DNA of 64,000 nucleotides, taken from the sequence record NC_018855.1; one strand, 5' to 3'. This document shows, in pieces, positions 1-64,000 of the stretch. A model generated the notes under the pieces. The model was not told where the DNA came from, did not search any database, and worked only from the letters and a program-made list of their open reading frames with translations. Positions within the stretch are counted from its first letter, which is position 1. Each line of letters begins with the position of its first letter. A program made the position numbers and the translations under genes. Origin of the DNA: Escherichia phage HX01.

Positions 1-486
1 TTTAAATCCTTCGTTCACGATACGGTACCCTTTATTGGTGTCGGTTAAAGAACCAAGACCACGAGAGGAAACACCTGGAATCCAACCAGCTCGTATATTA
101 GCAGCTAATTTATCGCCGGGACCATGGTCGCCTTCAATAATTCTAGCACGTCCATATACATCGTTTCCTTTCCACCACATATCTTCAATAATGATAGCGG
201 CTTGCATAGGGTCAACATTTGCACGAGGTGGATGGTTTAATTCTCCAAGGGCTTGTTTGGTTGCGACTTGTTCTTTAATATAGTCACTTACTGCTTTTTC
301 CAAAACGCGTTTAGGATATAAACGTTTATTTCGGTTAACAACCTCTGCCTGAAGAAAAATACCTTCTATATAAAGCCCTGGTTTTAAGCCAGAATCTTTT
401 CCATCATGAGATTCCAACATTGGAACGCCATCAATAATCTCACCGGGTTGACCCCAAGTTTCAATAAGTAACTCGGGTTTATTCAT
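1..486 (-). CDS. 21: Prohead core protein/protease gp21, N-terminal part only (gene continues past window start)
   Basis: Minus-strand ORF starting ATG at 486 ([20 protein letters not shown]...), matches T4 gp21 N-terminus by recall; upstream of gene 68 as in T4. Confidence 0.85.
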   Translation of the reverse strand, partial: MNKPELLIETWGQPGEIIDGVPMLESHDGKDSGLKPGLYIEGIFLQAEVVNRNKRLYPKRVLEKAVSDYIKEQVATKQALGELNHPPRANVDPMQAAIIIEDMWWKGNDVYGRARIIEGDHGPGDKLAANIRAGWIPGVSSRGLGSLTDTNKGYRIVNEGFK

Positions 487-911
487 TAGCTTAATCCTAA
501 TGCTTTACGACGTTTAAGAGCCTTTTTACGCTTACGCAAGCCTTTAACTTGGCCTGAAGGGTTAGCTTTTTTAGCTTTAACGACCTTACGAGCGATTTGT
601 CTACGTTTTGCTTTAGAAAGACCAGTGGTTTGGAACGCGTTACGTTCACGAGTTTTACGGTCTTTAGTGCGGGTGACTTCACCACGAGAAGAAACATGTT
701 TAACGATAAACTCATTTAACTGTTCTTCATTAATAATGGAAGCCATTGCAACAGCTAAATCCGTTTCAGTTTCAAGCATGTTCTCGATAATAGTATTTAT
801 ATCGTCAATATCGAGAGCAGAAGACAATGCATCGATTCGGCCCTGTGCTTCAGGAATAAGTGCTTCGACATTTTCGAGTACCAATTCATAAGATTCAGGG
901 ATAAGATACAT
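486..911 (-). CDS. 68: Prohead core protein gp68
   Basis: 141 aa, basic C-terminus, position and size match T4 gp68; stop overlaps gp21 start (TAATG). Confidence 0.8.
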
Positions 912-1147
912 TATTCATCGTCCTCATCATCTTCGTCTTCGTCGTCATCGCCTTCATCAGCGTCGTCTTCCGAAGCTTTAGCTTTCTTTTCTTCTTCAGG
1001 TTCTTCGCCTTCAATTAAAAATTGAGAAGCGATTTCTGCTTTGCGTGCTTCAATCAAACGAACCGTTTTTTCTGCCATTGCACTTTCAAAAAACTTTCGA
1101 GTAGCAACGAGGTCGTTTGATTTAATAGCTTGAATTAAATCGTCCAT
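911..1147 (-). CDS. 67: Prohead core protein gp67 (acidic tail)
   Basis: 78 aa ending in poly-Asp/Glu ([18 protein letters not shown]); position between 20 and 68 as in T4. Confidence 0.75.
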
Positions 1148-2718
1148 TAAAAATCCTCTTGTTCTTGGTCGGGGTCTTGGAAACGAGCCTCTTTCGACTC
1201 TTCTTCAATTTGCTTAGCCTCTTGTTCAATTTCCTCGTCAGACATCTGAAGAATATCTTTCATAGCTGTTCTGTGAGAAATATATTTACCAATAAATGGT
1301 TCGGCCATCTGAAGCATATTAATGCGGCGCTCCAGAATCTCAGCATCCTTTAATTCCGAGAAATAACTATCCCGATGAAATTTTATCTTAATATTATTTA
1401 TTTCATCATTCCACTCATCTTCTGTAATAATTCCTTTAAGAATTAAATTAGTTTTAAGCGGGTCTAGGAATATCTCTTCAAATTTATGTTGCAGCTCACG
1501 AATAAATTTACCAAACGACAATTCATCTCGTGTAATAGAAGTACCAGCATCAAACTGTATACCACCTTGGTCACTTGGAATACGGGTAATAGGAATACGT
1601 AAAGCCATATAAAGCGCATTACGGAACCAACGTACATCTTCCATATTTCCAGTATTATCTGCACCTGGTAATGTATCAACTTCTGTTACTGCTTTACCAT
1701 CACGTCGTTGTAACCAATAATCTTCGGTCATCGACATAATATGCTGCTGGTTTTTAATCTTGCCTGTAGTAGCATCATATGCAATACGGTTTTTCATCGT
1801 ATTCATAACATGTTGCATATGTTCTGCTGCTTTTCTTGAAGGCATATTACCTGTATCAACGTACCATACACGACGATCTGGAGCACGAGTAATACGATAA
1901 ATTACAACGGCATCTTCAAGAAGTTTTAATTGGTTCGCCGGCTTAATAGCCCGATGCAAATAACCAATGATATTTTTACCACAACAATCAACTAAACCAG
2001 AATGGGCATAAACAATCGCGGCTTTAGGGATTTTTATTTTTGTGCCAGCTTCATATATGCGACCATCACAAGCATAAGATTCGTGTGATGTGTCATAAAT
2101 GAAATATTCTTTATAACCCTTGACTATTTTAACACCGGCTTCAGTGGTTGTAATAACTTCACGGACATATTGAACTTGGCGTGGGTCTAAACGACGAAGC
2201 TCTTTAATACCTTCTTTAGGGCGTTTAGGGTCAATAATTTTATGGAAGAAAATTCGAGAATCTACATACCAACGCCTAAAATGGTCTGAACCTTTACGTT
2301 GGAAAGATAAATGATTCAACACTTCGTTAAATTCATCCAACATCATTGATTTTATATTTGGACTAAATTTTGTGTTGTCTAAATTTATAGAAACGACTTC
2401 TGTATCATCTTCATATACGATAGCATCGGAAACTATTTCAGAGACTGCATTATCCACTTCATAGTTCGTCATCAAATTTCGATACGTATCGATTAATTCA
2501 CGGGTTGATTTGAGCCCTGGTTCTTGACTACCAAACATTCTCTGAAACATAGCATTATATGTTTGCTGTGCTTCATTTTCAGATACTTCGTATTCTTTAG
2601 CACCATCGTCTAATTTTGGTGTGGTGATAGATTCTAAATTTTCTTTTTCTTGGTCTTTGTAATCACGTTCGTCCATTTTTGCCCATGGAGCAAACAAACT
2701 TAAGATATTAAATTTCAT
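1147..2718 (-). CDS. 20: Portal vertex protein gp20
   Basis: 523 aa, size and synteny with T4 gp20 (524 aa). Confidence 0.9.
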
Positions 2719-2746
2719 TGTATTCTCCGAATGGGAATTATAGTTA

Positions 2747-2754
2747 TATTTATA
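2747..2754 (-). promoter_or_regulatory. T4-type late promoter (TATAAATA) for gene 20
   Basis: Plus-strand TATTTATA = minus TATAAATA in the 19-20 intergenic region. Confidence 0.6.
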
Positions 2755-2802
2755 TGGACTTCTCCGTCATCACGGGAAGCTGGGGATTTCTCCCCAACCA
2801 GA

Positions 2803-3294
2803 TTATTCCCACCAATCAAGAGCAAGAGTTACTTCGAACGTTTCAATCTCGTTATTCGAATCCCAATCAAGAGATACTTCACCAACGTTAGTAGGCCACA
2901 AGCCGACAATTTCAACTTCTTTAGTGACCGTTTTAGCATCACGAGCAAATTGACGAACGATAGCAGTCTTTTTATATTCAGCAGGTTTACCACCGGTAAT
3001 TTCATTACCTTGTCCTGCTGCAATACCTTGCCAATCAACAAATTTCTGACGAATGCTATGAGCATCATCGTTCATTACTGTAATAGTCCAATCATCGAAT
3101 GTACGATCACCGGCCACGTTAATTTTACGGTTCATATAAGAAACAGGAACCTTTTCAACGATCGCAGCAGGAAGAGCCGTAGCACGACACTGGAAGCTAA
3201 AGTTTTGCCCAAGATAAGAGATTTCTACTTCGAACAGGTTAGGGCGAGCGAAATCACCTGATTCGAAGGCACGAGTTACGTCATCTACAAACAT
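2803..3294 (-). CDS. 19: Tail tube protein gp19
   Basis: 163 aa, same length as T4 gp19; synteny. Confidence 0.9.
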   Translation of the reverse strand: MFVDDVTRAFESGDFARPNLFEVEISYLGQNFSFQCRATALPAAIVEKVPVSYMNRKINVAGDRTFDDWTITVMNDDAHSIRQKFVDWQGIAAGQGNEITGGKPAEYKKTAIVRQFARDAKTVTKEVEIVGLWPTNVGEVSLDWDSNNEIETFEVTLALDWWE

Positions 3295-3366
3295 ATTAGC
3301 CTCTGTAGTAATATGGGCTTAGGATTAACCTGATGCCCATAGAATTAATTTTTAAACGATATAGTA

Positions 3367-3374
3367 TATTTATA
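3367..3374 (-). promoter_or_regulatory. T4-type late promoter (TATAAATA) for gene 19
   Basis: Minus-strand TATAAATA in the 18-19 intergenic region, next to a GGGCTA/TAGCCC hairpin. Confidence 0.6.
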
Positions 3375-3406
3375 TGGGCTACCGAAATAGCCCATCAGGC
3401 GTCTTA

Positions 3407-5389
3407 TTAGCCACTTACAGTACCAATTAGTTCGTCGAAATCGGCACCAGTTGCTGTTGCTACAAAGTTCAACGTAATATAATTTATCGAGCGGGCCGGT
3501 TGTAAGTAGAAAGTAGCTACAAATTCATTACGGTCGATAACTGCTGGGGTGTTATTGGTAGTATCACAAACAACTTTAAAGTTATATACACCACCAAGAG
3601 CTTTAATACCCTGTAGATATTGAGAAGTCTCTGTACGGAAAGAAGAACGGGTAAATGCGTTGTTCAATTCAAACAGGCGATATTTAGATGCTGAACCAAT
3701 GTTCGTTTTAACCATATTGAACAAACGACGAACGTTAATACGGTCAAATGGTGAAGGAACAGAAGTGGCAGTTTTATCACCATACAGAACATACCCGTCA
3801 CCACCGGTACCAGTAACAGGGTTAATAGCTTCCTGATACAAACGATCACGCTGTGGTTGGCGAGTTTCAATTGCAAGCTTAATAACGTTAAGAATTTGTC
3901 CACGATTATAACCGGCAGGAGACATCCAAGGCTGAGAAATATTGTCTGTGCGAGCACAAAGACCGGCGATATCAGCAGCTAACGGAACCCAACGATTCAC
4001 ATCATTATATTTATCATATTGATATTTATAGTTACCGTCAATAGCGGCATAAGTAGAACTTACATTAAAGTTATTATCAGTGTAAGTTCCTGACGCAGTA
4101 CGCCAATCAACCAGATTATCAACTGCACGATTAACAGGAATACCGACTATAGTTGCACGTGGTGGTGAGCAAAGAACCAAGCAATCTTGGCGAGAATCAC
4201 CAATTGCTACAACATGTTTCTGAACTGTAGAAGCAACTTCTAAAGATTCACCTGCACAAGAACCTGCAATAAACAACTGCGCATTAACAGATTCGCGGTC
4301 AGCAAACAAATCCCAAGCTTCCATTAAATCACCAGCGTCAACCGTTTCATTAGATGATAAGCCACCACCCAGTTTGATTACACCAGAGAAACCTTTTGGC
4401 CAACCTTGTGCAGTAGCGAAAATATAATTGCTTGCACCTTTAGCAAAGAAATCATCAATAAAGATATTACTACCATAAATATCGCGTTCACCACGTTTAG
4501 TAGAAAGAATTACGCTCTGAACTACAGCATCGTTACGACGAACGATAATTGCATATTGGTCATCAGTTTGTGGGCCATACCCAAAGATTGCTTTAGCAGT
4601 AGATGCACGAGTACCACCATCAGGATAAATTTTTAACTGGGCTGAAGCACCTTTGTCGTAGTCTGCTTTAGATACGATTTCAATTTCGAGCTGGTCGCCA
4701 AGTTCACCAGGATAAAGAGCAACTACGCCTGGGACACCATATTTTTTAATAGATTCTTGGAAAGTTAGAGAAGTAATAGCTTCTTCAGAAGTTTCAACTT
4801 CAGTTAACAGAATACCCGAATCGGTTACGATAGAACCAATTGTAATAACGCCAGAAAGTCCAGAAGAAGAACTGGCAACTTCGGCGGTCCAGTTAGAACC
4901 CAATGCCGGATATTCATTAATTTCTTTTGCACGAGCAATAATTTTACCGGTTGGGATATAAATGTTAAGAATTTTACCATCGACATCAACTGAAGTGACA
5001 TAACCATCTGCTTCAACAGTTTCGGTCAAATACTTAACGATAATTTTATCACCAACTGCATAGTTACTACCAGCAGCAGAGATTGTGAATTCAATATTGC
5101 CTGCTACAGGAGATGAGTTCTTAGCAGTATCACGGTCAACTGCGCGTACAACACGAAGGTCATTACCATATTGAAGGAAGTTCATAGCAGACATGAAATA
5201 ATCTGCTGTATCCGTATTAGGAGTACCAAACATATCAACTAACGCAACTTCATCAGTGATTTGTTTAATCTGGAATGCAGGTCCCCATTGGAATTTTCCA
5301 GCCAGGGCAGCAGTACCAGTGGAGTTATTAACTACAGTACTCTGTACGGTAGTTTCTTTGAGCTCAACGCCCGGAGAGAGAAGTGCCAT
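3407..5389 (-). CDS. 18: Tail sheath protein gp18
   Basis: 660 aa (T4 gp18 659 aa); synteny. Confidence 0.9.
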   Translation of the reverse strand: MALLSPGVELKETTVQSTVVNNSTGTAALAGKFQWGPAFQIKQITDEVALVDMFGTPNTDTADYFMSAMNFLQYGNDLRVVRAVDRDTAKNSSPVAGNIEFTISAAGSNYAVGDKIIVKYLTETVEADGYVTSVDVDGKILNIYIPTGKIIARAKEINEYPALGSNWTAEVASSSSGLSGVITIGSIVTDSGILLTEVETSEEAITSLTFQESIKKYGVPGVVALYPGELGDQLEIEIVSKADYDKGASAQLKIYPDGGTRASTAKAIFGYGPQTDDQYAIIVRRNDAVVQSVILSTKRGERDIYGSNIFIDDFFAKGASNYIFATAQGWPKGFSGVIKLGGGLSSNETVDAGDLMEAWDLFADRESVNAQLFIAGSCAGESLEVASTVQKHVVAIGDSRQDCLVLCSPPRATIVGIPVNRAVDNLVDWRTASGTYTDNNFNVSSTYAAIDGNYKYQYDKYNDVNRWVPLAADIAGLCARTDNISQPWMSPAGYNRGQILNVIKLAIETRQPQRDRLYQEAINPVTGTGGDGYVLYGDKTATSVPSPFDRINVRRLFNMVKTNIGSASKYRLFELNNAFTRSSFRTETSQYLQGIKALGGVYNFKVVCDTTNNTPAVIDRNEFVATFYLQPARSINYITLNFVATATGADFDELIGTVSG

Positions 5390-5416
5390 TTTAATTCCTC
5401 TTAATTTGCTTTATTT

Positions 5417-7742
<2,326 letters not shown>

Positions 7743-8567
7743 TTATTGTTTTCTAGGACCAGGAGGGGTTGGTGGAGTCGGGATTGGAATATCATGAGTA
7801 TAAGTTTGTTCAACTTCACCATTCCAATCTTGTGCTTCAACGTCTCTCGGTTTAATTTCTGTATCAACTGATTCAAAAACGCTGGCGGCTGTTTGAAGGT
7901 CTCGTTCATTAGCATGAAAATCAAGATAAGTCGTTTTAATAAGGCCTTCTGCTGCGCCTACCGGAGGATACATCCATCCATTTACTTCAAATGTTAATGA
8001 CCACTCTAAACGTCGACGGGATAAATTATCACCGTCTATTTGTTCATCCATTGCTGCTGCCATCCATACGACTTTAATATCCCTTTCAAATGGAATATCC
8101 TGCCCATATTGCTCAATCATAGTCGTATTAAAATGCGGCTGAAAATATGGAATAATTTGCTCAACGATTTGGAACATATCATCTTCATAACGAGTAAAGA
8201 TGCTCAGTTCAAAAATCATTTTAATTGGTGATGGGTTGTATTGGTCTACAATATCCTTAGTCGATTTACTCAAAAGAGAGTTATTCAATATATTTGTTTT
8301 AAACGTTGGGTTATAAACGAAATCTACCATTTGTAGATTTATACGTGGTAGAATAGTTTCGACTTTAGCCACATCTTCTTGTGAGTTTATAGAGGTCCAT
8401 TTATTAAGTTTCATCATAAAGTGCTCTTTAGATGCATACGTAATAGGAACTCTAATTAATTTATTGCCTGTAGACAATTGACGGTTAACTTGGATATTTG
8501 AAAACAAATCGCCCATCATTGTGATATATCGCCTGAACGACGAGTTGTAAAAATAACCAAACATCAT
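7743..8567 (-). CDS. 15: Tail sheath stabiliser/connector gp15
   Basis: 274 aa (T4 272 aa); synteny. Confidence 0.8.
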   Translation of the reverse strand: MMFGYFYNSSFRRYITMMGDLFSNIQVNRQLSTGNKLIRVPITYASKEHFMMKLNKWTSINSQEDVAKVETILPRINLQMVDFVYNPTFKTNILNNSLLSKSTKDIVDQYNPSPIKMIFELSIFTRYEDDMFQIVEQIIPYFQPHFNTTMIEQYGQDIPFERDIKVVWMAAAMDEQIDGDNLSRRRLEWSLTFEVNGWMYPPVGAAEGLIKTTYLDFHANERDLQTAASVFESVDTEIKPRDVEAQDWNGEVEQTYTHDIPIPTPPTPPGPRKQ

Positions 8568-8616
8568 TTCTCCTAACCGGCCTTTCGACCGGTGTTTGCT
8601 TTATCTTATCTATTTA

Positions 8617-9381
8617 TTAATTCATAAACCCATCGTCAAATGGTGAATTTTGTCTACCACGGTTGTTAACTACTACATACGGCTCAACGTATTCACTTGC
8701 CTCTGAATTGATTTGCTCAACTTCAGAATATTCATCGATATTAATGTCATGGATACCGTCAAGATTTCTAACAGGGTTAAGTTCCAAGTCACTAAATTCA
8801 GGTATATTGATACCTTCATTTTTCTGAAGCACCGGATTGATTTCTTCGCCAGAGTAAATAAACTTGCCTGCAGTAATTTTACGAATCGCATTTTTACCTA
8901 CTTGATAGAACGGGTCATATGGTTCAACCCAGTTAATCTCAAACAAACTATTGTCCATTGGGAAGTATATTAAATCACCTTCCTTGGGCTCCTGATTGTT
9001 GACCTGGTGTTTGAAAAGACCTGGGTTAATAGATAATGTAACTTCGTCTTGAACTTGCATTCCGAAGTTGCTGAAGAACGATTTCGCTCCTTCATAACCT
9101 TCAAAAGAGTTCAGATATGCAGCAAATTTCCATGCTTTAGTAAATTTATTTTTAAGGTCCTCACCAAAGATAAGGTCCACGGCAACATATTCACGTGGAA
9201 CATAAAAACATTCGATACCGCGCATCTGTATGCTTTCTGCCACTAGAACATCGGCTAATGTCTGACTATTCTCATAGTTATTAAAATTGACAAATGGATT
9301 GAGAATTTCAGTCTCATTTGTCTGAGAATACCCACCACTATTTTCTAGTTTGGCGAAAAGATTTTTATCATAAGTTGCCAT
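8617..9381 (-). CDS. 14: Neck protein gp14
   Basis: 254 aa (T4 256 aa); synteny. Confidence 0.8.
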
Positions 9382-9382
9382 A

Positions 9383-10309
9383 TTAACCTACCAAAATACC
9401 TGCAGGAGGGTCCAGTAAATATAACTCTTCTCGTAAAGCTTCTTTCTCTAAACGAGCTTCTTCAATTAATCGAACACCGTCAACAGTGACGCCACCCGGT
9501 AACATCATACCTTGATGTTTAGCAAGAATTTGTCCATTAAGCTCTTTAGCTAATGCAGTTGCATAATCTTTAACCCAGCGGTTGTTATATGCGCCTTGTT
9601 TAGTTGCAGGATCTTCACCAACTCGACGTCCGACTAAATTATGGTCTGGATTATCATAACGTTCAGAAATAGACCATGAATCACGAGGACCTACTTGACC
9701 GTACCCTACTGTATTTCCTACCATCTTATGGGTCTCGATATAAGAGCGAACATACGATTCAACGATAATTACATCTTTCTGTCTAAAGTTACCCATTACT
9801 TTTAATTGCTCGTTTGCAGAGTTAAACCAAAAATCTGGAAGAGGAGCAATCATATCTTGAAGCATACCCATATAAGATACTAATTGAGAATAATACCCGA
9901 GATCAGCGCCAAAAGCGTTCGGACCGTAGAATTTACCGCAATTACTACCCATACCACCTGAAACACCGGCCATTCCTAAAAGGAAATCAGTGAACCATGG
10001 ATAAGTTGCATTACCGTCCATTGAAGTAATAGAGCCAACGTTTGTTCTTATAATTCTTGTTACAGCAAATACGTTAGAACCACGCATATCAAATACGCCG
10101 TGACGGTATTTTTCTTCGTCATCAACAAAAAATACATGGAAACCTTTATTCAACCCGTCAAAATGGTATTCGCCATAAAGTTCTAACGCTCGTGAAATAC
10201 AATCATAAATTTGATCTGTAGTTAATTCAACATTTACAATAGGAGCGCCTAAACGACGTAATATTACGTCCTTTAATTCTTTAGGGTTTTGTGCATTATA
10301 ACCTGACAT
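9383..10309 (-). CDS. 13: Neck protein gp13
   Basis: 308 aa (T4 309 aa); synteny. Confidence 0.8.
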
Positions 10310-10341
10310 ATAAATCCTTTAGGGCCCGAAGGCCCTTTTCA

Positions 10342-11790
10342 TTAAGCTGTAGGAAGTTCAACCCATGCACCGTCTTTGCGAACATAGAATTTACCGTCTG
10401 AAGGAGCATCTTCAATATATCCAGCGTCCTTAAGAGTTTGGATTTCGGCTTCTGCAGCGGCCAAATCAGTTTCAAGAGTAGCAATTCTAGAAGTTAAACC
10501 ATTAATTGTCGTATCATGACTTTTAACTGTAGGCAATATACCACGTTCTTCAACAGTCGAACCATTTGGGTTGGTGCCATTTATAAGAGTATTTAATGTG
10601 TTTACAGAACCCTTAATCCCTGTGGCATTAGTCCCAACATCAGTTTGAATGTTCTGAATGTCATTACTCATCTCACCGATAGATCCTTCAAGCGCTCGAG
10701 TACGATAAAGCAAAGAGCCGTCTGGTTCCGGTTTCCCACCTGAAGCGTCAACACCGACTACGTTATTTAACCATGACACATTAAAACGCAATCCTGACGA
10801 AGAATCAGAGCCGACAACAGTGTTCAATGCTCCGATAGCATCAGTATTGAGTTTAATACGTCCTTGAATTGTAGTAGGCAAATCATCGGTGCCGATGGCA
10901 GTTTCTACTGTAGTCAAACGAGGTTTAATACCACCTGATTGATTGAGCTCAAGATTAATGTCGTTTATTGCTGAACTATTTGCATTAGTGGTAGTGATAA
11001 TAGAAGTCGTATTAGGATACCCAATAGACTGTTTAATGCCATCCAAGTCAGCATTTTGACGCGACAAAGTTAAATCAATACCGGAAAGACGACTAAATAC
11101 TGGAGTAGTGAAAGAAGTGCGAGGTCCCATTTCTTCGCGTAAGTGTTCGACTTCATTAGTTAAAGAGCCGACGTCAGAATCAGCAAATTTAGTTTCTAAA
11201 TCAGTTAATCGAACACCGTGGTCAACAATTACGGAGCTATTAGTCATAATACGGCGTTTCATACCAGTGCTATCATTTCCTGGAGTAGGAACCCCATTAA
11301 TATCTTGACCAGTATATTGTCCTAATTCATTTTTAATCCAAAGCAGGTCGTTACGAACCGTTCTATAAACTGAATCTTTTTCCTGATTATAAACACCAAT
11401 ATCATCAGTATTCGCATCAATATGTTCATTCAAATCATTCAATTCACTGGCATGGGTTTGAACTGTGACTTTAATGACATCGATATCTTGGGTGTTCTGG
11501 CCTATCTGTGCAAGAGCATCAACATCCCCAGAAACATCTAAAATACCTTGAATAACTTTGATATCTTCATTGGCCGTATTCAAAGAAGATGCTATAGTTT
11601 TAATATTAACATCTAACGCTTCTACGTTACGTTGAACTTCAACAATAGGACGGTTCATTACACCTTCAGAACCGTATTTTGTGTCAGCACCTGTTATTTC
11701 TTCATCGTTTTTAATCCATTCAATACGACTCTGACCCGCGTCTGGCGGGCCGTCAACATATGGTAAATCTACCAGAGATATATCAGCCAT
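10342..11790 (-). CDS. wac: Fibritin (whisker) Wac
   Basis: 482 aa coiled-coil protein ending in foldon-like GYIEDAPSDGKFYVRKDGAWVELPTA. Confidence 0.85.
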   Translation of the reverse strand: MADISLVDLPYVDGPPDAGQSRIEWIKNDEEITGADTKYGSEGVMNRPIVEVQRNVEALDVNIKTIASSLNTANEDIKVIQGILDVSGDVDALAQIGQNTQDIDVIKVTVQTHASELNDLNEHIDANTDDIGVYNQEKDSVYRTVRNDLLWIKNELGQYTGQDINGVPTPGNDSTGMKRRIMTNSSVIVDHGVRLTDLETKFADSDVGSLTNEVEHLREEMGPRTSFTTPVFSRLSGIDLTLSRQNADLDGIKQSIGYPNTTSIITTTNANSSAINDINLELNQSGGIKPRLTTVETAIGTDDLPTTIQGRIKLNTDAIGALNTVVGSDSSSGLRFNVSWLNNVVGVDASGGKPEPDGSLLYRTRALEGSIGEMSNDIQNIQTDVGTNATGIKGSVNTLNTLINGTNPNGSTVEERGILPTVKSHDTTINGLTSRIATLETDLAAAEAEIQTLKDAGYIEDAPSDGKFYVRKDGAWVELPTA

Positions 11791-13373
11791 TATTTTACCT
11801 TAATGATATAGTTTAAAGAAATGTTCCATGGGCGTGTTTCATTTCCAATTAATTCAGGACGATTTAATGTATATTTGGAATTTCGTTGTGATGCCGGGTC
11901 AATTTCATATCCGTCATTGGTGAAGTATGAACGGTTATCCCAGTCAAGTCCTTTACGTGTACCAACAAAATTTGATCTACGGGTATTACCGAATGCTCCA
12001 GAATCATCATGCTCACCAAATCCGCCAGCGTGTTTATGATAAGACATCTGTTGTTTCTGTACTTCACCAACATATCCACCAGTACAACCTACACCTAATC
12101 TAGGCTTACCAAACTGGTCATTACCATTAACATTTGGATTTGTTAAGTGAGAGCCACGACCTGAGCCACGAACAAATAATCCACGCATATCAGGCAAGCC
12201 TGGGTTAGAAGAACTACCACCATATCGTGTCCCAATTCTGGAAGCATATACCGGACATTCTGAAGCAGAAACGGTCCCACCATGACAGAAGCGCCAGTCA
12301 GAACTCGGTAAACTATCTGCAGCCCACATTGTAATAGCGCCAACTGGAAGAATTCGGTCTAATTCATTTTGAGTCACAATACGATTGCCTTGAATATAAC
12401 CACCGGACATATTGACATTGCCCGTTATATTAGCGCCGCCAGAACCAACCGTCAACGTATTATTAATGCGAAGTGTGCCATTAATAGTTTGTCCGCCTCG
12501 TTGGTGGATAACATCAGCATTCCAAGCAAGAGCAGAAGAACCATCACCACCTGATTGGCTACCCGCTTGTGTAGTTAAACGAACAACTCCACGTAAAGAA
12601 GTTGTAGCCCCACGCCCGTTTAATGTTGCGCCGGTCACTACAACTGAAGAGTTGTTACTATTTACTTCAGTCTGTGTCCCTAGTTTAACGACGCCTTTAT
12701 TAGTTTCTGATGCTACTGAATTCATAAAGGTATAAGGCGAAATTGCATAGCCTTCACGCAGGGTGCCTTGTTGTGCTTGAGCAACTGTAGCCAAACGAAC
12801 AACACCGGTAATAGATTCGGTGGCGTCGCTATTATTTGGAGCAATTTGTGAAATAAGTTTAATTGCTAATTGTTGCGTTTTTAACGGAGTCATTGCTGTT
12901 GTATCGTCAGAACCAGCTAATGCCGCAGCAGAAGTTGAAATTTTAATTACACCATTTGTTGCTTCTGTTGACACTTTTGTCTGAAATACATTGTCTATTT
13001 TTTGATTCAATTTAAGCGGAGTAATTGATGCATCGTCAATAGTTCCGGTTACTGCTTCATCTTCAGTAGCATAACGAGTTAAGCCATATTGAGTTTCGGT
13101 TGCATTAGGATATTGTAGACGAGCATTCAGTGATGCCGGAGTAACAGCTTTATTATTATCTAATCCATCAATAACTTCTTGTGGAGTAGCTATTTGAATA
13201 ATTCCTGGTGTAGTAGTTGTTGCTTCCGGTACACCATTAACACCTGAAGGAGAAATAGCAGCTAATGCGGCTTGGACATTAGTGACTGTATCTGGAAAAT
13301 TCGTCCCCGTAGGGTCGAATTCAACGTAAATGGATTCGTTTGAAACGTGTTGGTATGTATTGTTATTACTCAT
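11790..13373 (-). CDS. 12: Short tail fibre gp12
   Basis: 527 aa, identical length to T4 gp12; synteny. Confidence 0.85.
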
Positions 13374-14047
13374 GAGGCTCTCACAAAGTGGTAGAAAACG
13401 GTAGGAGTATCATGGTTATCAAGAGTAACCGTTTGGGCACCCAATAAATTCCATGTTCCGTATCCGGATTTTGCTTCAGACAAAATTTCTTGCGAAATTG
13501 TTACACCAAACGAAGCATATGTTGGCAACACATGACGTTGGTTATCTAAATATGTCACCTGAAGTTTATTACCTTCAGTTGGATGGTCTTTATAAGAAGA
13601 AATAGCGATTTGATTAGCAATGGCCTCTTGTAAAGCTATACGAACTTGTGCCGTTAATTCGTTATCAGTCATACCGATTGTTGCTTTAACGGCAAGTCCA
13701 AATACGTTAATAACGACTGGCGTTCCAGTGTCCAAAGTATCGTCGAGAACATCACCGGAAAAAGTCCAATAATCAACTTGTGCTGCACCTTCAGGCGATA
13801 CGCCTGAAGTGTTTGTGACAACAGTACCAATATCAGCTCGTGCCATATTATGGACATCATTTATTGCAGATTCTACGTTAGCATCATAAAAACCGCGAGC
13901 TAACTGAGAAATAGTCACGGAACCTACAGCTTGGTTGTTTAAAACATCGATTTGAGCTGGATTTTTTCTGTAATTCAAAAAATCAGCATGACGGGAAATA
14001 ACTCCCGCCTTTGTATTAAGTACAGTCATTATGCAATCCTTACCCAA
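13370..14047 (-). CDS. 11: Baseplate wedge protein gp11
   Basis: 225 aa; synteny between 10 and 12. Confidence 0.8.
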
Positions 14048-15834
14048 CGGTATACAGTTATAGATGGCTGAATATTAGTTATAGAACGCGCTGGAACATG
14101 AGATCCATTAGTCTTTGCATGGTCTTCACGATATTTAGTGTAAATAGGACCTTCTGCATCCGGGTCATATTGGCAACCGCCTATAATTACTGTACCATTA
14201 TCATCAGAAATAAGAACCTTTTCATCGGTTTGTGTAGCTGGTAAATCAGCATTTTCTAATGTGATAGTTGTTACACCAACGGTACCACCTGCGGTATGAG
14301 TAGGGTTACCATTGATGTCAAGGTCATTATTATTTAATGCAAAATTAGGATCCGATGCGTCATCATTCCAACCGGCTAATACTTTGCCTTGTCCCCAAAT
14401 TTTCCACGAACCAAAACCTAAATAAGTGGCCGGATTATTAGGGTTAACCGCATTTTCGTAAATAGTCCCGACAGGATAAATTGTATCAAATATTGCTGAG
14501 ATAGTCGAGAATTCACGTTCATACTTAGGAACAGGTTCTACATTAGGCCATCCAATTTTATCGAAATCGGTTAATGCAACGTCACCAGTAATTTCAATGT
14601 TAGACCCTTGAGAAACATATTTCTCATCAGCGACATCAAGGATTTCTTCCATTTCAAGAAGAGTTCCTAAATCGTTATTAAACCATGTGATGGTAATAAT
14701 GTCTTGGTCTTCAAATTGACGGTCAAATAGAATTGCGCTAGGGATATTATCAGTATATTCAATCGCGTAATCTGTATACGATTGAGTCCATGTCCCGCCG
14801 AGATTAGCGCATGACTCTTCAGAATCGGCATCCACACCTTCACAATGGAAAATAGGAGTTCCAACAGTACCAGCTAATTCTTGGAGAATACCATTGAAGC
14901 GAACTTCTAATGAATTCGGGTTAGGTGGTTCTGTAGGATTAATACCAAATGCTGTAAATGGAATAGACCGGAACGTACTCAAATCAGTGACGTAAATACT
15001 TCCGTCAATAGACTTTTTAGCAGTCAATTTACTATCTAAAATGCGAACTTGGCGACGAGTATATGAACTACGCCACTGAGAAACACCATCTAGGAATGTC
15101 TCAATTTGTACAGTGTCCCCAACATTACATGGTTGGCGTAATCTAATATTAAATCCATCAAGTGCAACCAGTTCACCAGGATTAGCGCCAGGAGAACCAA
15201 AATCACTATTATCACTGAACACATCACCATAATATAATTCGTTGCCACGATGTTTTACGCGAATGTTGTTAACGTTATAAGAGGTCCCGTTAAAAACATC
15301 CATGAAATCGGTCTGACCTTGGGTTTCAACCAGATATTCTCTACGGGCAACATTACTAATGTCAGAGCTAACTATTTTATCAATTTGTTTGTTCTTGATG
15401 TATTCCCAACGTCCAGGAGCACAATAAACTAATTCTAAATCAGAGAACTGAACGTTAATTTCTACTGGAGATGAAGAACCTTTAATCGTGTCTCCGTTTG
15501 CCGGAATTAAAGTAACAGGGTTAATGTTCCAAGTTGCAAATACGTCACGAGCACGAATAACTTTATTATAGTCTGCAATTGTCCCTTTAGGAAGATTTAC
15601 CGAAACTCGCCCGGAAGTAGTATTAATTGCATAAGATTTACCCCAAGCAGCCTTAAGATTAAGACCATCAGCCGCGTCATAAGTCTTCCATGCGCCAGCG
15701 GCATAAGGAACTTCACCATCACCTAATTCATAATAGATTTCGTCGAAGTTCTCATTTATTTTTTCACCACCTCGACGAAGGTAATCGCCTTGTCCGTCAT
15801 CAACGACGTTACCAATTTTAATATTTTGTTTCAT
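14029..15834 (-). CDS. 10: Baseplate wedge protein gp10
   Basis: 601 aa (T4 602 aa); synteny. Confidence 0.85.
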
Positions 15835-16706
15835 TATTGAGCGACCCCAATTTTCTGTGTTGAGATAATTTTAACTGCTGAACGTAATCCAATAATATCG
15901 GATGTAATCGTCATAGTAGCAAAGTTGTTAATAATACTAAAGCTAATATTAGCAATCTCGTCGGTTTCATCTACATTACCAACTCGCATTACTGCAAATT
16001 CAGTAGAAAGAACTTCTGAGTTAATTGTATCTATTAGAATATTTATTTCGCATGTTTTTATTTTTCTACCGTCGGCGGATTGGCATGTAACAAGCAATTT
16101 AGCCATGTTATAATCTGTGCGATAAAACAGAGGAATAGAAACTGTGTTTCCTGTAAGACTCCAAGTCCCATCGACAGGAGATTCTTTCTGCCCAAACATG
16201 CTATCAGTAGAATAATTCCATACTGAAGTTGGCCCATTAAGTTCAATACAACGAAGAACAACGTGGGTATAAGGGGTGGAAATAACAAGATTATTAAGAA
16301 CACCTTTAATTGAACCATCAGTTACTTGGATACTTAAAGGATTGTTAACAGAAATAGATCCATTAGAGTTTATGAATTCTACAGAGTCACCTAATTCAGG
16401 ACGGTCAATAATAACAATCACACCACCATCAGAAGCATCAATATCATGCATGGTGCCGGGTTTAATAGGAGTTTGATAATCGACCGCCTTTCCTTTTTGA
16501 TAATAACCTGTGGCATGAATAGTTTGACCTGTAGGCCCGGTTCCATCTGCTACAGCCATTTTACGTTGATCGCCAAATGCATTGTAAATAGCGTTGATAT
16601 CGTCATTTATTTTATTACCACCGTCGAATAAGATATCACCTGTTGAGGCATTACCAATTTCGCCGGTATCGATTAATTGTTTAGGAGTTTGCTTAAAAAA
16701 TGCCAT
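15834..16706 (-). CDS. 9: Baseplate wedge protein gp9 (long tail fibre socket)
   Basis: 290 aa (T4 288 aa); synteny. Confidence 0.8.
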   Translation of the reverse strand: MAFFKQTPKQLIDTGEIGNASTGDILFDGGNKINDDINAIYNAFGDQRKMAVADGTGPTGQTIHATGYYQKGKAVDYQTPIKPGTMHDIDASDGGVIVIIDRPELGDSVEFINSNGSISVNNPLSIQVTDGSIKGVLNNLVISTPYTHVVLRCIELNGPTSVWNYSTDSMFGQKESPVDGTWSLTGNTVSIPLFYRTDYNMAKLLVTCQSADGRKIKTCEINILIDTINSEVLSTEFAVMRVGNVDETDEIANISFSIINNFATMTITSDIIGLRSAVKIISTQKIGVAQ

Positions 16707-16738
16707 AATTCTGCCTTTTGTTGTCCGATATTATATTC

Positions 16739-16746
16739 TATTTATA
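16739..16746 (-). promoter_or_regulatory. T4-type late promoter (TATAAATA) for gene 9
   Basis: Minus-strand TATAAATA in the 8-9 intergenic region, just downstream of a terminator hairpin. Confidence 0.55.
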
Positions 16747-16750
16747 GATA

Positions 16751-16775
16751 CAAAAATGGGAGCCCGAAGGCTCCC
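16751..16775 (-). terminator. Rho-independent terminator after gene 8
   Basis: Minus-strand GGGAGCC-UUCG-GGCUCCC hairpin followed by AUUUUU. Confidence 0.6.
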
Positions 16776-16778
16776 TAA

Positions 16779-17783
16779 TTAAAACATAAACAAAATGTTA
16801 ATTTCTTCTGTTTGGTCCATTGCCATAATAACAGGTGGTCGGTTTTCCATATAAATCATTTCACCGGAATGACGCTGCAGGTCTCTAGGGTCATAATAAT
16901 CCTTTTCTGCTTTAACATTAGGGTCATTTGGATTTTTCTTAGCTTCTAACGGGTTTGCGATAATTGATATCTGTCTAAAACCCTTGTTACCAGGCAAAGC
17001 TGCCTCAGGGAAATAAACAGAATCAAAATATGCTTTAAACCGCATCGTATTGGCTTTAACACGGTAAATCAAGCCGTAGTCATCTTGTTGCCAAGTTAAG
17101 TTATTTTCATATCCCCAACGGGCGGGGTCTTCTTTAATTTCTTCCGGCCATGGAACTACAAGATATTCGTTAGTGCAACGGTTAATTGACACATCGGCAG
17201 GAATCTCATAAAGATACTCCCAAATATATCCATCACCGGTTTCGATAACCCCATTAGCATCGCCTCTGCCTTCAGGAGGAGACATAGAACGAACAGACGG
17301 AGTCCATTTACCACCTAATTTAAGACATTCATCTTTATTATCTAAAGATTCTATTGAACAGAGCCCTACGTCAGGGACATCTAAACAACGGTAAATTAAC
17401 CAACCAGCTCCAACTTCTGTCGCGTTGTACGGAGCAGTATTACATGCGACTATATCGTTAATTCTAAACGTGTAAGGGTCTGGATATCGCACATCTCCCC
17501 AATCACGTCTAGGAATAACAGAATCTAACATTGAAGGTAAAACTTTAACAGTACCCATCATATGGGTCCACATATCAGTAACACCAAGAACAGAATCTGT
17601 AGGATAAGGTGGGGCGAAGCCCACCTCATTTTCATTTGACGCCCAAGGTTCTGAACGTCCAAACGTAATATAAATGGAGTTCTTATCGTCTCCATCCCCA
17701 ACTGAATTATAAAAATTCAGCATTTTCTCTGTTCTAAATTTTGATGTAACTATTGCACGATAGATAACACTTGAATCATTCAT
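16779..17783 (-). CDS. 8: Baseplate wedge protein gp8
   Basis: 334 aa, same length as T4 gp8. Confidence 0.85.
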   Translation of the reverse strand: MNDSSVIYRAIVTSKFRTEKMLNFYNSVGDGDDKNSIYITFGRSEPWASNENEVGFAPPYPTDSVLGVTDMWTHMMGTVKVLPSMLDSVIPRRDWGDVRYPDPYTFRINDIVACNTAPYNATEVGAGWLIYRCLDVPDVGLCSIESLDNKDECLKLGGKWTPSVRSMSPPEGRGDANGVIETGDGYIWEYLYEIPADVSINRCTNEYLVVPWPEEIKEDPARWGYENNLTWQQDDYGLIYRVKANTMRFKAYFDSVYFPEAALPGNKGFRQISIIANPLEAKKNPNDPNVKAEKDYYDPRDLQRHSGEMIYMENRPPVIMAMDQTEEINILFMF

Positions 17784-20700
17784 CTAATTTAACCTGTGGT
17801 GGATTCACGGGGTCTCTTGGATTTCCTACATTATCGATTAACCGTTGTTCAACCAAATCTCTAAATCTAGAGAATGTTGTTCCGGACGCATCAAATAACG
17901 GGCTCATCAGTTTACGTCGTTCCGATGGAAGTTGACCTTGAAATATGGAGTTATTGTTTTCAGCGTTATAATCTTCAGGCAATGGATAATCTTGACCAGC
18001 CATAGGGCCTATTTCATATATCGCTTTACCTGTAATAGGGTCAAACTCAACATTTCCTTGTGGGTCTAATTTAGCCACTCGGTCTGCATATTTAGTTGGT
18101 AATCCAGAATCCCACTTATAGTTTTTGTATTTATTAATAATGGTTTCAACATGTTTAAGTGTTAATCCGGTGTTAATAAACATTGTGAGAAGGGTAATTG
18201 CGATAAATCCAAATCCAACCGGATGAACAAAACGTAATACGTCTGATTTCCAACGAGATGATGGAAGTTTAGATTTAATCTTCATTACGTAGTATGCTCT
18301 ACCACGATTTATGTAATCGATGTTGTTCTGAGAAAGCTCTTTACCTTTAATACCACGAACAATTTCACCTTCAAAACCAGGGAGTCTTTCAGCTTTAACT
18401 TCCTGTCCTTGGATTAAACGACCTAAGAGGTTGTGAATTGTTACGGCCCATTGTAATTTACCTTTAGAGTAACTTCTCTCGATATACGTCACATTACAAC
18501 GTCCTGTAGCGGTGTATATGGTTTGTCCGACCAAATCTTCTGTCAACGAATCAGATTCAATGATGATATCATATTCGGTCCCGGAACTAGATTCAATTTC
18601 AATTTCAACATCTTCGTTATAAAGCACTTTAAACAAGAATTTATATGATGCTTCAGTTCCTTTAGTTGAATAGAAGTCATAACTTCTTGATTCAAAGAAA
18701 CGAGATACTAAATCGCGTTTTTCGGCGTTTAAGTAAATGTTTCGTTTATAAATCTCAGACCATAAATATTCCCACGCATGTTCTTCGCGCGGATATTGAT
18801 TTTTAATAAGATTTAAAAGGTTGTTATAATGGGTCCCATAGCCGTCAGAAAGATACTGAATATAAGCCTCGCAGAATGCTTCGAAGTTTGTATTATCTAA
18901 AAGATAAGACTCCGGCATCATTGTAGTGAGCAATGGTCGTAAGTCTGGGTCCGCAATACCGTTCTCTTCTACAGGAGTCCATGTTGTATCTTTTTCTTGG
19001 TTTTGTAACGATGCTGTTAAGAATATATTAGTAGGCTTCCAAATTATAGAAACATTATCTCTAACACGATAACTAAAATCATAATAAGAAATAATCTCAC
19101 CTGATGCTTTATAGAAAATCATGCCAGATGCATATTTTTTAAATCCGGTGAAATCTACGTTAGGCATCACTATTGTACAGTCGCCGTCCTTCCAATATTC
19201 ATGAACTTCACGGTCTGAAGAACTAAGTGGATGATTCTCAATAACCTTAGTGTAAAGTAAATCAGAATAAATTACAACGGCCTTGTCTGAGTTATTAATC
19301 CAACACCGAGTACCAGACTTTCTAGAATAACTAAAGAATGGCTCGGCATAGTATTCCATAGGTTGTGGAGTGAACGATTCCCATTGAGAGTCTTCAGTTG
19401 AAATAAATGCCATCATATGATAATGTTTATCAGCCAACCATTCGCGAGGATACTCATATTTAACAGCACCTATTAAACCGTACTTGGCTTGTGTTTTTGG
19501 GTCATCAACAATATCTGATTCTAAAAATTTAAAATTACTAGATGAAATAGATAACTCAACACCATCAGTAGACATACTGGTGTACCCTGGTTCAATACGA
19601 CGGCGTTCTTCTTCAGTATTACCAAACACGCGTTTAAATGTGCCAGCATCATGGTCTAGAACGTAAACACCCTTATCAGCAGAATCAACAATAGGAGTGG
19701 TCCTCGGGTCGTCATTAAGATTAACAACTTCACCGATAATCAGTGCAAATATTTTACCACCAACAGAATCCATTTTATAGCAAACTGCCTTAGGGTTACC
19801 TGTGATGTTAAATGTTTCTTGTTCAAACAAACGTTCGGAATATGTCGGAGATAATGGGTCCGAATCAATAGGGGCATTACTAGTTTTAATAAAACGAACT
19901 TTATCTCGAGCAGCAACGTATACATAATCGTCATTGCAAACGATAGCTTCTGCAATACGCGATACGTTAGCAGGTAATGATGCGTAGTTACCAAATATTT
20001 CTACATCAAATCCTAAATTTAATTGGTCGCCAATTTTAGCAAATGTTATATCTTGAGAACTAAATCTCACATCATCAGCAGACCAACGAACGTCAGTTGA
20101 TTTACGGCCGTAAAATAATTTATCATACCCAAGAACATACGTGGTGTGATCCGTCTGGTAATACACTGTTCTTGATACAGGGTACCCTACACGGTCATTA
20201 AACAATTTAACCGATTTCCAGGTTTGTCCCTTATCATTAGAGACTTTAACCACAGGCTGGTACCGTTCAAACAAATAAAGAATTCCTTCGGATTCCATCA
20301 AATAAACACGGTTTATATCATGACATACTTGTTGAATCGAACCTTGAATTTCATGATACTCATTTTCGCCAATAATGAAATTTTTAATAGATGAAATATC
20401 CGCATAAGCAGGGCTAAATTGGAACGATTCATTCATTAGAGCTGCCATTATAGTGTCGTTATTAAAATCGACATAAGCCGTGTTGTTATTTGTAAATTTT
20501 TCTCTAATAAAAGTGTTAGCCAATTGCATTTCAATCATATGTTGAAATGTATACGCGTTGGTCTGAAATGATTCAAATATTTCGGTATATACCCAATCAG
20601 ATCTCTCGAAGCCTTCGGCGGCAGTTGATACACGAATAATATAAGAAGTTAATGGGTCTAAGCTACTTTCGAACCAATTGCTATTAGGAGTATATCCTAA

Positions 20701-20874
20701 ATTTATCCATCTGTAGCTGGCAGGGGGAATTAATTCCCCGTCTGCCGTTTTAGTCTCAGCGATTTCTACGAAATAGTAGAAATTAGCACCAACGTCATCC
20801 CAGCGTATTTGAACTTGGTTAGCGGACAACTTGGATATTCTGAGACTTGTGACTGCTGGCGCTTTTACTGTCAT
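17776..20874 (-). CDS. 7: Baseplate wedge protein gp7
   Basis: 1032 aa, same length as T4 gp7. Confidence 0.85.
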   Translation of the reverse strand: MTVKAPAVTSLRISKLSANQVQIRWDDVGANFYYFVEIAETKTADGELIPPASYRWINLGYTPNSNWFESSLDPLTSYIIRVSTAAEGFERSDWVYTEIFESFQTNAYTFQHMIEMQLANTFIREKFTNNNTAYVDFNNDTIMAALMNESFQFSPAYADISSIKNFIIGENEYHEIQGSIQQVCHDINRVYLMESEGILYLFERYQPVVKVSNDKGQTWKSVKLFNDRVGYPVSRTVYYQTDHTTYVLGYDKLFYGRKSTDVRWSADDVRFSSQDITFAKIGDQLNLGFDVEIFGNYASLPANVSRIAEAIVCNDDYVYVAARDKVRFIKTSNAPIDSDPLSPTYSERLFEQETFNITGNPKAVCYKMDSVGGKIFALIIGEVVNLNDDPRTTPIVDSADKGVYVLDHDAGTFKRVFGNTEEERRRIEPGYTSMSTDGVELSISSSNFKFLESDIVDDPKTQAKYGLIGAVKYEYPREWLADKHYHMMAFISTEDSQWESFTPQPMEYYAEPFFSYSRKSGTRCWINNSDKAVVIYSDLLYTKVIENHPLSSSDREVHEYWKDGDCTIVMPNVDFTGFKKYASGMIFYKASGEIISYYDFSYRVRDNVSIIWKPTNIFLTASLQNQEKDTTWTPVEENGIADPDLRPLLTTMMPESYLLDNTNFEAFCEAYIQYLSDGYGTHYNNLLNLIKNQYPREEHAWEYLWSEIYKRNIYLNAEKRDLVSRFFESRSYDFYSTKGTEASYKFLFKVLYNEDVEIEIESSSGTEYDIIIESDSLTEDLVGQTIYTATGRCNVTYIERSYSKGKLQWAVTIHNLLGRLIQGQEVKAERLPGFEGEIVRGIKGKELSQNNIDYINRGRAYYVMKIKSKLPSSRWKSDVLRFVHPVGFGFIAITLLTMFINTGLTLKHVETIINKYKNYKWDSGLPTKYADRVAKLDPQGNVEFDPITGKAIYEIGPMAGQDYPLPEDYNAENNNSIFQGQLPSERRKLMSPLFDASGTTFSRFRDLVEQRLIDNVGNPRDPVNPPQVKLDE

Positions 20875-22844
20875 TGTGAAATAGGCTCCAAATCTATAGT
20901 TAAGTACTGAGGACGTAAGTCATTTTCGAATACGATTAAAGAACCATCCTTTGTAAAAATAATATCATCTGCAGGGTCGGAATAAAGTTCAATTGTTTGA
21001 ACTTCAAAACGGTCTGAAGTGAGGTCAATTTTAGCAATGTTCCAATAAATCGAATCGGCAGGATAATTCACTTCACCAATTGAATAGTATTTGTTTCGTC
21101 CGTCAGTAACAGTAAGTTTATTAAAATCATTACCTGTATAAGGTTGTATATTTTCGTTTTCAACAACATCACCGTCTGCAAATGGACCAATAATAACTTG
21201 ACCTATGCCACGGTCATTACGGTCAGAAGATACTATGCGAACACCGTATTTAATAGTTTCGTTTGCATTTTCTGGATTAGGTCTATGCGAATCAAACGAG
21301 AATATATTAGATTCCATCGATCTATCTTTAATCTGATTATTGTATTTAATACCGGCCTCAGGCGTTTTATAGAAGTTTTGTACTTCGCGAACCATTTGAA
21401 TAGTAGCTGAAGAACCAATAATAGAAATATCTGCATCATCAACATAAGTTAGCATTTTAGATTTTGCAAACGATGAGTTAAAAATTTCTACATCTTCAAT
21501 ATAATAACGGTCAATTTTATTAATAATTTGCCCTTCAAGATATTGTTCTGATTCCTGGAGTTTATTCAAAGCGTACGTAACTTTGATATTCATTTTGATA
21601 AACAAATAATCAGGCGAAATAACAACAGGTGTAATAGTCCCTAAGTTATAATCATTCAAATAGTTTTTGATATCATCTCGTTGGACGGAAGTCAAATACA
21701 ACCCAGACTTAGGTTTAGCAGCAATAAATGCGTACCCAGGCTTAGATGAATCTGTGAATGTTTGAACCGCTTGAATAATAGAACCAAACCGCTCAGAGAC
21801 GAATGTGTCATAGTCAGAAGCGGTTACACAACGTTGTTGAGTTTCGCGTTTAATTGTGCCTAATTCGCGGATACGTTCAATATCTTCAGGGTCGCCACCG
21901 CCATCAGCCCCAACAAAGTCTGGGTTATTGCTAGGGTTCTCGTTAATATCGATTACCGTGATATTAGCTAATGTATCAGCATAAGAAAATCCTACAGCAC
22001 CGTTAGCATCTGCGCCATTAGTAGAAATATACTCAATTACGATTTTAGAACCCTGAACAGGTTTAAGGCCACCAATATAGTTAGATGTTAACGCACCTTC
22101 TGATGTGTTAATAGAGATTTCACCTTCACCAAAATAAAATTCAGTGTTCCCATCAACTGTTTCACGCATATAATAGATTGTTGACGTAGAACCAGCGTGA
22201 ACCATCGACTTACGAGTCCAGTTAATCCATTCTGCTCCGTCAACATACAACTTAACTAAATTACGGTCAATGTTCTTATCACGAATAATGATAGGTTTTA
22301 ATCTATCAAATGTTAATTCAGTGCGAACAATACGACCCTGAGCTAATCGAAGACGTGGAAAATATTGGTTATTTTTGTCTTTAACTACAATGACATCTTC
22401 AGTAGAAACAAAGTTATACGGGTTAACAGAAGTATCTTTAGCGTATGCTAAGAAACGAGTGCCACGTGGAATGGTGATATAGTTTCTATTTAATGCATCC
22501 GTACATGTGAGCATAATTTCTGTTTGTGCTGCTGATTTAGATGAAGGCAGATATCCGTTATCTTGAGCCGCTTGTACAACAGAACTACGCAAGTTTGCAG
22601 TACGCATAAAACTTTCATACACTGCACTATTACTGAACTGTTGGATGTAAAGAGTGTTATATGCTAAAAGGTCACACAATACGTTTAAACGCGAACCTTC
22701 AAAATCATAATCAAGAAATTCATTCTGCCCGTTGAGCCATTCGATAATGTTCTGTTTGATTTCGGCAAATGTGCCCCCGATAAAAATCTCGGGAATAGCA
22801 TTCGCTGTTCGGGTTAATTGATAATTTACAGGAGTGTTTGCCAT
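20871..22844 (-). CDS. 6: Baseplate wedge protein gp6
   Basis: Start placed at MANTPVNYQLTR (ATG 22844) matching T4 gp6 N-terminus; the ORF-track start at 22901 is an upstream extension. Confidence 0.9.
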   Translation of the reverse strand: MANTPVNYQLTRTANAIPEIFIGGTFAEIKQNIIEWLNGQNEFLDYDFEGSRLNVLCDLLAYNTLYIQQFSNSAVYESFMRTANLRSSVVQAAQDNGYLPSSKSAAQTEIMLTCTDALNRNYITIPRGTRFLAYAKDTSVNPYNFVSTEDVIVVKDKNNQYFPRLRLAQGRIVRTELTFDRLKPIIIRDKNIDRNLVKLYVDGAEWINWTRKSMVHAGSTSTIYYMRETVDGNTEFYFGEGEISINTSEGALTSNYIGGLKPVQGSKIVIEYISTNGADANGAVGFSYADTLANITVIDINENPSNNPDFVGADGGGDPEDIERIRELGTIKRETQQRCVTASDYDTFVSERFGSIIQAVQTFTDSSKPGYAFIAAKPKSGLYLTSVQRDDIKNYLNDYNLGTITPVVISPDYLFIKMNIKVTYALNKLQESEQYLEGQIINKIDRYYIEDVEIFNSSFAKSKMLTYVDDADISIIGSSATIQMVREVQNFYKTPEAGIKYNNQIKDRSMESNIFSFDSHRPNPENANETIKYGVRIVSSDRNDRGIGQVIIGPFADGDVVENENIQPYTGNDFNKLTVTDGRNKYYSIGEVNYPADSIYWNIAKIDLTSDRFEVQTIELYSDPADDIIFTKDGSLIVFENDLRPQYLTIDLEPISQ

Positions 22845-22852
22845 TTTAATTC

Positions 22853-23146
22853 CTATTTTATAAAGACTTTTGACGAGGCCTGAGAAACAGTATCCCCGCA
22901 TGAAATTGGGTCGGCCATTTGAACGGCCTTTTTACCGGTGACGTATACTTTGGATGTACGAGGTTCAGTAACACCTCCATGAGTCTCGTATGGTTTTTTA
23001 ATTTCTGTATGAGGTGTTATTTGGTCTCCTGCCACAAGAACAGGAATACCACCGGTGAACACTTTAGATTGGGAAGCATTTATTACAGTAGGAGGCCATG
23101 CTTCATGACCTGTTGTAACGCACTTGTCGTAACTTAAGCCAGACAT
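22853..23146 (-). CDS. 5.4: PAAR-like spike tip protein gp5.4
   Basis: 97-aa core [21 protein letters not shown]... matches T4 gp5.4; start trimmed from ORF-track 23200. Confidence 0.8.
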
Positions 23147-23148
23147 TT

Positions 23149-23664
23149 TCACGGCCTCACATAAACATAGTTTCGTAATTGTTGAGCCCATTTGCTCCAA
23201 TTTCCTACTATAGTTTTTGTATAAACCTTAGTAAGAGTTTTTTGTACTGGAGCCGGTGGAGGTTCTGTACCAGAGTCACTTCTAGAACCGCCTGATGAAC
23301 TTTCTTCTTGGTAGTTATAAATCATTTCAACCGTATAACTAAACACTTTACGAAGATTCTGAGGAGCTCTCCACAAATATAACTGTGTGGATTCATCTTT
23401 TGGTAAATCATCCCATGAAGATGCGGTTTCAAAATCATCATTTAATCGGTATTTCAATGCATCCGAAGAAAAGCTAAACACACTTTCATATGTTCCATAT
23501 AAACGATTACCATCTACCGTAATGCCTTGTGTCGGTTCATAATCTGTTATATTTATTGACACTAAAGTTTCGGTTGGTTCTAACTGTGGAGTAAAAAGGA
23601 CGTCAATAGACGCCCCTTCCATGTCTTCTCCTAAGTCGGTATTTAAAGGAAGTATTTGTGCCAT
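23149..23664 (-). CDS. Hypothetical protein, gp5.1-like by position
   Basis: 171-aa ORF between gene 5 and 5.4. Confidence 0.55.
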
Positions 23665-23667
23665 ATA

Positions 23668-25401
23668 TTACCCAATATCAATACGAGATCCGTCAACAGT
23701 GTATTGTCCTGAAGCTACTGAGCTCATTGTAGACATTGTTTCCGCCCAATCCCCGGCAACAGTCATATCAACATTACCATTAACAGTCCATTTAACGTTT
23801 CCGTTGACGGTGTAATCATGATTCCCTTCGACCTGAGTTTTAGCATCACCTTTAACAAGAATATCCGCATTTCCGTCAACGACTATTTTGATATTACCCT
23901 TAACGTAAAGAGTTCCATCGCCTTCAACAGTTTTAGATTGGTTACCACGAATAAAGATTGTGTCATTGCCGTCTATTTGATGGAGGCGGTCTGCCATGTT
24001 ATAATATATTTCATTAGCACCAACGTTAACAAGTTTATCACCAGAAATCAAGAAGTTCCCATCGCCATTAGTGATGTCAAAAAGGTCTTCTACAGTTTTA
24101 CGAGTACGACGCCCAGACGGAGAAACTTCCTCATATGACCCTGTTGGATGAACTAAGCGATAACGTTCATTACCTGGAGTATCGTCAAATTCTTGGATAT
24201 GACCGCTTTCCGTTTCCATAGCATGAACGTATGGATACTCACCACGATAACTTGATTCAGGTTCTTTAAAAAGGATACGTGAATCTAACGGAACAGGAGG
24301 ACCAGCTGGGTCTTCTGGATCAGTATTTCTAGTAACTAAATCGGCACCAACTCCTGGTGAAGGTGGTGTTTTAACAGGAACGCCATATGATTCCATGTTA
24401 CCAGTTAAAATAATTGTTGTTACACGTGAAGCACGCCCTTTAGTCTGTTGGAACCATAACGAATCACGCCCAGATTTGTATGCGGTTTTCCAATCACCTG
24501 TGGCCATTGCTTTAAGCATAGTATTGAATTTTGCTACACCGCCGACGCCCATCTGGAAGCACATGTTTTCTAATGCCATTTGGCGAGATCTGTTCATTTT
24601 AGCATAAACAGGACCTACTTTAGAATTAGAACGAATGTCTTTCTGCATCTTAGCAAGGTCCTTCTCAAATAACGCTGTTGCTTCTTCTAATGTAATAGTT
24701 CCCGGATTTCCTGTTACTTCACGCCCTACTTGATCAGATAACAATTTATTAATTCGAGACATATCTCTGGTCTTTTCCATTACGATAAGGTGTCCAATAC
24801 CTACTGTAGGATACCCGAGATGGTCCCAATACACTTTATCACGAAGACCTTCGTCACGACGTAACATTTCTGTTATTGTAAAATTAGGGTCATCATCTTC
24901 TGGAATATTTGCTAAATCTGTATCATCTGGGTTTATACCATAATCCAAGTTGTTATCTTGAATTACGTTAGAGTTTGAATAATAACCAGCTTCACCACCT
25001 TGGTTTAATACGTTCGTATCATTACCTAAACGTCGCGGATACTGGCCTGTCGGGTCTGAAAAACCTTCAAGTCTATTGGGCTTTTCACGTACTATTCCGC
25101 CGTATGTACCAAGTACAATCCCGTTTGTTTTCCATTTGTCTAAGAAATGACCATATACTCGAGTTCCTTCAACAGGACCTGTAACAGAACCACCAATACC
25201 TGACATTGATGCAGACGTAATAGGTTGAATAACAGTCATCCATGGAAGTTTTTCTGTAGGAATACCTTGTACATCACCTTGTGTTCTTTGCGCCGGATGA
25301 AGACCAACGACTCGAACTCGAACTCGCCCTTGTTTTAATGGGTCCATTCTGTCCTCGACAACACCAACGAACCAATTAAGGCTACTGCTAATCATTTCCA
25401 T
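23668..25401 (-). CDS. 5: Baseplate hub / tail lysozyme gp5
   Basis: 577 aa; central lysozyme-like segment (TVGIGHLIV...) and C-terminal VxGxxxxx beta-helix repeats. Confidence 0.9.
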   Translation of the reverse strand: MEMISSSLNWFVGVVEDRMDPLKQGRVRVRVVGLHPAQRTQGDVQGIPTEKLPWMTVIQPITSASMSGIGGSVTGPVEGTRVYGHFLDKWKTNGIVLGTYGGIVREKPNRLEGFSDPTGQYPRRLGNDTNVLNQGGEAGYYSNSNVIQDNNLDYGINPDDTDLANIPEDDDPNFTITEMLRRDEGLRDKVYWDHLGYPTVGIGHLIVMEKTRDMSRINKLLSDQVGREVTGNPGTITLEEATALFEKDLAKMQKDIRSNSKVGPVYAKMNRSRQMALENMCFQMGVGGVAKFNTMLKAMATGDWKTAYKSGRDSLWFQQTKGRASRVTTIILTGNMESYGVPVKTPPSPGVGADLVTRNTDPEDPAGPPVPLDSRILFKEPESSYRGEYPYVHAMETESGHIQEFDDTPGNERYRLVHPTGSYEEVSPSGRRTRKTVEDLFDITNGDGNFLISGDKLVNVGANEIYYNMADRLHQIDGNDTIFIRGNQSKTVEGDGTLYVKGNIKIVVDGNADILVKGDAKTQVEGNHDYTVNGNVKWTVNGNVDMTVAGDWAETMSTMSSVASGQYTVDGSRIDIG

Positions 25402-25976
25402 TATGCAATCTCCATCTCACGAATCAAATCTGTGATAAACGAGTTTATATCTTCTTTTGCAACAATTTTTATTTTACGAAGTTTTTCATTATCTAATACT
25501 GCCGCTTCATAAGTATCTACTGCAGCTAAAGGTCCTTTATATTGTGGATACTTACGTGCTTCATCACCTTTATCGTACCACACTAAAGGCTCGTCCGGAT
25601 ATGAAACCAAATTGTAAAATTTCTCACGATTTTCATTAATATGATAAAGAACTTGGTCGCCGCCGGCATTAGCATATTTCTGAATAGAAGCTTGATACGC
25701 TGCTTCCTGAGATGTAATCCAACCATAATACGGATCATAGTTGTCATTGCACATCAAAAGGACCCAGTATAATTGAGGGTTGCCATAAATTATGTTTGCT
25801 AGTTCTTCAGGACGCGGAGAGCCTTTAATATAATAAGAACGTAATCTATAATTGGCAGCAACACGTTTAAAGTACTCTTTATAGTTACGAAATATGTCTG
25901 TCATAGGAATAGTAGGTGCATTCTTATTAACTGTTTTAGCACTATATCCTATTGGGTCGAAGAATGTAAATAACAA
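25401..25976 (-). CDS. 53: Baseplate wedge protein gp53
   Basis: 191 aa beginning (M)LFTFFDPIGY as T4 gp53; apparent TTG start with AGGAG 7 nt upstream. Confidence 0.85.
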   Translation of the reverse strand: MLFTFFDPIGYSAKTVNKNAPTIPMTDIFRNYKEYFKRVAANYRLRSYYIKGSPRPEELANIIYGNPQLYWVLLMCNDNYDPYYGWITSQEAAYQASIQKYANAGGDQVLYHINENREKFYNLVSYPDEPLVWYDKGDEARKYPQYKGPLAAVDTYEAAVLDNEKLRKIKIVAKEDINSFITDLIREMEIA

Positions 25977-26003
25977 GATAGTCTCCTTCCAATATGAAAT
26001 TGG

Positions 26004-26011
26004 TATAAATA
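26004..26011 (+). promoter_or_regulatory. T4-type late promoter (TATAAATA) for gene 4
   Basis: TATAAATA 27 nt upstream of gp4 ATG, followed by AGGAGG. Confidence 0.6.
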
Positions 26012-26018
26012 ATAATAC

Positions 26019-26026
26019 TATTTATA
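26019..26026 (-). promoter_or_regulatory. T4-type late promoter (TATAAATA) for gene 53
   Basis: Minus-strand TATAAATA about 40 nt upstream of gp53 start; divergent from gene 4 promoter. Confidence 0.55.
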
Positions 26027-26037
26027 AGGAGGACAAC

Positions 26038-26487
26038 ATGGCCTACTCTGGTAAATGGGTCCCAAAAAATTTAAAAAAATACCGTGGAGACCATACCAAA
26101 ATAACGTATCGTTCAAACTGGGAAAAATTCTTTTTCGAATGGTTGGATAAAAATCCAGAAATTATTGCATGGGGTAGTGAAACAGCAGTAATTCCATATT
26201 TTTGTAATGCTGAAGGTAAGAAACGTCGATACTATATGGACATATGGATGAAAGATGCATCAGGTCAAGAGTTTTTTGTAGAAATAAAACCAAAGAAAGA
26301 AACTCAACCACCTATTAAGCCTGCAAATCTTACGACTGCAGCAAAGAAACGTTATATGAACGAGATCTACGTGTGGTCTGTGAACTGTGATAAATGGAAA
26401 GCGGCGTCAGCATTAGCGGCTAAAAGAAATATTAAATTCAGAATTCTCACAGAAGACGGTTTACGTCGTTTAGGATATAAGGGATGA
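26038..26487 (+). CDS. 4: Head completion protein gp4
   Basis: MAYSGKWVPKNLKKYRG... 149 aa with AGGAGGA RBS; matches T4 gp4 by recall; ORF-track start 25894 is an upstream extension. Confidence 0.8.
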   Translation: MAYSGKWVPKNLKKYRGDHTKITYRSNWEKFFFEWLDKNPEIIAWGSETAVIPYFCNAEGKKRRYYMDIWMKDASGQEFFVEIKPKKETQPPIKPANLTTAAKKRYMNEIYVWSVNCDKWKAASALAAKRNIKFRILTEDGLRRLGYKG

Positions 26488-26488
26488 T

Positions 26489-27139
26489 ATGTATACTGTA
26501 TATAAAATAACTAACATCGTAAATAATAAAATTTATATAGGTGTTCATAAAACTAATAACCCGGATGATTCTTATAAAGGAACAGGTAAAATTATCTTAA
26601 AAGCCCATGCTAAATACGGATTAGATAATTTTGTAAAAGAAGTATTATATGTGTATGATACCGGTGACGAATTACTAAATGAAGAAATGGCTTTCCAAAA
26701 GGAAGCAGAATTAGTTGATCAATCTTTTGTGGATAGAGAAGATACATATAATATAGACCTAGGAGGAAAGGGAGGACGAGGCCGTTCTATTGATGTGCGA
26801 AAAAGAATAGGCGATTCATCCAGAGGTAGAAAATTAGGTCCTATTTCCGAAGAATCTAAAAAGAAAATGAGTTTAGCTAAGAAGGGTAAGAAATTATCCG
26901 AAGAGCATAAAGCTAAAATAGGTAAAGCAGGCCGAGGCAGGATAATGCCTAAAGAGATTAGAGACAAAATAAAAAATACTCTTACAGGACGAAATAGAAC
27001 TCCTGAAGAAAAGGAAAACATGAGATTAGGATACTTAAATACTCCTAATAAGATATGCCAATACTGCGGTATAGAATGTAAACCTGCGCCTTATAAACGT
27101 TGGCATGGTGATAATTGTAAAATGAGGAAAGTTGAATGA
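26489..27139 (+). mobile_element. GIY-YIG homing endonuclease (Seg-like)
   Basis: N-terminal GIY-YIG module (VYKITNIVNNKIYIGVH), NUMOD3-like lysine-rich repeats, C-terminal Cys/His cluster; inserted between genes 4 and 2. Confidence 0.8.
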
Positions 27140-27957
27140 GCATATTCCAAATTATATCTGAAGGCGTACAAGCCCCTAAGATTGCTCAGTCTATGAATGA
27201 AAGAAAATGGATTGAGATAGGATTAGAATACAAGAAAGCTAAAGAGAAAGGAATCACTGCAAAAGCATTTGCAGAATCAAAAGGAATAAAATACTCGTCG
27301 TTTACATCTGCAATGTCTAGATATGCATCATCTATTAAGACTGCACAGAAAATTGAAACGCTTGAATCTAAACCTAAAAATAAACTCAATAAGCAAGAAC
27401 GTCAACTTCTGATGATAAACTCGTTTCGCAGTTCAATACGAGAAAAGATTAGAAATGAAGGCGCAGCAGTAAACAACAAATCATCTAAGTGGTTTGTTGA
27501 AACAATTAAGAAAAGTGTAAAAGGTCATAAAGTAGTCAAGCCTACGCCAGGCAAAATTTATACTTACGTTTATGATGCTAAACATAAAGATACTCTGCCA
27601 TACTGGGACCAATATCCTTTGATTATTTATTTAGGATTAGGTAAACATAATTTGATGTATGGGTTAAACTTGCACTATATCCCACCTAAAGCACGTCAAC
27701 AGTTTCTTGAAGAATTGCTGAAGCAATATGCTAGCACAACTACTATTACTAATAACACAAAGTTGAAGATAGACTGGAGCAAGGTGAAAGGATTTCAAGG
27801 TGCTGACAAAATGATTAAAGCATACCTGCCAGGCCACATTAGAGGAACAATAACAGAAATAGCTCCTAAAGACTGGGCTAACATAATCATGTTACCTACT
27901 CAGCAGTTTATGTCAAAAGGAAAACGTTTCTCTGCGAATACTGTTTGGAAATCTTAA
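27136..27957 (+). CDS. 2: DNA end-protector protein gp2 (by size and synteny)
   Basis: 273 aa (T4 gp2 274 aa) between gene 4 region and gene 3. Confidence 0.6.
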
Positions 27958-28059
27958 TTCTATTCTCTTCCGTTCATCTGATATTCTGCTGAACCGGATT
28001 AATGGAAAAGACCTAAAACCATTATACTGCATTTTTATTAAAGCGTTTTTGAGGTGCTT

Positions 28060-28644
28060 ATGACTCGTCCAGCGAGACAGATTTTTAACCAAACAAATAT
28101 AACAAACTTTGTTGTGGATATCCCAGATAGTACACGAACTTCAGGTTTTGTGCTCAATGCCCAAACGGCTCCATTGCCAGGTGTGAGAATTCCTGTTGTT
28201 GAAACTGTGACAGGCACAATGGGGCTAGGACGTGCAATGCGTGCAGGCACCACATTTGAATATGACCCTTTTATTGTACGATTTATAGTTGATGAAGACA
28301 TGACGTCCTGGATGAACATGTATAAATGGATGCTCAGCACTAATAACTATATAACCGGCCATAATACGGCCCACTCTGATGGTCCTGAGTTTGTTACTTT
28401 GCACATTTTAAACAACAATAAGACCGAAGTAGTTTTGACGGCAAATTTCTATAAACCATGGATTTCCGATTTGAGTGAAATTGAATTTAGTTACACTGAA
28501 GACTCTGACCCTGCCGTTACTTGCGTAGCAACTATTCATTACGCGTATATGACGATAGAAAAAGATGGCGAAGTCATTGTATCTCAACAACCACGTCAAG
28601 CGGTCGAATCTAAATCCATTTCTAGACACCCTTCCTTGCGTTAA
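28060..28644 (+). CDS. 3: Tail completion / sheath stabiliser gp3 (by synteny)
   Basis: 194 aa between gene 2 and gene 1; ATG 28060 preceded by GAGG. Confidence 0.55.
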   Translation: MTRPARQIFNQTNITNFVVDIPDSTRTSGFVLNAQTAPLPGVRIPVVETVTGTMGLGRAMRAGTTFEYDPFIVRFIVDEDMTSWMNMYKWMLSTNNYITGHNTAHSDGPEFVTLHILNNNKTEVVLTANFYKPWISDLSEIEFSYTEDSDPAVTCVATIHYAYMTIEKDGEVIVSQQPRQAVESKSISRHPSLR

Positions 28645-28697
28645 TCGCTTCTAGCTCCGTATGTTATAATCACTCATAAATTATATGAGGAAAACCT

Positions 28698-29432
28698 ATG
28701 GAGCTAATCTTTTTAAGTGGCATCAAACGTAGTGGTAAAGACACTACTGCTGATTACATCAATTCAAACTTTAAATCCGTAAAATACCAATTGGCATATC
28801 CGATTAAAGACGCTCTAGCAATAGCCTGGGGACGTAGGCATGCTGAAAACCCTGATGTATTCACAGAGTTGAAATACGAATACTTTGAAGGCATTGGATA
28901 CGACCGTGAAACACCATTAAATCTCAATAAGTTGGATGTTATTGAATTATTGGAAGAAGCGCTAATTTATTTGCAAAGTCAATATTTACCAATTAATAAT
29001 GTTAAAGTATTATCATCGTTAGAAGGTGGATATTCGTATCTAGATATTAAACCATATGAAGCCCTGCGTGAAGCTATAAATAATATCAACGACACATGGT
29101 CAATCCGCCGTCTTATGCAAGCCCTCGGTACGGATGTTGTCGTTAATTTATTTGACCGTATGTATTGGGTTAAACTTTTTGCATTAAACTATATGGATTA
29201 TATTGGAAGTGATTTCGATTACTATGTCGTAACCGATACACGTCAAGTCCATGAAATGGAAACCGCTAGAGCGATGGGTGCTACAGTTATTCATGTGGTT
29301 CGCTCTGGTACGGAATCCACCGATAAACATATTACAGAAGCTGGGTTGCCTATTGAAGAAGGCGATTTAGTTATTACAAACGACGGCTCTTTAGAAGAGC
29401 TTTATTCTAAAATTGAAACAATCTTAAGGTAA
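28698..29432 (+). CDS. 1: dNMP kinase gp1
   Basis: MELIFLSGIKRSGKDTTADYI... P-loop; near-identical to T4 gp1 over its length by recall. Confidence 0.9.
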   Translation: MELIFLSGIKRSGKDTTADYINSNFKSVKYQLAYPIKDALAIAWGRRHAENPDVFTELKYEYFEGIGYDRETPLNLNKLDVIELLEEALIYLQSQYLPINNVKVLSSLEGGYSYLDIKPYEALREAINNINDTWSIRRLMQALGTDVVVNLFDRMYWVKLFALNYMDYIGSDFDYYVVTDTRQVHEMETARAMGATVIHVVRSGTESTDKHITEAGLPIEEGDLVITNDGSLEELYSKIETILR

Positions 29433-29436
29433 TAAA

Positions 29437-30122
<686 letters not shown>

Positions 30123-30135
30123 TTTTCACAAAACA

Positions 30136-30166
30136 GTTTACATAAGGATGATGGTGTGTTACTATC
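30136..30166 (+). promoter_or_regulatory. T4-type early promoter with stem-loop upstream of ipI
   Basis: GTTTAC -35, TACTAT -10, flanked by inverted repeat AGGATGAT/ATCATCCT. Confidence 0.55.
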
Positions 30167-30199
30167 ATCCTATCAAATAAACAACCTCAAGGAAATAAA

Positions 30200-30487
30200 A
30201 TGAAAACCTATAAAGAATTTATATCACCTGTTGCTAACGTTTCTACTCTGACTGAAGCAACCCTTACTTCCGAAGTTATTAAAGCAAACAAAGGCCGTGA
30301 GGGTAAACCAATGATTAGTCTAGCTGACGGCGAAGAAGTAAAAGGTACTGTTTACTTAGGAGACGGGTGGTCCGCTAAGAAAGATGGCGCTACTATTGTT
30401 ATCTCTCCGGCTGAAGAGACTGCACTGTTTAAAGCTAAGCACATTTCTGTAGCTCAGCTTAAAATTATTGCAAAAACTCTTCTGTAA
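30200..30487 (+). CDS. ipI: Internal protein I-like (capsid-targeted)
   Basis: 95 aa, N-terminal MKTYKEFI capsid-targeting-like sequence; position after 57B. Confidence 0.7.
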   Translation: MKTYKEFISPVANVSTLTEATLTSEVIKANKGREGKPMISLADGEEVKGTVYLGDGWSAKKDGATIVISPAEETALFKAKHISVAQLKIIAKTLL

Positions 30488-30490
30488 GTA

Positions 30491-30528
30491 GTTTACACGC
30501 TGATAGGACTATGTTATAGTAGTCCTAT
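30491..30528 (+). promoter_or_regulatory. T4-type early promoter embedded in stem-loop (PeSL-like)
   Basis: GTTTAC, 18-nt spacer, TATAGT; perfect inverted repeat GATAGGACTA...TAGTCCTATC around the -10. Confidence 0.55.
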
Positions 30529-30558
30529 CAAAACAAAATGAGTAAATGGAGAAATAAA

Positions 30559-30744
30559 ATGAAACGCGCTGAACTGATTCGTAATGTTGCTGTAGTAATT
30601 GCTTCAATGGCTTTTAGTTTTTCGATGTTTGTAGGATTCATTTGTGGACTACTGACAACAACAGAAAATTCTATCTCATTGGTAGTAGCATTTCTAATCG
30701 GCTTAATCGCTATCGTTATGGATAAAATTGCAAAAGGTGAGTAA
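30559..30744 (+). CDS. Small membrane protein (2 predicted TM helices)
   Basis: 61 aa, GGAG RBS 8 nt upstream of ATG 30559; hydrophobic segments. Confidence 0.5.
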   Translation: MKRAELIRNVAVVIASMAFSFSMFVGFICGLLTTTENSISLVVAFLIGLIAIVMDKIAKGE

Positions 30745-30745
30745 A

Positions 30746-31108
30746 ATGAAATATCACGTATATGCGGATTTTGAAGCAAATCCTTCTAAAGACCCTGATT
30801 GTCGTTTGATACGCAGACCATTTGATTCAGCAGCTCAAGCATGGGCTTGGATTAAATCTAAATCGCCTGGTTATATGTTCTTTGAAGTAGTCGATGACAA
30901 TGGTACACTGCATCCGGCCCCTACAGAAACTATTAATTTCCTTCTGTTTGCCGGTTACGACTGTTATCCTCTTGGCGGTATTGACGACCTTGTTGCTACA
31001 GGAAAAACTGTTGAGGCTCTTCGCGAAATTTGTAAAAACGCAGAAGAAAATTTTGACTGGTATCATATTGTTGATGCTCATACCTTTGAAATGGTGGAAC
31101 ATTCATGA
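30746..31108 (+). CDS. Hypothetical protein
   Basis: 120 aa, RBS AAAGGTGAG; tightly packed with neighbours. Confidence 0.5.
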   Translation: MKYHVYADFEANPSKDPDCRLIRRPFDSAAQAWAWIKSKSPGYMFFEVVDDNGTLHPAPTETINFLLFAGYDCYPLGGIDDLVATGKTVEALREICKNAEENFDWYHIVDAHTFEMVEHS

Positions 31109-31395
31109 TTCTTTATGCTAAGGTAAAATCCGTTGAGAATGGATATGAAAGCGACCGAGCTGCAGCTAAAGCACTAGTCGATTACTATGGTATTTTGACC
31201 CACTTTGAAGTTGAAAAGGTTTACGTCGACCGTTCATCTTCACAGGTTAAATTACTTTGGGAAGACCGCAAATTTAATAGTGTGAACTTTGATTTCTTTA
31301 TTGAAACAGAAAAAGGTCCTCTTGAATATGATATTTTCAAGAATCCTTTGAAATTATGTTGCATTGAATATAATTACATTAATATGGTACGGTGA
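31105..31395 (+). CDS. Hypothetical protein
   Basis: 96 aa, ATGA start/stop overlap with upstream gene. Confidence 0.5.
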   Translation: MILYAKVKSVENGYESDRAAAKALVDYYGILTHFEVEKVYVDRSSSQVKLLWEDRKFNSVNFDFFIETEKGPLEYDIFKNPLKLCCIEYNYINMVR

Positions 31396-31399
31396 GTAA

Positions 31400-31915
31400 A
31401 TGAATATTTGTTTAGGCAGTACAATTCCTAAAGGTTACGTAATTGATGTCACTACTTGGGAAAATGACGGCGACAACTATAAAACCAAAACATTATTTGG
31501 TGTAGAAGAGCATGAGCTCCAACAGTTTAAATATCTCTTGAAGAAATTTAAGAGTCGTCATTCTAGCACTAAAGCTGAACGTTACTGTGGTAATACACCA
31601 TTCAGTGATTGCTCGCTTTTAATCTATGAATACTTGGTTGAAGGACTGTTCTCAGACCAGCTTTATCCAGAATTCATTAAAAAGGTCTTTGATATTGAAG
31701 TCGACCTTGGTAATAAATCTGAAGAAGACGAATCGCGTGTATTCGACCTGTTCTTTGTGAAAGGCGATGAGATATCCCAAGGCCTTATTGATATTCTTGG
31801 CTATGCTTCTGAATACTACGACTATGATTTCTTGCGTGTAGTTGAACGTGTTGAATTCGCTTATATTGAAGAAGAAATTGTTTTGCCGACTGTTAAAATG
31901 ATTGATTTGCTTTAA
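31400..31915 (+). CDS. Hypothetical protein
   Basis: 171 aa ORF. Confidence 0.5.
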   Translation: MNICLGSTIPKGYVIDVTTWENDGDNYKTKTLFGVEEHELQQFKYLLKKFKSRHSSTKAERYCGNTPFSDCSLLIYEYLVEGLFSDQLYPEFIKKVFDIEVDLGNKSEEDESRVFDLFFVKGDEISQGLIDILGYASEYYDYDFLRVVERVEFAYIEEEIVLPTVKMIDLL

Positions 31916-31994
31916 GAATTATGTGTTATTATTAATTCATACCCTCTATTACCAAAGGTGCTCTAAAGTGCCTTTCATAATAGAAAGTTATTTA

Positions 31995-32069
31995 GGCCCT
32001 GTAGCTCAATGGGAGAGCTGTCAGCTCATAACTGATAGGTAGCTGGATCGAAACCAGCCAGGGTCACCA
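31995..32069 (+). tRNA. tRNA with CAU anticodon (Met or Ile2-type)
   Basis: Hand-folded cloverleaf: acceptor GGCCCTG/CAGGGTC, U8A9, D-arm GCTC/GAGC, anticodon loop CTCATAA, T-arm GCTGG/CCAGC, encoded CCA. Confidence 0.8.
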
Positions 32070-32072
32070 ATC

Positions 32073-32149
<77 letters not shown>

Positions 32150-32167
32150 ACTTTAAGTGAGGAAAAT

Positions 32168-32512
32168 ATGAAAGGCAATATTTATCTGGTAGTTCATGAC
32201 TTAACGTTTTATTTTAACGAACGTGAAACAGTTATTTCCGATAGGTTAATTAATTCGCTGTATCAGCATGCTGATTATGTCTATTTTCAAAATGAATTCG
32301 GACATTGGAAGTTTCTTAAAAACCGTTCCGGGTTAACTAGTTTTGAATACTTTGACCGTAAAGACCTTTTAAACGAAATTCCATTACAACATCGGTTCCA
32401 GAAACGCGAATCACTATACTATTGTCGTCATATACCAAATGCTGAATGTGTTGATGAAGTAATTAATCTATGGCGTAGACGTAGAGAACAAATTGATGAT
32501 ATGTCAAAATAA
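32168..32512 (+). CDS. Hypothetical protein
   Basis: 114 aa from ATG 32168 with GAGGAAAA RBS just after tRNA-Arg. Confidence 0.5.
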   Translation: MKGNIYLVVHDLTFYFNERETVISDRLINSLYQHADYVYFQNEFGHWKFLKNRSGLTSFEYFDRKDLLNEIPLQHRFQKRESLYYCRHIPNAECVDEVINLWRRRREQIDDMSK

Positions 32513-32610
32513 GAAGCCGGGTCGCTACCGGCAAGTCGTCGGACTGATGTTCCCTGAGTAAGGACTGGTCTTAATAAATCTTTATGATTTGTTAATATCC
32601 CCTTACATCA

Positions 32611-32772
32611 CAGCAGAAACGGCGCAAAGAATTATCGATTCGAGGAAATATCTTTGCCGTAAGCCGAGTAGCGTTTTTGACGGAACGTTCGGATATGGTC
32701 GAGATATGGCCTTTTAAAAATATTGAGTAGCGTCAACTGCTTAATAACCGGGTTCGAATCCCGGCGTTTCGT
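32611..32772 (+). ncRNA. Candidate tRNA-like stable RNA (T4 rnaC/rnaD analogue)
   Basis: Non-coding stretch with canonical T-arm CCGGG-TTCGAAT-CCCGG and possible acceptor pairing GAAACG/CGTTTC; no ORF; ends before a terminator. Confidence 0.3.
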
Positions 32773-32814
32773 ACAAACACTTGCCTTAGTAGGTGGAAAC
32801 CCCGACAAGGTATA

Positions 32815-32843
32815 TAGCCCCTTCCGAAAGGTTGGGGCTTTTT
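32815..32843 (+). terminator. Rho-independent terminator
   Basis: AGCCCC...GGGGCT hairpin followed by TTTTTT. Confidence 0.7.
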
Positions 32844-32844
32844 T

Positions 32845-32852
32845 GTATAAAT
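32845..32852 (+). promoter_or_regulatory. T4-type late promoter (TATAAATA)
   Basis: TATAAATA directly after the terminator, 37 nt upstream of the 32889 ORF. Confidence 0.55.
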
Positions 32853-32888
32853 ATAGTAAACAATAAACCTACTTTCTAAGGACCAGCA

Positions 32889-33515
32889 ATGTATACTTTT
32901 AATGAATTTTTAGCCGAAACGGAAGTAATCACCGAAGCCGGTGTACGTATGACAAAAGAGAAATGGCAAGCTGCTTACGATGCTATTTCTGGTACAAAAA
33001 CTAGTACAGAGTTTTTCAAAAACGTTCAAGCCATGTATGGTATCGACACTTCCAGCCAAAAAGAATATTACAGAGCTTCTAAAGCATTCAAAGATATTGT
33101 TAGTGGCGGTGTTTCTGCTAAATCGGGTTCGCCTAAAGTAAAACCTGCTCCTACCGTTCCTAAACCTGCGACCCCTAAAGCAATAGCAAAACCTGAGCCT
33201 AAGCCGGAAGTAAAAGCAACTCCTAAAGCTCCTGCTCTTAAGTTTGATACTTCTAGCCTGGAAAAAAAATATAAACAACTATCTTCGCTTGTTCGTGATA
33301 TTGAATCCGATACATCTTCACTCGTTCGTGAATTCAACAGTCTTCGTAATGGCCAACATATCAACAACCTTGATACCCCAGACCTTTATCGTCTTTATTT
33401 GACTATCGAAGGTTTGAAGTATACTCAACCACTTCACGATGCGATTAAAGAAAAACTTCGTCAGGCAGGTCGTTTGGCTGCTGACGCTGCTCAGTATGCA
33501 AAAACTCGTAAGTAA
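32889..33515 (+). CDS. Internal-protein-like capsid-targeted protein (novel IP candidate)
   Basis: 208 aa; N-terminal MYTFNEFLAE resembles the IP capsid-targeting sequence with a gp21-type LxE cleavage site; Lys/Pro/Ala-rich repeats; late promoter upstream. Confidence 0.6.
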   Translation: MYTFNEFLAETEVITEAGVRMTKEKWQAAYDAISGTKTSTEFFKNVQAMYGIDTSSQKEYYRASKAFKDIVSGGVSAKSGSPKVKPAPTVPKPATPKAIAKPEPKPEVKATPKAPALKFDTSSLEKKYKQLSSLVRDIESDTSSLVREFNSLRNGQHINNLDTPDLYRLYLTIEGLKYTQPLHDAIKEKLRQAGRLAADAAQYAKTRK

Positions 33516-33567
33516 AGAATGGGGACTTCGGTCCCCATTAGGGGGTCTATAACTTACTGAAAAAGTT

Positions 33568-33596
33568 GTTTACTTCTTCCCTAGATGTGTTACTAT
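33568..33596 (+). promoter_or_regulatory. T4-type early promoter
   Basis: GTTTAC, 17-nt spacer, TACTAT. Confidence 0.5.
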
Positions 33597-33624
33597 AGAC
33601 CTATAAAAACATGAGGAAAATGTT

Positions 33625-33930
33625 ATGAGTCTTTATACCGAACTGAATAAAAAATCTGAAGAATCTGCTGAAACTATTTTTAAAAACGTGCAAAAGCGTA
33701 TTTTAGAAAAGATGTATAACACTGCAGCTAAAGGTGAAAAATCTTGCCGGTTTCCGATGAGGTGTTCTTCAGATTTATGCGCAAATACTATTGAATGGCT
33801 GGAAAGTGAAGGTCTTACGGTAGAGAAAAACCCGGCGACTTCTATTGACAGTGAATCATATATTAGTATTTCTTGGGATAAACCACGTATGAATGAAGGA
33901 CACTACAAGTTGTTAAGTTGGAAAAAATAA
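33625..33930 (+). CDS. Hypothetical protein
   Basis: 101 aa, RBS GAGGAAAA. Confidence 0.5.
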   Translation: MSLYTELNKKSEESAETIFKNVQKRILEKMYNTAAKGEKSCRFPMRCSSDLCANTIEWLESEGLTVEKNPATSIDSESYISISWDKPRMNEGHYKLLSWKK

Positions 33931-33997
33931 AATAATGATGTACAAGCACCAAGGATGGTGATACTATAGACTTATCAACTACAGTGGAGTAAACAAA

Positions 33998-34162
33998 ATG
34001 ACTACTTTAATTATTTGGTTTGACGAAAATGAAGAAACATACTGTGTGAACATTGGCGAAAGCCCAATGCCTGAATTTGAATCCTCAGATAAAAACTCTG
34101 TTGTATCTTGGGCTGAAGGTTATAAAGCCGCTAAAGGTGACGTTGAAATAATTTACATCTAA
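33998..34162 (+). CDS. Small hypothetical protein (54 aa, not in ORF track)
   Basis: ATG 33998 after GGAG RBS and an early-promoter-like element; open to TAA at 34160. Confidence 0.4.
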   Translation: MTTLIIWFDENEETYCVNIGESPMPEFESSDKNSVVSWAEGYKAAKGDVEIIYI

Positions 34163-34208
34163 GTAAGTTTATGTTATAGTAATCACATCAAATCAAGAGG
34201 AAAACAAA

Positions 34209-34436
34209 ATGGCTAAAGTTAGTATTGATGTCGTTGATTATGAATACACCGAAGAAGTTATTCGCAACCGTCACCCTGAAGTTCGTATCGATTCAGTCCA
34301 AGATTCCAAGTTCTGGACAACTGAGCTTAATCTAAGTGGTCCTTATGAAGCTGTTAAGAAGTTCATGGTTGAAGAATACTGTGAAGGCATGCACCCAGAA
34401 GACGCCGAGTTTTATGTCAATTTGATTAAAAAATAA
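34209..34436 (+). CDS. Hypothetical protein
   Basis: 75 aa, RBS AGAGGAAAA; early promoter ATTTAC/TATAGT upstream. Confidence 0.5.
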   Translation: MAKVSIDVVDYEYTEEVIRNRHPEVRIDSVQDSKFWTTELNLSGPYEAVKKFMVEEYCEGMHPEDAEFYVNLIKK

Positions 34437-34471
34437 TTTACAAACTCTTGAGAGCAGAGTATAATGCTCTC
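34437..34471 (+). promoter_or_regulatory. T4-type early promoter in stem-loop; copy A of a repeated 45-bp module
   Basis: TTTACA, 17-nt spacer, TATAAT with -10 in loop of GAGAGCA/TGCTCTC stem; near-identical copy at 63914-63965. Confidence 0.6.
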
Positions 34472-34506
34472 GTTGGATAACAAACCACCAATTGAAAGGT
34501 AATAAT

Positions 34507-35100
34507 ATGAACACACTGAAGAAACTTGTTGAATTCATCCGCACTAAACTGGGTACTGCTATGGCTAAAAATCTGACTGTAGAAGAACAGTATAACGCAG
34601 CTGCAGATAAGTTGATTACCCAAATCAAAGAACTAAAAACGGCTTCTGTTAAATCTATTAATGAAGAAAAACGTATTCGCGAACTTGTTAATGAAAAGAA
34701 CAAGCAAGCCGCTTCTAAGGAACGTGAAATTCGTAAGCTCCTGGCTGAAGGACAAGATGTTACCATGCATGCTAAGCTTGGTCTTCTGTATCGTCGAACG
34801 GCTGAACAACTTAATACAAAAGCTGACGGGTATGCCGCTATGCGAATTGAAATTGCTCGTAAGGTGGTTGAACTTGACGATGCTCGTCAGAACCTGGCAA
34901 TCAAACTCGAATACATTCGTGAAACTCGAGCAGCCAATGCCCTTGGTATCTCTACGGCTGATGATGTAATTGAAATCGCTGCACTAACTAAGGTTGATAT
35001 TGAAGACACTCTGACTCGTGTTGAAACGTTCAATGGCACTCCAACCGGTGTCGAAACCACTTCTGCTGATGTACAAGAATATATTAACTCTTTGAAATAA
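34507..35100 (+). CDS. Coiled-coil protein, function unknown
   Basis: 198 aa from ATG 34507 (RBS AAAGGTAA); heptad-rich helical sequence. Confidence 0.55.
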
Positions 35101-35108
35101 AATAATAC

Positions 35109-35130
35109 GGAGGACTCCGGTCCTCCTTTT
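35109..35130 (+). terminator. Rho-independent terminator
   Basis: GGAGGAC-TCCG-GTCCTCC hairpin followed by TTTT. Confidence 0.7.
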
Positions 35131-35149
35131 GGATAATAAAGGAGTTAAC

Positions 35150-35746
35150 ATGCGAAACCAAAATAATGATATTGACTCAATGTTCGAAGAGTTCCGAAAT
35201 AAGGTAAATCCACCTACGTCTTTAGTTGATTCATTACGATATGTTGCAACTGGACGTAAATGGTATTGGTCGTCTTCTTATGAGACAACTGAATATGCAA
35301 ATAACCGAAAATCTTTATTAGCCCCAGGTATTATGATTCATGATATCGGAGCTATTGCTAAACTAGTTGCAGACCATGATATTAGATTCACTGATTTCGT
35401 TGCTCCTACGTGGTCTGTTTGTTGTTTAAACACTGAATGGGACTATATCAGTGAACGTTCAGATGATTACATAGGCTTTAGAGACAAGCTTTTAAGGTCT
35501 AACATGTTTTATATTGATACAGAAGTTCTGGTCAATAATAAAAAATACTACTTCACTTTAATCGTCGATTCTGAAACTATGTATGAAGGCAAGCCTTTGC
35601 TTAAAAGAGTTGATGCTTTAAGTGCTATTGATGCGCTTTATGAAACCATGGTTGTTAGTCCTAATTTCACTAACAATTTAATCCTTGAGCAATTTATTAT
35701 GGAATGTAGAGAATATGTCAAAGCCAACCCTATACATGCCAAGTAA
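35150..35746 (+). CDS. Hypothetical protein with C-terminal EQFIMECR motif
   Basis: 198 aa from ATG 35150 (RBS AAAGGAG). Confidence 0.55.
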   Translation: MRNQNNDIDSMFEEFRNKVNPPTSLVDSLRYVATGRKWYWSSSYETTEYANNRKSLLAPGIMIHDIGAIAKLVADHDIRFTDFVAPTWSVCCLNTEWDYISERSDDYIGFRDKLLRSNMFYIDTEVLVNNKKYYFTLIVDSETMYEGKPLLKRVDALSAIDALYETMVVSPNFTNNLILEQFIMECREYVKANPIHAK

Positions 35747-36110
35747 GCCCTGGGCGTATGAATACAAGCGTAAATTAATCCCAAATGAAGTACTATTTGG
35801 CCCTATTTTAGCTTTAGCATTTTTAATCTTTATGATTATAGGAGCTGTTTTAGATTCCAATAAAGTTATATCGTCTGATGCAGCGTTTTCATTAATGTTC
35901 GTCGCACCACTTATTGTACCGTTTTTATTAATGCCTATTAATTGGGCAGGATATTGGCACCAAGGCCGTCATCACAGAGCCCGATTAAGAGAATGGAAAG
36001 TTCAGTGCGCAAAAGCCCAAGCTCAGTATGATGAAGCTGTTAAAAAGTATGAATATGAAGAAGCTATGGAATTCGTTAAGGAAATAAGATGCAAAAACCT
36101 CAACTCTTAA
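35715..36110 (+). CDS. Small membrane protein, FVKEIRC family variant
   Basis: 131 aa, two hydrophobic helices, C-terminus ...MEFVKEIRCKNLNS. Confidence 0.5.
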   Translation: MSKPTLYMPSKPWAYEYKRKLIPNEVLFGPILALAFLIFMIIGAVLDSNKVISSDAAFSLMFVAPLIVPFLLMPINWAGYWHQGRHHRARLREWKVQCAKAQAQYDEAVKKYEYEEAMEFVKEIRCKNLNS

Positions 36111-36451
36111 CCGTATGGCCTTCTCTTGGTGAGAACATTCTAATTTTTATTATGAGTATTGGCATGGGATTTGCCTTTGGATTAGTTGGATTTCTTATTG
36201 ACGGCGTTGTGTTAGGATTTATAGGGAACACTGGTGGATTCACAGACCAATGGCAGGACTTACGGTATACCCAAGCCTTTGCATCCATCGCATCATTTTG
36301 TACTGTAGTCTATTTTTACTACGATTTTATAAACCATAACAAGAAAAATAAAAAGGTTTACGCTTCTCAAATGATTAGTTATAATGAACTCCTAGCTAGA
36401 CGTGAAAATGAAACAATAGAAAACTTTATTAAGGAATGTAGAAATGAGTAA
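36089..36451 (+). CDS. Small membrane protein, C-terminal ENFIKECR motif family
   Basis: 120 aa, hydrophobic N-terminal half, ends ...ENFIKECRNE. Confidence 0.55.
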   Translation: MQKPQLLTVWPSLGENILIFIMSIGMGFAFGLVGFLIDGVVLGFIGNTGGFTDQWQDLRYTQAFASIASFCTVVYFYYDFINHNKKNKKVYASQMISYNELLARRENETIENFIKECRNE

Positions 36452-36749
36452 GATTATTGAAATTAAAGTACCAGAGTTTAATGATGCCAAATCCGCTTCA
36501 GATGCAATTTATAAACTTCTGAATCAAGCTGAACGTATCGAAGAAGAAGCAACAAAGATCGCAGACCAATATGCCGTATCATTTTCTGTAGGTGATTATG
36601 GTAGCGGTCGTACTTATTATCCTAAGGGTGAAATCGTATCCCAGTGGATGAAAGATGAAATTGAAAATAATGGTGGCGATGTTAAGCGTGAAGGTAATGG
36701 TTACGTTATTACTGAAGGTGCTTGGGTTTCGTCTTCTGCGTTGTGCTAA
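36444..36749 (+). CDS. Small protein, tandem paralogue 1 (C-terminal GxWVSSSxxC)
   Basis: 101 aa ending EGAWVSSSALC. Confidence 0.55.
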   Translation: MSKIIEIKVPEFNDAKSASDAIYKLLNQAERIEEEATKIADQYAVSFSVGDYGSGRTYYPKGEIVSQWMKDEIENNGGDVKREGNGYVITEGAWVSSSALC

Positions 36750-36758
36750 GGAATCATT

Positions 36759-37031
36759 ATGTCTAAAGAACAAACCGAACTGGCTGAAGCTGTAGCAAAA
36801 ATCTATGCAGCTATTGAGGCTGCCAAAGAAATTGCTGATAAACAAAACACAACATTCGACTTGTATCCAGCTTATGGTATGGGTGGAACATATCATTCAC
36901 CCGGACAGCTTAAAGCCGATCTTGAACGTTGTACAAAAAACGGCTATGCTGAATGGGCTGACGTTTACCAATACGACTACAACCTGAGCCTCGAAACTGG
37001 TGGTTGGATCGCATCTTCTCACACTTGCTAA
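36759..37031 (+). CDS. Small protein, tandem paralogue 2
   Basis: 90 aa ending GGWIASSHTC; 9-nt spacer TAAGGAAxCAT to neighbour. Confidence 0.55.
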   Translation: MSKEQTELAEAVAKIYAAIEAAKEIADKQNTTFDLYPAYGMGGTYHSPGQLKADLERCTKNGYAEWADVYQYDYNLSLETGGWIASSHTC

Positions 37032-37040
37032 GGAAACCAT

Positions 37041-37238
37041 ATGTCTCGTGAATTAGATTGTGCTGTACGTACGGCAGTAGCTGCCCTGGAAAACCTGTTC
37101 CAAATTGCAACAGAAGAACGCGAAGAAGTTACATTGTGGATTGAAGATAACGCAGGTCTGAATCTCCAGAACGCGATCTCATTATCCCACAATAGTATCA
37201 CTGTTCAAGGCTGGGTATCATCTAGTTATTCTTGCTAA
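37041..37238 (+). CDS. Small protein, tandem paralogue 3
   Basis: 65 aa ending QGWVSSSYSC. Confidence 0.5.
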   Translation: MSRELDCAVRTAVAALENLFQIATEEREEVTLWIEDNAGLNLQNAISLSHNSITVQGWVSSSYSC

Positions 37239-37242
37239 AACA

Positions 37243-37280
37243 GTTTACAACAAGATAGGGCTATGTTATAGTAGTCCTAT
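37243..37280 (+). promoter_or_regulatory. T4-type early promoter embedded in stem-loop
   Basis: GTTTAC, 18-nt spacer, TATAGT; inverted repeat GATAGGGCTA/TAGTCCTATC. Confidence 0.55.
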
Positions 37281-37300
37281 CAAATTAAATGGAGTCCACA

Positions 37301-37540
37301 ATGATTTATTACGAAAGTATTGGAACCGAAGTGGTTGCTAAAACCATTACTCGTGAAAAGTTTGCAAAGATATTCGATATGCGTTATAAAAAATCTGAAC
37401 ACAAAGGCATCCGATTCGAAGATGCACACTGTACAATTTGCCCTTATAACGAAGACATAAATGGTACAATCGTTCCATTGGTAGAGGCTTCACACGATGA
37501 CCTCTGGGATGAATATGATATCGCATGTCGTGAAATTTAA
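37301..37540 (+). CDS. Hypothetical protein
   Basis: 79 aa from ATG 37301 (RBS AATGGAG). Confidence 0.5.
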   Translation: MIYYESIGTEVVAKTITREKFAKIFDMRYKKSEHKGIRFEDAHCTICPYNEDINGTIVPLVEASHDDLWDEYDIACREI

Positions 37541-37568
37541 GTTAATGAATTAATCCGAGGAAAATATT

Positions 37569-38525
37569 ATGATGTTAGTTATTGGTTCTCGTGCACTTCA
37601 CTATCACGGTCTTATTGATTCTAACGCTATCAAAAATAGTGACTGGGACTTTATTGCAGACCAAGGTTCTTGGAATGCATTCAAAAATCAAATGATGGGT
37701 GTATATGTTCACCAAGATAACCCTGATGTCCAAGTTTTCAAATGCTTCCATAATGGACGCGAAACTCATTTTGAAGCATATATTGTTCCGGCAATCACTA
37801 ATGTCCGTGAATTAGTAGGTGAACTCACTCCTGAAGATTTCACGTCTTCTTATGACCTTTTAAAATACGCCAAGAAAAATTTGACTAAAGACCGTTTGAA
37901 CGGGTTTTACTGGGCAACTCCTGAGATATGTCTTGCAATTAAGATGTCTCATCGTTTCAAGAAAAATAATCCATTCTTTTTAAAGACTATGAACCATATT
38001 CAGTATCTTCGTGGTAAAGGTGTTACACTGAACGATGAACTTACTGAAATTATGCTAAAACGCCAGAAAGAAACCTTGAACTATGCTCACCCAGTTCTTG
38101 ACACTTCTAAAAGTGCGTTCTTTAAAGATGACATCTATACATATGACCATGATACTATTCATGAAGCCATTGCACTAACAGACCGTCCAGCGTATACATT
38201 TTATATGAAAGACGGTTCTGAAGTCATGACATCACGCGAGAAGTTCGAATCATTACCAGAAATGGTCAAATTGGCCGGTGTATACGAAGAATCATGTGTA
38301 CTAGCATTAGAACGTTCTCAAATTCCTAATGACTTTAAAATTAACCCTGAAGCCAGTTTTATGATGGCATTAGAAAAAGTATGTACAAGCATCACCTCCG
38401 GTTGGTTCCGTGAGTATGCCTGGGAAAACTACAGCAAAGTAGTAAGTATGTACCAAAGCTTAGGACATGATGATTACGTCAAACGTTTCAAACAAAATTT
38501 CCATATGGTAAAACCTTTCAAATAA
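37569..38525 (+). CDS. Hypothetical 318-aa protein, possible nucleotidyltransferase-fold N-terminus
   Basis: N-terminal VIGSRA...x16...SDWDF resembles the G[GS]...DxD polymerase-beta-type motif; weak call. Confidence 0.6.
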   Translation: MMLVIGSRALHYHGLIDSNAIKNSDWDFIADQGSWNAFKNQMMGVYVHQDNPDVQVFKCFHNGRETHFEAYIVPAITNVRELVGELTPEDFTSSYDLLKYAKKNLTKDRLNGFYWATPEICLAIKMSHRFKKNNPFFLKTMNHIQYLRGKGVTLNDELTEIMLKRQKETLNYAHPVLDTSKSAFFKDDIYTYDHDTIHEAIALTDRPAYTFYMKDGSEVMTSREKFESLPEMVKLAGVYEESCVLALERSQIPNDFKINPEASFMMALEKVCTSITSGWFREYAWENYSKVVSMYQSLGHDDYVKRFKQNFHMVKPFK

Positions 38526-38537
38526 CTTCACAAAACT

Positions 38538-38575
38538 GTTTACACAATTATAGGGCTATATTATAGTAGTCCTAT
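38538..38575 (+). promoter_or_regulatory. T4-type early promoter embedded in stem-loop
   Basis: GTTTAC, 18-nt spacer, TATAGT; inverted repeat TATAGGGCTA/TAGTCCTAT. Confidence 0.55.
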
Positions 38576-38595
38576 TAAAACATGAGGAGAATATT

Positions 38596-38901
38596 ATGAA
38601 ATTAACAGAAACCAACCGAATTGGTCTTTTAACAATATTTGCATCACCTTTTTACGCAGCCCTTTCTGTTGCAGTATTACAAAAGGCTTACGATATGGAT
38701 GGTGTTCCTGGTTTTGTATTCTTATCACCGTTTTTATTATTCGTCGGAGCATTGTTATTATATGCCACGACTAGTTTCGACCATAATGTCTGGGTCAATT
38801 ATAAATGTAAATTGTCTGAAGAAGAACACGCAGAAGCTCGTAAAAAAGCTATTGAATCTACCAATCTAGAAAATTTCATTAAAGAATGTCGAGGAAAATA
38901 A
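38596..38901 (+). CDS. Small membrane protein, C-terminal ENFIKECR motif family
   Basis: 101 aa, two hydrophobic helices, ends ...NLENFIKECRGK. Confidence 0.55.
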   Translation: MKLTETNRIGLLTIFASPFYAALSVAVLQKAYDMDGVPGFVFLSPFLLFVGALLLYATTSFDHNVWVNYKCKLSEEEHAEARKKAIESTNLENFIKECRGK

Positions 38902-38902
38902 T

Positions 38903-39589
38903 ATGAATAGTTCTAAAGTGTTTAATAGTCAAGCTCGTGCAGTAGGTGGTTTCGCTGGTAAAATTTCTAACGATAAAATCAAAAACGAACCTATGTTCTT
39001 CAACAGCTCGTTAGCCTTCGCTTTTGATAATGGTGGCCCTATTACTCGCAGCTTCATCATGAACCTACCAGATGATTGGAACACCGACCAGGTTGTATTT
39101 GATTCACGAGTCCACATGCTGATGCCTGGTTGGTATCCTGCTATTCCTGGATATCACCATGATGACGTACCACGCCCTGATATTCCAGTTGGTCAACACT
39201 TTATTACTGCAGGACAACCTGATTATGACAATCCTCGCTATTTGTCTGAACATATTCTTGGTCTTGTTAACGCTGATGTGTGTCCTACTCATTTTGCAAC
39301 AGGAACTGCAGAGTTCAGTCAGATTCCTGATGGCGAACTTATCTATCGTCAGTGGCACAAAGAAGTCCTCGAAAAAATTGAAAAAGGTGAACTAGAGAAA
39401 TGGGAAGCTCCAGATCGTACTCTTCTTCAGTTTGATTGGCAAACATGGCACACTGGTTCTCGTGCAATTAGTAACGGATGGCGTTGGTTCGGACGTGTAT
39501 CTCGTAATACAGACCGAGTTAAAAAGATTACCAATGAAATTCGTGTCAATGCTCAAGTTTATCTGGAATTCCCTATGGAAGGCTGGTAA
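38903..39589 (+). CDS. Hypothetical protein
   Basis: 228-aa ORF, no recognisable motif. Confidence 0.55.
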   Translation: MNSSKVFNSQARAVGGFAGKISNDKIKNEPMFFNSSLAFAFDNGGPITRSFIMNLPDDWNTDQVVFDSRVHMLMPGWYPAIPGYHHDDVPRPDIPVGQHFITAGQPDYDNPRYLSEHILGLVNADVCPTHFATGTAEFSQIPDGELIYRQWHKEVLEKIEKGELEKWEAPDRTLLQFDWQTWHTGSRAISNGWRWFGRVSRNTDRVKKITNEIRVNAQVYLEFPMEGW

Positions 39590-40080
39590 TGATTAACAAA
39601 ACATATTGGTCTAATATAGACGATAGCAATGAAGGTATTTCATACTATTCAGTAGATTGGACAGGATGTCCATCCTACTTAGTGAAAAATATTTGCCAAG
39701 AATTTAAAATCGACCAGCCAGCAGGTATTATCGTGAACAGATACATTAATGGATATCAACCTATCGATGAAGTAATACGAACAACTCAAGCTGAGCTTGA
39801 AAGGTTTTTCAATAAGTGCCAATGGATAACAGGATGGATTATATTTGTACCATCTATATGGTTTTTCAGTACTAAGGTGAGTTCTTTCGGTTTTGTTGAT
39901 ATTATTGCTATCTTATTAGCATCTAGTATCATAAGTGTTGTTGGTGGCATCATTGGCGGCGGTACCGCCGCCATCATTATTAATCTTGTTAAAAGTAGTT
40001 TACAAGAACATAAAGACAAGATAAAAGCCAAGAATAATGAAGTTGAACGTTTTATTACCGAATGCAGGAATTTGAGATGA
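39589..40080 (+). CDS. Membrane protein, C-terminal ERFITECR motif family
   Basis: 163 aa, hydrophobic central region with Gly-rich TM helix, ends ...VERFITECRNLR. Confidence 0.55.
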   Translation: MINKTYWSNIDDSNEGISYYSVDWTGCPSYLVKNICQEFKIDQPAGIIVNRYINGYQPIDEVIRTTQAELERFFNKCQWITGWIIFVPSIWFFSTKVSSFGFVDIIAILLASSIISVVGGIIGGGTAAIIINLVKSSLQEHKDKIKAKNNEVERFITECRNLR

Positions 40081-40313
40081 GTATAGCAATTTACATTAAA
40101 TCAGAATCATGTGATTCTTATCTGTATTCCTATGATACCGGAACGTCAGAAGAGAAAATCAAAGAAGATTTAGAAAGCGACTTGGATATGTTCCGACCTA
40201 TTTCTGATTATATGGTCCAAATATCTGATAGTGAAAGTCCGTCAACAGAAACATGTGTTGAAATTATTATACGAGATATCTTTAAACAATCATGGGACCG
40301 AGATGATGAGTAA
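40077..40313 (+). CDS. Small acidic hypothetical protein
   Basis: 78 aa from ATG 40077; overlaps nudE start. Confidence 0.45.
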   Translation: MSIAIYIKSESCDSYLYSYDTGTSEEKIKEDLESDLDMFRPISDYMVQISDSESPSTETCVEIIIRDIFKQSWDRDDE

Positions 40314-40761
40314 GAAAAATAAAGTGAAAGAACTATCAGCCGGTATTATTTTCCTTACCGAAGATAAAGAATTATTCATGGGGCGTGTAACTGGTTCTCG
40401 TCCTAAAGGTTCTTTAGCTCATCGGTGGGATATTCCTAAAGGTCGTGTCGAGCCCGGTGAATCTCCTATCGAAGCCGCTATTCGTGAATGCGAAGAAGAA
40501 ACTGGGTTTACACAATATGACCCTGCCTTCCTGAAAGACCTAGGTGAACATCATTACTCAGACAATAAGAATATTCACCTGTTCCTATATACCATCCCTG
40601 TAGAGCACGAGCAATTCAGAAATAGTGTTTGTAATTCCTATCATACATTCCCAGACGGACGTCAGATTCCTGAATTTGATGCATTCGCTTTAATTAAACC
40701 TTCTCAATGGGAATATGTAATGGGCAAATCATTATATAAGGTGCTCACTACCCTCCTATAA
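40303..40761 (+). CDS. nudE: Nudix hydrolase NudE (e.1)
   Basis: Nudix box GRVEPGESPIEAAIRECEEETG; immediately upstream of e as in T4. Confidence 0.8.
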   Translation: MMSKKNKVKELSAGIIFLTEDKELFMGRVTGSRPKGSLAHRWDIPKGRVEPGESPIEAAIRECEEETGFTQYDPAFLKDLGEHHYSDNKNIHLFLYTIPVEHEQFRNSVCNSYHTFPDGRQIPEFDAFALIKPSQWEYVMGKSLYKVLTTLL

Positions 40762-40770
40762 GTAATAAAT

Positions 40771-40792
40771 ACCTCCTATAAACGTGGGAGGT
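40771..40792 (+). promoter_or_regulatory. RBS-sequestering hairpin upstream of e, with late-promoter-like TATAAA in loop
   Basis: ACCTCC-TATAAACGTG-GGAGGT; 3' arm is the e Shine-Dalgarno, as described for T4 e. Confidence 0.5.
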
Positions 40793-40795
40793 ATT

Positions 40796-41284
40796 ATGAA
40801 TATATTTGAAATGCTTCGTAATGACGAAGGTCTTAGACTGACTTTATACAAAGACACTGAAGGCTTTTGGACGATTGGCATAGGCCATTTAGTAACAAAG
40901 AACCCATCTTTAGCCGTAGCTAAAGCTGAACTTGACAGAATGATCGGCCGTAAATGCAACGGTACAATTACCCTTGATGAGGCTGAAAAGCTATTTAATG
41001 AAGACGTTGATAAAGCCGTTCGCGGAATCTTGGGTAATGCTAAACTTAAACCGGTATACGATTCTTTAGATGCGGTTCGTCGTTGTGCATTGGTCAATAT
41101 GGTCTTCCAAATGGGTGTAGCAGGCGTCGCCGGTTTTACTAATTCTCTTCGTATGCTTCAACAGAAACGTTGGGACGAAGCGGCAGTAAATCTAGCCCAA
41201 TCTAAATGGTATCGTCAGACACCCAATCGCGCGAAACGCGTAATATCAACATTTAAAACAGGAACTTGGAAAGCGTATATATGA
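40796..41284 (+). CDS. e: Endolysin (T4 lysozyme) gpe
   Basis: [32 protein letters not shown]... very close to T4 lysozyme by recall. Confidence 0.92.
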
Positions 41285-41549
41285 AAACATATAGTGAATT
41301 TTTATCAGAATCTATTCTTAACGAAGCTACTGACACATTTGCAACTAAGTTAGGTGCAGCTTTGGTTGAAGCCGAAAGTCTATTAGCACGTATTTTAAGA
41401 TAGATACTCGCAAATTTGAACGTACCAGTGATATCGTTAAGCTTGAAGCCTTGTTGCGTATGTGTGATAAACCGGAAGAAATCGCTAAGAACGGCTCGCT
41501 GATGAAACAACGTCTTGAAAAATATATTTCAGGCGCTTCAGAAAAATAG
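41281..41549 (+). pseudogene. Internal-protein-like gene interrupted by a frameshift
   Basis: [10 protein letters not shown] capsid-targeting-like start, in-frame TAG at 41401 after 40 codons, coding continues in the -1 frame for 48 codons to 41549. Confidence 0.45.
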
Positions 41550-41550
41550 T

Positions 41551-41605
41551 GTTTACTTCCTCCAAGGGTTTTGATACTATACATTCATCAACTACTTGGA
41601 GGAAA
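41551..41605 (+). promoter_or_regulatory. T4-type early promoter with long stem-loop enclosing -10 and denV RBS
   Basis: GTTTAC, 18-nt spacer, TACTAT; 10-bp inverted repeat TTCCTCCAAG...CTTGGAGGAA whose 3' arm is the SD. Confidence 0.55.
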
Positions 41606-41607
41606 TT

Positions 41608-42021
41608 ATGACTCGTATCAATTTAACACTTGTTTCTGAACTGACCGACCAACATCTTATGGCTGAGTATCGTGAATTACCACGCGTATTTGGTGCAGTC
41701 CGTAAACATGTTCAAAACGGTAAACGTGTAAAGGATTTTAAAATCTCCCCGACATTTATCTTAGGCACAGGTCATGTAACATTCTTTTACGACAAACTCG
41801 AATTTTTACGTTTACGTCAAATCGAGCTAATCGCTGAATGCTTGAAACGTGGTTTCAAAATCAAGGACACGACTGTCCAAGATATTTCCGACATCCCTGC
41901 CGAATTTCGTAATAATTATGTCCCGACCGAAGCGTCCATTGCGATAAGTCAAGCTCGTTTAGATGAAAAAATTGCTCAACGTCCTACTTGGTACAAATAC
42001 TATGGTAAATCAATTTACTAA
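41608..42021 (+). CDS. denV: Endonuclease V (pyrimidine-dimer glycosylase) DenV
   Basis: [34 protein letters not shown]... matches T4 endo V by recall. Confidence 0.92.
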
Positions 42022-42052
42022 GGAAAAAGGTTGCGATGGTAAAGCTTAAACA

Positions 42053-42082
42053 GTTTACGCTTAAGTATTAATATGGTATAAT
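42053..42082 (+). promoter_or_regulatory. T4-type early promoter
   Basis: GTTTAC, 18-nt spacer, TATAAT. Confidence 0.55.
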
Positions 42083-42112
42083 TACTCTATCAAAACAAAC
42101 AAGGAAACAAAA

Positions 42113-42415
42113 ATGAAAACATATCAAGAATTTATTACTGAAGCGCGAGTGAGTGCAGGTAAATTAGAAGCCGCTATAAATAAAAAGGCCCATTCATTTC
42201 ACGATTTGTCCGATAAAGACCGTAAGAAACTTGTAAGCCTTTATATTGACAAAGAGCGTATTCTCGCTCTTCCTGGCGCTAATGAAGGTAAACAGGCCAA
42301 GCCTTTGAATGCTGTTGAAAAGAAAATTGATAACTTTGCTTCTAAATTCGGTATGTCTATGGATGACCTTCAGCAAGCGGCTATCGAAGCAGCTAAAGTA
42401 ATTAAAGGTAAATAA
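42113..42415 (+). CDS. ipII: Internal protein II-like (capsid-targeted)
   Basis: 100 aa starting MKTYQEFITEA (canonical capsid-targeting sequence). Confidence 0.65.
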   Translation: MKTYQEFITEARVSAGKLEAAINKKAHSFHDLSDKDRKKLVSLYIDKERILALPGANEGKQAKPLNAVEKKIDNFASKFGMSMDDLQQAAIEAAKVIKGK

Positions 42416-42417
42416 CA

Positions 42418-42470
42418 GTTTACTTTCTCCTAGAATTGTGATAGTATAATCATAATTACTTGGAGAGGTA
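42418..42470 (+). promoter_or_regulatory. Early promoter/stem-loop duplicate driving a denV remnant
   Basis: GTTTAC ... TATAAT ... TTGGAGAGG, homologous to the denV promoter. Confidence 0.5.
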
Positions 42471-42472
42471 AA

Positions 42473-42525
42473 ATGACTCGATGAAAAAATTTTAATGAAG
42501 CCACACTGGTATAAGTATTAAGGCA
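42473..42525 (+). pseudogene. denV remnant (5' start fused to degraded 3' end)
   Basis: ATGACTCG (as denV start) then TGA after 3 codons; following GATGAAAAAATT...CACTGGTATAAGTAT matches denV 3' end DNA. Confidence 0.4.
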
Positions 42526-42687
42526 AAAATATTTACATTCAAATAACATGGGAACAAGCTGGACCTCATGATTCTATGAGGGATTCCCGCCAACCTGTAA
42601 TAAGGTCGAGTCCAAGTGCGGTAATGGGTAAATACAGAAATGGACAATTCATGTGCCATGGAATGGCCCAAACTTAGAGAGAACAAA

Positions 42688-43227
42688 ATGAAAACATTTT
42701 TAACTGGACCTTATCTATCCCTGATGAATGCTTTTACACACCATTCTGATGCTAGAGTAGAAGAAATTTGTAAGAACGGTTATGTCCCACCATTTGAAGA
42801 CATACTCAAGCAGTACTGTACACTTCGTTTAGACGGTGGCAGACAATCAGGTAAATCCACTGCAGTAACTAATTTTGCTGCTAATTGGCTGCACGACGAT
42901 GGAACAGTTATTGTTCTTTCTAATACTTCAGCTTATGCTAAAATTTCTGCTGGCAACATTAAAAAAGAATTTTCTCGTTATTCTAGCGACGATATTCGAT
43001 TCCGTTTATTTACTGATTCTGTCCGTAGTTTTATTGGCAATGAAGGTTCTAAATTCCGTGGATTAACGCTTTCTCGTATTCTGTATATAATTGACGAGCC
43101 TATTAAAGCTCCTGATATGGATAAGATTTACAACATACATATTAAAACAGTCCAACACTGTTGCAAAAGCAAATATTGCATCAGTGGTATTGCTCGTCCT
43201 CAATTTTTTGTGATTGGAATGCAATGA
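42688..43227 (+). CDS. P-loop NTPase, function unknown
   Basis: 179 aa; Walker A GGRQSGKST and Walker B-like LYIIDE. Confidence 0.6.
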   Translation: MKTFLTGPYLSLMNAFTHHSDARVEEICKNGYVPPFEDILKQYCTLRLDGGRQSGKSTAVTNFAANWLHDDGTVIVLSNTSAYAKISAGNIKKEFSRYSSDDIRFRLFTDSVRSFIGNEGSKFRGLTLSRILYIIDEPIKAPDMDKIYNIHIKTVQHCCKSKYCISGIARPQFFVIGMQ

Positions 43228-43532
43228 TGACCACTATTGAAGTTTTTGAGTATTGTTATAACAGCCCAGTATGCAATAAAAGGGCTCTTGTAGAAAATTA
43301 TGAGATTTACCATTTTAAACCTAAACGATACCGTTTGACTAAAGGTCCGTTCGCAGGGCAGCAGGTTCTTTGTACTGCTCCTAATGCACGGTTGATGACT
43401 AGTATTCCGCATTTCAAAATGGAATTTATTGATGGGCCATTTAAAGGATTAATCACTCAAAGTTTAATGGCGTTTAATTCCGACCCATTTTTGATTAAAG
43501 AAAAAACTTGGATAAATTTATTTTCTAATTGA
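43224..43532 (+). CDS. Hypothetical protein
   Basis: 102 aa, ATGATGA overlap with upstream stop. Confidence 0.5.
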   Translation: MMTTIEVFEYCYNSPVCNKRALVENYEIYHFKPKRYRLTKGPFAGQQVLCTAPNARLMTSIPHFKMEFIDGPFKGLITQSLMAFNSDPFLIKEKTWINLFSN

Positions 43533-43538
43533 GGTTAT

Positions 43539-43901
43539 ATGAAAGCATATCAAATTCTTGAAGGTGTACATAAAGGCACTATTTATTTTGAAGACGGTAC
43601 TCAAGCCCGGATTATCGTCTCTAAGACTTTTAAAGAAGACGCTATTGTAGACCCGGAAATTTTCTACGGTTTGAATGCCCGTGAAATTGAAATTGAACAT
43701 CAACCTAAAGTTAAAATTGAAGGTGGTCAACACCTGAACGTTAACGTTCTGCGTCGTGAAACTCTGGAAGATGCAGTTAAGCATCCGGAAAAATATCCGC
43801 AGCTGACCATCCGTGTATCCGGTTATGCAGTTCGCTTTAACTCTCTGACTCCGGAACAGCAGCGCGACGTTATCGCTCGGACATTTACCGAGAGTCTATA
43901 A
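43539..43901 (+). CDS. Autonomous glycyl-radical cofactor GrcA/YfiD-like
   Basis: C-terminal half ...[49 protein letters not shown] matches E. coli GrcA by recall incl. RVSGY glycine-radical motif; enterobacterial-like codons. Confidence 0.85.
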
Positions 43902-44125
43902 TGGCTAAATTGATTATAGAAGGGTCTGAAGATGTTTTAAAATGTTTTGCCGCCTGGTTTAGTTGCTCAGGCGAGCAATCATTCATTGAAGCATTTAGAA
44001 CGGGTGATATTACTGGAAAATATCCGTCAACCGATATCACTGTACGCGGATATGGTATTAATGAGCCTATCCAATTGGTCGAATATGACCTTGCCACCGA
44101 TGAGGAAATTCCTTATGTCGATTGA
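43901..44125 (+). CDS. Hypothetical protein
   Basis: 74-aa ORF coupled to GrcA-like gene (TAATG). Confidence 0.45.
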   Translation: MAKLIIEGSEDVLKCFAAWFSCSGEQSFIEAFRTGDITGKYPSTDITVRGYGINEPIQLVEYDLATDEEIPYVD

Positions 44126-44360
44126 AGACATCAAAGGCTACAAGCCGCATACCGATGATAAAATCGGTAAAGTGAACGCTATTAAAGATGCCGAAGTTCG
44201 TTTAGGACTTATTCTGGACGCCCTGGCAGAAGAAGCATTATCAGAAAATACTCCTGAAGCTCTGACGGCTTTGTCCCAACTTAACTGTGCTAAAGAGCGT
44301 CTAAAGGAAGCTAGTATGTGGGCGTGTCGTGCGGTATTTCGACCTGAGGAAAAATACTAA
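44115..44360 (+). CDS. Hypothetical protein
   Basis: 81 aa from ATG 44115 (RBS GAGGAAA); ORF-track start 43947 is an extension. Confidence 0.45.
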
Positions 44361-44659
44361 TGGCTCAAATCCTATCAGGCTTTGGAACTCATTATGAAGC
44401 ATCTCGACGCATAACTGAAAGCAATCCTTTTGGCCTTGTTCCGAAGCACAAGAAAATTCAAAGCCTTGATGACTTTGAGAATCGCCTATGGGCCCTCTTT
44501 AATGAGTACAAGGCATATCTGAAAGAAGACGCTGACGATTGTCTTGAAGAAGATGAGATTGCGTATTATGAACAACGCCTTGAACAGCTCAAGAACTTCC
44601 ACCAGGTTCGTGACGAAGTATCTAAAGCAGTTAAAAAGTTAATTCCTTTCAAAGAGTAG
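44360..44659 (+). CDS. Hypothetical protein
   Basis: 99 aa ORF. Confidence 0.5.
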
Positions 44660-44707
44660 TTTACTTCTCCTCTAGTTGTGTTACTATAGACCTGTCAACT
44701 AGAGGAG
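44659..44707 (+). promoter_or_regulatory. T4-type early promoter with 14-bp stem-loop enclosing -10 and regB RBS
   Basis: GTTTAC, 17-nt spacer, TACTAT; perfect inverted repeat TTCTCCTCTAGTTG...CAACTAGAGGAGAA. Confidence 0.6.
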
Positions 44708-44715
44708 AAATCAAA

Positions 44716-45174
44716 ATGACTATCAATTCAGACGTTTTTATCCGCCGTAATAAACTCCGTCGAATCTTTGAAACGGAGTTCCGCAAAATAAATGCCAGTA
44801 TAAAAGATGCTGCAAAGTCTCTTGGACTACCAGGCTTTCATATCAAGTATTCTCAACATCTCTTAGATCGTGCCATCCAGAGAGAAATAGATGAGAACTA
44901 CGTTTTTGAATTATTTCGTAAAGTAAAAAATCATGTTAAAGAAGTTGCAGAATTTTTATCAATGCCGGCACGTCCAGATGTTGATGAAGATTTTGTCGAA
45001 GGTGTTGAATATCGCCCAGGCCGTTTAGAAATAACTGACGGAAATCTTTGGTTAGGACTTACAGTTTGTCGCGAAAATCCTGCATTCAAAATGAAGACTC
45101 TTCAATGCAGAATGGCTATTATTAACAGTAAACGACTACCAGGAAAAGCTTCTAAAGCAGTGATTAAAATCTAG
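44716..45174 (+). CDS. regB: Endoribonuclease RegB
   Basis: MTINSDVFIRRNKLRR...HLLDRAIQREIDE... matches T4 RegB by recall. Confidence 0.9.
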   Translation: MTINSDVFIRRNKLRRIFETEFRKINASIKDAAKSLGLPGFHIKYSQHLLDRAIQREIDENYVFELFRKVKNHVKEVAEFLSMPARPDVDEDFVEGVEYRPGRLEITDGNLWLGLTVCRENPAFKMKTLQCRMAIINSKRLPGKASKAVIKI

Positions 45175-45182
45175 AGGTAAAC

Positions 45183-45725
45183 ATGAGAAAAGCACTACTC
45201 GCTGGTCTATTTGCTCTTTCATTATCAGCACATAGCTCCGAGCATACTTTTAGTAATGTCCAACTCGATAACTTGAATTATGCTTATCAGTTTGGGGAAC
45301 AGTTTTCTAAGGACGGAAAATTTAAAACGCATGAAAATATGCATAAGAAAGGACTTGGATACATAATGGCCGCAATACTATGGCAGGAATCATCTGCCGG
45401 TATTAATCTTAAAGATAAGAAAGGTCACCATGCGTATGGAATGTTCCAAAACTATCTACCAACAATGAGGGCAAGAGTTAACCAGCTTGGTTATAATATG
45501 ACTGATGCCCAAATTAAGAAAATGCTATCTAAGCGGTCTAATTCAGCAAGATGGGCTTATATCGAATTTTCTTATTGGTTAAATATACATAACGGGGATA
45601 TAAGGAAAGCCTTATCCTCATATAATGCGGGATGGAAGACAAGTGCTGGAAGTAAATATGCTTCTGAAGTCCTAGAAAAGGCCAATTACCTTAAATCAAA
45701 TAAACTACTGGAAATAAAAGAATGA
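45183..45725 (+). CDS. Secreted lytic-transglycosylase-like (SLT domain) protein
   Basis: Signal peptide MRKALLAGLFALSLSAHS; motifs WQESS, YGMFQ, SYNAGW typical of SLT domains. Confidence 0.6.
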   Translation: MRKALLAGLFALSLSAHSSEHTFSNVQLDNLNYAYQFGEQFSKDGKFKTHENMHKKGLGYIMAAILWQESSAGINLKDKKGHHAYGMFQNYLPTMRARVNQLGYNMTDAQIKKMLSKRSNSARWAYIEFSYWLNIHNGDIRKALSSYNAGWKTSAGSKYASEVLEKANYLKSNKLLEIKE

Positions 45726-46069
45726 CCAAAATGTTGGCTTTAATAGTTGGCTTGGTTTCATTTAACGCTCTTGCTAATACTACATATACTGATGTAACGG
45801 AGTATACAAACAGAACGGCGTCTGATTATTGTGGTAAAAGTCAAGAGTGTAAAGTAGATTTTTCACAAAAATTGTTATATGCGTATAAAGACGGAGAAAA
45901 AGATGGGGCGTCTAGTAGGTTCAAGGCGTCTACCTTAATTAAAAGATACTATAAAAAATGGCAAATATTAGAATGCTCGGTGGCGGAACCTAAAGATAAG
46001 GCAGCATGCAATTCTATGGTGGACCGTCTAGTTGACTCTTATAATAGAGGACTTGCAGCAAGTGATTAA
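45722..46069 (+). CDS. Secreted Cys-containing hypothetical protein
   Basis: 115 aa with N-terminal signal peptide and four Cys. Confidence 0.5.
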   Translation: MTKMLALIVGLVSFNALANTTYTDVTEYTNRTASDYCGKSQECKVDFSQKLLYAYKDGEKDGASSRFKASTLIKRYYKKWQILECSVAEPKDKAACNSMVDRLVDSYNRGLAASD

Positions 46070-46529
46070 AAACTATATCAAGGGCGATATTGTCGCCCTG
46101 TTTTCTAAAGGTAATAATATTGCTCATGGGTGCAATTGTTTTCATACAATGGGCGCCGGTGTAGCAGGTCAATTAGCAAAGGCTTATCCAAAAATTTTAG
46201 AAGCCGATAAACTTCAAACCGAATTCGGAGACGAGTCTAAACTTGGGACTTATTCGGTTTATGAAAAATATTTTAAGACCCATAAAGCTTATTGCTTTAA
46301 TCTTTATACACAGTTTGAGCCGGGACCTAATTTTGAGTACTCTGCTTTAATGAATTGTATAATAGAATTAAATGAATTCGGAAAAAATAAGATAACAAAG
46401 CCTGTAATTTATATGCCAAGAATTGGTGCGGGTATTGGTGGCGGAAACTGGGATGTCATCGAAGAGATTTTAGATACGTATTCCACTAAACTAGAAATTG
46501 TGATTGTTGATTGGGAACCATTATTATGA
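46032..46529 (+). CDS. Macrodomain (ADP-ribose-binding/hydrolase) protein
   Basis: GDIVALFSKGNNIAHGCNCFHTMGAGVAGQLA and PRIGAGIGGG resemble macrodomain signature loops; start ambiguous (TTG 46032 or GTG 46062). Confidence 0.65.
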   Translation: MTLIIEDLQQVIKNYIKGDIVALFSKGNNIAHGCNCFHTMGAGVAGQLAKAYPKILEADKLQTEFGDESKLGTYSVYEKYFKTHKAYCFNLYTQFEPGPNFEYSALMNCIIELNEFGKNKITKPVIYMPRIGAGIGGGNWDVIEEILDTYSTKLEIVIVDWEPLL

Positions 46530-46738
46530 ATATACATTATCCACATCCATATGACCCAAAGAATAAGGCAGTAATTATTCGTCAATGGGAACGCATTTGT
46601 CGTACCAAATGTCCAATTAATAGTCCACATGATGTAGATAAAGACTACATCGGAACATTCGTTGAATATACCTTTATTGATAAGAAAGGCCGTAAACAAC
46701 ATGTAGAAGAATATTGCTTAAAGGTGACATGGTTATGA
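46526..46738 (+). CDS. Hypothetical protein
   Basis: 70 aa, ATGA overlap with macrodomain gene stop. Confidence 0.45.
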   Translation: MNIHYPHPYDPKNKAVIIRQWERICRTKCPINSPHDVDKDYIGTFVEYTFIDKKGRKQHVEEYCLKVTWL

Positions 46739-46920
46739 GTTTAAGTAAAGAACAAAAAGACAGACTCTTTTCTCTTATCCACGAAGTTATGGATAAAAAT
46801 AGCGAATTGGAAAAAGTTTGTAATGAATGCGGTCCTTTTAGCGCAAACGAGTACGAAGAACTTTCTAAAGAATTCGATAATAAAGAACAAGAACTCATTG
46901 ATTATATAAATTCCTTATGA
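46735..46920 (+). CDS. Small helical protein, MxxxEQK paralogue A
   Basis: 61 aa MSLSKEQKDRLFSL... Confidence 0.45.
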   Translation: MSLSKEQKDRLFSLIHEVMDKNSELEKVCNECGPFSANEYEELSKEFDNKEQELIDYINSL

Positions 46921-47114
46921 TTACTCGCGAACAAAAGAACGAAATATTATTTTTAGTTGGTGAAATTATTAGTTTAGAAAAGGATTTGTCTTTTGAATTA
47001 TCTTCTGATTATGGAGATGCCGAAACATATTACGAATTAGTAAAATCTATCGATAAAGCTGAAAATGATTTGGAAACATATTTAGAAAATTTAACTAAGG
47101 ACTCTTATGGCTAG
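46917..47114 (+). CDS. Small helical protein, paralogue B
   Basis: 65 aa MITREQKNEILFLV...; tandem to paralogue A. Confidence 0.45.
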   Translation: MITREQKNEILFLVGEIISLEKDLSFELSSDYGDAETYYELVKSIDKAENDLETYLENLTKDSYG

Positions 47115-47688
47115 TTTAATTTTTACATATGCCGCTATGAACGCTGGTAAGTCTGCTTCATTACTTACTGCCGCACATAACTATAAAGAACGTGGCATGG
47201 GTGTATTAGTTCTTAAACCGGATATTGATACTCGCGATTCAAAAGGTGAAATAGTCTCTCGTATTGGTATTCGTCAGGACGCCAATATAATTACAAAAGA
47301 CATGGATATCTTTGAATTCTATAAATGGGCTGCAGCACAAAAGGATATTCATTGTGTATTTGTTGACGAAGCTCAGTTCTTAACTACTGAAAAGGTGTAT
47401 CAACTTAGTCGTATTGTTGACGTATACAATGTGCCGGTAATGGCATATGGACTACGAACAGATTTTAAAGGTAATCTATTTGAAGGTTCTCAAGCATTAA
47501 TGGCTATTGCCGATAAGCTTGTTGAACTTAAAGGTGTCTGTCATTGCGGTAAAAAAGCCACAATGGTAGCTAGAGTCACGGAAGATGGACTTCCAATTAC
47601 AGATGGCAGTCAAATTGAAATTGGTGATACCGATAGATATGTGTCATTATGCCGGAAGCATTGGAATGATTTGACAGGGTTGTTATAA
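47107..47688 (+). CDS. tk: Thymidine kinase
   Basis: MASLIFTYAAMNAGKSASLL... 193 aa, matches T4 Tk by recall. Confidence 0.92.
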   Translation: MASLIFTYAAMNAGKSASLLTAAHNYKERGMGVLVLKPDIDTRDSKGEIVSRIGIRQDANIITKDMDIFEFYKWAAAQKDIHCVFVDEAQFLTTEKVYQLSRIVDVYNVPVMAYGLRTDFKGNLFEGSQALMAIADKLVELKGVCHCGKKATMVARVTEDGLPITDGSQIEIGDTDRYVSLCRKHWNDLTGLL

Positions 47689-47715
47689 ATACTAATATCT
47701 AACCAAGAGGTATAT

Positions 47716-47928
47716 ATGCAGCAATTAAACGAAAGACAACTTCGTAATCTTACTGTAACCCAATTGGACGAAATCCGAAGAGAAATAGGACATTCTATTT
47801 CTCATTTAAACGAGGATATCCGTCAAACTGGTTCTAAAGCTGATTATACACGCAAGCGCAAGCTGGAAAAATACCTCACAGATGTTAAGGCCGTCCAAAG
47901 GCGAAAAATAAATACTGGCCAAAATTAA
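47716..47928 (+). CDS. Hypothetical protein (rI.1 position)
   Basis: 70 aa ORF between tk and rI. Confidence 0.5.
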
Positions 47929-47940
47929 CAGGAGGCCTAT

Positions 47941-48243
47941 ATGGCCTTAAGAGCGATAGCTGTCATGGCGATGCTGGGGTTTTTTGCAGCAACAACTCCT
48001 AACGTTGGTACTGCGTACACCGACCCATATTTTGATAACTTTATGGAATCAGGGATTAAAAACGTATATACTTTGTTTGAAATTCAAAATGTCGAGAATT
48101 CTGAAAAATTCTATAAGTATATGGCAAAGCATTACAAAAATAGCCCCTGTGATGATGCATTTGAATGCCATGAACAAGGCATAAAAACTGCCAGACAATT
48201 TGCCGAGTTCATGAAAATAAAATTAGAGCCTACATCTATCTAA
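47941..48243 (+). CDS. rI: Lysis-inhibition regulator RI (antiholin)
   Basis: MALRAIAVMAMLGFFAA... signal-anchor then ...DPYFDNFMESGIKNVYTLFE... resembles T4 RI. Confidence 0.8.
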   Translation: MALRAIAVMAMLGFFAATTPNVGTAYTDPYFDNFMESGIKNVYTLFEIQNVENSEKFYKYMAKHYKNSPCDDAFECHEQGIKTARQFAEFMKIKLEPTSI

Positions 48244-48249
48244 TTTACT

Positions 48250-48278
48250 AGCCCCTTCCTTACGGTTGGGGCTTTTTT
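48250..48278 (+). terminator. Rho-independent terminator after rI
   Basis: AGCCCC...GGGGCT hairpin + TTTTTT; near-duplicate of the 32815 terminator. Confidence 0.7.
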
Positions 48279-48288
48279 GCATTTAGCA

Positions 48289-48340
48289 GTTTACTTCTCC
48301 TCAGGTTGTGTTATAGTAGACCTTACTTACTAGAGGAGAA
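48289..48340 (+). promoter_or_regulatory. T4-type early promoter with stem-loop enclosing -10 and RBS
   Basis: GTTTAC, 17-nt spacer, TATAGT; inverted repeat TTCTCCTC...GAGGAGAA. Confidence 0.55.
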
Positions 48341-48344
48341 CGTT

Positions 48345-48524
48345 ATGTCACGTAAAGAAAAGATTTCTAAGTTGATGTTTTTGATTGAAGAGTATGCTAA
48401 TGCGGTATCTGATTGGGAAAATGCTCATGGTTGCGAAGATGGAGACATCGACATTAACAGAGCTATGAAAAAGATGGCCGAAGCCCACACCGAATTGCAA
48501 ATGTATGTTAACGAGATTATGTGA
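48345..48524 (+). CDS. Small hypothetical protein
   Basis: 59 aa from ATG 48345 (RBS AGAGGAGAA). Confidence 0.45.
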   Translation: MSRKEKISKLMFLIEEYANAVSDWENAHGCEDGDIDINRAMKKMAEAHTELQMYVNEIM

Positions 48525-48531
48525 GGATATT

Positions 48532-48696
48532 ATGCTTTACGATTATACTGGAAAATCTGAAGACGGCGTACTTGAACTTTTACCTGAAAGCGCTGAAGAT
48601 GATATGGTGGTGATATATTGTGTTGGTTGTCAATCAATGCGTGATGAAATTTTTAAACGTGAACCAAGAAACTGTTGGCACAGGAGCATGAGATGA
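48532..48696 (+). CDS. Small protein, MLYD paralogue A
   Basis: 54 aa MLYDYTGKSEDGVLELLPE... Confidence 0.45.
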   Translation: MLYDYTGKSEDGVLELLPESAEDDMVVIYCVGCQSMRDEIFKREPRNCWHRSMR

Positions 48697-48788
48697 TTTA
48701 CTATCTTGAACCTTGGGCTTGGTTAACAATGGCTATAGGGCCTGTTTTAATTGGTTTATTCTTTTCATGGTTAGCGAGGAAACTGTAA
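48693..48788 (+). CDS. 31-aa single-TM peptide (not in ORF track)
   Basis: ATG 48693 six nt after CAGGAG; MIYYLEPWAWLTMAIGPVLIGLFFSWLARKL; stop overlaps next ATG. Confidence 0.35.
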   Translation: MIYYLEPWAWLTMAIGPVLIGLFFSWLARKL

Positions 48789-49003
48789 TGCTGTATGACC
48801 CAAGTGGTAATTTTGAAAATGGTGTGATTGTTCTGGAACCTGAGCATCCAGTTGGTGACGTATACCGCCCAGTTGAAGTATGTGAATGTAATTTTGTTGC
48901 AGGTAATACTGGTGGGATTTCCATTGAGCAAGATGATGATGTTATTTACCTGGATGCAAGCCAAGTAGAAGCGCTTTATAGTATTTTAAAACACAATCGG
49001 TAG
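48788..49003 (+). CDS. Small protein, MLYD paralogue B
   Basis: 71 aa MLYDPSGNFENGVIVLEPE... Confidence 0.45.
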   Translation: MLYDPSGNFENGVIVLEPEHPVGDVYRPVEVCECNFVAGNTGGISIEQDDDVIYLDASQVEALYSILKHNR

Positions 49004-49043
49004 TTTACGTCTTGGTAGGACTATGATATAGTAATCCTACCAA
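49003..49043 (+). promoter_or_regulatory. T4-type early promoter embedded in stem-loop
   Basis: GTTTAC, 18-nt spacer, TATAGT; inverted repeat GGTAGGACTA...TAGTAATCCTACC. Confidence 0.55.
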
Positions 49044-49060
49044 GACAAATGGAGAACAAA

Positions 49061-49171
49061 ATGAAACTTTTGCTTATCGCTTATGTTGTAGTACAATACA
49101 ATTATCCGATGTTTACTTATAACATGGTAAACGGCATAGTGAATCTTATTGAAACGAGTATGGTAAAATGA
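49061..49171 (+). CDS. 36-aa hydrophobic peptide (not in ORF track)
   Basis: ATG 49061 after AATGGAGAACAAA; MKLLLIAYVVVQYNYPMF... Confidence 0.3.
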   Translation: MKLLLIAYVVVQYNYPMFTYNMVNGIVNLIETSMVK

Positions 49172-49347
49172 CCCGTGAACAAGCTAATAAATTGATGGAC
49201 CTTATCCATGACTTACGTGAAGCCGATTCAGATTTGAATGATGTAGCTTATCATGCGGTAAATGATAACGGAGACTTTTATGAAAATCAGGTTGATGCTT
49301 GCCAGAATGCTTTGGTGAATTTTGTTGAAACTTTAATTGGTGAATAA
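49168..49347 (+). CDS. Small helical protein, MxxxEQK paralogue C (not in ORF track)
   Basis: 59 aa MTREQANKLMDLIHDLREADSDL..., similar to 46735 and 46917 proteins. Confidence 0.4.
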   Translation: MTREQANKLMDLIHDLREADSDLNDVAYHAVNDNGDFYENQVDACQNALVNFVETLIGE

Positions 49348-49348
49348 T

Positions 49349-49879
49349 ATGAAAACTGTAATTGAAACAACCGAGTTGTTTGGTGATTTATGTATCGAAA
49401 AACGTGGTTATGTGTATGTTCTGACACAAGAAGATGATGCTGCTACTATTCTTCCTATGGAACTGGACAAGATTTTGAAACTCAATCCACCCGGCCATGC
49501 ATCTGTAATTAACATTGATGAAGACCTTCAAGTTCGTTTTTATCACGGACTTTATAGTGGGGTTAATATCGAAACTGAAGACGAATGTTTTTCTATTAAT
49601 AATTGGAAAACATTCGTCACTAAGGTGAAAGAATTCATGGAATCTGAAACAGTCAAAAAAGCCAAACTTCAATGGGCTAAATGCCGTAATGCTTTTATTA
49701 CAAATCAGGACCGCCCTGACTATACAACGATCCTAGGTGTTAATCCTTCTTATGAAGATGGCGATGTTGTAGTTATTCGTCAAATTGATGACCTTCGTCA
49801 GCATATCGTTACATTAGACAAAGATGAAGCAGTTGCTCTTAAAGCTTATCTCGATTCTATTATCCCAACTTTGAAATAA
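49349..49879 (+). CDS. Hypothetical protein
   Basis: 176 aa from ATG 49349. Confidence 0.55.
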   Translation: MKTVIETTELFGDLCIEKRGYVYVLTQEDDAATILPMELDKILKLNPPGHASVINIDEDLQVRFYHGLYSGVNIETEDECFSINNWKTFVTKVKEFMESETVKKAKLQWAKCRNAFITNQDRPDYTTILGVNPSYEDGDVVVIRQIDDLRQHIVTLDKDEAVALKAYLDSIIPTLK

Positions 49880-49888
49880 GGAATTATT

Positions 49889-50362
49889 ATGATTATCAAT
49901 GAAAACTCTTGGCACTTTAAAATTTACGCCGCGTTCAATAGTACATGGAATCGCCCGAAAACGTTGTGTGCTTATTTTTGGAAAACGTTTCTCCCGGTAT
50001 TGTTTGTTTCGATTATTGGATTTGCGATTTTAGCAGCGGCCACAATCGTTGGCCAGGAAATTTTAACTAAATTCTTTGTCTTTAGTAGTTTATGGACATT
50101 AGTTCCGGCCTCAATTGGTGTAGGTGTTTTATTCATTGCATTATGTGTTGGTATTTCTATAGTTTTAGTATTAGGCATACCGTGGCTAATCGACTTATAC
50201 AGAGAGCGGAAGTATTATAAAGAAGTTGAGCTCATTGCACAAAACCAAGAACGAATTAAAAATGGACTTGAGCCTATTGAACGTAAGAAATCATTAATAG
50301 GTGAATACCTTAAAGCTCGTAAAGAAAAAGTCTGTCCTACTCTTGAATATAAGGCTAAATGA
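49889..50362 (+). CDS. Membrane protein
   Basis: 157 aa with two long hydrophobic helices. Confidence 0.55.
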   Translation: MIINENSWHFKIYAAFNSTWNRPKTLCAYFWKTFLPVLFVSIIGFAILAAATIVGQEILTKFFVFSSLWTLVPASIGVGVLFIALCVGISIVLVLGIPWLIDLYRERKYYKEVELIAQNQERIKNGLEPIERKKSLIGEYLKARKEKVCPTLEYKAK

Positions 50363-51372
50363 TGAAAACAATTGTGAAAACTTATTTTGGTAGTCACCTT
50401 TATGGAACGTCTACTCCTGAATCTGACGTCGATTTTAAAGAAATTTACGTCCCTCATGCTCGTGATATCTTGACCGGTAACGTTAAAGAACATATGAGCA
50501 AGAACACGAATAACACGTCTTCTAAGAACACAAAAGACGACGTGGACCATGAGTTGTATAGTCTCAAATATTTCTTTAAACTAGCTGCAGATGGTGAAAC
50601 AGTCGCATTAGATATGCTTCACACTCCACCAAGTTTAGTAGTTAAATCTGATTTGCCTGACGTGTGGAAGTATATTCAAGACAACAGGTCTCGTTTCTAT
50701 ACTACTAACATGAAATCTTATTTAGGGTATGTCCGTAAGCAAGCTTCTAAATATGGCGTCAAGGGTTCTCGATTGGCCGCATTACGTGATGTATTGAAAG
50801 TAGTTAATCAAATCCCTGACCAGTGGGTTGATTACCAAGAGGGAATTCCAGATCGTTTACGCCGAACTAAGGTAGAAGATATCAAACACCGACTCCCTGA
50901 AAACGAGTTTTGTGAATGGGTATTCCATAATCATGAGAAAACCGGTCCACAAACGTTCTACACTGTGTTGGGTCGTAAATATCAGACAACACTTTCTCTT
51001 ATTGAGCTTAAGCAGTCTTTGAATAAACTTGATGCCGAATACGGTGAACGTGCTCGTAAGGCAGAAGCTAACGAAGGTATTGACTGGAAAGCATTGAGTC
51101 ATGCATGCCGTGGTGGACTTCAATTATTGGAAATTTACAAAACCGGCGACCTGGTTTACCCGCTTCAAGATGCTCCATTTATTCTCGATGTTAAGCTTGG
51201 TAAACATACGTTTAAAACTGTACAAGAATTCCTGGAAGATATTGTTGACCAGGTAGAACATGCGTCAGAACAAGCCGCTAAGAATGGTATGCAGCAAAAA
51301 GTAGATATGAGTTTCTGGGATGACTTCCTTGAACAAGTTTACTTAGAAAACCACAATTCGTACTATAAATGA
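50359..51372 (+). CDS. Nucleotidyltransferase-fold protein (pol-beta superfamily)
   Basis: N-terminal YFGSHLYGTSTPESDVDF = G[GS]x9-13DxD motif, downstream acidic DDVDHE; 337 aa. Confidence 0.6.
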   Translation: MMKTIVKTYFGSHLYGTSTPESDVDFKEIYVPHARDILTGNVKEHMSKNTNNTSSKNTKDDVDHELYSLKYFFKLAADGETVALDMLHTPPSLVVKSDLPDVWKYIQDNRSRFYTTNMKSYLGYVRKQASKYGVKGSRLAALRDVLKVVNQIPDQWVDYQEGIPDRLRRTKVEDIKHRLPENEFCEWVFHNHEKTGPQTFYTVLGRKYQTTLSLIELKQSLNKLDAEYGERARKAEANEGIDWKALSHACRGGLQLLEIYKTGDLVYPLQDAPFILDVKLGKHTFKTVQEFLEDIVDQVEHASEQAAKNGMQQKVDMSFWDDFLEQVYLENHNSYYK

Positions 51373-51419
51373 TAAGGGCCTGAAGGCCCTTTAGGGGGAT
51401 AAAATATTTTTAAAAAGTG

Positions 51420-51448
51420 GTGTACATGCTTTTAGGATATGTTATTAT
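51420..51448 (+). promoter_or_regulatory. T4-type early promoter
   Basis: GTGTAC, 17-nt spacer, TATTAT upstream of the AAA+ ATPase gene. Confidence 0.5.
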
Positions 51449-51486
51449 AGACCTATCGAAACGAAATGAGTAAATTGGAGAATAAA

Positions 51487-52467
51487 ATGTTCAACGTTCA
51501 AATCAAAAAAGGTATCTATCGTAATAACGAAATCTCCGGTTCTTATGTTGCCACAAAGACATGGTTCCCGGCAAAGCTTAATCCTGAATGTTCCCACTTA
51601 GGTGACGGTAAAATTTTCGTTATGATCGATGGTTCTGAACGTGGAGTATGGGTCTTCAAATCAGACATCGTAATGGAAGGAGTTGAGACGTCACCAGTTG
51701 CAGTTGTTGAAAGCACTGAAGATATGAAAACTCGTATCAACAAACGCTTTAAAGTAATGAACATGATGACGAATGGCATTATCGATGGCAAAATTCGTTC
51801 ACTCATTATTTCAGGTGCAGCTGGTATTGGTAAGACGTATTCTCTGGATAAAGCACTTAATAATGCTAATGATAACGGTTTCATCAAATACAAAAGCATT
51901 AATGGTAAAATCTCTGGTATTGGCCTTTACGAACAACTTTGGCTCAACCGTGATGCGGACAGCGTTCTCTTAATCGACGACGTTGACGTATTCTCAGATA
52001 TGGACATCTTGAACCTTCTTAAAGCAGCATTAGATACTGGAGATAAACGCAAAGTTTGCTGGAGCACTGCGTCATCTTATCTCGATGATAAGGGTATTGA
52101 TAAAGAATTTGAGTTTGAAGGTACTATCGTTTTCATTACAAACGTTGATATCGATAAAGAGTTAGAACGCGGTTCGAAACTTGCCCCACACCTTCAAGCT
52201 TTAGTATCTCGTTCAGTGTATCTCGACCTTGGAGTACACTCTAATGAAGAGATTATGGTTCGAGTTGAAGATGTAATATTATCTACTGACATGATGCAGA
52301 AACGTGGTCTGACGGATGCAGAAACGTATAAAGCATTGTCCTGGATGAAGGCCAACGTATCTCGTCTTCGCAATGTATCATTACGTACGGCTCTTTATGT
52401 AGCAGATTTTATTTCAACTGATAAAGATGGTTGGGAAGAAATCTCTGAAGTAACTTTACTGAAATAA
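51487..52467 (+). CDS. AAA+ family ATPase
   Basis: Walker A ISGAAGIGKTY, Walker B VLLIDDVD, sensor-1-like VFITN; 326 aa from ATG 51487. Confidence 0.65.
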   Translation: MFNVQIKKGIYRNNEISGSYVATKTWFPAKLNPECSHLGDGKIFVMIDGSERGVWVFKSDIVMEGVETSPVAVVESTEDMKTRINKRFKVMNMMTNGIIDGKIRSLIISGAAGIGKTYSLDKALNNANDNGFIKYKSINGKISGIGLYEQLWLNRDADSVLLIDDVDVFSDMDILNLLKAALDTGDKRKVCWSTASSYLDDKGIDKEFEFEGTIVFITNVDIDKELERGSKLAPHLQALVSRSVYLDLGVHSNEEIMVRVEDVILSTDMMQKRGLTDAETYKALSWMKANVSRLRNVSLRTALYVADFISTDKDGWEEISEVTLLK

Positions 52468-52605
52468 GCTTATAGGAAGTTCTGAGGTAACAAAAGCCAT
52501 AAAGATGAATAATCATATGGCTTACCTCAAAGAAGGACACCAGGAACCTACTGAGGGCATAGAAATATTTAAAAATAATGGTGTACAAATCAAAGAGGAT
52601 ATGTT

Positions 52606-52893
52606 ATGGATTTTATGCAAAAAATTAAAGCCGCAGTCGAACTGTATGCTCATCGTATGGTTAGTTCTACGATGCAATATAGCGAGGAGGTTCGCCAGGA
52701 CTCTTCCTTGAAAGGAAAAACTAAAGCCTTAATTACCTTAGACCGTCTACAAAAGAATGCCCTAGAGTTGTTCCAGTACGACAAGGATGCATATAAGAAA
52801 GAACAGGAAGAGAAACTTAAATCCGAAAAATTACAGAAAGTCCCGAAGTCTGTTTGGTTCAGTGGAAAAAATACCGAAAAAAGTTTCTTTTAG
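52606..52893 (+). CDS. Hypothetical protein
   Basis: 95 aa, RBS AAAGAGGA. Confidence 0.5.
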   Translation: MDFMQKIKAAVELYAHRMVSSTMQYSEEVRQDSSLKGKTKALITLDRLQKNALELFQYDKDAYKKEQEEKLKSEKLQKVPKSVWFSGKNTEKSFF

Positions 52894-52895
52894 TT

Positions 52896-52935
52896 GTTTA
52901 CAAGGTCTATGGTTATGTTATTATAGACCTATCAA
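52896..52935 (+). promoter_or_regulatory. T4-type early promoter embedded in stem-loop
   Basis: GTTTAC, 17-nt spacer, TATTAT; inverted repeat GGTCTAT...ATAGACC. Confidence 0.55.
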
Positions 52936-52951
52936 CTACTGGAGGTAAAAC

Positions 52952-53479
52952 ATGAACGCTAAAGATATTTTCAACCTGGTAAATTATAACGACGGTAAAT
53001 TTAAATCTGAAGCACAAAGCAAGTTCTTTAATGACGTTGCTTATGGTAACGAGATTACCGTGGACGGAGGTCAGATTTTCAAATCTCGCTGGAATTGGAT
53101 TGCTATCATCGATTCAGTTGGAATTGTGGAAGTCTACAAAAACACTAACAAAAAACGTACATTATTCTGGTCTCGTGAAACTAACGAGCAGTACAAAAAG
53201 GATAAAGCATCTCGTTTATCCAAAGTAACCCAGGAAGATATCGAGTTTATCAAGAAAGATATCGAGATGTACGAAAATTTAATCGCTGAAGACCAGGCAG
53301 TACTCGATAAGTTTGATGAAATTAAAGCTTCTCGTGAAATCCCTGACTTCATGAAAGAAACAGTAAACGAACGATACGCTCTCACTTCAGAACGTATTGC
53401 AAACTATACAAAACAGAAAGCAGAACGTATTAGTACTCTTCGGAAATTTGAAGAACGTTTAAAGACGGTTCACGCATAA
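52952..53479 (+). CDS. Hypothetical protein
   Basis: 175 aa ORF. Confidence 0.55.
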   Translation: MNAKDIFNLVNYNDGKFKSEAQSKFFNDVAYGNEITVDGGQIFKSRWNWIAIIDSVGIVEVYKNTNKKRTLFWSRETNEQYKKDKASRLSKVTQEDIEFIKKDIEMYENLIAEDQAVLDKFDEIKASREIPDFMKETVNERYALTSERIANYTKQKAERISTLRKFEERLKTVHA

Positions 53480-53541
53480 ACGCTTTACCCAAGGACGGGT
53501 TATAATGGTTTTGAGTTCCAATTCAATCTGAGGAAATAGAT

Positions 53542-54537
53542 ATGAGCATTACATCTGATGCGGTAAAACATGAAATTAACGGTTTATGTGCTTCACAGAT
53601 TAAAGTATGGTTTAAAGACCATAATGATCGCAGAGCACTTAATTATGAGCAAATTGCTATCCAAGTTCATCAATTACTGACTAGTAAATTTGATTTTCAT
53701 ATGCCGTCTGAAATCTATACTAATCTACCGCGAGCGCTTATTAAAGCGTGTAAAGGTTACGGAAAATCAATGGCCGATGGAATCTTCAGCGCGCTGAATA
53801 AACTTAACGTTCTGTCGATGATTAACTCTAACAACATCCTGCGTAATCTAGGACGTACTGATTTGTTCGGTCGTGAACAGTGTAAAATGCCTTTGAAATG
53901 GATTGTTGCTCATCTTAACGAGAACCAAACACGTTTTATGGCCGTATCAGCACGCTTACAAATGGGCCTAGATCGTCAGATGAACTTTAAAACTCATCCA
54001 CGGTATTCAGGTTCAACAGACTTTTATAAATGTGAGCTTCAAAAGGTTGCAGGTAAAACTGTCTTAGTAGTTCGTGTAACGTTTGAAGGACGACGTCAAG
54101 GATATTTTGACCTAATCGGCTCTGGTCTTAAACATTGTGGATTTATTGACGAAGTTGATATTAAGCGAGACGGCATTGGATACCGTATTGGATATGTTTG
54201 TACTCTTAAAGAAGAGATTTCAGGACCAGCACCAGGACTAAAAGACGTTAGATATAAAGACGAGCTTGTTGAAGAAATAAAAGAAGTTGAATATGATATC
54301 AACCAAGAAGATGCTCTTAAAGACCTTATTGATGAACTAAACCAAGACATTATTCCGGTTCAGAAATTTGAATCAAAACATGTTGAGCAAATCAAATACT
54401 TTGAAGCTTTGATTAACGAACTTAATGTAACTATTCAACAGACTGATGATGAAATCTCACGATTAGCAGGCTTAAATGGTAAAAATAAAACGGAACGAGC
54501 TAATCTTATTCAAGTAGTAAAACTTCTTAAGGAATGA
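53542..54537 (+). CDS. Hypothetical 331-aa protein with C-terminal coiled coil (tandem family member 1)
   Basis: Long ORF, RBS GAGGAAA, C-terminal heptad-rich tail. Confidence 0.6.
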   Translation: MSITSDAVKHEINGLCASQIKVWFKDHNDRRALNYEQIAIQVHQLLTSKFDFHMPSEIYTNLPRALIKACKGYGKSMADGIFSALNKLNVLSMINSNNILRNLGRTDLFGREQCKMPLKWIVAHLNENQTRFMAVSARLQMGLDRQMNFKTHPRYSGSTDFYKCELQKVAGKTVLVVRVTFEGRRQGYFDLIGSGLKHCGFIDEVDIKRDGIGYRIGYVCTLKEEISGPAPGLKDVRYKDELVEEIKEVEYDINQEDALKDLIDELNQDIIPVQKFESKHVEQIKYFEALINELNVTIQQTDDEISRLAGLNGKNKTERANLIQVVKLLKE

Positions 54538-54566
54538 TGTACAACCAGGGATGGTTGGAGTATAAT
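54538..54566 (+). promoter_or_regulatory. T4-type early promoter with CAACCA/TGGTTG stem-loop
   Basis: TGTACA, 17-nt spacer, TATAAT; near-duplicate of 55533 promoter. Confidence 0.55.
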
Positions 54567-54592
54567 AAATTTTTCAACATGAGGAATATAAA

Positions 54593-55528
54593 ATGGCTTC
54601 TATTACACGTAGAGAACTTATCAAAGAATTTACCTCGAACGCATATACCCCAGGACCTAATCCTATCCGTATGCCTGTAAAGACTCCTGAAGAGATTGAG
54701 GAAATCTGTTCATATTATGGGATTAATTCTCGTAAGTTTACTCAATTTGAATGCGTTACTAACACACCCGTTAAAGAGTTCATTAAAAATGGTGAGTTCA
54801 GCCGTTTATTAGCCAAACAGAAACTTCGTAATTTTTGTATTGGCGGTGAAGGACAATATTTCGCTAAGCAGTTCAGGAATAACCTTAACAATCTGATGGC
54901 CATTGCTTCTCGTATTCGTCCTCAAGCAATTAACATGAAACATTTGAAATATACTTACGATAAGTTAGAAATCATGGTTATCAGTGAGAACGAGTTCACT
55001 CTTACGTATAAACCTAAGAATGATAACGTTGCTCGTGTATTCCACCAAGCGTTGGAAGTGTTAGGTGATAATATCCACCAGATTAAAGCAATTTATTCTC
55101 GTGAGCTTAATATTATCAACCCTATCAAGAATAAGGGCCATATCGCTATCCAGGCTCGTGTATCTATTGGTAAAAAGGTTCCTGCGCCATGGTGGCACAA
55201 AGACTCTGAATACTATCAAAATCTTAAAAAGGAAAATGCAACGTTCGAAGCGTCAATTACTACAACCCCAATTGGCAATGCTGAAGTTCAAGGTGCATAT
55301 TTTACTGCTCCATCTATATACACTTCACCGTCGACTAAACTGGAAATCTCTAACGGTCTTCTTCCTGCCGAAGATTACTATTATAATCAAATCAAAGCCA
55401 CTGTGGACCAACTGTCTGTTGAACTTGACAAAGCACAAGCTAAGCTTCGTGATGCTCAACAAGTAGTTACCAAGCTCCAGTTGCAGTACTCTAAACTTTT
55501 TAACGCAATGAATGCATTAAAATCATAA
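54593..55528 (+). CDS. Hypothetical 311-aa protein with C-terminal coiled coil (tandem family member 2)
   Basis: Long ORF with own early promoter; C-terminal heptad-rich tail. Confidence 0.6.
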   Translation: MASITRRELIKEFTSNAYTPGPNPIRMPVKTPEEIEEICSYYGINSRKFTQFECVTNTPVKEFIKNGEFSRLLAKQKLRNFCIGGEGQYFAKQFRNNLNNLMAIASRIRPQAINMKHLKYTYDKLEIMVISENEFTLTYKPKNDNVARVFHQALEVLGDNIHQIKAIYSRELNIINPIKNKGHIAIQARVSIGKKVPAPWWHKDSEYYQNLKKENATFEASITTTPIGNAEVQGAYFTAPSIYTSPSTKLEISNGLLPAEDYYYNQIKATVDQLSVELDKAQAKLRDAQQVVTKLQLQYSKLFNAMNALKS

Positions 55529-55532
55529 ATCA

Positions 55533-55562
55533 GTTTACAACCAAGGATGGTTGGAGTATAAT
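55533..55562 (+). promoter_or_regulatory. T4-type early promoter with CAACCA/TGGTTG stem-loop
   Basis: GTTTAC, 18-nt spacer, TATAAT. Confidence 0.55.
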
Positions 55563-55590
55563 CTTTCTATCTTAACGAGAGGAAAATATT

Positions 55591-56541
55591 ATGACACGTT
55601 CACATTACATTGATTATTTTGCAGGTCTTATCGCTAACGTTCATGCCCAACGTGCTTCTGGTTCATTAGGATTTGATGTTCCACACCGAGTTGTAGTAAG
55701 TGGTATTCTTCGCGATTTTGGTACATACACAGGCCAAGAAAATCATATCTGTAAAGATACTCAGAATGCATATTCTCATTCATTAGGGACACTGCTTCAA
55801 TGGTTCAAACGTTCTCGTTTATTATCTTCTACTGTAGCTCGCGATAACATTAAAAACTTTATGAAGCCGAGCTTTATTAAATCTGTGACATCTAAAACCG
55901 ATTTGGTTGAATTCACTATTGTTAATGATGTTAAAAAGACTCATTTGGCTGATTGGTTATCTACCATTCCTGAAACTAAATTTGCTGATAAATTTGCTTG
56001 TCAGTTCAATGACCAAGTGAATATGCTTTTTAAGCATGCTCGTAAACTATTTACTGCAGGTGATGACCGTACAAATACAGTTCATGTTAAGGATTGGGTT
56101 ATTGCTGATGAAGTAACACATAAGCCAGGTGGTTCATCAGTATTAATTAATATTCAGGTTCCTTATTATTACTCACGTAATCTCGGCACCATGAACTCTA
56201 AAGAAATTAATAAGCACAACAAAACTATTCGTTCGTTGTCTTATAAACTCCGCATGATGTTAAAAATTATGGACGTAGTGGAAATGTATGACGAAACCGA
56301 AGATAATGGTTCAATGTTATACAGTTCACGCATTCTAATTAAACTGAAGAACCCTAATACATATAAGCCAAATGTAAAAGAACCTAAAGTAGAAAAGGTT
56401 GATAACCTGAGCGAAGAACGTGAATATCTCAAATCTCGACTAGTTGAAGTTGAAGTCCAGATTGCCGAACACACCAAATTGTTAAAAGCTCTTAATGCAA
56501 AAGCAAATGGTTTACGTAATGCTATTGAGGTATTGAAATGA
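55591..56541 (+). CDS. Hypothetical 316-aa protein with C-terminal coiled coil (tandem family member 3)
   Basis: Long ORF with own early promoter; C-terminal heptad-rich tail. Confidence 0.6.
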   Translation: MTRSHYIDYFAGLIANVHAQRASGSLGFDVPHRVVVSGILRDFGTYTGQENHICKDTQNAYSHSLGTLLQWFKRSRLLSSTVARDNIKNFMKPSFIKSVTSKTDLVEFTIVNDVKKTHLADWLSTIPETKFADKFACQFNDQVNMLFKHARKLFTAGDDRTNTVHVKDWVIADEVTHKPGGSSVLINIQVPYYYSRNLGTMNSKEINKHNKTIRSLSYKLRMMLKIMDVVEMYDETEDNGSMLYSSRILIKLKNPNTYKPNVKEPKVEKVDNLSEEREYLKSRLVEVEVQIAEHTKLLKALNAKANGLRNAIEVLK

Positions 56542-56855
56542 AAAAGCGTCTATTAGAAGATATTGCAGCTTCAAGTAATTCCAGTCTAATTAAAATTATT
56601 ATGGCTGGTGAAGAAGACGATTTAGAAATGCGCGGAAAGATTCATGGTTGTGACGATTTAGATTTTAAACCTCCGGCTTGGGATGCCATTATGGCTATGG
56701 TTAAACGTCGCGAAAGGGCTTCTAAAAACGTTCCTAATTGTCCTGAATGTGGTACTGAACAGGTTCAATTAGTTCATTGGCAGACTAGTAATCTTCGTTA
56801 TAAATGCCGTCATTGTAAACACCGATTTGACCGAGAAGAAAATGACAAAGCGTAA
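56538..56855 (+). CDS. Zn-ribbon hypothetical protein
   Basis: 105 aa with CPECG...CRHC four-Cys cluster. Confidence 0.5.
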
Positions 56856-57084
56856 AGAATATATGGAGACTGCTGAAAAGGCAGTCCGTGAATTAGCAAT
56901 AGCGTATTATAATGAACACGGTAAATTTCCTGATAGATACAGCGTGCTTAAATCTGCTTTAACTCGTTCATATAAAAATATGCTATCAGAAGTAAGTGAT
57001 ATTATATACAAACATAAAGAACAAACAGGTCAAAGTCTTGATTACGACGAGACTTTTAAACAAGTACTAGGAATTAAGGAATAA
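56842..57084 (+). CDS. Hypothetical protein
   Basis: 80 aa from ATG 56842; start uncertain. Confidence 0.45.
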
Positions 57085-57085
57085 T

Positions 57086-57349
57086 ATGTTTAAAGTATAT
57101 GGTTATGATAGCAGCATCCATAAATGTGTGTATTGCGATAATGCAAAACGTCTTTTGACCGTAAAGAAACAGCCGTTTGAATTTATCAACATTATGCCGA
57201 AAAAAGGTGTTTTTGATGATGAGAAAATTGCTGAGCTTCTGACTAAACTAGGTCGTGATACTCAAATTGGACTGACGATGCCACAAGTATTTGCTCCTGA
57301 TGGAAGTCATATTGGTGGATTTGACCAATTGCGGGAATACTTTAAATGA
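57086..57349 (+). CDS. nrdC: Thioredoxin/glutaredoxin NrdC
   Basis: MFKVYGYDSSIHKCVYCDNAKRLL... 87 aa, matches T4 NrdC by recall. Confidence 0.9.
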   Translation: MFKVYGYDSSIHKCVYCDNAKRLLTVKKQPFEFINIMPKKGVFDDEKIAELLTKLGRDTQIGLTMPQVFAPDGSHIGGFDQLREYFK

Positions 57350-57561
57350 TGCTTGAAGGAACTGATTATATCCATGACTACCGCGGAAGCGCGGTATATG
57401 TAGGTGATGAAGTCGCAGTTTATTATGGGTATGGAACTTTGATGACAGCAAAGGTTATTCAAATTAAAAATAATCATGCTAAACTCGAAGTTTATTATTC
57501 TAACGGTGAAAAGTCTATTTCTAAATGGAAATACGGCGATTGTATGGTCAAACTGGGGTAA
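57346..57561 (+). CDS. Hypothetical protein
   Basis: 71 aa, ATGA overlap with nrdC stop. Confidence 0.45.
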   Translation: MMLEGTDYIHDYRGSAVYVGDEVAVYYGYGTLMTAKVIQIKNNHAKLEVYYSNGEKSISKWKYGDCMVKLG

Positions 57562-57563
57562 AT

Positions 57564-57734
57564 ATGATTTACGATATTAGTGTATCAAGAACTCCGTCAA
57601 TGGTTACTATTCCTGCTGAAGAATTAGATCGTCTTCAGAAAATTGAAGAGCTTCTTTGGGAAATTGAATCTGATTTGCCATCAGGATTAGAATCCTGGAT
57701 TGATTATGAAGAACTTAATAAATTGCGAAATTAA
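57564..57734 (+). CDS. Small acidic hypothetical protein
   Basis: 56 aa from ATG 57564. Confidence 0.4.
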   Translation: MIYDISVSRTPSMVTIPAEELDRLQKIEELLWEIESDLPSGLESWIDYEELNKLRN

Positions 57735-57744
57735 GTGGTGACAA

Positions 57745-58065
57745 ATGACTATTGAAAATAAATTAGATGTTGATGCAGTTCTGAGTGAAATCATCGAAGA
57801 CCATGACGCATTTTCAGAAAATTATGATTTCGATTTTTCGGATTATCTTAAACCTGTCGAAATAGAAGATTGGGTACAAGATGGCAAATGCCAATATCGG
57901 CAGTGCGTTTATTTTAGTCCAAAACATAACGTTCATGTGTCTGTAAATGAATCTCGCTCAGGTTCTTACCATTCTGACTGGTATTATGCAGTTCCGACTG
58001 TTGAACTAGTTGAGCCTCGTGAACGTGTAGTAACTCAGACAATACGAGAATGGATTACGCTATAA
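57745..58065 (+). CDS. Hypothetical protein
   Basis: 106 aa ORF. Confidence 0.5.
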   Translation: MTIENKLDVDAVLSEIIEDHDAFSENYDFDFSDYLKPVEIEDWVQDGKCQYRQCVYFSPKHNVHVSVNESRSGSYHSDWYYAVPTVELVEPRERVVTQTIREWITL

Positions 58066-58188
58066 AACCTTGGTGGGCGGCTAGATGGGAAACAGTAGAG
58101 CCAGAGCCGGAAGAACCGGTTTACACTGATGAAGAAACAGTATATAATGAACCAACGATAAATGACTTAATTGATATGGAGATGGGAT

Positions 58189-58635
58189 ATGATTGCAGTA
58201 GATAAGTGGTTTAGAATTAATCGTGCTGATAAAGGGCTGTGTAATTACTGGCCGGAACTTAGTGCAGGTACTGTCTTTAAAGTTCGTGAACTCGCAAAAG
58301 AATGCGAAGATGATATAGAACCTGATATTGGAATTATTGAAATTGAACTTTCTGATGGAAAGATTATTAACATCTATGATAAGCCAATTACGTATTGGTG
58401 CTTGTGGAATACTGAATCCGCAGAAAATGGCGAGATTGAAGAAGTTGTAGAACGAGTTGATCAAGCTATTCATAAACCTAAAGCTGGATTTCAGGGTGAA
58501 CGTATTTCATATGCATTATCTAAATCGGCGTTGAAAAAAGATATTGATGATTACGAAGGAAATTTGATGCAAGCTGCGGCAGAATATATTGAATGGCTTG
58601 AAACTCAAATTTCTTTTTCTGACCGAGCGTTTTAA
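58189..58635 (+). CDS. Hypothetical protein
   Basis: 148 aa from ATG 58189 (RBS GGAGATGGG); ORF-track start 58171 is TTG. Confidence 0.5.
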   Translation: MIAVDKWFRINRADKGLCNYWPELSAGTVFKVRELAKECEDDIEPDIGIIEIELSDGKIINIYDKPITYWCLWNTESAENGEIEEVVERVDQAIHKPKAGFQGERISYALSKSALKKDIDDYEGNLMQAAAEYIEWLETQISFSDRAF

Positions 58636-58684
58636 TACTTGAAAATAATAAATACCTTTATCTATTCAAGGTAAGGGTTTTATT

Positions 58685-59158
58685 ATGTTATTGACTGGCA
58701 AATTATATAAAGAAGAAAAACAGAAATTTTATAATGCACAAAACGGTAAATGCTTAATTTGCCAACGAGAACTAAATCCTGATGTTCAAGCTAATCACCT
58801 TGACCATGACCATGAATTAAATGGACCAAAAGCAGGAAAGGTGCGTGGATTGCTCTGTAATCTTTGCAATGCTGCGGAAGGTCAAATGAAGCACAAATTT
58901 AATCGTTCTGGCTTAAAGGGACAAGGTGTTGATTATCTTGAATGGTTGGAAAATTTACTTACTTATTTAAAATCCGATTACACCCAAAATAATATTCACC
59001 CTAACTTCGTTGGAGATAAATCAAAGGAATTTTCTCGTTTAGGAAAAGAGGAAATGATGGCTGAGATGCTTCAAAGAGGATTTGAATATAATGAATCTGA
59101 CACTAAAACACAATTAATAGCTTCATTTAAGAAGCAGCTTAGAAAGAGTTTAAAATGA
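58685..59158 (+). CDS. 49: Endonuclease VII (Holliday junction resolvase) gp49
   Basis: MLLTGKLYKEEKQKFYNAQNGKCLICQRELNPDVQANHLDHDHELNGPKAGKVRGLLCNLCNAAEG... essentially T4 endo VII by recall. Confidence 0.92.
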   Translation: MLLTGKLYKEEKQKFYNAQNGKCLICQRELNPDVQANHLDHDHELNGPKAGKVRGLLCNLCNAAEGQMKHKFNRSGLKGQGVDYLEWLENLLTYLKSDYTQNNIHPNFVGDKSKEFSRLGKEEMMAEMLQRGFEYNESDTKTQLIASFKKQLRKSLK

Positions 59159-60972
59159 CAATTGAAAAAGAAATTGAAGGATTGATTCATAAAACTAATA
59201 AAGACCTTTTGAACGAGAATGCTAATAAAGATTCTCGTGTTTTTCCAACTCAACGGGACCTTATGGCTGGTATTGTGTCTAAGCACATTGCCAAAAATAT
59301 GGTCCCGTCTTTTATTATGAAAGCACATGAAAGCGGAATTATCCATTTCCATGATATTGATTATTCCCCTGCTCTTCCATTTACTAATTGCTGTTTAGTA
59401 GATTTAAAAGGAATGCTTGAAAACGGGTTTAAGCTAGGTAATGCTCAAATTGAAACGCCTAAATCGATTGGTGTTGCTACTGCAATTATGGCACAAATTA
59501 CCGCACAGGTTGCTTCACATCAGTACGGCGGAACGACTTTTGCTAATGTAGATAAAGTACTTTCTCCTTATGTTAAACGCACCTATGCAAAACATATTGA
59601 GGATGCAGAAAAATGGCAAATCGCTGATGCGTTGAATTATGCCCAATCTAAAACAGAAAAAGACGTATACGATGCATTTCAAGCTTATGAGTATGAAGTA
59701 AATACTCTTTTTAGCTCAAACGGTCAAACGCCTTTTGTAACAATTACATTTGGTACTGGAACTGACTGGACTGAACGAATTATTCAGAAAGCAATTCTTA
59801 AAAACCGCATTAAAGGCCTTGGTCGTGATGGAATAACTCCTATTTTCCCTAAACTTGTTATGTTCATTGAAGAGGGTGTCAATCTTTATAAAGACGACCC
59901 GAACTATGATATTAAGCAGCTTGCTCTAGAGTGTGCAAGCAAAAGAATGTATCCTGATATTATTTCAGTTAAGAACAATAAAGCTATCACTGGTTCATCT
60001 ATTCCTGTTTCTCCAATGGGTTGTCGTAGTTTCTTGAGTGTATGGAAAGATTCGACTGGAAATGAAATTCTTGATGGACGTAATAATCTTGGTGTTGTAA
60101 CACTGAATCTTCCTCGTATTGCGTTAGATTCTTATATTGGAACACAATTCAATGAACAGAAATTTGTTGAGCTATTTAATGAACGAATGGATCTGTGTTT
60201 TGAAGCCTTGATGTGTAGAATTAGTTCTTTAAAGGGTGTTAAAGCAACTGTTGCTCCTATTCTTTACCAAGAAGGTGCATTCGGGGTTCGTCTTAAACCT
60301 GATGACGATATAATTGAGTTATTTAAAAACGGTAGAAGTTCAGTGTCCCTAGGATACATTGGTATTCACGAATTGAATATTCTTGTCGGACGTGATATTG
60401 GACAGGAAATTTTGACTAAAATGAATGCTCGTCTTAAGCAGTGGACTGAAAGAACCGGTTTTGCTTTTAGCTTGTATTCTACTCCTGCTGAAAACCTGTG
60501 CTATCGCTTCTGTAAACTTGATACAGAAAAATATGGAAGTGTAAAGGATGTTACTGATAAAGGCTGGTACACTAACAGTTTCCATGTTTCAGTAGAAGAA
60601 AATATCACTCCGTTTGAAAAGATTTCTCGCGAAGCCCCATATCATTTCATTGCGACAGGTGGTCACATTTCTTATGTTGAACTTCCTGATATGAAAAATA
60701 ACCTAAAAGGTCTTGAGGCTGTATGGGATTATGCTGCACAGCATTTAGATTATTTTGGTGTTAATATGCCAGTAGATAAATGTTTTACATGTGGAAGTAC
60801 CCATGAAATGACTCCTACTGAAAACGGATTTGTTTGTTCTATTTGTGGAGAAACTGATCCTAAAAAGATGAACACCATAAGAAGAACATGCGGTTATCTT
60901 GGAAATCCGAACGAACGCGGATTTAATCTCGGCAAAAATAAAGAAATCATGCATAGGGTTAAACACCAATGA
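59155..60972 (+). CDS. nrdD: Anaerobic ribonucleotide reductase NrdD, uninterrupted
   Basis: 605 aa, C-terminal glycyl-radical motif RTCGYLG and Cys cluster; no intron. Confidence 0.92.
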   Translation: MTIEKEIEGLIHKTNKDLLNENANKDSRVFPTQRDLMAGIVSKHIAKNMVPSFIMKAHESGIIHFHDIDYSPALPFTNCCLVDLKGMLENGFKLGNAQIETPKSIGVATAIMAQITAQVASHQYGGTTFANVDKVLSPYVKRTYAKHIEDAEKWQIADALNYAQSKTEKDVYDAFQAYEYEVNTLFSSNGQTPFVTITFGTGTDWTERIIQKAILKNRIKGLGRDGITPIFPKLVMFIEEGVNLYKDDPNYDIKQLALECASKRMYPDIISVKNNKAITGSSIPVSPMGCRSFLSVWKDSTGNEILDGRNNLGVVTLNLPRIALDSYIGTQFNEQKFVELFNERMDLCFEALMCRISSLKGVKATVAPILYQEGAFGVRLKPDDDIIELFKNGRSSVSLGYIGIHELNILVGRDIGQEILTKMNARLKQWTERTGFAFSLYSTPAENLCYRFCKLDTEKYGSVKDVTDKGWYTNSFHVSVEENITPFEKISREAPYHFIATGGHISYVELPDMKNNLKGLEAVWDYAAQHLDYFGVNMPVDKCFTCGSTHEMTPTENGFVCSICGETDPKKMNTIRRTCGYLGNPNERGFNLGKNKEIMHRVKHQ

Positions 60973-61439
60973 ATTATGATAGATTTTATCCTTGCGATTT
61001 TGTGAATGGCCCTGGTTGCAGGGTCGTTCTTTTCGTTACAGGTTGTTTGCATAAATGCGAAGGGTGTTATAATAAATCAACATGGAACGCTAGAAATGGT
61101 ATTCCATTCACGGGTGAAACACTGGAACAATTAATTGAATGTTTGAATAATGATTATATAGAAGGATTAACTATAACTGGAGGAGACCCTCTCTATCCTG
61201 ATAACCGAGATGTTGTTCATTGCATTGTTCAAACAGTAAAAAATCTTTATCAAAATAAAAGCATTTGGTTGTGGACAGGATATAAGTTTGAAGATATTAA
61301 ACAACTAGAAATGCTTAAATATGTTGATGTTATTATTGATGGGAAGTATGAGAAAAATCTTCCGACCAAAAAACTGTGGCGAGGATCAGATAATCAGCGA
61401 CTTTGGTCAAATACCGATGGGGTGTGGAAACATGATTAA
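60969..61439 (+). CDS. nrdG: Anaerobic RNR activase NrdG (radical SAM)
   Basis: 156 aa, CxxxCxxC-type cluster (GCLHKCEGCYN); ATGA overlap with nrdD. Confidence 0.9.
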   Translation: MNYDRFYPCDFVNGPGCRVVLFVTGCLHKCEGCYNKSTWNARNGIPFTGETLEQLIECLNNDYIEGLTITGGDPLYPDNRDVVHCIVQTVKNLYQNKSIWLWTGYKFEDIKQLEMLKYVDVIIDGKYEKNLPTKKLWRGSDNQRLWSNTDGVWKHD

Positions 61440-61553
61440 ATTGAATTATATTATGGATACTATAAATGATATGATTTTTCATTTTGGTCCAGAATTTTAT
61501 TCGCAGTATAGTTTGGTGTTTATCAATGTTTGGTTAATCAATTAAGGGTAAAT

Positions 61554-61769
61554 ATGTATAAATTTCGTAAAGGTTTAGCTGATTTTCTTACAACTGTAAC
61601 GTTCTTTTTGTTTATGGCAGTTGGAGCTATTTTTCTTATTCCTTTTACTGTTGTATTTTTCTTGATTAGTTTAATTTCTCCGGAAAAGGGATTATCCTCC
61701 AGCGAATTCAATGAACGTTTGGACAAAATTACTAATAAACTGAATTCTGTTCTTGATAAAAAGGCTTAA
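61554..61769 (+). CDS. Small membrane protein
   Basis: 71 aa from ATG 61554, one long hydrophobic helix. Confidence 0.45.
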   Translation: MYKFRKGLADFLTTVTFFLFMAVGAIFLIPFTVVFFLISLISPEKGLSSSEFNERLDKITNKLNSVLDKKA

Positions 61770-61771
61770 TT

Positions 61772-62089
61772 ATGATTAGTTTTGAGCGGTATGTGGTAGA
61801 GAGTTGGAAAGGTTTTGATATGTTCGGTAATGACTATTATTTCTATGAATGTAGTCTAAATCCTAGTTTTTGGGCTGGACGTGAACGAGAACTCGAAGAA
61901 ATTAATAACCGTGCCGAATTGTTAGGTGAATTACCTACGGTTTATTTTACCTTTGATGCATCTGGATTTGTTATCCAGGTTTATTTTCCTGAAGAAAACT
62001 CTGGTGATGATTCTGTTAATCCTCCTTATTGGGCTTACCAAGGAATTATTTCTCGTGGAACAAAACTCGAACTTAAAGAACAAGATTGA
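61772..62089 (+). CDS. Hypothetical protein
   Basis: 105 aa ORF. Confidence 0.5.
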   Translation: MISFERYVVESWKGFDMFGNDYYFYECSLNPSFWAGRERELEEINNRAELLGELPTVYFTFDASGFVIQVYFPEENSGDDSVNPPYWAYQGIISRGTKLELKEQD

Positions 62090-62378
62090 AATTTATGGCA
62101 TCCCTGAAGAAGTAGGACGTTGTCCAGGATGTTATACTGTTACAAAACTTTTAAAGGAGCTCAATGCTCCTTATACATTTTATAAAGTCCTCACTAATAA
62201 TGGTAAGATTGAATATGACCGTCCTTTAATCGTATCTCTTGCTAAACGTGCAGGATTCACTTCACTTAATATTCGTTATCCTGTCATATTTTTAAATGAT
62301 AAGAAACAAAAGAATATTGCAGAGTTTAAAAAGTCCTTGATTTCATTAGGATATGACTCTGATATCATAGAAGATTGA
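62085..62378 (+). CDS. nrdH: Thioredoxin-fold protein (NrdH/glutaredoxin-like), start codon uncertain
   Basis: ...KIEIYGIPEEVGRCPGCYTV... CPGC redox motif; no in-frame ATG/GTG/TTG after upstream stop; candidate ATT at 62085. Confidence 0.55.
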   Translation: MEIYGIPEEVGRCPGCYTVTKLLKELNAPYTFYKVLTNNGKIEYDRPLIVSLAKRAGFTSLNIRYPVIFLNDKKQKNIAEFKKSLISLGYDSDIIED

Positions 62379-62404
62379 CCAGGTGCCGCCTGGTCTTCTT
62401 TATC
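62377..62404 (+). terminator. Rho-independent terminator after nrdH
   Basis: GACCAGG-TGCCG-CCTGGTC hairpin followed by TTCTTTATCT. Confidence 0.6.
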
Positions 62405-62486
62405 TCATTTCTAATATAATCCATTGGAATCTTCACTTCACTATCTCCTTGTGCCCCTCTCAAATCGAAAATATTTTCATAAAACA

Positions 62487-62515
62487 GTTTACATCCTCAA
62501 TAGATGTGTTAAGAT
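62487..62515 (+). promoter_or_regulatory. T4-type early promoter
   Basis: GTTTAC and TAAGAT-like -10, partial inverted repeat. Confidence 0.45.
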
Positions 62516-62543
62516 TAAACCATCTACTATAGAGGAAAATAAA

Positions 62544-62726
62544 ATGACAATTGAAGATAAAGAAATTAAGGTCGACCAGTACTATTCTGTCAATGGTAAT
62601 GCAGTACAGATAACCAGAGTTTCAAGCCTGGATGTTTGGTACCATTCAATCAAATATCCAGAAATTGGTGAAATGCTTTGTGACCGTGGTATCTTCTGTT
62701 CAATTGCGAAGGAAATTAAGCCATGA
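62544..62726 (+). CDS. Small hypothetical protein
   Basis: 60 aa from ATG 62544 (RBS AGAGGAAAA). Confidence 0.4.
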   Translation: MTIEDKEIKVDQYYSVNGNAVQITRVSSLDVWYHSIKYPEIGEMLCDRGIFCSIAKEIKP

Positions 62727-62971
62727 TTAGTTTAGATTCAAAGAAAGTTGTTCTAACTCTTAATGTAAACAACGAACGTCCGATATTCATTACCATTTCC
62801 GATTTGCATGTTGAAATTGCTAATGGCGTCCGTACTTATCAAACGTCTAAAACACAATGGGACTATATCCCAATGTTGACGCTTACTCAGCGTTTAGAAT
62901 CAATCGGTCTTAAAGACCTTTCAGTAAGTGAAGTGAATTTTATCAAACGCATTGTATCAATCAACCTCTGA
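62723..62971 (+). CDS. Hypothetical protein
   Basis: 82 aa, ATGA overlap. Confidence 0.45.
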   Translation: MISLDSKKVVLTLNVNNERPIFITISDLHVEIANGVRTYQTSKTQWDYIPMLTLTQRLESIGLKDLSVSEVNFIKRIVSINL

Positions 62972-62978
62972 GGTACTT

Positions 62979-63272
62979 ATGGGTAAAACATATCGTCGTA
63001 AAGATTTGAAAGTTCGCGATTACGACTATTTTGGTAAACGTAAAGCTCCTGACGGTGTTAGCCACAAAGACATGGTTGAAAACATTTTCCGCTCAGATAA
63101 ATGGAAACGTATGAAAGGCGTTGATTCTGAAGTCAAGAACGAAATGAATCGACAACTTCGCAAAGAAGTTCGTAAGTTGAAAAAAGATGTTTACAGTAAA
63201 GAAGAGTATGATTATAATACTTCTCATACTGAAGCCAAACGTAAAGCTAACGAATGTTATCGTTACAGTTGA
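62979..63272 (+). CDS. Small basic protein
   Basis: 97 aa Lys/Arg-rich from ATG 62979. Confidence 0.45.
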   Translation: MGKTYRRKDLKVRDYDYFGKRKAPDGVSHKDMVENIFRSDKWKRMKGVDSEVKNEMNRQLRKEVRKLKKDVYSKEEYDYNTSHTEAKRKANECYRYS

Positions 63273-63279
63273 GGAAATT

Positions 63280-63414
63280 ATGAATATCAAACGAATGCTT
63301 TTTAAGCAGGGATTATATACTTTAAATGTTAATCCAAAGGGTGATACAACTAAATGGTCTGTAAATGACTGGATTAAGTTCATCGATGAAAATGGGGCGT
63401 GGAACACAAAATGA
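63280..63414 (+). CDS. Small hypothetical protein
   Basis: 44 aa from ATG 63280 (RBS GAGGAAA). Confidence 0.3.
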   Translation: MNIKRMLFKQGLYTLNVNPKGDTTKWSVNDWIKFIDENGAWNTK

Positions 63415-63611
63415 ATCCTGAAAATATTGTGTCATGGCAACTTCGTGAAGAACGTGCCGAATTCTTTGCCAATATGAAACTCAACGGCGTTGAGGACGAA
63501 GACTTCTTACGCTGGTTCTGGATTTACAAATACAAAGAATGTCAACATGCTGTGCTATTGACTTGCGCAGCTATGTACGAAGGCTGGAAAGGCGCTAAAA
63601 AGTTCGGTTAA
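63411..63611 (+). CDS. Small hypothetical protein
   Basis: 66 aa from ATG 63411. Confidence 0.4.
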   Translation: MNPENIVSWQLREERAEFFANMKLNGVEDEDFLRWFWIYKYKECQHAVLLTCAAMYEGWKGAKKFG

Positions 63612-63613
63612 TA

Positions 63614-63658
63614 ATGTACAACGATAGGAAGACATGTTATTATCTTCCTATCGTCTTA
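63614..63658 (+). promoter_or_regulatory. T4-type early promoter embedded in stem-loop
   Basis: TGTACA, TATTAT; inverted repeat GATAGGAAGA...TCTTCCTATC. Confidence 0.55.
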
Positions 63659-63674
63659 AAATGAGGAAAATATC

Positions 63675-63914
63675 ATGGCCCAAGAATTAGATTTTATCAA
63701 ATTCAAAAAACACCTCGACGTTAAAATTGGGGATTCAATTGTTAGGATTGAGTATGACATTTTAACAGATGCTATTACTGTTAGTTGTGATGGAAATAGT
63801 TTCAGCTTCGATACAACAGAAAACAAATACCCAATATATAAAGGTATCTTTGATATGGGTGTCGATATCAGCCCACGCGATACAAATTACTTGCTTTTCA
63901 TGCTTAAAAAATAG
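63675..63914 (+). CDS. Hypothetical protein
   Basis: 79 aa, RBS GAGGAAAA. Confidence 0.45.
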   Translation: MAQELDFIKFKKHLDVKIGDSIVRIEYDILTDAITVSCDGNSFSFDTTENKYPIYKGIFDMGVDISPRDTNYLLFMLKK

Positions 63915-63949
63915 TGTACAGACTCTTGAGAGCAGAGTATAATGCTCTC
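63914..63949 (+). promoter_or_regulatory. T4-type early promoter in stem-loop; copy B of the repeated 45-bp module
   Basis: GTGTACA, 17-nt spacer, TATAAT in GAGAGCA/TGCTCTC stem; about 40 of 44 nt identical to 34444-34487. Confidence 0.6.
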
Positions 63950-63980
63950 ATTGGATAATAAAATAACCGAGGAAAATAAT

Positions 63981-64000
63981 ATGTCTACTAAAATCAAAAA
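63981..64000 (+). CDS. Start of an ORF truncated by window end
   Basis: ATG 63981 (MSTKIK...) after GAGGAAAATAAT. Confidence 0.3.

Follow-up and report, generated by a model that had tools for sequence, protein, structure and literature searches.

In a T4-like phage of the genus Mosigvirus, an intact selfish gene sits precisely at the junction of the conserved head genes 4 and 2, within the 64-kb window (the whole stretch of DNA analysed). At a probability of roughly 85%, judged from the sequence, this ORF would be a free-standing homing endonuclease gene (HEG) of Seg type, with a working GIY-YIG nuclease, that occupies the Mosigvirus 4-2 junction; the evidence for the endonuclease ORF is far beyond chance. 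The gene is already labelled “homing endonuclease” in GenBank and is a member of the known Seg family. Its cassette has spread horizontally in recent time, and comparison with HEG-less relatives shows flanking host sequence apparently co-converted along with it.

The HEG and its neighbors

The initial annotation had the ORF wedged between genes 4 and 2, and the sequence agrees: the gene 4 stop (TGA, 26485-26487) is separated by a single base from the HEG ATG at 26489 (TGA-T-ATG), and the HEG stop (TGA, 27137-27139) overlaps the gene 2 start (ATG, 27136-27138) as ATGA. This geometry suggests that translation of the HEG may be coupled to that of both flanking genes. Both neighbors are readily recognized, gp4 by Pfam Tn7_TnsA-like_N (5.8e-20) and PHROG 218 “head closure” (6.5e-60), and gp2 by PHROG 429 “DNA end protector” (7.6e-81). 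No second copy (paralogue) of the HEG was found elsewhere in the 64-kb window. Features of the locus are collected in Table 1.

Table 1. Coordinates of the HEG, its parts and its surroundings in the window.
Feature	Coordinates	Strand	Basis
T4-type late promoter consensus TATAAATA, 27 nt 5' of gene 4 ATG	26004..26011	+	pattern search; consensus match only, function inferred
Gene 4, head completion protein, 149 aa, TnsA-like fold; upstream host gene	26038..26487	+	start as annotated in ChristianSchoenbein, GADS24 and p000v
Apparently co-converted foreign 3' tail of gene 4, linked to HEG	26406..26487	+	
AAGGGA Shine-Dalgarno of HEG, in Lys-Gly codons at gp4 C-terminus	26479..26484	+	function inferred
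Seg-like GIY-YIG homing endonuclease gene (HEG), free-standing, 216 aa + stop	26489..27139	+	
GIY-YIG catalytic domain, aa 1-96	26489..26776	+	invariant columns, profile, model
About five NUMOD3-like helical repeats, ~17 aa each, aa 100-185	26786..27043	+	
C-terminal CX2CX12HX3C zinc finger, predicted beta-beta-alpha	27044..27136	+	alignment, model
Last ~33 nt of HEG	27107..27139	+	identical in type-B HEG of phage ECO111 5-P, otherwise ~40% divergent
Gene 2, DNA end protector, 273 aa; downstream host gene	27136..27957	+	

The nuclease domain

Assignment of the ORF as a free-standing GIY-YIG homing endonuclease, proposed from the sequence at the outset, is borne out by several lines of evidence. 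Residues 1-211 match PHROG 314 “homing endonuclease” at 1.7e-50. The key residues of the domain are Y5, Y16-I-G18, D27-x-Y29-x-G31-x-G33, E72 and Y87-N88, with V-Y5-K and I-Y16-I-G18 representing the GIY and YIG tyrosine motifs at their usual spacing of about 10-11 residues; Y5, Y16, G18, Y29, G31, E72, Y87, N88, G92 and G93 are invariant across 42 homologues. A single-sequence phmmer search of the PDB gave no match, and I-TevI was reached only with a family profile: this matches the I-TevI catalytic domain, with columns corresponding to I-TevI Y6, Y17, E75 and N90, so that E72 and N88 of the HEG protein occupy the columns of the metal-binding glutamate (E75) and the structural asparagine (N90). 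The catalytic arginine of I-TevI, R27, has no aligned counterpart, as it falls among residues that I-TevI has in excess of the family profile; in its place is a Seg-type loop, D27-x-Y29-x-G31-(S/T)-G33, also present in T4 SegB and SegC, the latter among the Seg endonucleases with demonstrated activity.

The AlphaFold model (pLDDT 90.9 overall, 90-96 in the nuclease region) has the topology beta-beta-alpha-beta-alpha (strands 2-9, 15-21 and 48-56; helices 34-43 and 61-75). With this model, the top Foldseek hit is I-TevI 1mk0 (probability 1.0), and the top three are all I-TevI catalytic domain chains (probability 0.98-1.0, target-normalised TM 0.53-0.57). In Pfam, the protein scores 21.1 bits against SegE_GIY-YIG (PF19835), whose curated cutoff is 25 bits, with no PF01541 match reported; near homologues do clear the cutoff (precomputed PF19835/PF01541; 32.8 bits for Kimel), so the low score is a matter of sensitivity rather than of non-membership. 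Comparison of the HEG with four junction homologues gave dN of 0.22-0.44 with saturated synonymous sites, which indicates purifying selection on the protein. Loss of catalytic residues, which would have marked a decayed gene, was not seen among those shared with T4 SegB and SegC, which are all intact.

Repeats and zinc finger

Both of the other modules initially read from the sequence, NUMOD3-like repeats and a C-terminal Cys/His cluster, are recovered. Pfam NUMOD3 (PF07460) is matched in two stretches of the protein, marginally (20.7 bits against a cutoff of 20.4), with type-B relatives (see below) reaching 57 bits, and the model has five regular helices about 17 residues apart (101-111, 121-131, 138-148, 155-165 and 172-184); these repeats presumably form an extended DNA-binding region. 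The cluster residues C190, C193, H206 and C210 are kept in every aligned member of the 4-2 junction family. In the model, the finger consists of strands 188-189 and 196-197 followed by helix 199-205, and profile comparison links it weakly to a C2H2 finger of CTCF.

Expression signals

The late promoter motif in front of gene 4 is the sole TATAAATA-type motif upstream of the 4-HEG-2 block, and none is found inside the HEG. A scan for sigma-70 promoters and terminators gave counts at or below shuffle expectation, leaving the HEG without a promoter motif of its own. In empty-site phages, an AAGGGG equivalent to the putative HEG Shine-Dalgarno is positioned for gene 2, where it may serve the same function. 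In the window, the gene 2 Shine-Dalgarno would instead be GAGGA (27124-27128), within the HEG codons K-M-R-K, and AUGAGGAAAG recurs in a cross-genus comparison of the junctions. RNA hairpins that sequester the ribosome-binding site are known for mobE and I-TevI; a hairpin hiding the HEG ribosome-binding site was considered and rejected (fold z-score -1.5, not significant). A divergent copy of the late promoter motif, on the minus strand at 26019-26026, faces gene 53.

A mobile cassette that includes the end of gene 4

The HEG is present in 4 of 678 phage records that match its flanks, and its protein is 100% identical among them (it is annotated “homing endonuclease” in p000v, GADS24 and ChristianSchoenbein); about 97% of sampled Mosigvirus genomes lack it. 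The gp4|gp2 junction is empty in every HEG-less Mosigvirus examined, and precisely so (gp4-TAA-TT-ATG-gp2). In T4, genes 4 and 2 abut with nothing between them, in agreement with the initial annotation, which had no endonuclease gene at this T4 junction.

The insertion bears population signatures of mobility, in line with what the initial annotation proposed, but the mobile unit is not the ORF alone: it is a cassette of 730 bp, consisting of the HEG together with the last ~80 nt of gene 4. Among the four HEG-bearing genomes this cassette is 99.7-99.9% identical (1-2 differences) while the flanks are 2.4-4.5% divergent (cassette vs flank divergence, Fisher P 8e-6 to 4e-13), and the nearest backbone to the window is that of a HEG-less phage, JS09, at 0.75% divergence.

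The gene 4 end carried with the HEG is foreign in appearance. Compared with HEG-less Mosigvirus, positions 26410-26484 have 25 differences in 75-78 nt, vs 4 in 369 for the rest of gene 4 (binomial P for the excess 4e-11 to 2.5e-34); pS in this tail is 0.83, yet only four amino acids are changed. Across 10.1 kb (five HEG-less genomes, ~4.5 kb on each side), all 26 of the 26 fixed differences between HEG-bearing and HEG-less genomes lie within 26406-26486. The left end of the presumed co-conversion tract varies between comparisons; on the right, gene 2 is identical from its ATG on (no differences in ~400 nt, five HEG-less phages). A query spanning 26396-26487 was found in only the four HEG-bearing records among 50,697, and since the phage records hold no close match beyond these four, the donor of the tail is evidently unsampled.

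Because all of the fixed differences fall at 26406-26486, the homing site is predicted to lie there or to span the insertion point, and the tail (26406-26487) would be the place either of that site or of substitutions conferring immunity. The data are thus consistent with the suggestion that the target is the 4-2 junction of endonuclease-free relatives, and the predicted site can be narrowed to 26406-26487 plus the insertion point, a narrow prediction of ~80 bp.

Other genera present a different picture of the tail. In Lazarusvirus, the gene 4 tails of HEG-bearing and HEG-less phages are nearly identical, and KARL-1 compared with Abraxas is an almost clean insertion; in Gaprivervirus, gene 4 differs over its whole length between HEG-bearing and HEG-less phages. 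A diverged gene 4 tail as a constant companion of the HEG is ruled out by the KARL-1/Abraxas pair: it is no universal requirement, and may just record the ancestry of the donor.

Occupants of the same junction in other genera

Relatives of the HEG protein (41-73% amino acid identity) are found at the gp4|gp2 junction in at least five other genera of Straboviridae, among them Gaprivervirus, Lazarusvirus, Gelderlandvirus and Pseudotevenvirus (RB16), and in four metagenomic contigs; in a Yersinia phage and an Enterobacter phage, the homologue matches overlap the annotated head completion gene. The insertion is therefore not strictly “lineage-specific,” as had been supposed. Nor is an orthologue carried by T4 and all of its relatives: T4 is empty, and in each genus examined the HEG is sporadic, with empty sites alongside. 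In Gaprivervirus and Lazarusvirus the polymorphism has three states (empty, Seg variant, other insert). Two Seg lineages, A (that of the window) and B, share the junction, being 44-47% identical where the host gp2 proteins are 99-100% identical, and an unrelated Cys-rich nuclease (PHROG 681) occupies it as well. None of the 11 junction copies translated has a frameshift or stop. A scan of IMG/VR with the family alignment returned 80 loci, at most 41% identical apart from partial N-terminal matches, and none of these lies between gp4 and gp2; a homologue in Vibrio phage phi-ST2 is at regA/62, and distant relatives sit elsewhere than gp4|gp2.

It is proposed from this distribution that the HEG family is old and faithful to gp4|gp2, and that A, B and the unrelated nuclease compete there in several genera. 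A broader and more tentative reading, which we put at a little under even odds, is that gp4|gp2 is an ancient cross-genus arena for homing endonucleases. It would be the domain of a dedicated Seg subfamily distinguished by a C-terminal C2HC beta-beta-alpha finger, whose lineages A and B persist beside empty sites and the unrelated nuclease in several genera; unlike the characterised T4 Seg enzymes, this subfamily would be predicted to cut beside the point where it is itself inserted, in the final ~80 bp of gene 4, and its 3' end would have taken over as ribosome-binding site for gene 2. If the arena reading is true, the junction would offer a natural setting in which to study how endonuclease alleles compete for one site, and how the specificity for a target tracks a conserved structural gene from genus to genus. 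The alternation of at least three nuclease types at gp4|gp2 in several genera in any case makes it a convenient system for homing endonuclease competition and turnover.

Proposed homing cycle and alternative explanations

A possible cycle can be outlined, with its steps taken from the Seg and I-TevI paradigm. The late promoter 5' of gene 4 would drive a transcript that covers genes 4 and 2 and the HEG, and the HEG would be translated from the Shine-Dalgarno inside the last gp4 codons. On co-infection, the NUMOD3 repeats and C2HC finger would bind the DNA of an endonuclease-less relative, and the GIY-YIG domain would make a double-strand break either in or beside the final ~80 bp of gene 4 or at the gp4|gp2 junction; recombinational repair off the HEG-bearing genome would then copy the HEG together with the adjoining gene 4 tail. 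The HEG-bearing genome would be immune because the insertion interrupts its own site, because the 26 linked substitutions have altered that site, or for both reasons. Insertion could be almost cost-free: both flanking reading frames are left intact, and the last HEG codons may provide a new ribosome-binding site for gene 2.

Double-strand-break repair homing with co-conversion is established for Seg endonucleases, several of which have demonstrated activity, and the review that states this also cites a paper establishing SegB as a homing endonuclease (PMC2988022). For free-standing T4 endonucleases, the cleavage site usually lies hundreds to thousands of bp away from the gene (PMC2988022), so a target beside the insertion would be atypical. 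In the literature searched, mentions of an endonuclease at the 4-2 junction are confined to genome annotations, with no cleavage, expression or cross data.

Three other explanations of the locus deserve consideration. One is that the HEG has long resided at the junction by vertical inheritance, has been lost repeatedly and is now immobile, so that its pattern reflects deletions and ordinary recombination rather than homing. The presence of homologues at this junction in six or more genera would fit this, as would the rough agreement of lineage A HEG divergence with that of gp2 (HEG/gp2 identity to the window of 73%/73% for the P0002 contig, 66%/70% for P479 and 53%/63% for KARL-1). Such a history is unlikely, however, given the near-identity of the cassette on backbones that are 2.4-4.5% apart and its absence from the nearest of them; the empty sites, moreover, are exact (TAA-TT-ATG) and free of deletion scars, and the HEG-linked tail is synonymously saturated relative to all other Mosigvirus tails, which means that it was imported rather than inherited.

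Another possibility is that the endonuclease is an inactivated relic, still translated or just carried, and kept since its 3' end supplies the gene 2 ribosome-binding site and its removal would disturb gp4/gp2 expression. The lack of an aligned equivalent of the canonical arginine, the sub-threshold Pfam score, and the conservation of the last ~33 nt with the putative gene 2 Shine-Dalgarno between HEG types that are ~40% divergent could all be read in this way. This seems very unlikely: every residue shared with T4 SegB and SegC is intact, dN is far below dS along the full length of the protein in the family, DNA-binding repeats and finger included, the translated junction copies are undamaged, and recent spread of the cassette requires an active nuclease, or one acting in trans. 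Least credible of the three is that the endonuclease is kept mainly for its benefit to the phage, as a weapon that cuts the DNA of co-infecting relatives or as an aid to DNA-end or packaging functions, its own propagation being secondary. Seg endonucleases do cause the marker exclusion of T2 by T4 (PMC2988022), and its neighbors in the late operon encode a head completion protein with a TnsA-like fold and a protein that binds DNA ends; but nearly all sampled Mosigvirus genomes do without the HEG, unrelated nucleases are interchangeable at gp4|gp2, which speaks against any function linked to gp4 or gp2, and the exclusion of competitors follows from homing itself and is no distinct mechanism. 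A functional homing endonuclease gene is thus preferred.

Comparison with known systems

The T4 Seg genes (SegA-G as a family) are similar to the HEG in being free-standing GIY-YIG genes between conserved phage genes, sporadic in close relatives and accompanied by co-converted flanks. T4 SegB is 48% identical to the HEG protein over the N-terminal ~96 aa, and SegB, SegC and the HEG protein share Y5, K14, Y16, G18, H20, D27-x-Y-x-G-x-G, E72, Y87-N88 and GG. The C-terminal halves of SegB and SegC, in contrast, are unrelated and lack both the five NUMOD3-like repeats and the CX2CX12HX3C finger. The insertion sites of T4 Seg genes also differ, the 4-2 junction being vacant in T4, and their targets are typically hundreds of bp away, whereas that predicted for the HEG adjoins the gene.

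With I-TevI the HEG protein has the catalytic fold in common (by model and profile), and the same modular plan: an N-terminal nuclease, an extended linker/DNA-binding region that contains a NUMOD3-type helix, plus a zinc finger. The predicted target, probably at or near the insertion point, would be a further likeness. I-TevI is, however, encoded in the T4 td intron, and the HEG is outside any intron; R27 is unmatched in the HEG protein, which also has no helix-turn-helix module. The I-TevI finger is of the Cys4 type and lies in the linker, whereas that of the HEG protein is C-terminal and C2HC, with beta-beta-alpha spacing.

The closest counterparts are genes annotated “putative Seg-like homing endonuclease” (RB16 ORF187 and those of KARL-1, Acj61, STP4-a and P479), which belong to the same family as the HEG, with the same junction, domain order and C2HC finger and 41-66% amino acid identity. 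In the literature searched, gp4|gp2 entries of the RB16 ORF187 type appear as annotation only, with no name, target or activity. The Lazarusvirus copy differs from that of Mosigvirus in having no foreign tail of gene 4 linked to it.

These results leave the overall view of Seg elements as it was, and their practical value is modest. They do account for a local break in identity among Mosigvirus genomes, as the 730-bp cassette with its rewritten gene 4 tail, and such a break matters for phylogenies and for the engineering of therapeutic T4-like phages.

There are precedents for parts of this picture (PMC2988022): with SegH/Hef found in place of mobC/mobE, a single intergenic site is occupied by different endonuclease genes in phages that are related, and for SegG, the cleavage site and the endonuclease gene are connected by co-conversion tracts. 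The HEG site differs from these in being a junction of late structural genes, and gp4|gp2 in having as its occupants two Seg lineages and an unrelated Cys-rich nuclease.

Mobility of the insert and its predicted target

The flanks of the Seg-like homing endonuclease gene (HEG) match 678 phage records, the closest being Mosigvirus (Tevenvirinae), and the ORF itself is found in only 4 of these, from three phages (p000v, GADS24, and ChristianSchoenbein), with 100% protein identity. In the other inspected Mosigvirus rows the matching span is 1,455 bp and the junction is exactly empty, reading gp4-TAA-TT-ATG-gp2. In T4, genes 4 and 2 abut, in line with the initial annotation's statement that T4 has no endonuclease gene here, and the cross-genome comparison that it proposed reveals a sporadic gene, with empty sites in T4 and the inspected HEG-less Mosigvirus.

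In a 10.1-kb alignment of Mosigvirus loci, four with the HEG and five without, the two groups have 25–26 differences in the final 75–78 nt of gene 4, vs. 4/369 in the rest of that gene (binomial P for the excess, 4e-11 to 2.5e-34), and gene 2 is identical between them for about 400 nt from its ATG. The changes in the tail are nearly all synonymous (pS 0.83; four amino acid changes, all conservative), so that it derives from a deeply diverged gene 4 allele rather than from recent mutation; across 50,697 phage records, the same tail was found only in those with the HEG. Tail and ORF together form a 730-bp unit with one or two differences across the four HEG+ genomes, against a flank divergence of 2.4–4.5% (Fisher P 8e-6 to 4e-13). 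A near-identical unit on diverged backbones, with the backbone closest to HX01 belonging to a phage without the gene (JS09, 0.75% divergence), bears out the earlier proposal of a mobile insertion. Where the shared tract ends on its left side depends on the comparison (roughly 26250 to 26400), as variable co-conversion tracts would produce.

A homing endonuclease has to spare its own genome, and all 26 of the 26 fixed HEG+/HEG-less positions in the 10.1 kb fall within 26406–26486; the target, if within about 4.5 kb, should therefore lie in this 82-nt tract or across the insertion point. This predicted region fits the first guess, that the target is likely the 4-2 junction of endonuclease-free relatives.

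Local patches of 6–14% divergence also occur elsewhere amid 97–100% identical Mosigvirus genomes. One, in gene 53 (25500–25750), sets HX01, GADS24, a20, and JS09 apart from ChristianSchoenbein, p000v, and SF. Only p000v has the other, which falls in the 5' part of gene 2 (27162–27411). The two have the appearance of separate recombination tracts, and the p000v patch could be the right-hand conversion tract of a different homing event.

The encoded protein

Its sequence places the HEG product among the free-standing GIY-YIG homing endonucleases of the Seg class. Residues 1–211 match PHROG 314 (“homing endonuclease”; 1.7e-50), and the family profile reaches the I-TevI catalytic domain (PDB), aligning Y5, Y16, E72, and N88 with I-TevI Y6, Y17, E75, and N90; I-TevI R27 lies in an insertion relative to the profile, and no clear equivalent of this Arg is seen in the Seg-type loop, D-x-Y-x-G-(S/T)-G. 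A confident AlphaFold model (pLDDT 90.9) has a beta-beta-alpha-beta-alpha GIY-YIG core, five helices about 17 residues apart (101–184), and then a small beta-beta-alpha unit, its top structural matches being I-TevI catalytic domain chains (probability 0.98–1.0). These profile and structure matches uphold the original GIY-YIG assignment; Pfam SegE_GIY-YIG is weak (21.1 bits vs. a cutoff of 25). The NUMOD3-like repeats and C-terminal Cys/His cluster described at the outset are likewise recognizable, the former as a marginal Pfam match (20.7 bits vs. a cutoff of 20.4) and the five helices, the latter as C190, C193, H206, and C210, spaced as in a classical zinc finger (CX2CX12HX3C). This unit is kept in every junction homologue and absent in SegB and SegC.

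Residues Y5, Y16, G18, Y29, G31, E72, Y87, N88, G92, and G93 are invariant across 42 aligned homologues, and are shared by T4 SegB and by SegC, the latter among the Seg enzymes with demonstrated activity. Pairwise dN to the junction homologues is 0.22–0.44 with synonymous sites saturated, showing purifying selection on the whole protein. Catalytic-residue loss had been named as a sign of decay: the GIY-YIG residues are intact, and together with the fold, the zinc finger, and purifying selection they indicate that the gene is not decayed.

Three phages in GenBank carry an identical copy of the protein, annotated there as “homing endonuclease”; no characterization of it was found in the literature searched. 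SegB is a homing endonuclease according to a paper cited in one review (PMC2988022), which also refers to demonstrated activity for several Seg enzymes. By analogy, the HX01 gene would act like this class, in putative homing; it is a separate, uncharacterized lineage. It differs from T4 Seg genes in its own insertion site, in a DNA-binding half of NUMOD3 repeats and C2HC finger, and in a predicted target adjoining the insertion, a geometry nearer that of intron endonucleases than of T4 Seg enzymes, described as typically cutting “hundreds to thousands of bp” away (PMC2988022). It is a good, ordinary representative of an element type already known; what is added here is a defined 730-bp cassette, a predicted target of ~80 bp, and a junction seen as a multi-endonuclease site across genera.

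Occupants of the junction in other phages

The initial view of the insertion as lineage-specific does not hold in the strict sense, since full-length homologues occupy the gp4|gp2 junction in several genera (table).

Features of the HX01 locus and endonuclease genes at compared loci (locus coordinates are their own)
Feature	Location	Strand	Description
HEG ORF	26489–27139	+	216 aa, real ORF
T4-type late promoter motif TATAAATA	26004–26011	+	27 nt upstream of gene 4; consensus match
Gaprivervirus P479 copy	gp4|gp2 junction		66% identity, full-length homologue
Acinetobacter Lazarusvirus KARL-1 copy	gp4|gp2 junction		51%
Gelderlandvirus STP4-a copy	gp4|gp2 junction		45%
Pseudotevenvirus RB16 copy	gp4|gp2 junction		41%; annotated “putative Seg-like homing endonuclease”
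Four metagenomic contig copies	gp4|gp2 junction		73, 64, 62, 50%
Type B allele, ECO111 5-P	L001 2076–2813		240–245 aa; about 40–45% identical to HX01 HEG, aligner-dependent
Cys-rich ORF, Escherichia phage vB_EcoM_RZ	L107 1598–2326		242 aa; gp4|gp2 junction, replaces Seg gene
Gene 2-3 endonuclease ORF, Escherichia phage P479	L003 2969–3628		PHROG 655 “homing endonuclease” 4.5e-57; HNH-type match
Gene 2-3 endonuclease ORF, metagenomic contig	L100 3993–4655		PHROG 655 “homing endonuclease” 1.1e-51; HNH-type match
Candidate gene 2-3 endonuclease ORF, metagenomic contig	L101 3978–4586		assigned by position

Matches in Yersinia phage P8 (65%) and Enterobacter phage RZH (60%) overlap the annotated head completion gene, their position being given by that overlap only. 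More distant relatives sit at other loci: that of Vibrio phi-ST2 (37%) lies at regA/62, and none of 80 IMG/VR loci has gp4 and gp2 as neighbors.

The Gaprivervirus and Lazarusvirus junctions occur in three states: empty, with a Seg gene of the HX01 lineage (type A), or with a different insert. A second Seg lineage, type B, is present in Kimel, Octan, and Meroveus, and within Mosigvirus in a single record, ECO111 5-P, which has a near-identical Mosigvirus backbone; this copy is 63% identical to that of Salmonella Gelderlandvirus STP4-a. Types A and B are 44–47% identical in phages whose gp2 is 99–100% identical. The RZ insert, judging from its matches (PHROG 681 “endonuclease,” 2.5e-29; a weak Pfam match to the DUF4379 treble-clef zinc finger), is a nuclease unrelated to Seg; fPSFA and DK-13 have the same match pattern at the junction (pattern only). 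The Lazarusvirus insertion is nearly clean, with 1–2 differences per 60 nt of gene 4 tail, and in Gaprivervirus the differences extend over all of gene 4, with gene 2 identical, so the diverged tail belongs to the Mosigvirus acquisition rather than being universal.

Gaprivervirus phages and two metagenomic contigs have a second endonuclease gene in the gene 2-3 interval, immediately downstream of gene 2, making the 4-2-3 block a cluster of endonuclease insertion sites.

Accommodation of the insert

The neighbors are gp4, the head completion protein, upstream (Pfam TnsA-like N, 5.8e-20; PHROG 218, 6.5e-60) and gp2, the DNA end protector, downstream (PHROG 429, 7.6e-81). Both junctions are as tight as first described: a single base separates the gene 4 TGA (26485–26487) from the HEG ATG, and the HEG TGA overlaps the gene 2 ATG (ATGA, 27136–27139). 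Phages with the empty site carry the predicted gene 2 Shine-Dalgarno sequence, AAGGGG, in the final gp4 codons; in HEG+ phages the equivalent element, AAGGGA (26479–26484), stands before the HEG ATG, and gene 2 has instead GAGGA (27124–27128), from the terminal K-M-R-K codons of the HEG. These codons lie in the final ~33 nt, which are identical in types A and B (exactly so in ECO111 5-P), with ~40% divergence upstream; the AUGAGGAAAG motif was found again in other genera in the junction comparison. A pattern search found no late promoter motif within the HEG, and no significant hairpin masking its ribosome-binding site was found. This junction geometry suggests late co-transcription and translational coupling of the HEG with its neighbors.

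A second TATAAATA consensus (26019–26026, -) lies back to back with that at 26004–26011, one directed toward each gene within the 61-nt gene 53-gene 4 gap. The true start of gp4 is at 26038, an ATG preceded by AAGGAGG; the 197-aa ORF from 25894, rejected as an over-extension, extends into gene 53, which is encoded on the complementary strand. GenBank records have either this long form or a 149-aa form from 26038, and gene 53 (25401–25976) is likewise annotated with 191 aa (TTG start) or 167 aa, differences that reflect inconsistent annotation, not biology. Within the HEG there is also an antisense candidate ORF of 100 aa (26719–27021, -).

Follow-up and report, generated by a model that had tools for sequence, protein, structure and literature searches.

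The early region of Escherichia phage HX01 (NC_018855.1; the window analysed is a stretch of 64,000 nucleotides) raises the question of why so many promoter-like sequences are wrapped in inverted repeats, and what such composite elements could do for the genes behind them. The window belongs to a Mosigvirus that is about 96-97% identical to JS09. Both strands from 30 to 64 kb were scanned with the early-promoter pattern [GA]T[GT]TAC-N16-19-TA[TC][AT][AG]T and the copies were aligned, giving 23 matches on the plus strand and 0 on the minus strand, against a chance expectation of 0.61 +/- 0.72 (maximum 3) in 100 dinucleotide shuffles. Together with 42418, which has odd spacing, these matches form the set of 24 plus-strand sites considered in this study; 20 are intergenic, with the Shine-Dalgarno (SD) and ATG coming 22-41 nt past the -10. 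The 25 nt upstream of the sites contain 41% A compared with a 33% background, TGn is present at 14 of 20 sites, and the consensus reads aaaaAataGTTTACa...TgtTATaaTa.tCcTATCaaa. Median pairwise identity between sites is 45%, and these promoter elements make up the leading direct-repeat families of the region. The sequence-only reading, whose quoted sequences are all present where it placed them, had proposed at least 18 plus-strand promoters, and for the promoter motif this is upheld: about twenty early promoters are genuine in this RB69-like T4-type phage, and a short inverted repeat surrounds roughly two thirds of them. The regB orthologue in T4 has a typical early promoter (PMC3014915), and the elements are probably immediate-early promoters of the T4 type, read by the host sigma70 RNA polymerase, with putative start sites placed by homology to T4 and by the customary spacing of +1 from the -10. 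As an overall explanation we favour, with somewhat better than even confidence, early promoters fused to hairpins that would act as an RNA-level switch, combined with recombination of cassettes between the promoter cores.

Hairpins around the -10 are clearly in excess. At 12 of the 24 sites the -10 is enclosed by an inverted repeat (8 bp or longer, no more than one mismatch), where chance would give 6-9% (shuffles 5.9%, random genomic windows 8.7%; binomial p ~2e-7); such p-values are inflated, the sites being paralogous and the related loci phylogenetically nested, and a count restricted to stems and sites that are unrelated to one another (about 8 stems, about 17 sites) gives p ~4e-5 with the same null rate. 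RNAfold z was -2 or lower at 13 of the 24, and the 5' arms fit their own 3' arms better than those of other sites, the observed sum being reached in 0 of 20,000 permutations. The geometry is common to them: the 5' arm occupies part of the promoter spacer and precedes the start site, and in the majority class the end of the 3' arm falls at about +1 to +10, with the SD left free. It had been proposed that at 18 or more sites a loop or arm holds the -10 and that the 3' arm often contains the SD; the former holds for some 13-16 sites and not for 18, and the latter was overstated, the SD being inside the 3' arm at only four of 24 (41551 of denV, the relic at 42418, 44659 of regB, and 48289).

The ipI element (30136-30199; -35 GTTTAC at 30136, -10 TACTAT at 30160) forms a 12-bp hairpin with G.U pairing (30145-30156 / 30160-30171; z -3.2) whose 3' arm holds the -10, and the tRNA.4 element (30491-30558) carries its -10 TATAGT in the loop and 3' arm of TGATAGGACTAT/GTAGTCCTATCA (30501-30512 / 30519-30530; z -5.1). 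Comparable hairpins are found at 37243-37300 (GATAGGGCTAT/GTAGTCCTATC, one G.U pair; z -3.8), at 38538-38595 (TTATAGGGCTAT/GTAGTCCTATTA; z -3.7), at 49003-49060 (15 bp, GTCTTGGTAGGACTAT/GTAATCCTACCAAGAC; z -5.8), before nrdC.8 at 52896-52951 (AGGTCTATGGT/ATTATAGACCT; z -2.1), and at 63614-63674, where the -35 is ATGTAC and a 12-bp stem ACGATAGGAAGA/TCTTCCTATCGT places the -10 TATTAT in loop and 3' arm (z -4.1). The e.6 element (34423-34506; family D7; z -2.4), with hairpin (T)GAGAGCA / TGCTCTC(G) and TATAAT in an 8-nt loop, and the 55.2 element (63901-63980; z -3.2), with GAGAGCA/TGCTCTC and TATAAT likewise in the loop, are the most similar pair among the sites; 34423-34484 and 63901-63962 share 55 of 62 nt, including a fully identical 28-nt core, which confirms the distant near-identical copies (about 40 of 44 nt) reported from the sequence alone. 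Three sites have only a spacer hairpin of 5-6 bp, namely 33938-33997 (-35 ATGTAC; CACCA-AGGA-TGGTG, entirely within the spacer) and two members of family D17, 54537-54592 (-35 ATGTAC; AACCA-GGGA-TGGTT) and 55533-55590 (AACCA-AGGA-TGGTT; core 96% identical to the 54540 copy). A convincing hairpin is absent from about eight of the 24: 33568-33624 (z +0.4), with a UUCG-type terminator directly upstream; 34151-34208 (z +1.3), whose -35 ATTTAC overlaps the upstream stop codon; the internal-protein gene element at 42053-42112; the nrdC.10 element at 51420-51486, with a weak hairpin only and a terminator upstream; and four intragenic sites, comprising a consensus promoter-like site in the 3' end of an ORF (36356-36403), a probably fortuitous match at the end of nrdC.11 (51337-51366), and perfect GTTTAC-18-TATAAT matches within ORFs at 58119-58148 and 63189-63218, the last with a 7-bp inverted repeat only. 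Since about one third of the promoters manage without one, the hairpin is not obligatory.

At the four anti-SD sites the loops measure 17-30 nt. The denV element (41551-41607; z -4.2) has its 5' arm TTCCTCCAAG in the spacer, and its 3' arm CTTGGAGGAA is the SD; the regB element (44659-44715; z -4.0) pairs TTCTCCTCTAGTTG (44665-44678) with CAACTAGAGGAGAA (44696-44709), which includes the SD; the element of a mobD.2a-like gene (48289-48344) pairs TTCTCCTC with GAGGAGAA and adds an inner AGGT/ACCT helix, with a terminator directly upstream (48249-48282). An orphan element of the denV type (42418-42484; TTTCTCCTAG / CTTGGAGAGG; z -3.4) is followed by ATGACTCGATGA, three denV codons and a stop, and in the relative L007 denV is driven by this same element.

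Because the 5' arm lies upstream of the start site, RNA from a gene's own promoter would lack it and have an open leader, and read-through RNA from an upstream promoter would carry the complete hairpin. Predicted own-promoter RNAs have a mean z of +0.80, compared with -1.58 when they are lengthened upstream to the -35 (paired Wilcoxon p 5e-5); the predicted values for read-through and own transcript are -3.4 and +1.4 at regB, and -4.9 and +2.2 at denV. The RNA thus probably folds differently according to where transcription started. In the anti-SD subclass we infer that the gene's own early promoter would be needed for translation, with synthesis ending once early promoters are shut off; the hairpin should also protect GGAG against RegB. 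For the +1 subclass, an intercistronic RNA structure is envisaged that may serve as a processing, stability or attenuation barrier. The suggestion that read-through transcripts have their ribosome-binding site sequestered thus applies to four of the 24 sites and not to the majority, where the SD is free.

The sequestering predicted at regB and denV is strongly backed by compensatory covariation. At least six versions of the regB stem occur across lineages, each pairing the promoter spacer with the SD (CTAGTTG/CAACTAG, CTTGACTG/CAGTTAAG, CTTTATG/CATAAAG, TGTAAG/CTTACA, TTTTAGT/ACTAAAA and CCTCCTTTT/GAAAGGAGG), with seven compensatory columns when the stem register is picked per sequence to maximise pairing, and the denV stem also covaries across lineages. 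Orthologous elements of ipI, tRNA.4 and mobD.2 likewise retain pairing with differing sequences. The T4 orthologue of ipI has another stem at the same position (GATGAGGTA/TACCTCATC); tRNA.4 orthologues show at least six different stems, with L028 and L030 carrying an anti-SD stem instead; the mobD.2 orthologue in T4 has AGTTGACAAGATTAT/GTAATCTTGTCAACT where the window has the 49003 stem, whose L007 version keeps the same pairing through two G.U pairs; and at nrdC.8 in T4, GTTCCTC pairs with the SD GAGGAAC instead. Stem mismatches are of the G.T type in 32 cases and of the A.C type in 10, a count that takes in repeated homologues and some G.T pairs where the TGn and -10 motifs constrain both arms.

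The elements are of the already described promoter-early stem-loop (PeSL) cassette type, whose anatomy is an A/T-rich upstream region, sigma70-type -35 and -10 boxes, a stem-loop between or over the boxes, and then SD and ATG (PMC2839356; PMC4122927). The PeSL cassettes of Arbiol et al. (2010, PMC2839356) and Comeau et al. (2014, PMC4122927) share with ours the composite intergenic anatomy in hyperplastic early regions, the many repeats, the indels and replacements between close relatives, and the flanking of single small ORFs; the -35 TTTACW and AGNA...TCNT stems of PST/T4 match GTTTACA and AGGA...TCCT here. The genome here, by contrast, is an RB69-like Mosigvirus treated in neither paper, and with respect to mini-circles and promoter or terminator activity our copies are compared as sequences. 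The PeSL stem-loops were proposed to be terminators or attenuators of upstream RNA, in which case cassettes would be insulated with little read-through RNA; we regard this as unlikely for the present elements. An RB49/phi1 stem-loop did lower the expression of a downstream lacZ to a similar extent as rrnB T1 (PMC2839356), the place equivalent to the 55.2 element with its GAGAGC hairpin is taken in T4 by a canonical UUCG terminator hairpin, and the three promoters behind a canonical terminator (33568, 48289 and 51420) have weak or interrupted hairpins, although this complementarity vanishes if 48289 is scored as hairpin-bearing. However, the promoter hairpins are followed by an A-rich CAAAAC and in no case by a U-tract, none was detected in an intrinsic-terminator scan, and these two checks gave no sequence support for the terminator role claimed for PeSL stem-loops. 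Unlike the tested RB49 element, the stems are AT-rich without G4/C4, about one third of the promoters here are stemless, and the anti-SD loops of 17-30 nt also speak against termination.

The RNA-level switch has better-known counterparts in T4 genes e, 49, soc and I-TevI, which are promoter-inside-hairpin translational switches (review PMC3014915). There too, long transcripts have their SD or AUG base-paired, and a promoter in or beside the 5' arm gives a shorter translatable RNA without that arm; versions of these classical switches stand in the same window upstream of e (40762-40795) and 49 (58636-58684). The classical switches use a late internal promoter (TATAAATA) and delay expression, whereas the internal promoter at regB, denV and 48289 is immediate-early and of the sigma70 type; the predicted effect is therefore reversed, and expression would be confined to the earliest minutes. 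Such early cases are not in the 2010 review's list (PMC3014915), and of all our results, those on the conserved anti-Shine-Dalgarno hairpins of the regB and denV early promoters have the least prior documentation. The anti-SD hairpin might alternatively be a translational-coupling device, the terminating ribosome of the upstream gene unwinding the 5' arm and freeing the SD, so that read-through RNA would be translated only when the upstream cistron is. [quoted passage not shown] The 5' arm at anti-SD sites therefore begins as little as 5-8 nt beyond the stop codon, where a terminating ribosome could reach it; over the elements the distance is 0-10 nt. Yet in T4 gene e, which has the same geometry, translation of the long transcript is down about 100-fold (PMC3014915), and stems of 11-15 bp reach past the ribosome footprint, so we consider coupling quite unlikely.

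For the second half of our explanation, the exchange of cassettes, gene content was compared between copies in close relatives, and gain, loss and relocation of entire promoter-gene cassettes were found exactly at the elements, which therewith mark places of gene gain and loss; together with the anatomy, as published, this bears out the assignment to PeSL-type cassettes made in the sequence-only reading. Among 37 unique breakpoints from four independent close relatives, 14 fall inside elements covering 5% of the region (p ~1e-9 by area); relative to gene starts, 22% of which carry an element, the enrichment is only modest (p ~0.02), and several breakpoints lie at places without an element (44365, 46740, 47099, 56565 and 58643). 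In L033 the ipI cassette (30143-30490) is missing, with the crossover in GTTTACA, and 291 bp are inserted at 34431-34445 in the e.6 element. JS09 has at 38538 an extra 263-bp promoter and gene cassette, with the crossover in the -35 box, which also occurs upstream of nrdC.10 in the T4-like L008, and its copy of the 55.2 element is without the -35. In L005 a 234-bp gene stands between two copies of the 51420 promoter, with the crossover in ATGTTATTATAGACCTATC, and the 36356 site is the right-hand breakpoint of a 250-bp deletion. Shared breakpoints are also found at the upstream edge of the 42053 element (42028-42038) and in the first 30 nt of its gene, and the regB element at 44659 contains a right-hand breakpoint common to all four relatives. 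Those crossovers that could be localised map to conserved promoter boxes, either the -35 or the -10/+1 block, and not to the stems, a further difference from the published PeSLs. We infer that the conserved promoter cores would provide short homologies scattered over the variable region, and that recombination between them would insert, delete or relocate promoter and gene cassettes, as in the PeSL model.

It is very unlikely that the inverted repeats act instead in the DNA, as cruciforms or symmetric sites over the -10 that modulate opening or early shut-off, or as targets of an endonuclease VII-type nuclease creating recombination hot spots. Seven +1-type sites with stems of 10-15 bp and loops of 3-10 nt centred on the -10 would fit, the shut-off of early promoters is still unexplained (PMC2988021), and the PeSL authors speculated on a stem-binding protein (PMC2839356). 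Nevertheless, the stems differ between sites and orthologues and so offer no common operator, one gene may bear a +1-type or an anti-SD-type hairpin by lineage, loops of 17-30 nt disfavour cruciform extrusion, the excess of G.T over A.C mismatches is not predicted by a double-stranded or cruciform role, and the crossovers are outside the stems. It is likewise very unlikely that the hairpins are functionless by-products of templated (quasi-palindrome) mutation and of repeated recombination among paralogous promoters, with arms complementary without selection. In favour of this, T4 is the textbook example of quasi-palindrome-templated mutation, the elements plainly recombine, several of them are paralogous, and a third of the promoters need no hairpin. 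Against it, unrelated stems in many genes pair the same functional places, the spacer with either +1 or the SD, and do so in lineages with only 56-66% RegB identity; anti-SD pairing covers GGAG in every case; own-promoter leaders are significantly less structured than shuffles and extended RNAs more; and the bias towards G.U indicates that selection acts on a single strand.

Promoter-hairpin elements exchanged as cassettes also recall other accessory loci. The T-even internal-protein loci, as the work of Repoila et al. (1994) is relayed in PMC2839356 and PMC4122927, have conserved promoter and leader flanks; likewise ipI (30200) and the internal-protein gene at 42113 are bounded by elements and conserved N-terminal targeting codons, and close relatives either lack ipI or have it replaced, the junctions lying in the promoters. 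Unlike those loci as relayed there, the element type here is spread across the whole 34-kb early region. The morons of lambdoid phages, units of promoter, gene and terminator, are similar in that single accessory genes with their own promoter are gained or lost as units; moron flanks, however, are neither conserved repeats nor thought to drive movement, whereas the repeated promoter cores are the junctions here.

The early-promoter elements of the 30-64 kb region are real, lie well above chance, and are an instance of a described class, the promoter-early stem-loop (PeSL) cassette (Arbiol 2010, PMC2839356; Comeau 2014, PMC4122927), in a lineage not yet catalogued for it. This part of the window shares 96-97% identity with RB69-like Mosigvirus phages (e.g., vB_EcoM_JS09, ZQ3 and pEK20), and with the JS09 annotation as guide, the plus strand is the direction of early transcription. 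On this strand the gene order runs 57B, ipI, tRNA.x, two tRNAs, e.x, nudE, e, the IP genes, denV, vs.x, regB, tk.x, tk, rI, mobD.x, nrdC.x, nrdC, pin, 49, nrdD, nrdG and 55.x, the non-essential early region classically described in T-even phages. A scan pattern built solely from the description in the sequence-only reading ([GA]T[GT]TAC, 16-19 nt, TA[TC][AT][AG]T) gave 23 matches on the plus strand and none on the minus strand, with a chance expectation of 0.61 +/- 0.72 in 100 dinucleotide-preserving shuffles. These matches and the oddly spaced 42418 form the set of 24 sites; that reading had counted at least 18, and the three sequences it quoted are all exactly as described. Twenty of the 24 sites are intergenic, each followed by a Shine-Dalgarno (SD) sequence and an ATG 22-41 nt past the -10. 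Their consensus is aaaaAataGTTTACa...TgtTATaaTa.tCcTATCaaa, with TGn at 14 of 20 sites, and the 25 nt upstream are rich in A+T (72% vs 63% regionally) and in A (41% vs 33%). T4 early promoters consist of UP, -35, TGn and -10 parts plus extra consensus (PMC2988021), and the window elements agree with them in the GTTTAC-like -35, the TGn, the -10, the A-rich UP stretch and the conserved positions near +1. A generic TTGACA/TATAAT scan showed no overall enrichment (76 vs 66 +/- 8; 77 vs 73 +/- 8); since the enrichment is confined to the T4-type GTTTAC consensus, the elements are not merely AT-rich sequence that resembles promoters. When repeats were sought without bias, the elements made up the region's largest direct-repeat families (D1-D5, D7, D8, D10 and D17). 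Because of the consensus, the strand bias, the gene context and the homology to T4 promoters such as that of regB (PMC3014915), we predict that the elements are highly likely to be immediate-early sigma70 promoters. The T4 records NC_000866 and AF158101, checked for experimentally mapped promoters, carry no promoter features, and a literature search for T4 transcription-start-site mapping gave nothing usable.

Some matches lie at the margins of this set or just outside it. Perfect GTTTAC-18-TATAAT sequences at 58119-58148 and 63189-63218 lie within ORFs, lack a hairpin and a nearby start codon, and may be internal promoters or chance. A weak element at 62487-62545 (GTTTAC-17-TAAGAT), upstream of a gene starting near 62545, was picked up by the repeat search (families D3/D4) and missed by the promoter pattern. 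The 138-nt non-coding gap at 52468-52605 holds a lone GTGTAC without a -10 box and may be a decayed element; 52469-52633 is missing from a close relative, L005.

At 12 of the 24 sites, the -10 is enclosed by an inverted repeat that is 8 bp or longer and has no more than one mismatch. Base composition predicts far fewer (shuffles, 5.9%; random windows drawn from the region, 8.7%; binomial p ~2e-7), and 13 sites have an RNAfold z of -2 or lower. As several sites are paralogous, unrelated stems were also counted separately, giving about 8 among about 17 unrelated sites (p ~4e-5, arithmetic from the null rate). Moreover, the 5' half of a site matches its own 3' half over a mean best length of 7.9 bp and the 3' halves of other sites over 6.0 bp, and the own-arm complementarity sum was reached in none of 20,000 permutations, which represents covariation within the genome independent of composition. 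Naming the plus-strand sites by their start coordinates, the -10 lies in the 3' arm or loop, with the 3' arm ending at about +1 to +10 (the +1 type), at 30136, 30491, 37243, 38538, 49003, 52896 and 63614, and TATAAT is in the loop at 34436 and 63914. In the anti-SD type, found at 41551 (denV), 42418, 44659 (regB) and 48289, the 5' arm directly follows the -35, and the SD itself forms the 3' arm. A hairpin of 5-6 bp, (A/C)ACCA-RGGA-TGGT(T/G), is contained entirely within the spacer at 33938, 54537 and 55533. No convincing hairpin was found at the intergenic sites 33568, 34151, 42053 and 51420 or at the intragenic matches 36356, 51337, 58119 and 63189. The statement that the promoters are embedded in stem-loops thus stands for about 13-16 of the 24 sites and falls for about eight, and the statement that the 3' arm often contains the SD was too strong, as it does so at only the four anti-SD sites. 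N4-type hairpin promoters were considered and ruled out by the full sigma70 -35 and -10 boxes and by stems conserved neither in sequence nor in size. None of the promoter hairpins matched an Rfam 15 family at gathering score in 28-64 kb, where two tRNAs (31995-32149) were the sole matches.

The most similar pair of elements comprises the promoter elements of e.6 (34436; 34423-34506) and 55.2 (63914; 63901-63980), with 55 of 62 identities between 34423-34484 and 63901-63962 and an identical 28-nt core, the median pair identity being 45%; the near-identical distant copies reported earlier are confirmed. Paralogous downstream genes were rejected as the source of this likeness, for the similarity ends before the SD and the N-termini of the proteins are unrelated, and judged by these comparisons the pair is a common regulatory element only. 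In 63901-63962, a GAGAGC...GCTCTC hairpin places TATAAT in its loop; upstream of 55.2, T4 (L002) has there a UUCG-tetraloop terminator, GGGCTTCGGCCTTTTT, and then the same GGATAATAAAAT as the window, a promoter hairpin and a terminator thus standing at equivalent positions.

For comparison across lineages, 30 related loci (L004-L033) were gathered from three viral-contig scans with the RegB, NrdC.6 and e.6 proteins, RegB identity running from 97% down to 40%, and T4 and JS09 were added. At orthologous promoters the hairpin is kept and its sequence is changed. The regB spacer-SD helix reads TTCTCCTCTAGTTG / CAACTAGAGGAGAA in the window and TTTTCCTCTTGACTG / CAGTTAAGAGGAGAA, with U.G and G.U pairs, in T4, and other versions are TTTCTCCTCTTTATG/CATAAAGAGGAGAAA, TCTCCTGTAAGT/ACTTACAGGAGA, ATCTCCTTTTAGT/ACTAAAAGGAGAT and CCTCCTTTT/GAAAGGAGG. 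Seven columns of the regB leaders changed on both sides, in a GGAG-anchored count whose register was picked per sequence and is therefore biased toward pairing. No structure emerged from RNAalifold for ten MAFFT-aligned regB leaders, as their loops differ in length and this shifts the 3' arms out of register. At denV the pairing is likewise kept with changed sequence, and the anti-SD pairing at regB and denV covaries between lineages whose RegB proteins are only about 56-66% identical. Among the +1-type stems, that of ipI is AGGATGAT/ATCATCCT in the window and GATGAGGTA/TACCTCATC in T4, and that of mobD.2 is GGTAGGACTAT and TTGACAAGATTAT, respectively; the window's GATAGG/CCTATC becomes GGTAGG/CCTACC in L033, upstream of an identical protein. 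Again, the tRNA.4 hairpin is of the +1 type in the window and anti-SD in L028 and L030, and that of nrdC.8 is of the +1 type in the window and anti-SD in T4. Since one gene carries either hairpin type according to lineage, these comparisons suggest that the two types serve a related purpose.

Several explanations of the hairpins can be weighed. They might be kept by neutral maintenance of quasi-palindromes, or might form a device for translational coupling. They might also act at the DNA level. A strong hairpin was found in 69 of 137 distinct promoter-like sequences across all loci, and mismatches within the 69 stems were of the G.T type 32 times and of the A.C type 10 times, a count that homologues inflate and in which some G.T pairs fall where the promoter constrains both arms. 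This asymmetry is expected for sense-strand RNA and unexpected for duplex or cruciform DNA, and selection on the variable stems appears to act on the RNA. The hairpins might also be attenuators or terminators. A U-tract follows the promoter hairpin at no site, and an intrinsic-terminator scan placed terminators elsewhere (e.g., 35109, 46081 and 61004) and none at the promoter hairpins, although attenuation of a kind that needs no U-tract may still occur. Mutual substitution of canonical terminators and promoter hairpins was suggestive (about p 0.03) if 48289 was scored as weak, and was lost if it was scored as a hairpin.

We favor the reading that the hairpins would be selected RNA structures present only in read-through transcripts, that is, RNA started upstream of the element. 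With the start placed about 7 nt past the -10, as inferred, RNA from an element's own promoter would be without the 5' arm. The predicted fold of regB has z -3.4 with the SD paired in read-through RNA and z +1.4 in its own transcript; the respective values are -4.9 and +2.2 for denV and -1.8 and +1.4 for the 30491 element. Across all 20 intergenic sites, 60-mers that begin at the own promoter have less predicted structure than their shuffles (p 3e-5), with a mean z of +0.80; when lengthened upstream to the -35, these RNAs have more, with a mean z of -1.58 (p 5e-5, paired Wilcoxon). An SD paired in the long RNA and free in the internal-promoter RNA is predicted at 41551, 42418, 44659 and 48289, and is not predicted at the remaining 20 sites. 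The proposal that read-through transcripts have their ribosome-binding site sequestered was accordingly overstated, holding at 4 of the 24 sites, with covariation at regB and denV, and failing elsewhere. At regB, denV and 48289, the hairpin would pair the SD and tie translation to the gene's own promoter, such that translation would cease once the early promoters shut off, 2-3 min after infection. As RNA structure inhibits RegB (PMC1702504), pairing would shield the GGAG as well. At the remaining sites, the SD is free and the hairpin lies 10-25 nt upstream of it, where it would most plausibly form an intercistronic obstacle to processing, decay or elongation. As a tentative generalization, which we regard as possible rather than probable, promoter-embedded hairpins may be a general and selected 'transcript-origin discriminator' of T-even-type early regions, the leader being open only on own-promoter RNA and closed on read-through. 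If true, RegB, DenV and others would be made only in the first minutes, and GGAG sites on read-through RNA would be protected from RegB; the reviews consulted contain no account of such a discriminator.

The gene content of related phages showed that cassettes have been gained, lost and moved, in line with the sequence-only reading. BLAST of 30-64 kb against JS09 and three IMG/VR contigs, four close relatives independent of one another, gave 37 unique homology breakpoints, and 14 of them fall inside promoter elements, which make up 5% of the region (p ~1e-9); against a gene-boundary null, in which 22% of boundaries carry an element, p is ~0.02. The ipI gene (30143-30490) is missing in L033, with the junction in GTTTACA, the common -35 of the elements at 30136 and 30491. 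JS09 has an extra promoter and 66-codon gene at 38538, with the crossover in the -35, and essentially the same cassette stands upstream of nrdC.10 in the T4-like L008 (RegB identity only 77%). In L005, two copies of the 51420 element flank a gene, and by this comparison the window there looks like a recombinant through the common ATGTTATTATAGACCTATC; in L033, 291 bp are inserted at the 34436 element. The gene just upstream of regB is replaced in all four relatives, the right-hand junction being at 44655 in the regB -35. The element at 42418 (42416-42484) is an orphan of the denV promoter/anti-SD type, and the ATGACTCGATGA after it comprises three initial denV codons with a stop. The real denV starts at 41608 behind a second copy of the element, an internal-protein gene (42113-42415) separates it from the orphan, and 42416-42484 resembles a scar left when a cassette was inserted. 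Where crossovers could be localised, they lie in conserved promoter boxes and not in the variable stems, and the repeated promoter cores would be microhomologies at which promoter and gene cassettes recombine, as in the PeSL model. Breakpoints without an element exist (44365, 46740, 47099, 56565 and 58643), so exchange at promoter elements is one route of change among several. The 2 kb from nrdC.2 to pin (56565-58643) are 78-80% identical to relatives, with flanks at 95-98%, and are an allele replacement with breakpoints away from promoter elements.

The assignment to PeSLs was right, as the sequence-level definition applies, association with indels included. Like PeSLs, the window elements are intergenic in the hyperplastic early block (ipI to 55.x), directly upstream of an SD and start codon, and have sigma70-type boxes about 17 nt apart below an A/T-rich stretch. 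A stable stem-loop in or over the promoter is present at 12-13 of 24 sites, three more have the spacer hairpin and about eight have none, and the T-even consensus TTTACW...TAYWAT and the AGNA...TCNT stems fit the set. A 1986 sequence paper on T4 58-65 kb reportedly already pointed out possible stem-loops ahead of ipIII, ipII, denV and the present regB ORF. Similar elements at IP loci were seen in 1994, according to the 2010 PeSL paper (PMC2839356). Our data test the PeSL idea independently and quantitatively, in a T4-type lineage absent from the original papers: elements far above chance, covarying arms and coincident cassette junctions support short regulatory repeats as linkers in the shuffling of accessory genes in T-even-type phages. 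Two things merged in the PeSL concept are also set apart, crossovers at conserved promoter boxes and stems apparently selected as RNA. For annotation, about 20 promoter positions are gained, and small ORFs are seen to come and go as promoter and gene units.

The anti-SD sites share the RBS-sequestering logic of the T4 e, 49, soc and I-TevI switches (PMC3014915), but there the internal promoter is late (TATAAATA, gp55), whereas the anti-SD sites have early-type -35 and -10 boxes; if the discriminator reading is true, the anti-SD form would be the early-promoter mirror image of that late switch. That review (PMC3014915) does not list the early-promoter form seen at regB and denV, and the cross-lineage covariation of this form is, as far as could be found, undocumented. 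The most interesting residue of this study is the conserved early-promoter anti-SD hairpin together with open own-promoter leaders as against structured read-through RNA, and spacer-SD pairing at regB and denV gives a simple testable hypothesis, in which immediate-early proteins would be switched off while transcription crosses their genes.

Among the window leaders, the late motif occurs at e and 49 only. Classical late-promoter/RBS hairpins lie upstream of lysozyme e (40762-40795, gtaaTAAATAcctcctataaacgtgGGAGGtatt-ATG) and of gene 49 (58636-58684, ..aaTAAATAcctttatctattcaaggtaagggttttatt-ATG, hairpin predicted at 58654-58678), each with a TATAAATA-like motif beside the 5' arm. A near-identical pair of terminators (88%; TAGCCCCTTCC..GGTTGGGGCTTTTTTG) was found 15.4 kb apart at 32815-32848 and 48249-48282, the latter directly upstream of the 48289 promoter element. 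Only two tRNA genes (Met-CAT and Arg-TCT) occupy 31995-32149, a place at which T4 carries eight tRNAs along with segB and two small RNAs, and the flanking 32043-32588 is mostly non-coding. The codons at 30197-30222, 41278-41303 and 42110-42135 encode the N-terminal MKTY(K/S/Q)EF of three internal-protein genes, a capsid-targeting sequence, and this common segment carries the promoter-element homology on into the coding region.

Follow-up and report, generated by a model that had tools for sequence, protein, structure and literature searches.

We consider, with a probability of roughly 80%, that the 208-aa ORF at 32889..33515 encodes a basic internal head protein that is expressed late, targeted by its tag and processed by gp21, a member of a new and unannotated family located at a polymorphic locus of T4-like phages. 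[quoted passage not shown] The window, meaning the entire 64-kb stretch of DNA that was analysed, derives from a JS09-like Mosigvirus, a T4-type coliphage, and over the 1.3 kb around the 208-aa gene it shares 99.8% identity with phages pEK20 and HY126. The gene and the elements that surround it are the following:

32509-32626, + strand: homologue of the T4 stable RNA rnaD, 86% identity to T4
32635-32773, + strand: homologue of the T4 stable RNA rnaC, 98.6% identity to T4
32816..32844, + strand: terminator of the upstream tRNA/rnaD/rnaC operon (hairpin 32816-32839 plus T-run), left boundary of the cassette
32846..32853, + strand: TATAAATA, -10 element of a T4-type late (gp55) promoter, 35 nt 5' of the ATG
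32878..32882, + strand: Shine-Dalgarno AAGGA, 6 nt 5' of the ATG, read from the sequence
32889..33515, + strand: CDS of the putative internal head protein precursor (phrog_2280), ATG start, 208 aa plus stop
32889..32936, + strand: propeptide with the tag MYTFNEFLAE (residues 1-10), predicted gp21 cuts after E10 and/or E16
32937..33113, + strand: small helical N-domain, residues 17-75 (AF2 helices 23-31, 39-50 and 57-72; pLDDT ~80-88)
33114..33242, + strand: Lys/Pro/Ala-rich disordered basic linker, residues 76-118 (pI 10.4; pLDDT <50)
33243..33512, + strand: three-helix C-terminal domain, residues 119-208 (pLDDT 83-93 over the helical part, 122-206)
33518..33539, + strand: GGGGAC-UUCG-GUCCCC hairpin that ends the transcription unit, right boundary of the cassette
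33568..33596, + strand: T4 early-type promoter of the next gene, GTTTAC-17 nt-TACTAT, read from the sequence

A terminator, TATAAATA, the ORF and the UUCG hairpin together form a self-contained unit, which sits as an insertion with the tRNA/rnaC operon on one side and an early promoter on the other. Folding gave -16 kcal/mol (z -3.4) for the hairpin at 32816-32839 and -15.5 kcal/mol (z -3.0) for the UUCG hairpin, and hairpins like the latter are also located 3' of the family gene in other genera. The early promoter lies outside the unit and represents the return to early transcription; the same arrangement precedes e.8 in T4. The 330-nt stretch 5' of the gene, which had appeared to be non-coding, was identified by BLAST against T4 as rnaD and rnaC, and a hypothetical ORF annotated to end at 32512 adjoins rnaD. 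An Rfam search of this upstream stretch returned two tRNAs only, and Rfam holds no model for rnaD or rnaC. The terminator is kept in T4, where it directly follows rnaC and closes the tRNA/rnaC operon. Homology to T4 extends across rnaC and the terminator but is lost at 32848, exactly where TATAAATA begins, so the unit is an insertion or deletion cassette.

The first-pass annotation had proposed that a terminator and a late promoter precede the ORF, and both sequence elements are in place: TATAAATA directly follows the terminator hairpin and its T-run. In T4, the late promoters that gp55-RNA polymerase reads consist of TATAAATA elements. The motif is not enriched in the window (12 copies, 8.5 expected), so the motif count was dropped as a measure of significance and conservation was used in its stead; the weight we give to TATAAATA comes from its placement and its conservation in relatives, not from its count. 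An ATAAATA core is found 34-45 nt 5' of the start codon in 12/12 homologous loci from several genera, six of them with a perfect TATAAATA and the rest with GATAAATA, CATAAATA or AATAAATA, and in the relatives a terminator-like hairpin mostly lies just 5' of the core. No sigma-70-like promoter was predicted on the + strand near the gene. Judged from these promoter features, the gene is probably transcribed late. Two more TATAAATA motifs of the + strand lie within coding sequence, at 29075..29082 (gene 1, 5' of 57A) and at 42175..42182 (ipII).

The ORF starts with MYTFNEFLAETEVITEAG, and its first 10 residues, MYTFNEFLAE, resemble the MKTYQEFIAE of T4 IPII and IPIII, while T4 IPI starts with MKTFKEFTST...ITE. 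The LxE site described in the first-pass annotation is real and is one of two prohead-protease-type sites, LAE at residues 8-10 and ITE at residues 14-16, the second located before AG. The experiments of Mullaney and Black established that the first 10 residues of IPIII are enough to package foreign proteins, with targeting determined mainly by residues 4 and 7 and processing by residues 8 and 10 (reviewed in PMC9026906). With F4, F7, L8 and E10, the 208-aa protein matches the T4 capsid-targeting sequence at 4/4 of these functionally mapped positions. This likeness is beyond chance: when all possible starts in the window that are followed by >=50 codons before a stop were scanned (n=1066), the pattern M-x-x-[FYW]-x-[ED]-[FILV]-[LIV] matched only three starts, those of the IPI homologue, the IPII homologue and the 208-aa ORF. 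At position 4 the 16 diverged relatives have F or Y, at position 7 F or I and at position 8 L, I or V, and 15 of the 16 have E at position 10, while identity elsewhere drops to about 25-40%, with the N- and C-domains at 20-45%. Across genera, no other feature of the family is as persistent as the N-terminal tag. A second [LIV]-x-E lies right before a conserved AG-x-RMTK in most family members, an arrangement that recalls the two-step propeptide of IPII and the 19-residue propeptide of IPI.

The protease predicted to act on these sites and a recognised internal protein are encoded in the same window:

1..470, - strand: N-terminal part of the gp21 prohead protease (Pfam Peptidase_S77, E 3e-89)
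30200..30487: IPI homologue (Pfam IPI_T4, PF11634, 1e-49), 2.4 kb upstream of the 208-aa gene

The genes for gp68, gp67 (which matches Pfam GP67) and gp20 adjoin that of gp21. The gene order of the window corresponds to the T4 map on its minus strand (gp3, gp1, 57A, 57B, ipI, trna.4-.2), and trna.4-.2 is followed by tRNA-Met and tRNA-Arg (31995-32149) and then by the 208-aa gene.

Absence of the protein from virions had been set as the result that would speak against a packaged protein, and published proteomics point the other way. ESI-MS/MS of CsCl-purified particles of the Mosigvirus vB_Eco_mar005P1 detected only five proteins, namely the tail sheath, the prohead core protein, the major capsid protein, an Alt-like ADP-ribosyltransferase and the hypothetical protein MAR005P1_00015 (Michniewski et al. 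2019, PMC6563131). MAR005P1_00015 (LR027390.1, VCU44362.1), annotated in GenBank as 'confirmed structural protein by MS', is the orthologue of the 208-aa protein, with 99% amino-acid identity, membership of the same 90% cluster and the same location after tRNA-Met/tRNA-Arg. A 99%-identical protein is therefore present in purified virions. The 2019 report gives the virion association only and mentions neither the targeting tag, the cleavage sites and the late promoter nor the wider family. The proposal that the internal protein is new consequently holds in part: its virion association was already published, but the tag went unrecognised there and the database records still read 'hypothetical'.

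The packaging of all members is less clear. The Jiaodavirus ValerieMcCarty04 carries the distant allele VMC04_131 (WKM80661.1) with a tag one residue shorter, MKFKDFLTE, and the published deep virion LC-MS/MS table of this phage contains no peptide match to it. The same table does list WKM80658, 80662 and 80663, which lie near VMC04_131, as well as the internal proteins WKM80648 and 80649, and IPII and another internal protein are abundant in these data, so packaging may not hold for every allele. This missing allele, together with the fact that one proteomic study only backs packaging, would also suit a late cytoplasmic protein that is not packaged and that entered the mar005P1 spectra as carry-over contamination. 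We regard this as extremely improbable, since the orthologue is one of just five proteins in CsCl-purified particles, the other four are abundant and genuine virion components, and the targeting tag and cleavage sites are conserved. A structural protein located elsewhere on the particle (capsid surface, neck or tail), its tag likeness being coincidental or vestigial, is very unlikely as well. The MS data place the orthologue in virions and no finer, and Pro/Ala/Lys linkers are known in surface and fibre proteins too; however, no other N-terminal feature is as well conserved as the tag among alleles with swapped domains, the tag fits all four experimentally mapped positions, and the 208-aa protein resembles no known capsid, neck or tail protein.

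In the internal head protein mechanism that we propose, gp55-RNA polymerase would transcribe the gene late and the N-terminal tag would dock the precursor on the scaffolding core during prohead assembly. The gp21 protease would then cut after Glu10 and/or Glu16 to release a basic mature protein of ~21 kDa with a pI of ~9.7. This protein would remain in the head amid the packaged DNA, its Lys/Pro/Ala-rich linker probably resting on the DNA phosphates, and would exit the head with the DNA at infection. More precisely, the predicted mature form has 192-198 aa, 21.2-21.9 kDa and a pI of 9.7-9.8. The first-pass annotation's assignment as a capsid-targeted internal protein is supported by the tag kept across genera, the late-promoter core, the gp21 protease and a size and pI like those of IPIII*.

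An AlphaFold (AF2) model based on a 12-sequence alignment (mean pLDDT 72.5) divides the protein into four parts, with a helix that covers the tag and a disordered stretch at about residues 74-113. The small helical N-domain is common to alleles with other C-domains. The linker (residues ~76-118) contains 10 K+R in 43 residues and is made of imperfect 17-31-nt repeats that differ in length and sequence among homologues. The Lys/Pro/Ala-rich repeats proposed earlier therefore stand as a rich stretch, but the repeats are imperfect and TRF found no clean tandem array in the linker. The C-domain is 64-76% identical across Dhaka-, Winkler-, Teguna-, Kanagawa- and Kagamiyamavirus, and Pfam, PDB and specific fold matches to it are all absent; Pfam and PDB sequence-profile searches gave nothing usable for the mature protein either. 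An internal duplication of DTSSLVREFNSL had also been described, which proved overstated. Only DTSSL (at residues 120 and 141) and SSLVR[D/E] recur, the latter encoded by two direct 18-nt copies that are 89% identical and separated by 33 nt, and the claimed 12-residue duplication did not hold: the second copy is not kept in homologues, and we rejected a true duplication in favour of a 6-residue recurrence only.

The long-helix domains of this model are also what would be expected of a prohead core or scaffold accessory that aids head assembly and is largely degraded or kept as fragments and not delivered intact. We consider this unlikely, although several observations suit it. The prohead core protein was detected in the same mar005P1 virions, so that detection alone is no proof of an intact, deliverable protein; IPIII itself alters the head assembly rate (PMC9026906); and synteny across genera with a conserved C-domain suits a phage-internal partner over a fast-evolving host target. 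However, the protein has only four [LIV]-x-E sites, two in the propeptide and two internal ones that are not conserved, which makes extensive gp22-like fragmentation unlikely, and the gene is missing from T4 and many relatives, so it is not needed for assembly.

Of the known internal proteins, T4 IPIII shares the 10-residue tag with its L/I-x-E cleavage site (BLASTP aligns residues 1-26, E 0.001), and IPIII* has 183 aa and a pI of 9.65, to be compared with the predicted mature form given above. Both are dispensable accessory genes with a late promoter, a predicted one in the case of the 208-aa gene. Beyond the tag BLASTP found no sequence similarity between the two proteins, and none of IPI, IPII and IPIII is homologous to the 208-aa protein outside the tag. 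The loci also differ, the 208-aa gene lying after rnaC and T4 ipIII next to e, as does the architecture, since IPIII is unlike the combination of helical N-domain, PAK linker and three-helix C-domain. A replacement of IPIII by the 208-aa gene was rejected because the family gene and ipIII occur together in S143_2, ESCO47 and AnYang. T4 IPI is tag-bearing, processed, packaged and injected, and IPI* inhibits the GmrSD type IV restriction system (PMC9026906), a precedent for tag-bearing internal proteins as counter-defence effectors. The 208-aa protein is 2.5x larger than IPI and all-helical, and PF11634 (IPI_T4) gave no match to it at E up to 0.1. Polymorphic T-even internal-protein genes, ip4-ip13, were reportedly described by Repoila et al. 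in 1994, and an allele of the present family may be among the ORFs of that study. Proteins of this type (Ip9 in IME08, ip5 in VR20, phrog_3499) are unrelated in their mature parts and have the tag alone in common, and, as with the 208-aa gene, their locus is allelic between related phages; unlike them, the 208-aa gene belongs to phrog_2280 and is flanked by the terminator of rnaC and the early promoter of e.8.

The 208-aa protein matches phrog_2280 ('unknown function') over its full length with E 1.1e-57. An exhaustive profile search of 1.8 billion representatives gave only 13 clusters of the family, and all named members are annotated 'hypothetical' in the databases. Its hosts are T4-like phages of E. 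coli, Shigella, Klebsiella, Enterobacter, Serratia and Yersinia; the relatives that we compared were taken from Dhaka-, Winkler-, Teguna-, Karam-, Marfa-, Kanagawa- and Kagamiyamavirus and from metagenomes. The gene is found neither in T4 nor in many relatives, and it is syntenic across many genera. The tblastn records comprise 137 of the JS09 type and relatives, 165 of the RB14 type and 58 with a swapped C-domain. Phage RB14 carries at the same place a collinear but very diverged allele, RB14ncORF136c (187 aa, MKTYAEFLTE...), and other alleles show splitting, tandem arrangement and exchange of the C-domain, as follows:

RB69, L014, 2929..3491, - strand: RB69ORF149c and RB69ORF148c, halves of one member equivalent to RB14ncORF136c (RB14, L015, 701..1264)
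fHe-Yen9-01, L004, 3001..4116: tandem members gp154 (MLQYNEFLKE) and gp153 (MLEYSEFLKE), 10 nt apart
ValerieMcCarty04, L016, 1198..1782: VMC04_131, which keeps the terminator, TATAAATA and the N-module and differs in the C-domain

In RB69 the RB14-type allele is split by a frameshift in the reference record (AY303349). Full-length phrog_2280 matches were obtained for RB14ncORF136c and for both gp154 and gp153 of fHe-Yen9-01, and matches to the N-terminal half only for Q7622 and VMC04_131. The Kanagawavirus Q7622 and the Jiaodaviruses keep the N-module, which is 76% identical to that of PG7 over residues 1-92, and have a C-domain unrelated to that of the 208-aa protein, the one that occurs in the 58 records. 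P0026 carries yet another C-domain, which brings the C-terminal types to at least four (JS09/CHI14, RB14, Q7622/Jiaodavirus and P0026). The identities of the N- and C-domains are uncoupled between genera, which points to recombination in the low-complexity linker.

These exchanges allow a broader reading that we hold as possible but doubtful, namely that T-even phages have, at the rnaC-e.8 junction, a third and so far unrecognised polymorphic locus for internal proteins, in which a shared delivery module would carry exchangeable C-terminal cargo that serves as injected counter-defence effectors. The delivery module would comprise the tag, the small helical N-domain and the basic PAK linker; the C-domains would be exchanged by recombination in the linker, and each might neutralise a different host defence at DNA entry, in a role that would parallel that of IPI* against GmrSD. 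Proteins injected with phage DNA act before phage gene expression and are therefore prime candidates for first-line counter-defence. That the 208-aa protein in particular could be an injected anti-restriction effector, as the first-pass annotation had suggested, we purely infer. The data are compatible both with an IPIII-like role (head assembly or DNA handling) and with an IPI-like role in counter-defence. Accessory distribution and cargo-domain swapping speak somewhat for an effector; the H1-like linker and the strong conservation of the C-domain from host to host speak somewhat for a role that is phage-internal or related to DNA. In the reviews consulted on the T4 internal proteins, IPI alone has an assigned target.

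The phrog_2280 family is widespread in therapeutic-type T4-like phages, where it is annotated 'hypothetical' only, and recognising its members as tag-bearing and virion-associated corrects this annotation. The family also illustrates how, in nature, a modular packaging tag can be combined with exchangeable cargo. In conceptual terms the advance is modest because this kind of protein is well established and the virion association was already published.

Further along the window, the region 40784..42415 (+ strand) has the order e, a broken ip5-like gene, denV and ipII, while the T4 order is e, ipIII, ipII and denV; a tblastn search found ipIII nowhere in the 64-kb window. The broken gene, at 41281..41549 (+ strand), is tag-bearing, belongs to phrog_3499 ('internal head protein', ip5/RB69ORF127c type) and overlaps the stop codon of the lysozyme gene e. 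A 13-bp deletion (CTGAACTTGCTAG, after 41395) leaves an ORF of 39 codons, whereas the 93-aa gene is intact in each of the 237 database relatives, among them HY126, which is otherwise 99.8% identical.

Follow-up and report, generated by a model that had tools for sequence, protein, structure and literature searches.

A short C-terminal peptide tail shared by early proteins of a T4-like gene cluster, overlapping the next gene's ribosome-binding site and used as a gene-loss joint, is a putative docking tag

Results

Five early genes of a T4-like phage encode proteins that carry the same short peptide at or near their C-terminus. We conclude, with a probability of about 60%, that this peptide is a portable tail, that its DNA is dual-coded with the Shine-Dalgarno sequence of the next gene and is used as a joint for gene loss, and that the tail is a putative docking or assembly tag.

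The 64-kb window, i.e., the whole stretch of DNA analysed, belongs to a T4-like Mosigvirus. The five ORFs that an earlier note had delineated were all confirmed, in their coordinates as well as in their ends (Table 1). They are homologues of T4 e.5, e.4, e.3 and e.2 and of the Mosigvirus-only RB69ORF133c, for which all 148 records are Mosigvirus-like. Orthology to the T4 genes is supported by full-length PHROG matches (E about 1e-50 to 1e-95), by 34-53% identity to the T4 proteins, and by the conserved position on the early strand between e.6 and nudE/e. The order e.6-e.5-e.4-e.3-...-e.2-(130c)-nudE-e is also found in Gapriver- and Kanagawavirus, in the metagenomic contig L016 and, minus e.4, in the Dhakavirus AnYang; ORF132c always adjoins e.2 in other genera. 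T4 e.2-e.5 (PHROGs 2203, 2330, 2604, 2607) are the identical genes, arranged identically from e.6 to nudE/e. In databases they form separate families of unassigned function, annotated as conserved hypothetical proteins or predicted membrane proteins. PF26876, PF26873 and PF26896 (Phage_T4_Y06M) are assigned to relatives of the cluster proteins in precomputed annotations. For the five window proteins themselves, Pfam gave nothing above threshold, weak matches to Glam1, PcfK and Glt_symporter being noise, and no PADLOC model matched. Word-indexed protein searches with e.3 and e.4 returned near-identical sequences only, and IMG/VR yielded only 5 loci related to e.3.

Table 1. Genes, tails and neighbouring features of the cluster, in window coordinates.
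Feature	Position	Strand	Evidence or remark
e.6, conserved coiled-coil protein, directly upstream of cluster (context)	34507..35100	+	62-88% identity across genera; no Pfam hit
Terminator-like hairpin between e.6 and e.5 (context)	35109..35126	+	
e.5 homologue, 198 aa, soluble	35150..35746	+	phrog_2607 E 1e-94; JS09 annotation; no hydrophobic segment
e.5 tail FIMECR	35693-35710	+	11 codons ahead of stop; AF2: within helix 177-192
e.4 homologue, 131 aa, two hydrophobic (TM-like) segments	35715..36110	+	phrog_2604 E 4e-63; Kyte-Doolittle
e.4 tail FVKEIR-C	36072-36092	+	family alignment
e.3 homologue, 120 aa, membrane protein	36089..36451	+	phrog_2330 E 9e-50
e.3 tail FIKECR	36425-36442	+	family alignment
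ORF139c (next cistron) ATG	36444..36446	+	1 nt past e.3 Arg codon; AAGGA (motif Lys-Glu codons) 8 nt upstream
RB69ORF133c homologue, 101 aa, two hydrophobic (TM-like) segments	38596..38901	+	phrog_9798 E 7e-68
ORF133c tail FIKECR	38875-38892	+	
ORF132c, 228 aa	38903..39589	+	start 10 nt past ORF133c Arg codon; Shine-Dalgarno = GAGGA (Arg-Gly codons)
e.2 homologue, 163 aa: N-terminal domain, TM hairpin, long helix ending in tail	39589..40080	+	phrog_2203 E 1e-52; PF26896 on relatives; AF2 helices 59-95, 102-161
e.2 tail FITECR	40051-40068	+	
ORF130c, 78 aa	40077..40313	+	start (ATGA) overlaps e.2 stop; AGGA (motif Arg-Asn codons) 7 nt upstream

The ORFs end in ...EQFIMECREYVKANPIHAK (e.5), ...EFVKEIRCKNLNS (e.4), ...ENFIKECRNE (e.3), ...ENFIKECRGK (ORF133c) and ...ERFITECRNLR (e.2). 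The motif had been described as the C-terminal end of all five proteins, and this holds for e.4, e.3, ORF133c and e.2; in e.5, 11 codons remain. The hydrophobic helices proposed for four of the five were recovered by Kyte-Doolittle analysis, with two segments each in e.4, ORF133c and e.2, one long segment in e.3 (residues 15-48) and none in e.5, the exception.

Six-frame translation of the window gave exactly five matches to F[IV].E[CI]R, all of them in these ORFs, on the + strand and 2-11 residues before the stop, versus a mean of 0.16 and a maximum of 2 in block-shuffled windows. The pattern was picked post hoc, and its independent support is the recurrence in other genera. In the 168,896-bp genome of GADS24, F[IVL].[ED]C[RK] has exactly four matches. 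A tail HMM retrieved five ORFs from GADS24 at E <= 1e-4 (next best 0.37) and four from T4 at E <= 2e-4 (next best 0.16), with no further tail-bearing ORF in these two whole genomes, showing the tail to be restricted to this gene cluster.

The tail is present in Tequatro-, Mosig-, Dhaka-, Gapriver- and Kanagawavirus, with occurrences in T4, other Tequatroviruses, AnYang, VR26, Entb_45 and one metagenomic T4-like contig; the motif first noticed in this genome is real, non-random and kept far beyond it. All nine e.2 representatives, at 24-32% identity (about 27%), end in [FW]I[KE]xCR[KRN], and I156, C159 and R160 are three of only nine invariant columns in these relatives. The e.2 of Entb_45 retains the tail though the next gene's start is ~50 nt away. 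The tail Arg is encoded by AGA (14), AGG (9), CGA (5), CGT (5) and CGC (1), and the Cys by TGT (16) and TGC (11). This use of five codons for Arg and of both for Cys shows that selection acts on the tail peptide across at least five phage genera. Nor is DNA the main level of conservation, since synonymous codons vary freely. In e.4 the Cys stands two positions off (EIRC, ESRC) or is missing (KEVRN in VR26, KNVR in Entb_45, ETLRK in L016), so that Cys is not universal in the tail. Concerted evolution of the tails within one genome was considered and rejected, since in L016 W occurs only in e.2 and the other tails keep F.

Profiles of the different families resemble one another only over their last 13-44 residues (hhalign C-terminal columns aligned: e.3/e.4, 44; e.2/133c, 21; e.3/e.2, 17; e.5/e.2, 13), with tail-to-tail E-values of 1e-6 to 1e-7. 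The single paralogous family of five put forward in the earlier note thus gives way to a shared tail, as homology over the protein bodies fails. Both e.5 and a 99-aa Kanagawavirus protein (L012:3072-3371) are soluble and have only the tail in common with the other families. From their profiles, e.4 and e.3, which share an N-terminal MxKPxL in addition to the 44-column match, may be true distant paralogues, and likewise ORF133c and the C-terminal half of e.2 (ORF133c weakly matches phrog_2203, the e.2 family, E 0.0017, over 80 residues). The e.5-position proteins of Dhaka-, Gapriver- and Kanagawavirus had appeared as unrelated bodies by BLAST, but hhalign probabilities of 76-79% to e.5 suggest that they are remote e.5 homologues.

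The DNA encoding the tail has a second role. At all five junctions, e.5 included despite its 11 extra codons, the next gene's ATG lies 1-14 nt past the Arg codon, and neighbouring genes overlap by 32, 22, 8 and 4 nt or, in one case, leave a 1-nt gap. Thus, e.4 starts inside e.5, 5 nt past the e.5 Arg codon, and the e.3 ATG overlaps the Arg/Cys codons of the e.4 tail; the ORF132c stop, in turn, overlaps the e.2 start (TAATG). AAGGA, GAGGA or AGGA is found 5-9 nt upstream of the start at four of the five junctions, that from e.5 to e.4 being weak. AAG GAA predominates at the two variable central codons and AGR at the Arg codon, which produces the Shine-Dalgarno sequence of the next gene. The tail Lys is AAG in 17/21 cases versus a background of 23% (binomial p = 3e-8, the sequences being phylogenetically related and not independent), and the Arg is AGR in 23/34 versus 21%, again among related sequences. 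These biases support the earlier proposal that the motif DNA is the ribosome-binding region of the next cistron, and show the tail DNA to be, by codon usage, dual-coded for the peptide and for that Shine-Dalgarno sequence. With the start near or over the stop and the Shine-Dalgarno sequence inside the upstream ORF, the junctions have the sequence layout of translationally coupled cistrons. The DNA consensus TTYATTAARGAATGTAGA, expected at each junction, is found with <=1 mismatch at three of the five (e.5, e.3, ORF133c), whereas those of e.4 and e.2 have >3 mismatches.

The junctions had also been suspected to be recombination joints, and natural variants bear this out. The e.2 gene is lost in T2, ZN18 and IME340; in T2 and ZN18, e.3 sequence passes into e.2-tail sequence inside GATTGCAGGAAA, followed by nudE. 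AnYang has lost e.4, its e.5 tail running into the start of e.3 at AAAGAGGTTCAAAATG; VR26 has both genes. Successive gene ends share a microhomology of 9-16 nt, and these variants show that whole gene units have been lost through it, precisely and in frame. The e.3 deletion of LF82-41 was considered as a third junction crossover and discarded, being internal and away from the motif. None of the members is essential, since natural phages lack or carry broken copies of individual ones (e.2 in T2 and the T4 reference, e.4 in AnYang, e.3 in LF82-41).

The full tail, about 10-15 residues, follows the pattern h(-3)-x-x-F(0)-[IV](+1)-x-x-C(+4)-R(+5), then 1-15 more residues, with position -3 hydrophobic in 95% of the position profile. 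With the spacing i, i+3, i+4, i+7, the residues L/F, F, I/V and C come to lie on the same face of a helix. AF2 models of e.5 and e.2 are of moderate quality (pLDDT 61 and 76, pTM 0.66 and 0.42); together with the position profile, they indicate that the tail is the end of an amphipathic helix. In the e.2 model this helix continues the last transmembrane segment, as we assume by analogy for e.4, e.3 and ORF133c, while in e.5 it would end a soluble body. The positive-inside rule predicts that the tails face the cytoplasm. Neither model has a tertiary contact for the tail, that of e.2 making none with its N-terminal domain. A Foldseek search of the PDB with the e.5 model (best E 0.039, TM 0.2; small alarmone synthetases, kinesins) was judged meaningless.

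Discussion

The tail most likely serves docking or assembly in the cytoplasm, as a tag whose amphipathic end would tie a set of mostly inner-membrane proteins to one shared partner, which could be one another or some conserved protein of phage or host. Could the conserved unit rather be a DNA/RNA junction module (Shine-Dalgarno, start, U/A-rich leader, and/or recombination joint), with the peptide as a by-product? The close spacing of Arg codon and next ATG at every junction, even that of e.5, the AAG/AGR bias that makes AAGGA/AGGA and the crossovers at these junctions would all fit, but a need for Shine-Dalgarno does not yield F, I/V or C. Moreover, Arg is kept through two codon families and Cys through both codons, the consensus is matched at 3/5 junctions only, the e.2 tail residues are invariant at ~27% overall identity, and Entb_45 e.2 keeps its tail without an adjacent start. 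We regard such a module as an unlikely explanation. That the five are full-length paralogues, small membrane proteins for superinfection exclusion or immunity as the earlier note had favoured, is improbable: the hydrophobic segments in four of them, the e.4/e.3 resemblance at both ends, the weak match of ORF133c to the e.2 PHROG and the early, accessory nature of the genes speak for it, but the similarity stops at 13-44 C-terminal columns, and e.5 and the Kanagawavirus protein are soluble. T4 Imm and Sp are, like the cluster proteins, early, small, membrane-associated and non-essential, but differ in sequence and locus. PHROG searches of the five proteins found no relationship to Imm or Sp, nor was there any similarity to PADLOC models, and the imm and spackle annotations of GADS24, the closest genome, are far from the cluster, at about 124.7-125.7 kb.

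A C-terminal degradation or turnover signal, through which a protease of the host or the phage would clear these early proteins in a common, timed way, likewise has a low likelihood. It would suit a tail that is C-terminal, exposed, probably cytoplasmic and borne by otherwise unrelated, dispensable proteins. Known degrons include ssrA-type LAA and MuA-type basic tails; the present tail is unlike either, is followed by 11 residues in e.5, and has a strict amphipathic face that suits binding as well as degradation. Cleavage was considered too, as the I/V-x-E of the motif resembles L/I-x-E, the T4 prohead-protease site. It was rejected: these are early, membrane-bound proteins that do not belong to the virion, and the position takes various residues (V, D, Q, G, N). 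Lastly, chance or composition, an AT-rich genome giving F/I/K-rich ends, has next to no probability. The motif is short and was defined post hoc, but its five matches against 0.16 expected all sit at ORF ends in one 5-kb cluster, and conservation of the tail across five genera and metagenomic relatives, with between-tail profile E-values of 1e-6 to 1e-7, already refutes such an origin.

As a docking or assembly tag, the tail has counterparts in the SSB C-terminal tail and the sliding-clamp-binding tails of T4 gp43, gp33 and gp55, shared C-terminal docking peptides. In both cases a very short conserved C-terminal peptide sits on otherwise unrelated proteins of one system, which implies one common binding site; the sequences are unrelated, and the carriers here are mostly small membrane proteins. 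A more specific scheme, quite unlikely as it stands, is that the tag gathers e.2-e.5 and ORF133c, as interchangeable soluble adaptors and small inner-membrane proteins, at one conserved hub, for example the unusually conserved e.6 or a host envelope or cytoplasmic machine, forming a modular phage membrane complex reshuffled by crossovers in the tag DNA. As for e.6, a PspA/Vipp1-like partner is a weak lead: its profile matched only Vipp1 in the PDB (8qfv, E 1.4, colinear over residues 3-124), and hhalign against an approximate E. coli PspA sequence gave a probability of 0.3%.

T4 is the best-studied large phage, with roughly half of its genes, e.2-e.8 included, without known function. Literature searches by T4 e.x gene names returned nothing relevant, the tail motif strings were absent from the 8 million full texts searched, and we found no earlier description of the cross-family tail, its dual coding or its role as a deletion joint. 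A tag common to four or five adjacent early proteins across five genera is a concrete experimental handle: the peptide can be used as bait for a common partner, and single F/I/C/R substitutions would be clean loss-of-function alleles. In practice the consequence is modest, and no new kind of system is revealed by this result alone. It does identify about 20 nt under three constraints, namely a peptide motif, the next ribosome-binding site and the microhomology for in-frame gene loss.

The tail joints complement a non-coding route of modular shuffling in T4-type phages, the promoter-early stem-loop (PeSL) cassettes of the hyperplastic regions (PMC2839356, PMC4122927). Both are short repeats at accessory gene boundaries through which whole genes are gained and lost, but PeSLs are non-coding promoter/terminator modules of about 50 nt, whereas the tail joints are 9-16 nt of coding sequence specifying peptide and Shine-Dalgarno. 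No promoter or hairpin was found at the tail junctions, which sets them apart from PeSL cassettes. Two PeSL-like copies lie inside the cluster, at 37237-37284 and 38532-38579.

A common C-terminal tail marks five uncharacterised genes

The 5.3-kb region is 95-96% identical over its whole length to Mosigvirus genomes (GADS24, JS09, PhAPEC2 and others), and the five ORFs considered here are the known yet uncharacterised T4 ORFs e.2 to e.5, plus RB69ORF133c (ORF133c), on the early strand between e.6 and nudE/e (lysozyme)/denV. PHROGs assigns each to a separate family of unknown function, and a search of the five against a local Pfam copy found no model; relatives of e.5 (PF26876), e.4 (PF26873) and e.2 (PF26896, 'Phage_T4_Y06M') carry more recent Pfam accessions. 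Some phage genomes annotate e.3/e.4 as 'sulfurtransferase', and a 508-bp contig carries an e.4 homologue (P0033) under the title 'sulfurtransferase [Xanthomonas pisi DSM 18956]'. These labels look like contamination and annotation carry-over, and are no evidence of function.

Positions of the tail-bearing genes and neighbouring features
Feature	Position	Strand	Annotation or family
e.6	34507-35100		
Hairpin between e.6 and e.5	35109-35126		
e.5 homologue	35150-35746	+	JS09 and T4 annotations; phrog_2607
e.4 homologue	35715-36110	+	JS09 and T4 annotations; phrog_2604
e.3 homologue	36089-36451	+	JS09 and T4 annotations; phrog_2330
Tandem paralogue, 101 aa	36444-36749		phrog_899
Tandem paralogue, 90 aa	36759-37031		phrog_899
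Tandem paralogue, 65 aa	37041-37238		phrog_899
PeSL-like repeat	37237-37284		
PeSL-like repeat	38532-38579		
RB69ORF133c homologue	38596-38901	+	phrog_9798; Mosigvirus-like records only
ORF132c, 228 aa	38903-39589		
e.2 homologue	39589-40080	+	JS09 and T4 annotations; phrog_2203
Motif-like stretch in e.2 (residues 68-79)	about 39790-39825		

The C-terminal ends that an earlier note had read for the five products matched the ORF translations exactly. A six-frame scan of the 64 kb with the pattern F[IV].E[CI]R yields five hits, all of them in these ORFs and located 2-11 residues ahead of the stop codon (e.5 has 11 more residues after the motif), against a mean of 0.16 hits in shuffled windows. 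In the complete genome of the close relative GADS24 (168,896 bp), F[IVL].[ED]C[RK] gave exactly four matches, all within the cluster. A tail HMM recovered five ORFs of GADS24 at E <= 1e-4 (next best, E 0.37) and four of T4 at E <= 2e-4 (next best, 0.16); since it was trained on these same tails, this result shows only the absence of further members elsewhere in the two phages. The T4 tails are ...EKFVKECREYVKAITIPSK (e.5), ...MKFVKESRCKSQS (e.4) and ...KEFVIDCRKIK (e.3), and the 162-aa e.2 of other Tequatroviruses ends NFITECRKLK. Dhakavirus AnYang, Gaprivervirus VR26, Kanagawavirus Entb_45 and a metagenomic T4-like contig each carry 3-4 tails of the same form, such as LNRFITECREYAKEV, LETFIKECKS, LNSFIKECRK, KFIKQCR, KFVKGCR, RFVQECR, TFIKMCR and NWIEGCRK. 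An exhaustive HMMER search with e.2 returned nine 50%-identity cluster representatives (24-32% identity), all ending in [FW]-I-[KE]-x-C-R-[KRN]; only nine columns of their alignment are invariant, three of them being I156, C159 and R160. Across 37 distinct tails, collected with a regular expression that partly fixed positions 0, +1, +4 and +5, position -3 is hydrophobic in 95%, 0 is F/W, +1 is I/V, +2 is mostly K and +3 is E/G/D, with C at +4 in 30 and R at +5 in 35. Chance is disfavoured as the source of this recurrence.

The i, i+3, i+4, i+7 spacing of the tail corresponds to one face of an amphipathic helix. In AlphaFold2 models, the motif is part of the last helix in e.5 (residues 177-192; pLDDT 61, pTM 0.66) and ends a continuous helix of e.2 (102-161; pLDDT 76, pTM 0.42) that begins as the second transmembrane segment. 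Kyte-Doolittle plots display two hydrophobic segments in e.4, ORF133c and e.2, a single long one in e.3 and none in e.5. Basic residues border these segments at their N- and C-terminal sides, and, following the positive-inside rule, the tails of the membrane members are probably cytoplasmic, like that of soluble e.5.

The tail is probably selected as a peptide and dual-coded

The earlier note had described a conserved junction DNA that encodes the tail and supplies the ribosome-binding site and start of the next gene. Its consensus was recovered at three junctions and failed at the rest of the five. Its proposed link to the next gene agrees with the position of the downstream ATG, 1-14 nt past the Arg codon at all five junctions, and with codon bias. 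Lys at +2 is encoded by AAG in 17 of 21 cases, compared with 23% among Lys codons of the window genes and 17% before Glu (binomial p 3e-8, for sequences that are related), and the tail Arg by AGA or AGG in 23/34 (background, 21%). Through these choices, four of the five window junctions have AAGGA, GAGGA or AGGA 5-9 nt ahead of the next ATG; the match between e.5 and e.4 is weak. Conservation of the DNA alone, however, is at odds with signs of peptide-level selection. Among 36 non-identical junction sequences, the tail Arg (AGA 14, AGG 9, CGA 5, CGT 5, CGC 1) and Cys (TGT 16, TGC 11) use several codons, the third positions of the Phe and Ile/Val codons also vary, and Entb_45 e.2 retains KFVKGCRNGRN with the next start about 50 nt downstream. 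This synonymous variation, together with a tail kept without an adjacent start, indicates that the tail is conserved by selection on the peptide, and disfavours a pure nucleotide element. The two central residues are the most variable in amino acid, and their codons are nearly always purine-rich, which fits a Shine-Dalgarno sequence embedded between fixed peptide positions, indicating that the tail is dual-coded.

A single paralogous family, as previously proposed, is not supported, the five proteins having a tail in common rather than homologous bodies throughout. Between-family profile-profile alignments were confined to the C-terminal ends: e.3 with e.4 (44 columns, probability 91%, E 1e-6), e.3 with e.2 (17 columns, 93%, E 4e-7), e.2 with ORF133c (21 columns, 85%, E 6e-6) and e.5 with e.2 (13 columns, 22%, E 1e-3). 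Hints of a closer relationship concern two pairs: e.4 and e.3 have a common N-terminal M-x-K-P-x-L and weak full-length BLAST similarity, and ORF133c resembles the hairpin-plus-tail half of e.2, matching its PHROG family weakly (E 0.0017, 80 residues). Judging from these resemblances, a 'hairpin + tail' module may have been duplicated. Soluble e.5, like a soluble Kanagawavirus protein of 99 aa (L012:3072-3371), shares the tail alone. The proteins at the e.5 position in Dhaka-, Gapriver- and Kanagawavirus had, on BLAST evidence, been taken for unrelated bodies; this was withdrawn, as hhalign against T4 e.5 (104-134 columns, probability 76-79%) indicates that they are remote homologues.

Mosigvirus e.2 also contains a motif-like internal stretch, AELERFFNKCQW, which directly precedes transmembrane segment 1 and is similar to the C-terminal NEVERFITECRN. 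This stretch is not kept in most other e.2 relatives, and may be the trace of a fusion between a soluble tail-bearing gene and a hairpin-plus-tail gene.

Tail junctions can serve as deletion joints

In phages T2 and ZN18 (a Yersinia phage), nudE directly follows e.3, and IME340 gives the same single-piece alignment. T2 and ZN18 are e.3-like up to GATTGCAGGAAA and then continue with the e.2 tail and nudE start (TTAAAATGAAAAC...), yielding the hybrid tail ...FV[IS]DCRKLK, which indicates that e.2 was cut out precisely between the Cys-Arg-Lys codons of one tail and those of the next. This loss is probably the derived state, because e.2 occupies this position in all other genera examined. AnYang lacks e.4, its e.5 tail ...AAAGAGGTTCAAAATG being joined to e.3 GAGCGGCCT..., and VR26 keeps both junctions: AAAGAGGTTCAAAATG followed by CGAAC (e.5 to e.4) and AAGGAGGTTCGTAATG followed by GAACGG (e.4 to e.3). 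These two independent losses, in agreement with the recombination role suggested earlier, show that 9-16 nt of tail/RBS similarity can mediate the clean loss of a gene unit and that tail junctions occasionally serve as deletion joints.

The e.3 loss in Escherichia phage LF82-41 was ruled out as a junction crossover: its pseudogene (L015 4930-5110) carries an internal deletion of about 250 nt, unrelated to the motif, with 16 nt of filler and the last 29 codons out of frame, and retains the downstream RBS and ORF139c start. The T4 reference e.2 (NC_000866 67472-67960, minus strand) is annotated as 102 aa, versus 162 aa in relatives; it contains two compensating frameshifts about 80 nt apart, and its 3' part in the original frame ends ...NFITECRKLK. 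Either this is a pseudogene, or the frameshifts are old sequencing errors. Since single members have been lost repeatedly, each is dispensable.

The nearest described phenomenon is that of the promoter-early stem-loop (PeSL) cassettes in hyperplastic regions of T4-type genomes (PMC2839356, PMC4122927). Unlike these, tail junctions are coding, much shorter, and carry neither promoter nor hairpin. Two PeSL-like 48-nt repeats, 85% identical, lie inside the cluster and flank ORF135c and a DUF7277/DUF7275 gene; in each, a stem-loop (ATAGGGCTAT...ATAGTAGTCCTAT) accompanies an early-type promoter (TTTACA-17-TATAGT). Next to the second copy, JS09 carries an additional ORF of 201 nt that is absent from the window.

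The tail as a putative docking peptide

Four features bear on the role of the tail: a strictly conserved hydrophobic helical face with an Arg, a probable cytoplasmic site, carriers that are both membrane and soluble proteins, and restriction to a single co-transcribed cluster. They are read most economically as signs of a shared peptide for docking or assembly, which would bind other members or else one phage or host protein common to all; taken on its own this reading is tentative, with a probability of roughly 0.3, and a turnover signal is a reasonable alternative. The descriptive parts, namely a peptide-level motif, a dual-coded RBS and junction crossovers, are likely to very likely. The exclusion or immunity role suggested by the earlier note is unsupported, and the closest genome has its imm and sp annotations at another locus. 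Searches with the tail-bearing proteins found no similarity to defence or anti-defence models, nor, in a Foldseek comparison of the e.5 model with PDB, to solved structures. The tail motif strings are absent from the searchable literature. The earlier observation is confirmed and its interpretation supported in part. What is newly catalogued here is a tail common to known orphan genes, with the RBS of the next gene dual-coded in it, and its interest is moderate, chiefly as a handle on a T4 gene block that had no earlier functional lead.

Shared C-terminal docking peptides are exemplified by the SSB tail and by the tails with which T4 replication and late-transcription proteins bind the clamp. 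These would be the closest functional analogy for the putative docking peptide, to which they have no similarity in sequence.

Among neighbouring genes, e.6 is 62-88% identical across five lineages, compared with 25-50% for its neighbours there. Its product is all-helical in character and has no Pfam hit; a profile match to Vipp1/IM30 (PDB 8qfv) was colinear and non-significant (E 1.4), and hhalign against E. coli PspA was negative, leaving e.6 as a possible but weak lead on the role of the tail. ORF132c, absent from Tequatrovirus, has a C-terminus (...RVSRNTDRVKKITNEIRVNAQVYLEFPMEGW) that is invariant in all lineages examined, and its stop codon overlaps the start of e.2 (TAATG) in every case; the two proteins may be functional partners. 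The phrog_899 paralogues, of which Dhaka-, Gapriver- and Kanagawavirus and the metagenomic contig have 4-6 copies at the corresponding site, make up a second family of their own that is likewise recognised by its C-terminus, ending in G-x-W-[VI]-[SA]-S-S-x-x-C-stop with a terminal Cys, each window copy being followed by the identical junction TGCTAAGGAAnCnTTATGTCT. A G+C-rich hairpin with a T run behind it (GGAGGACTCCGGTCCTCC TTTT) lies between e.6 and e.5, and a comparable hairpin, GGGGCTTCGGCCCC, occupies this position in T4.
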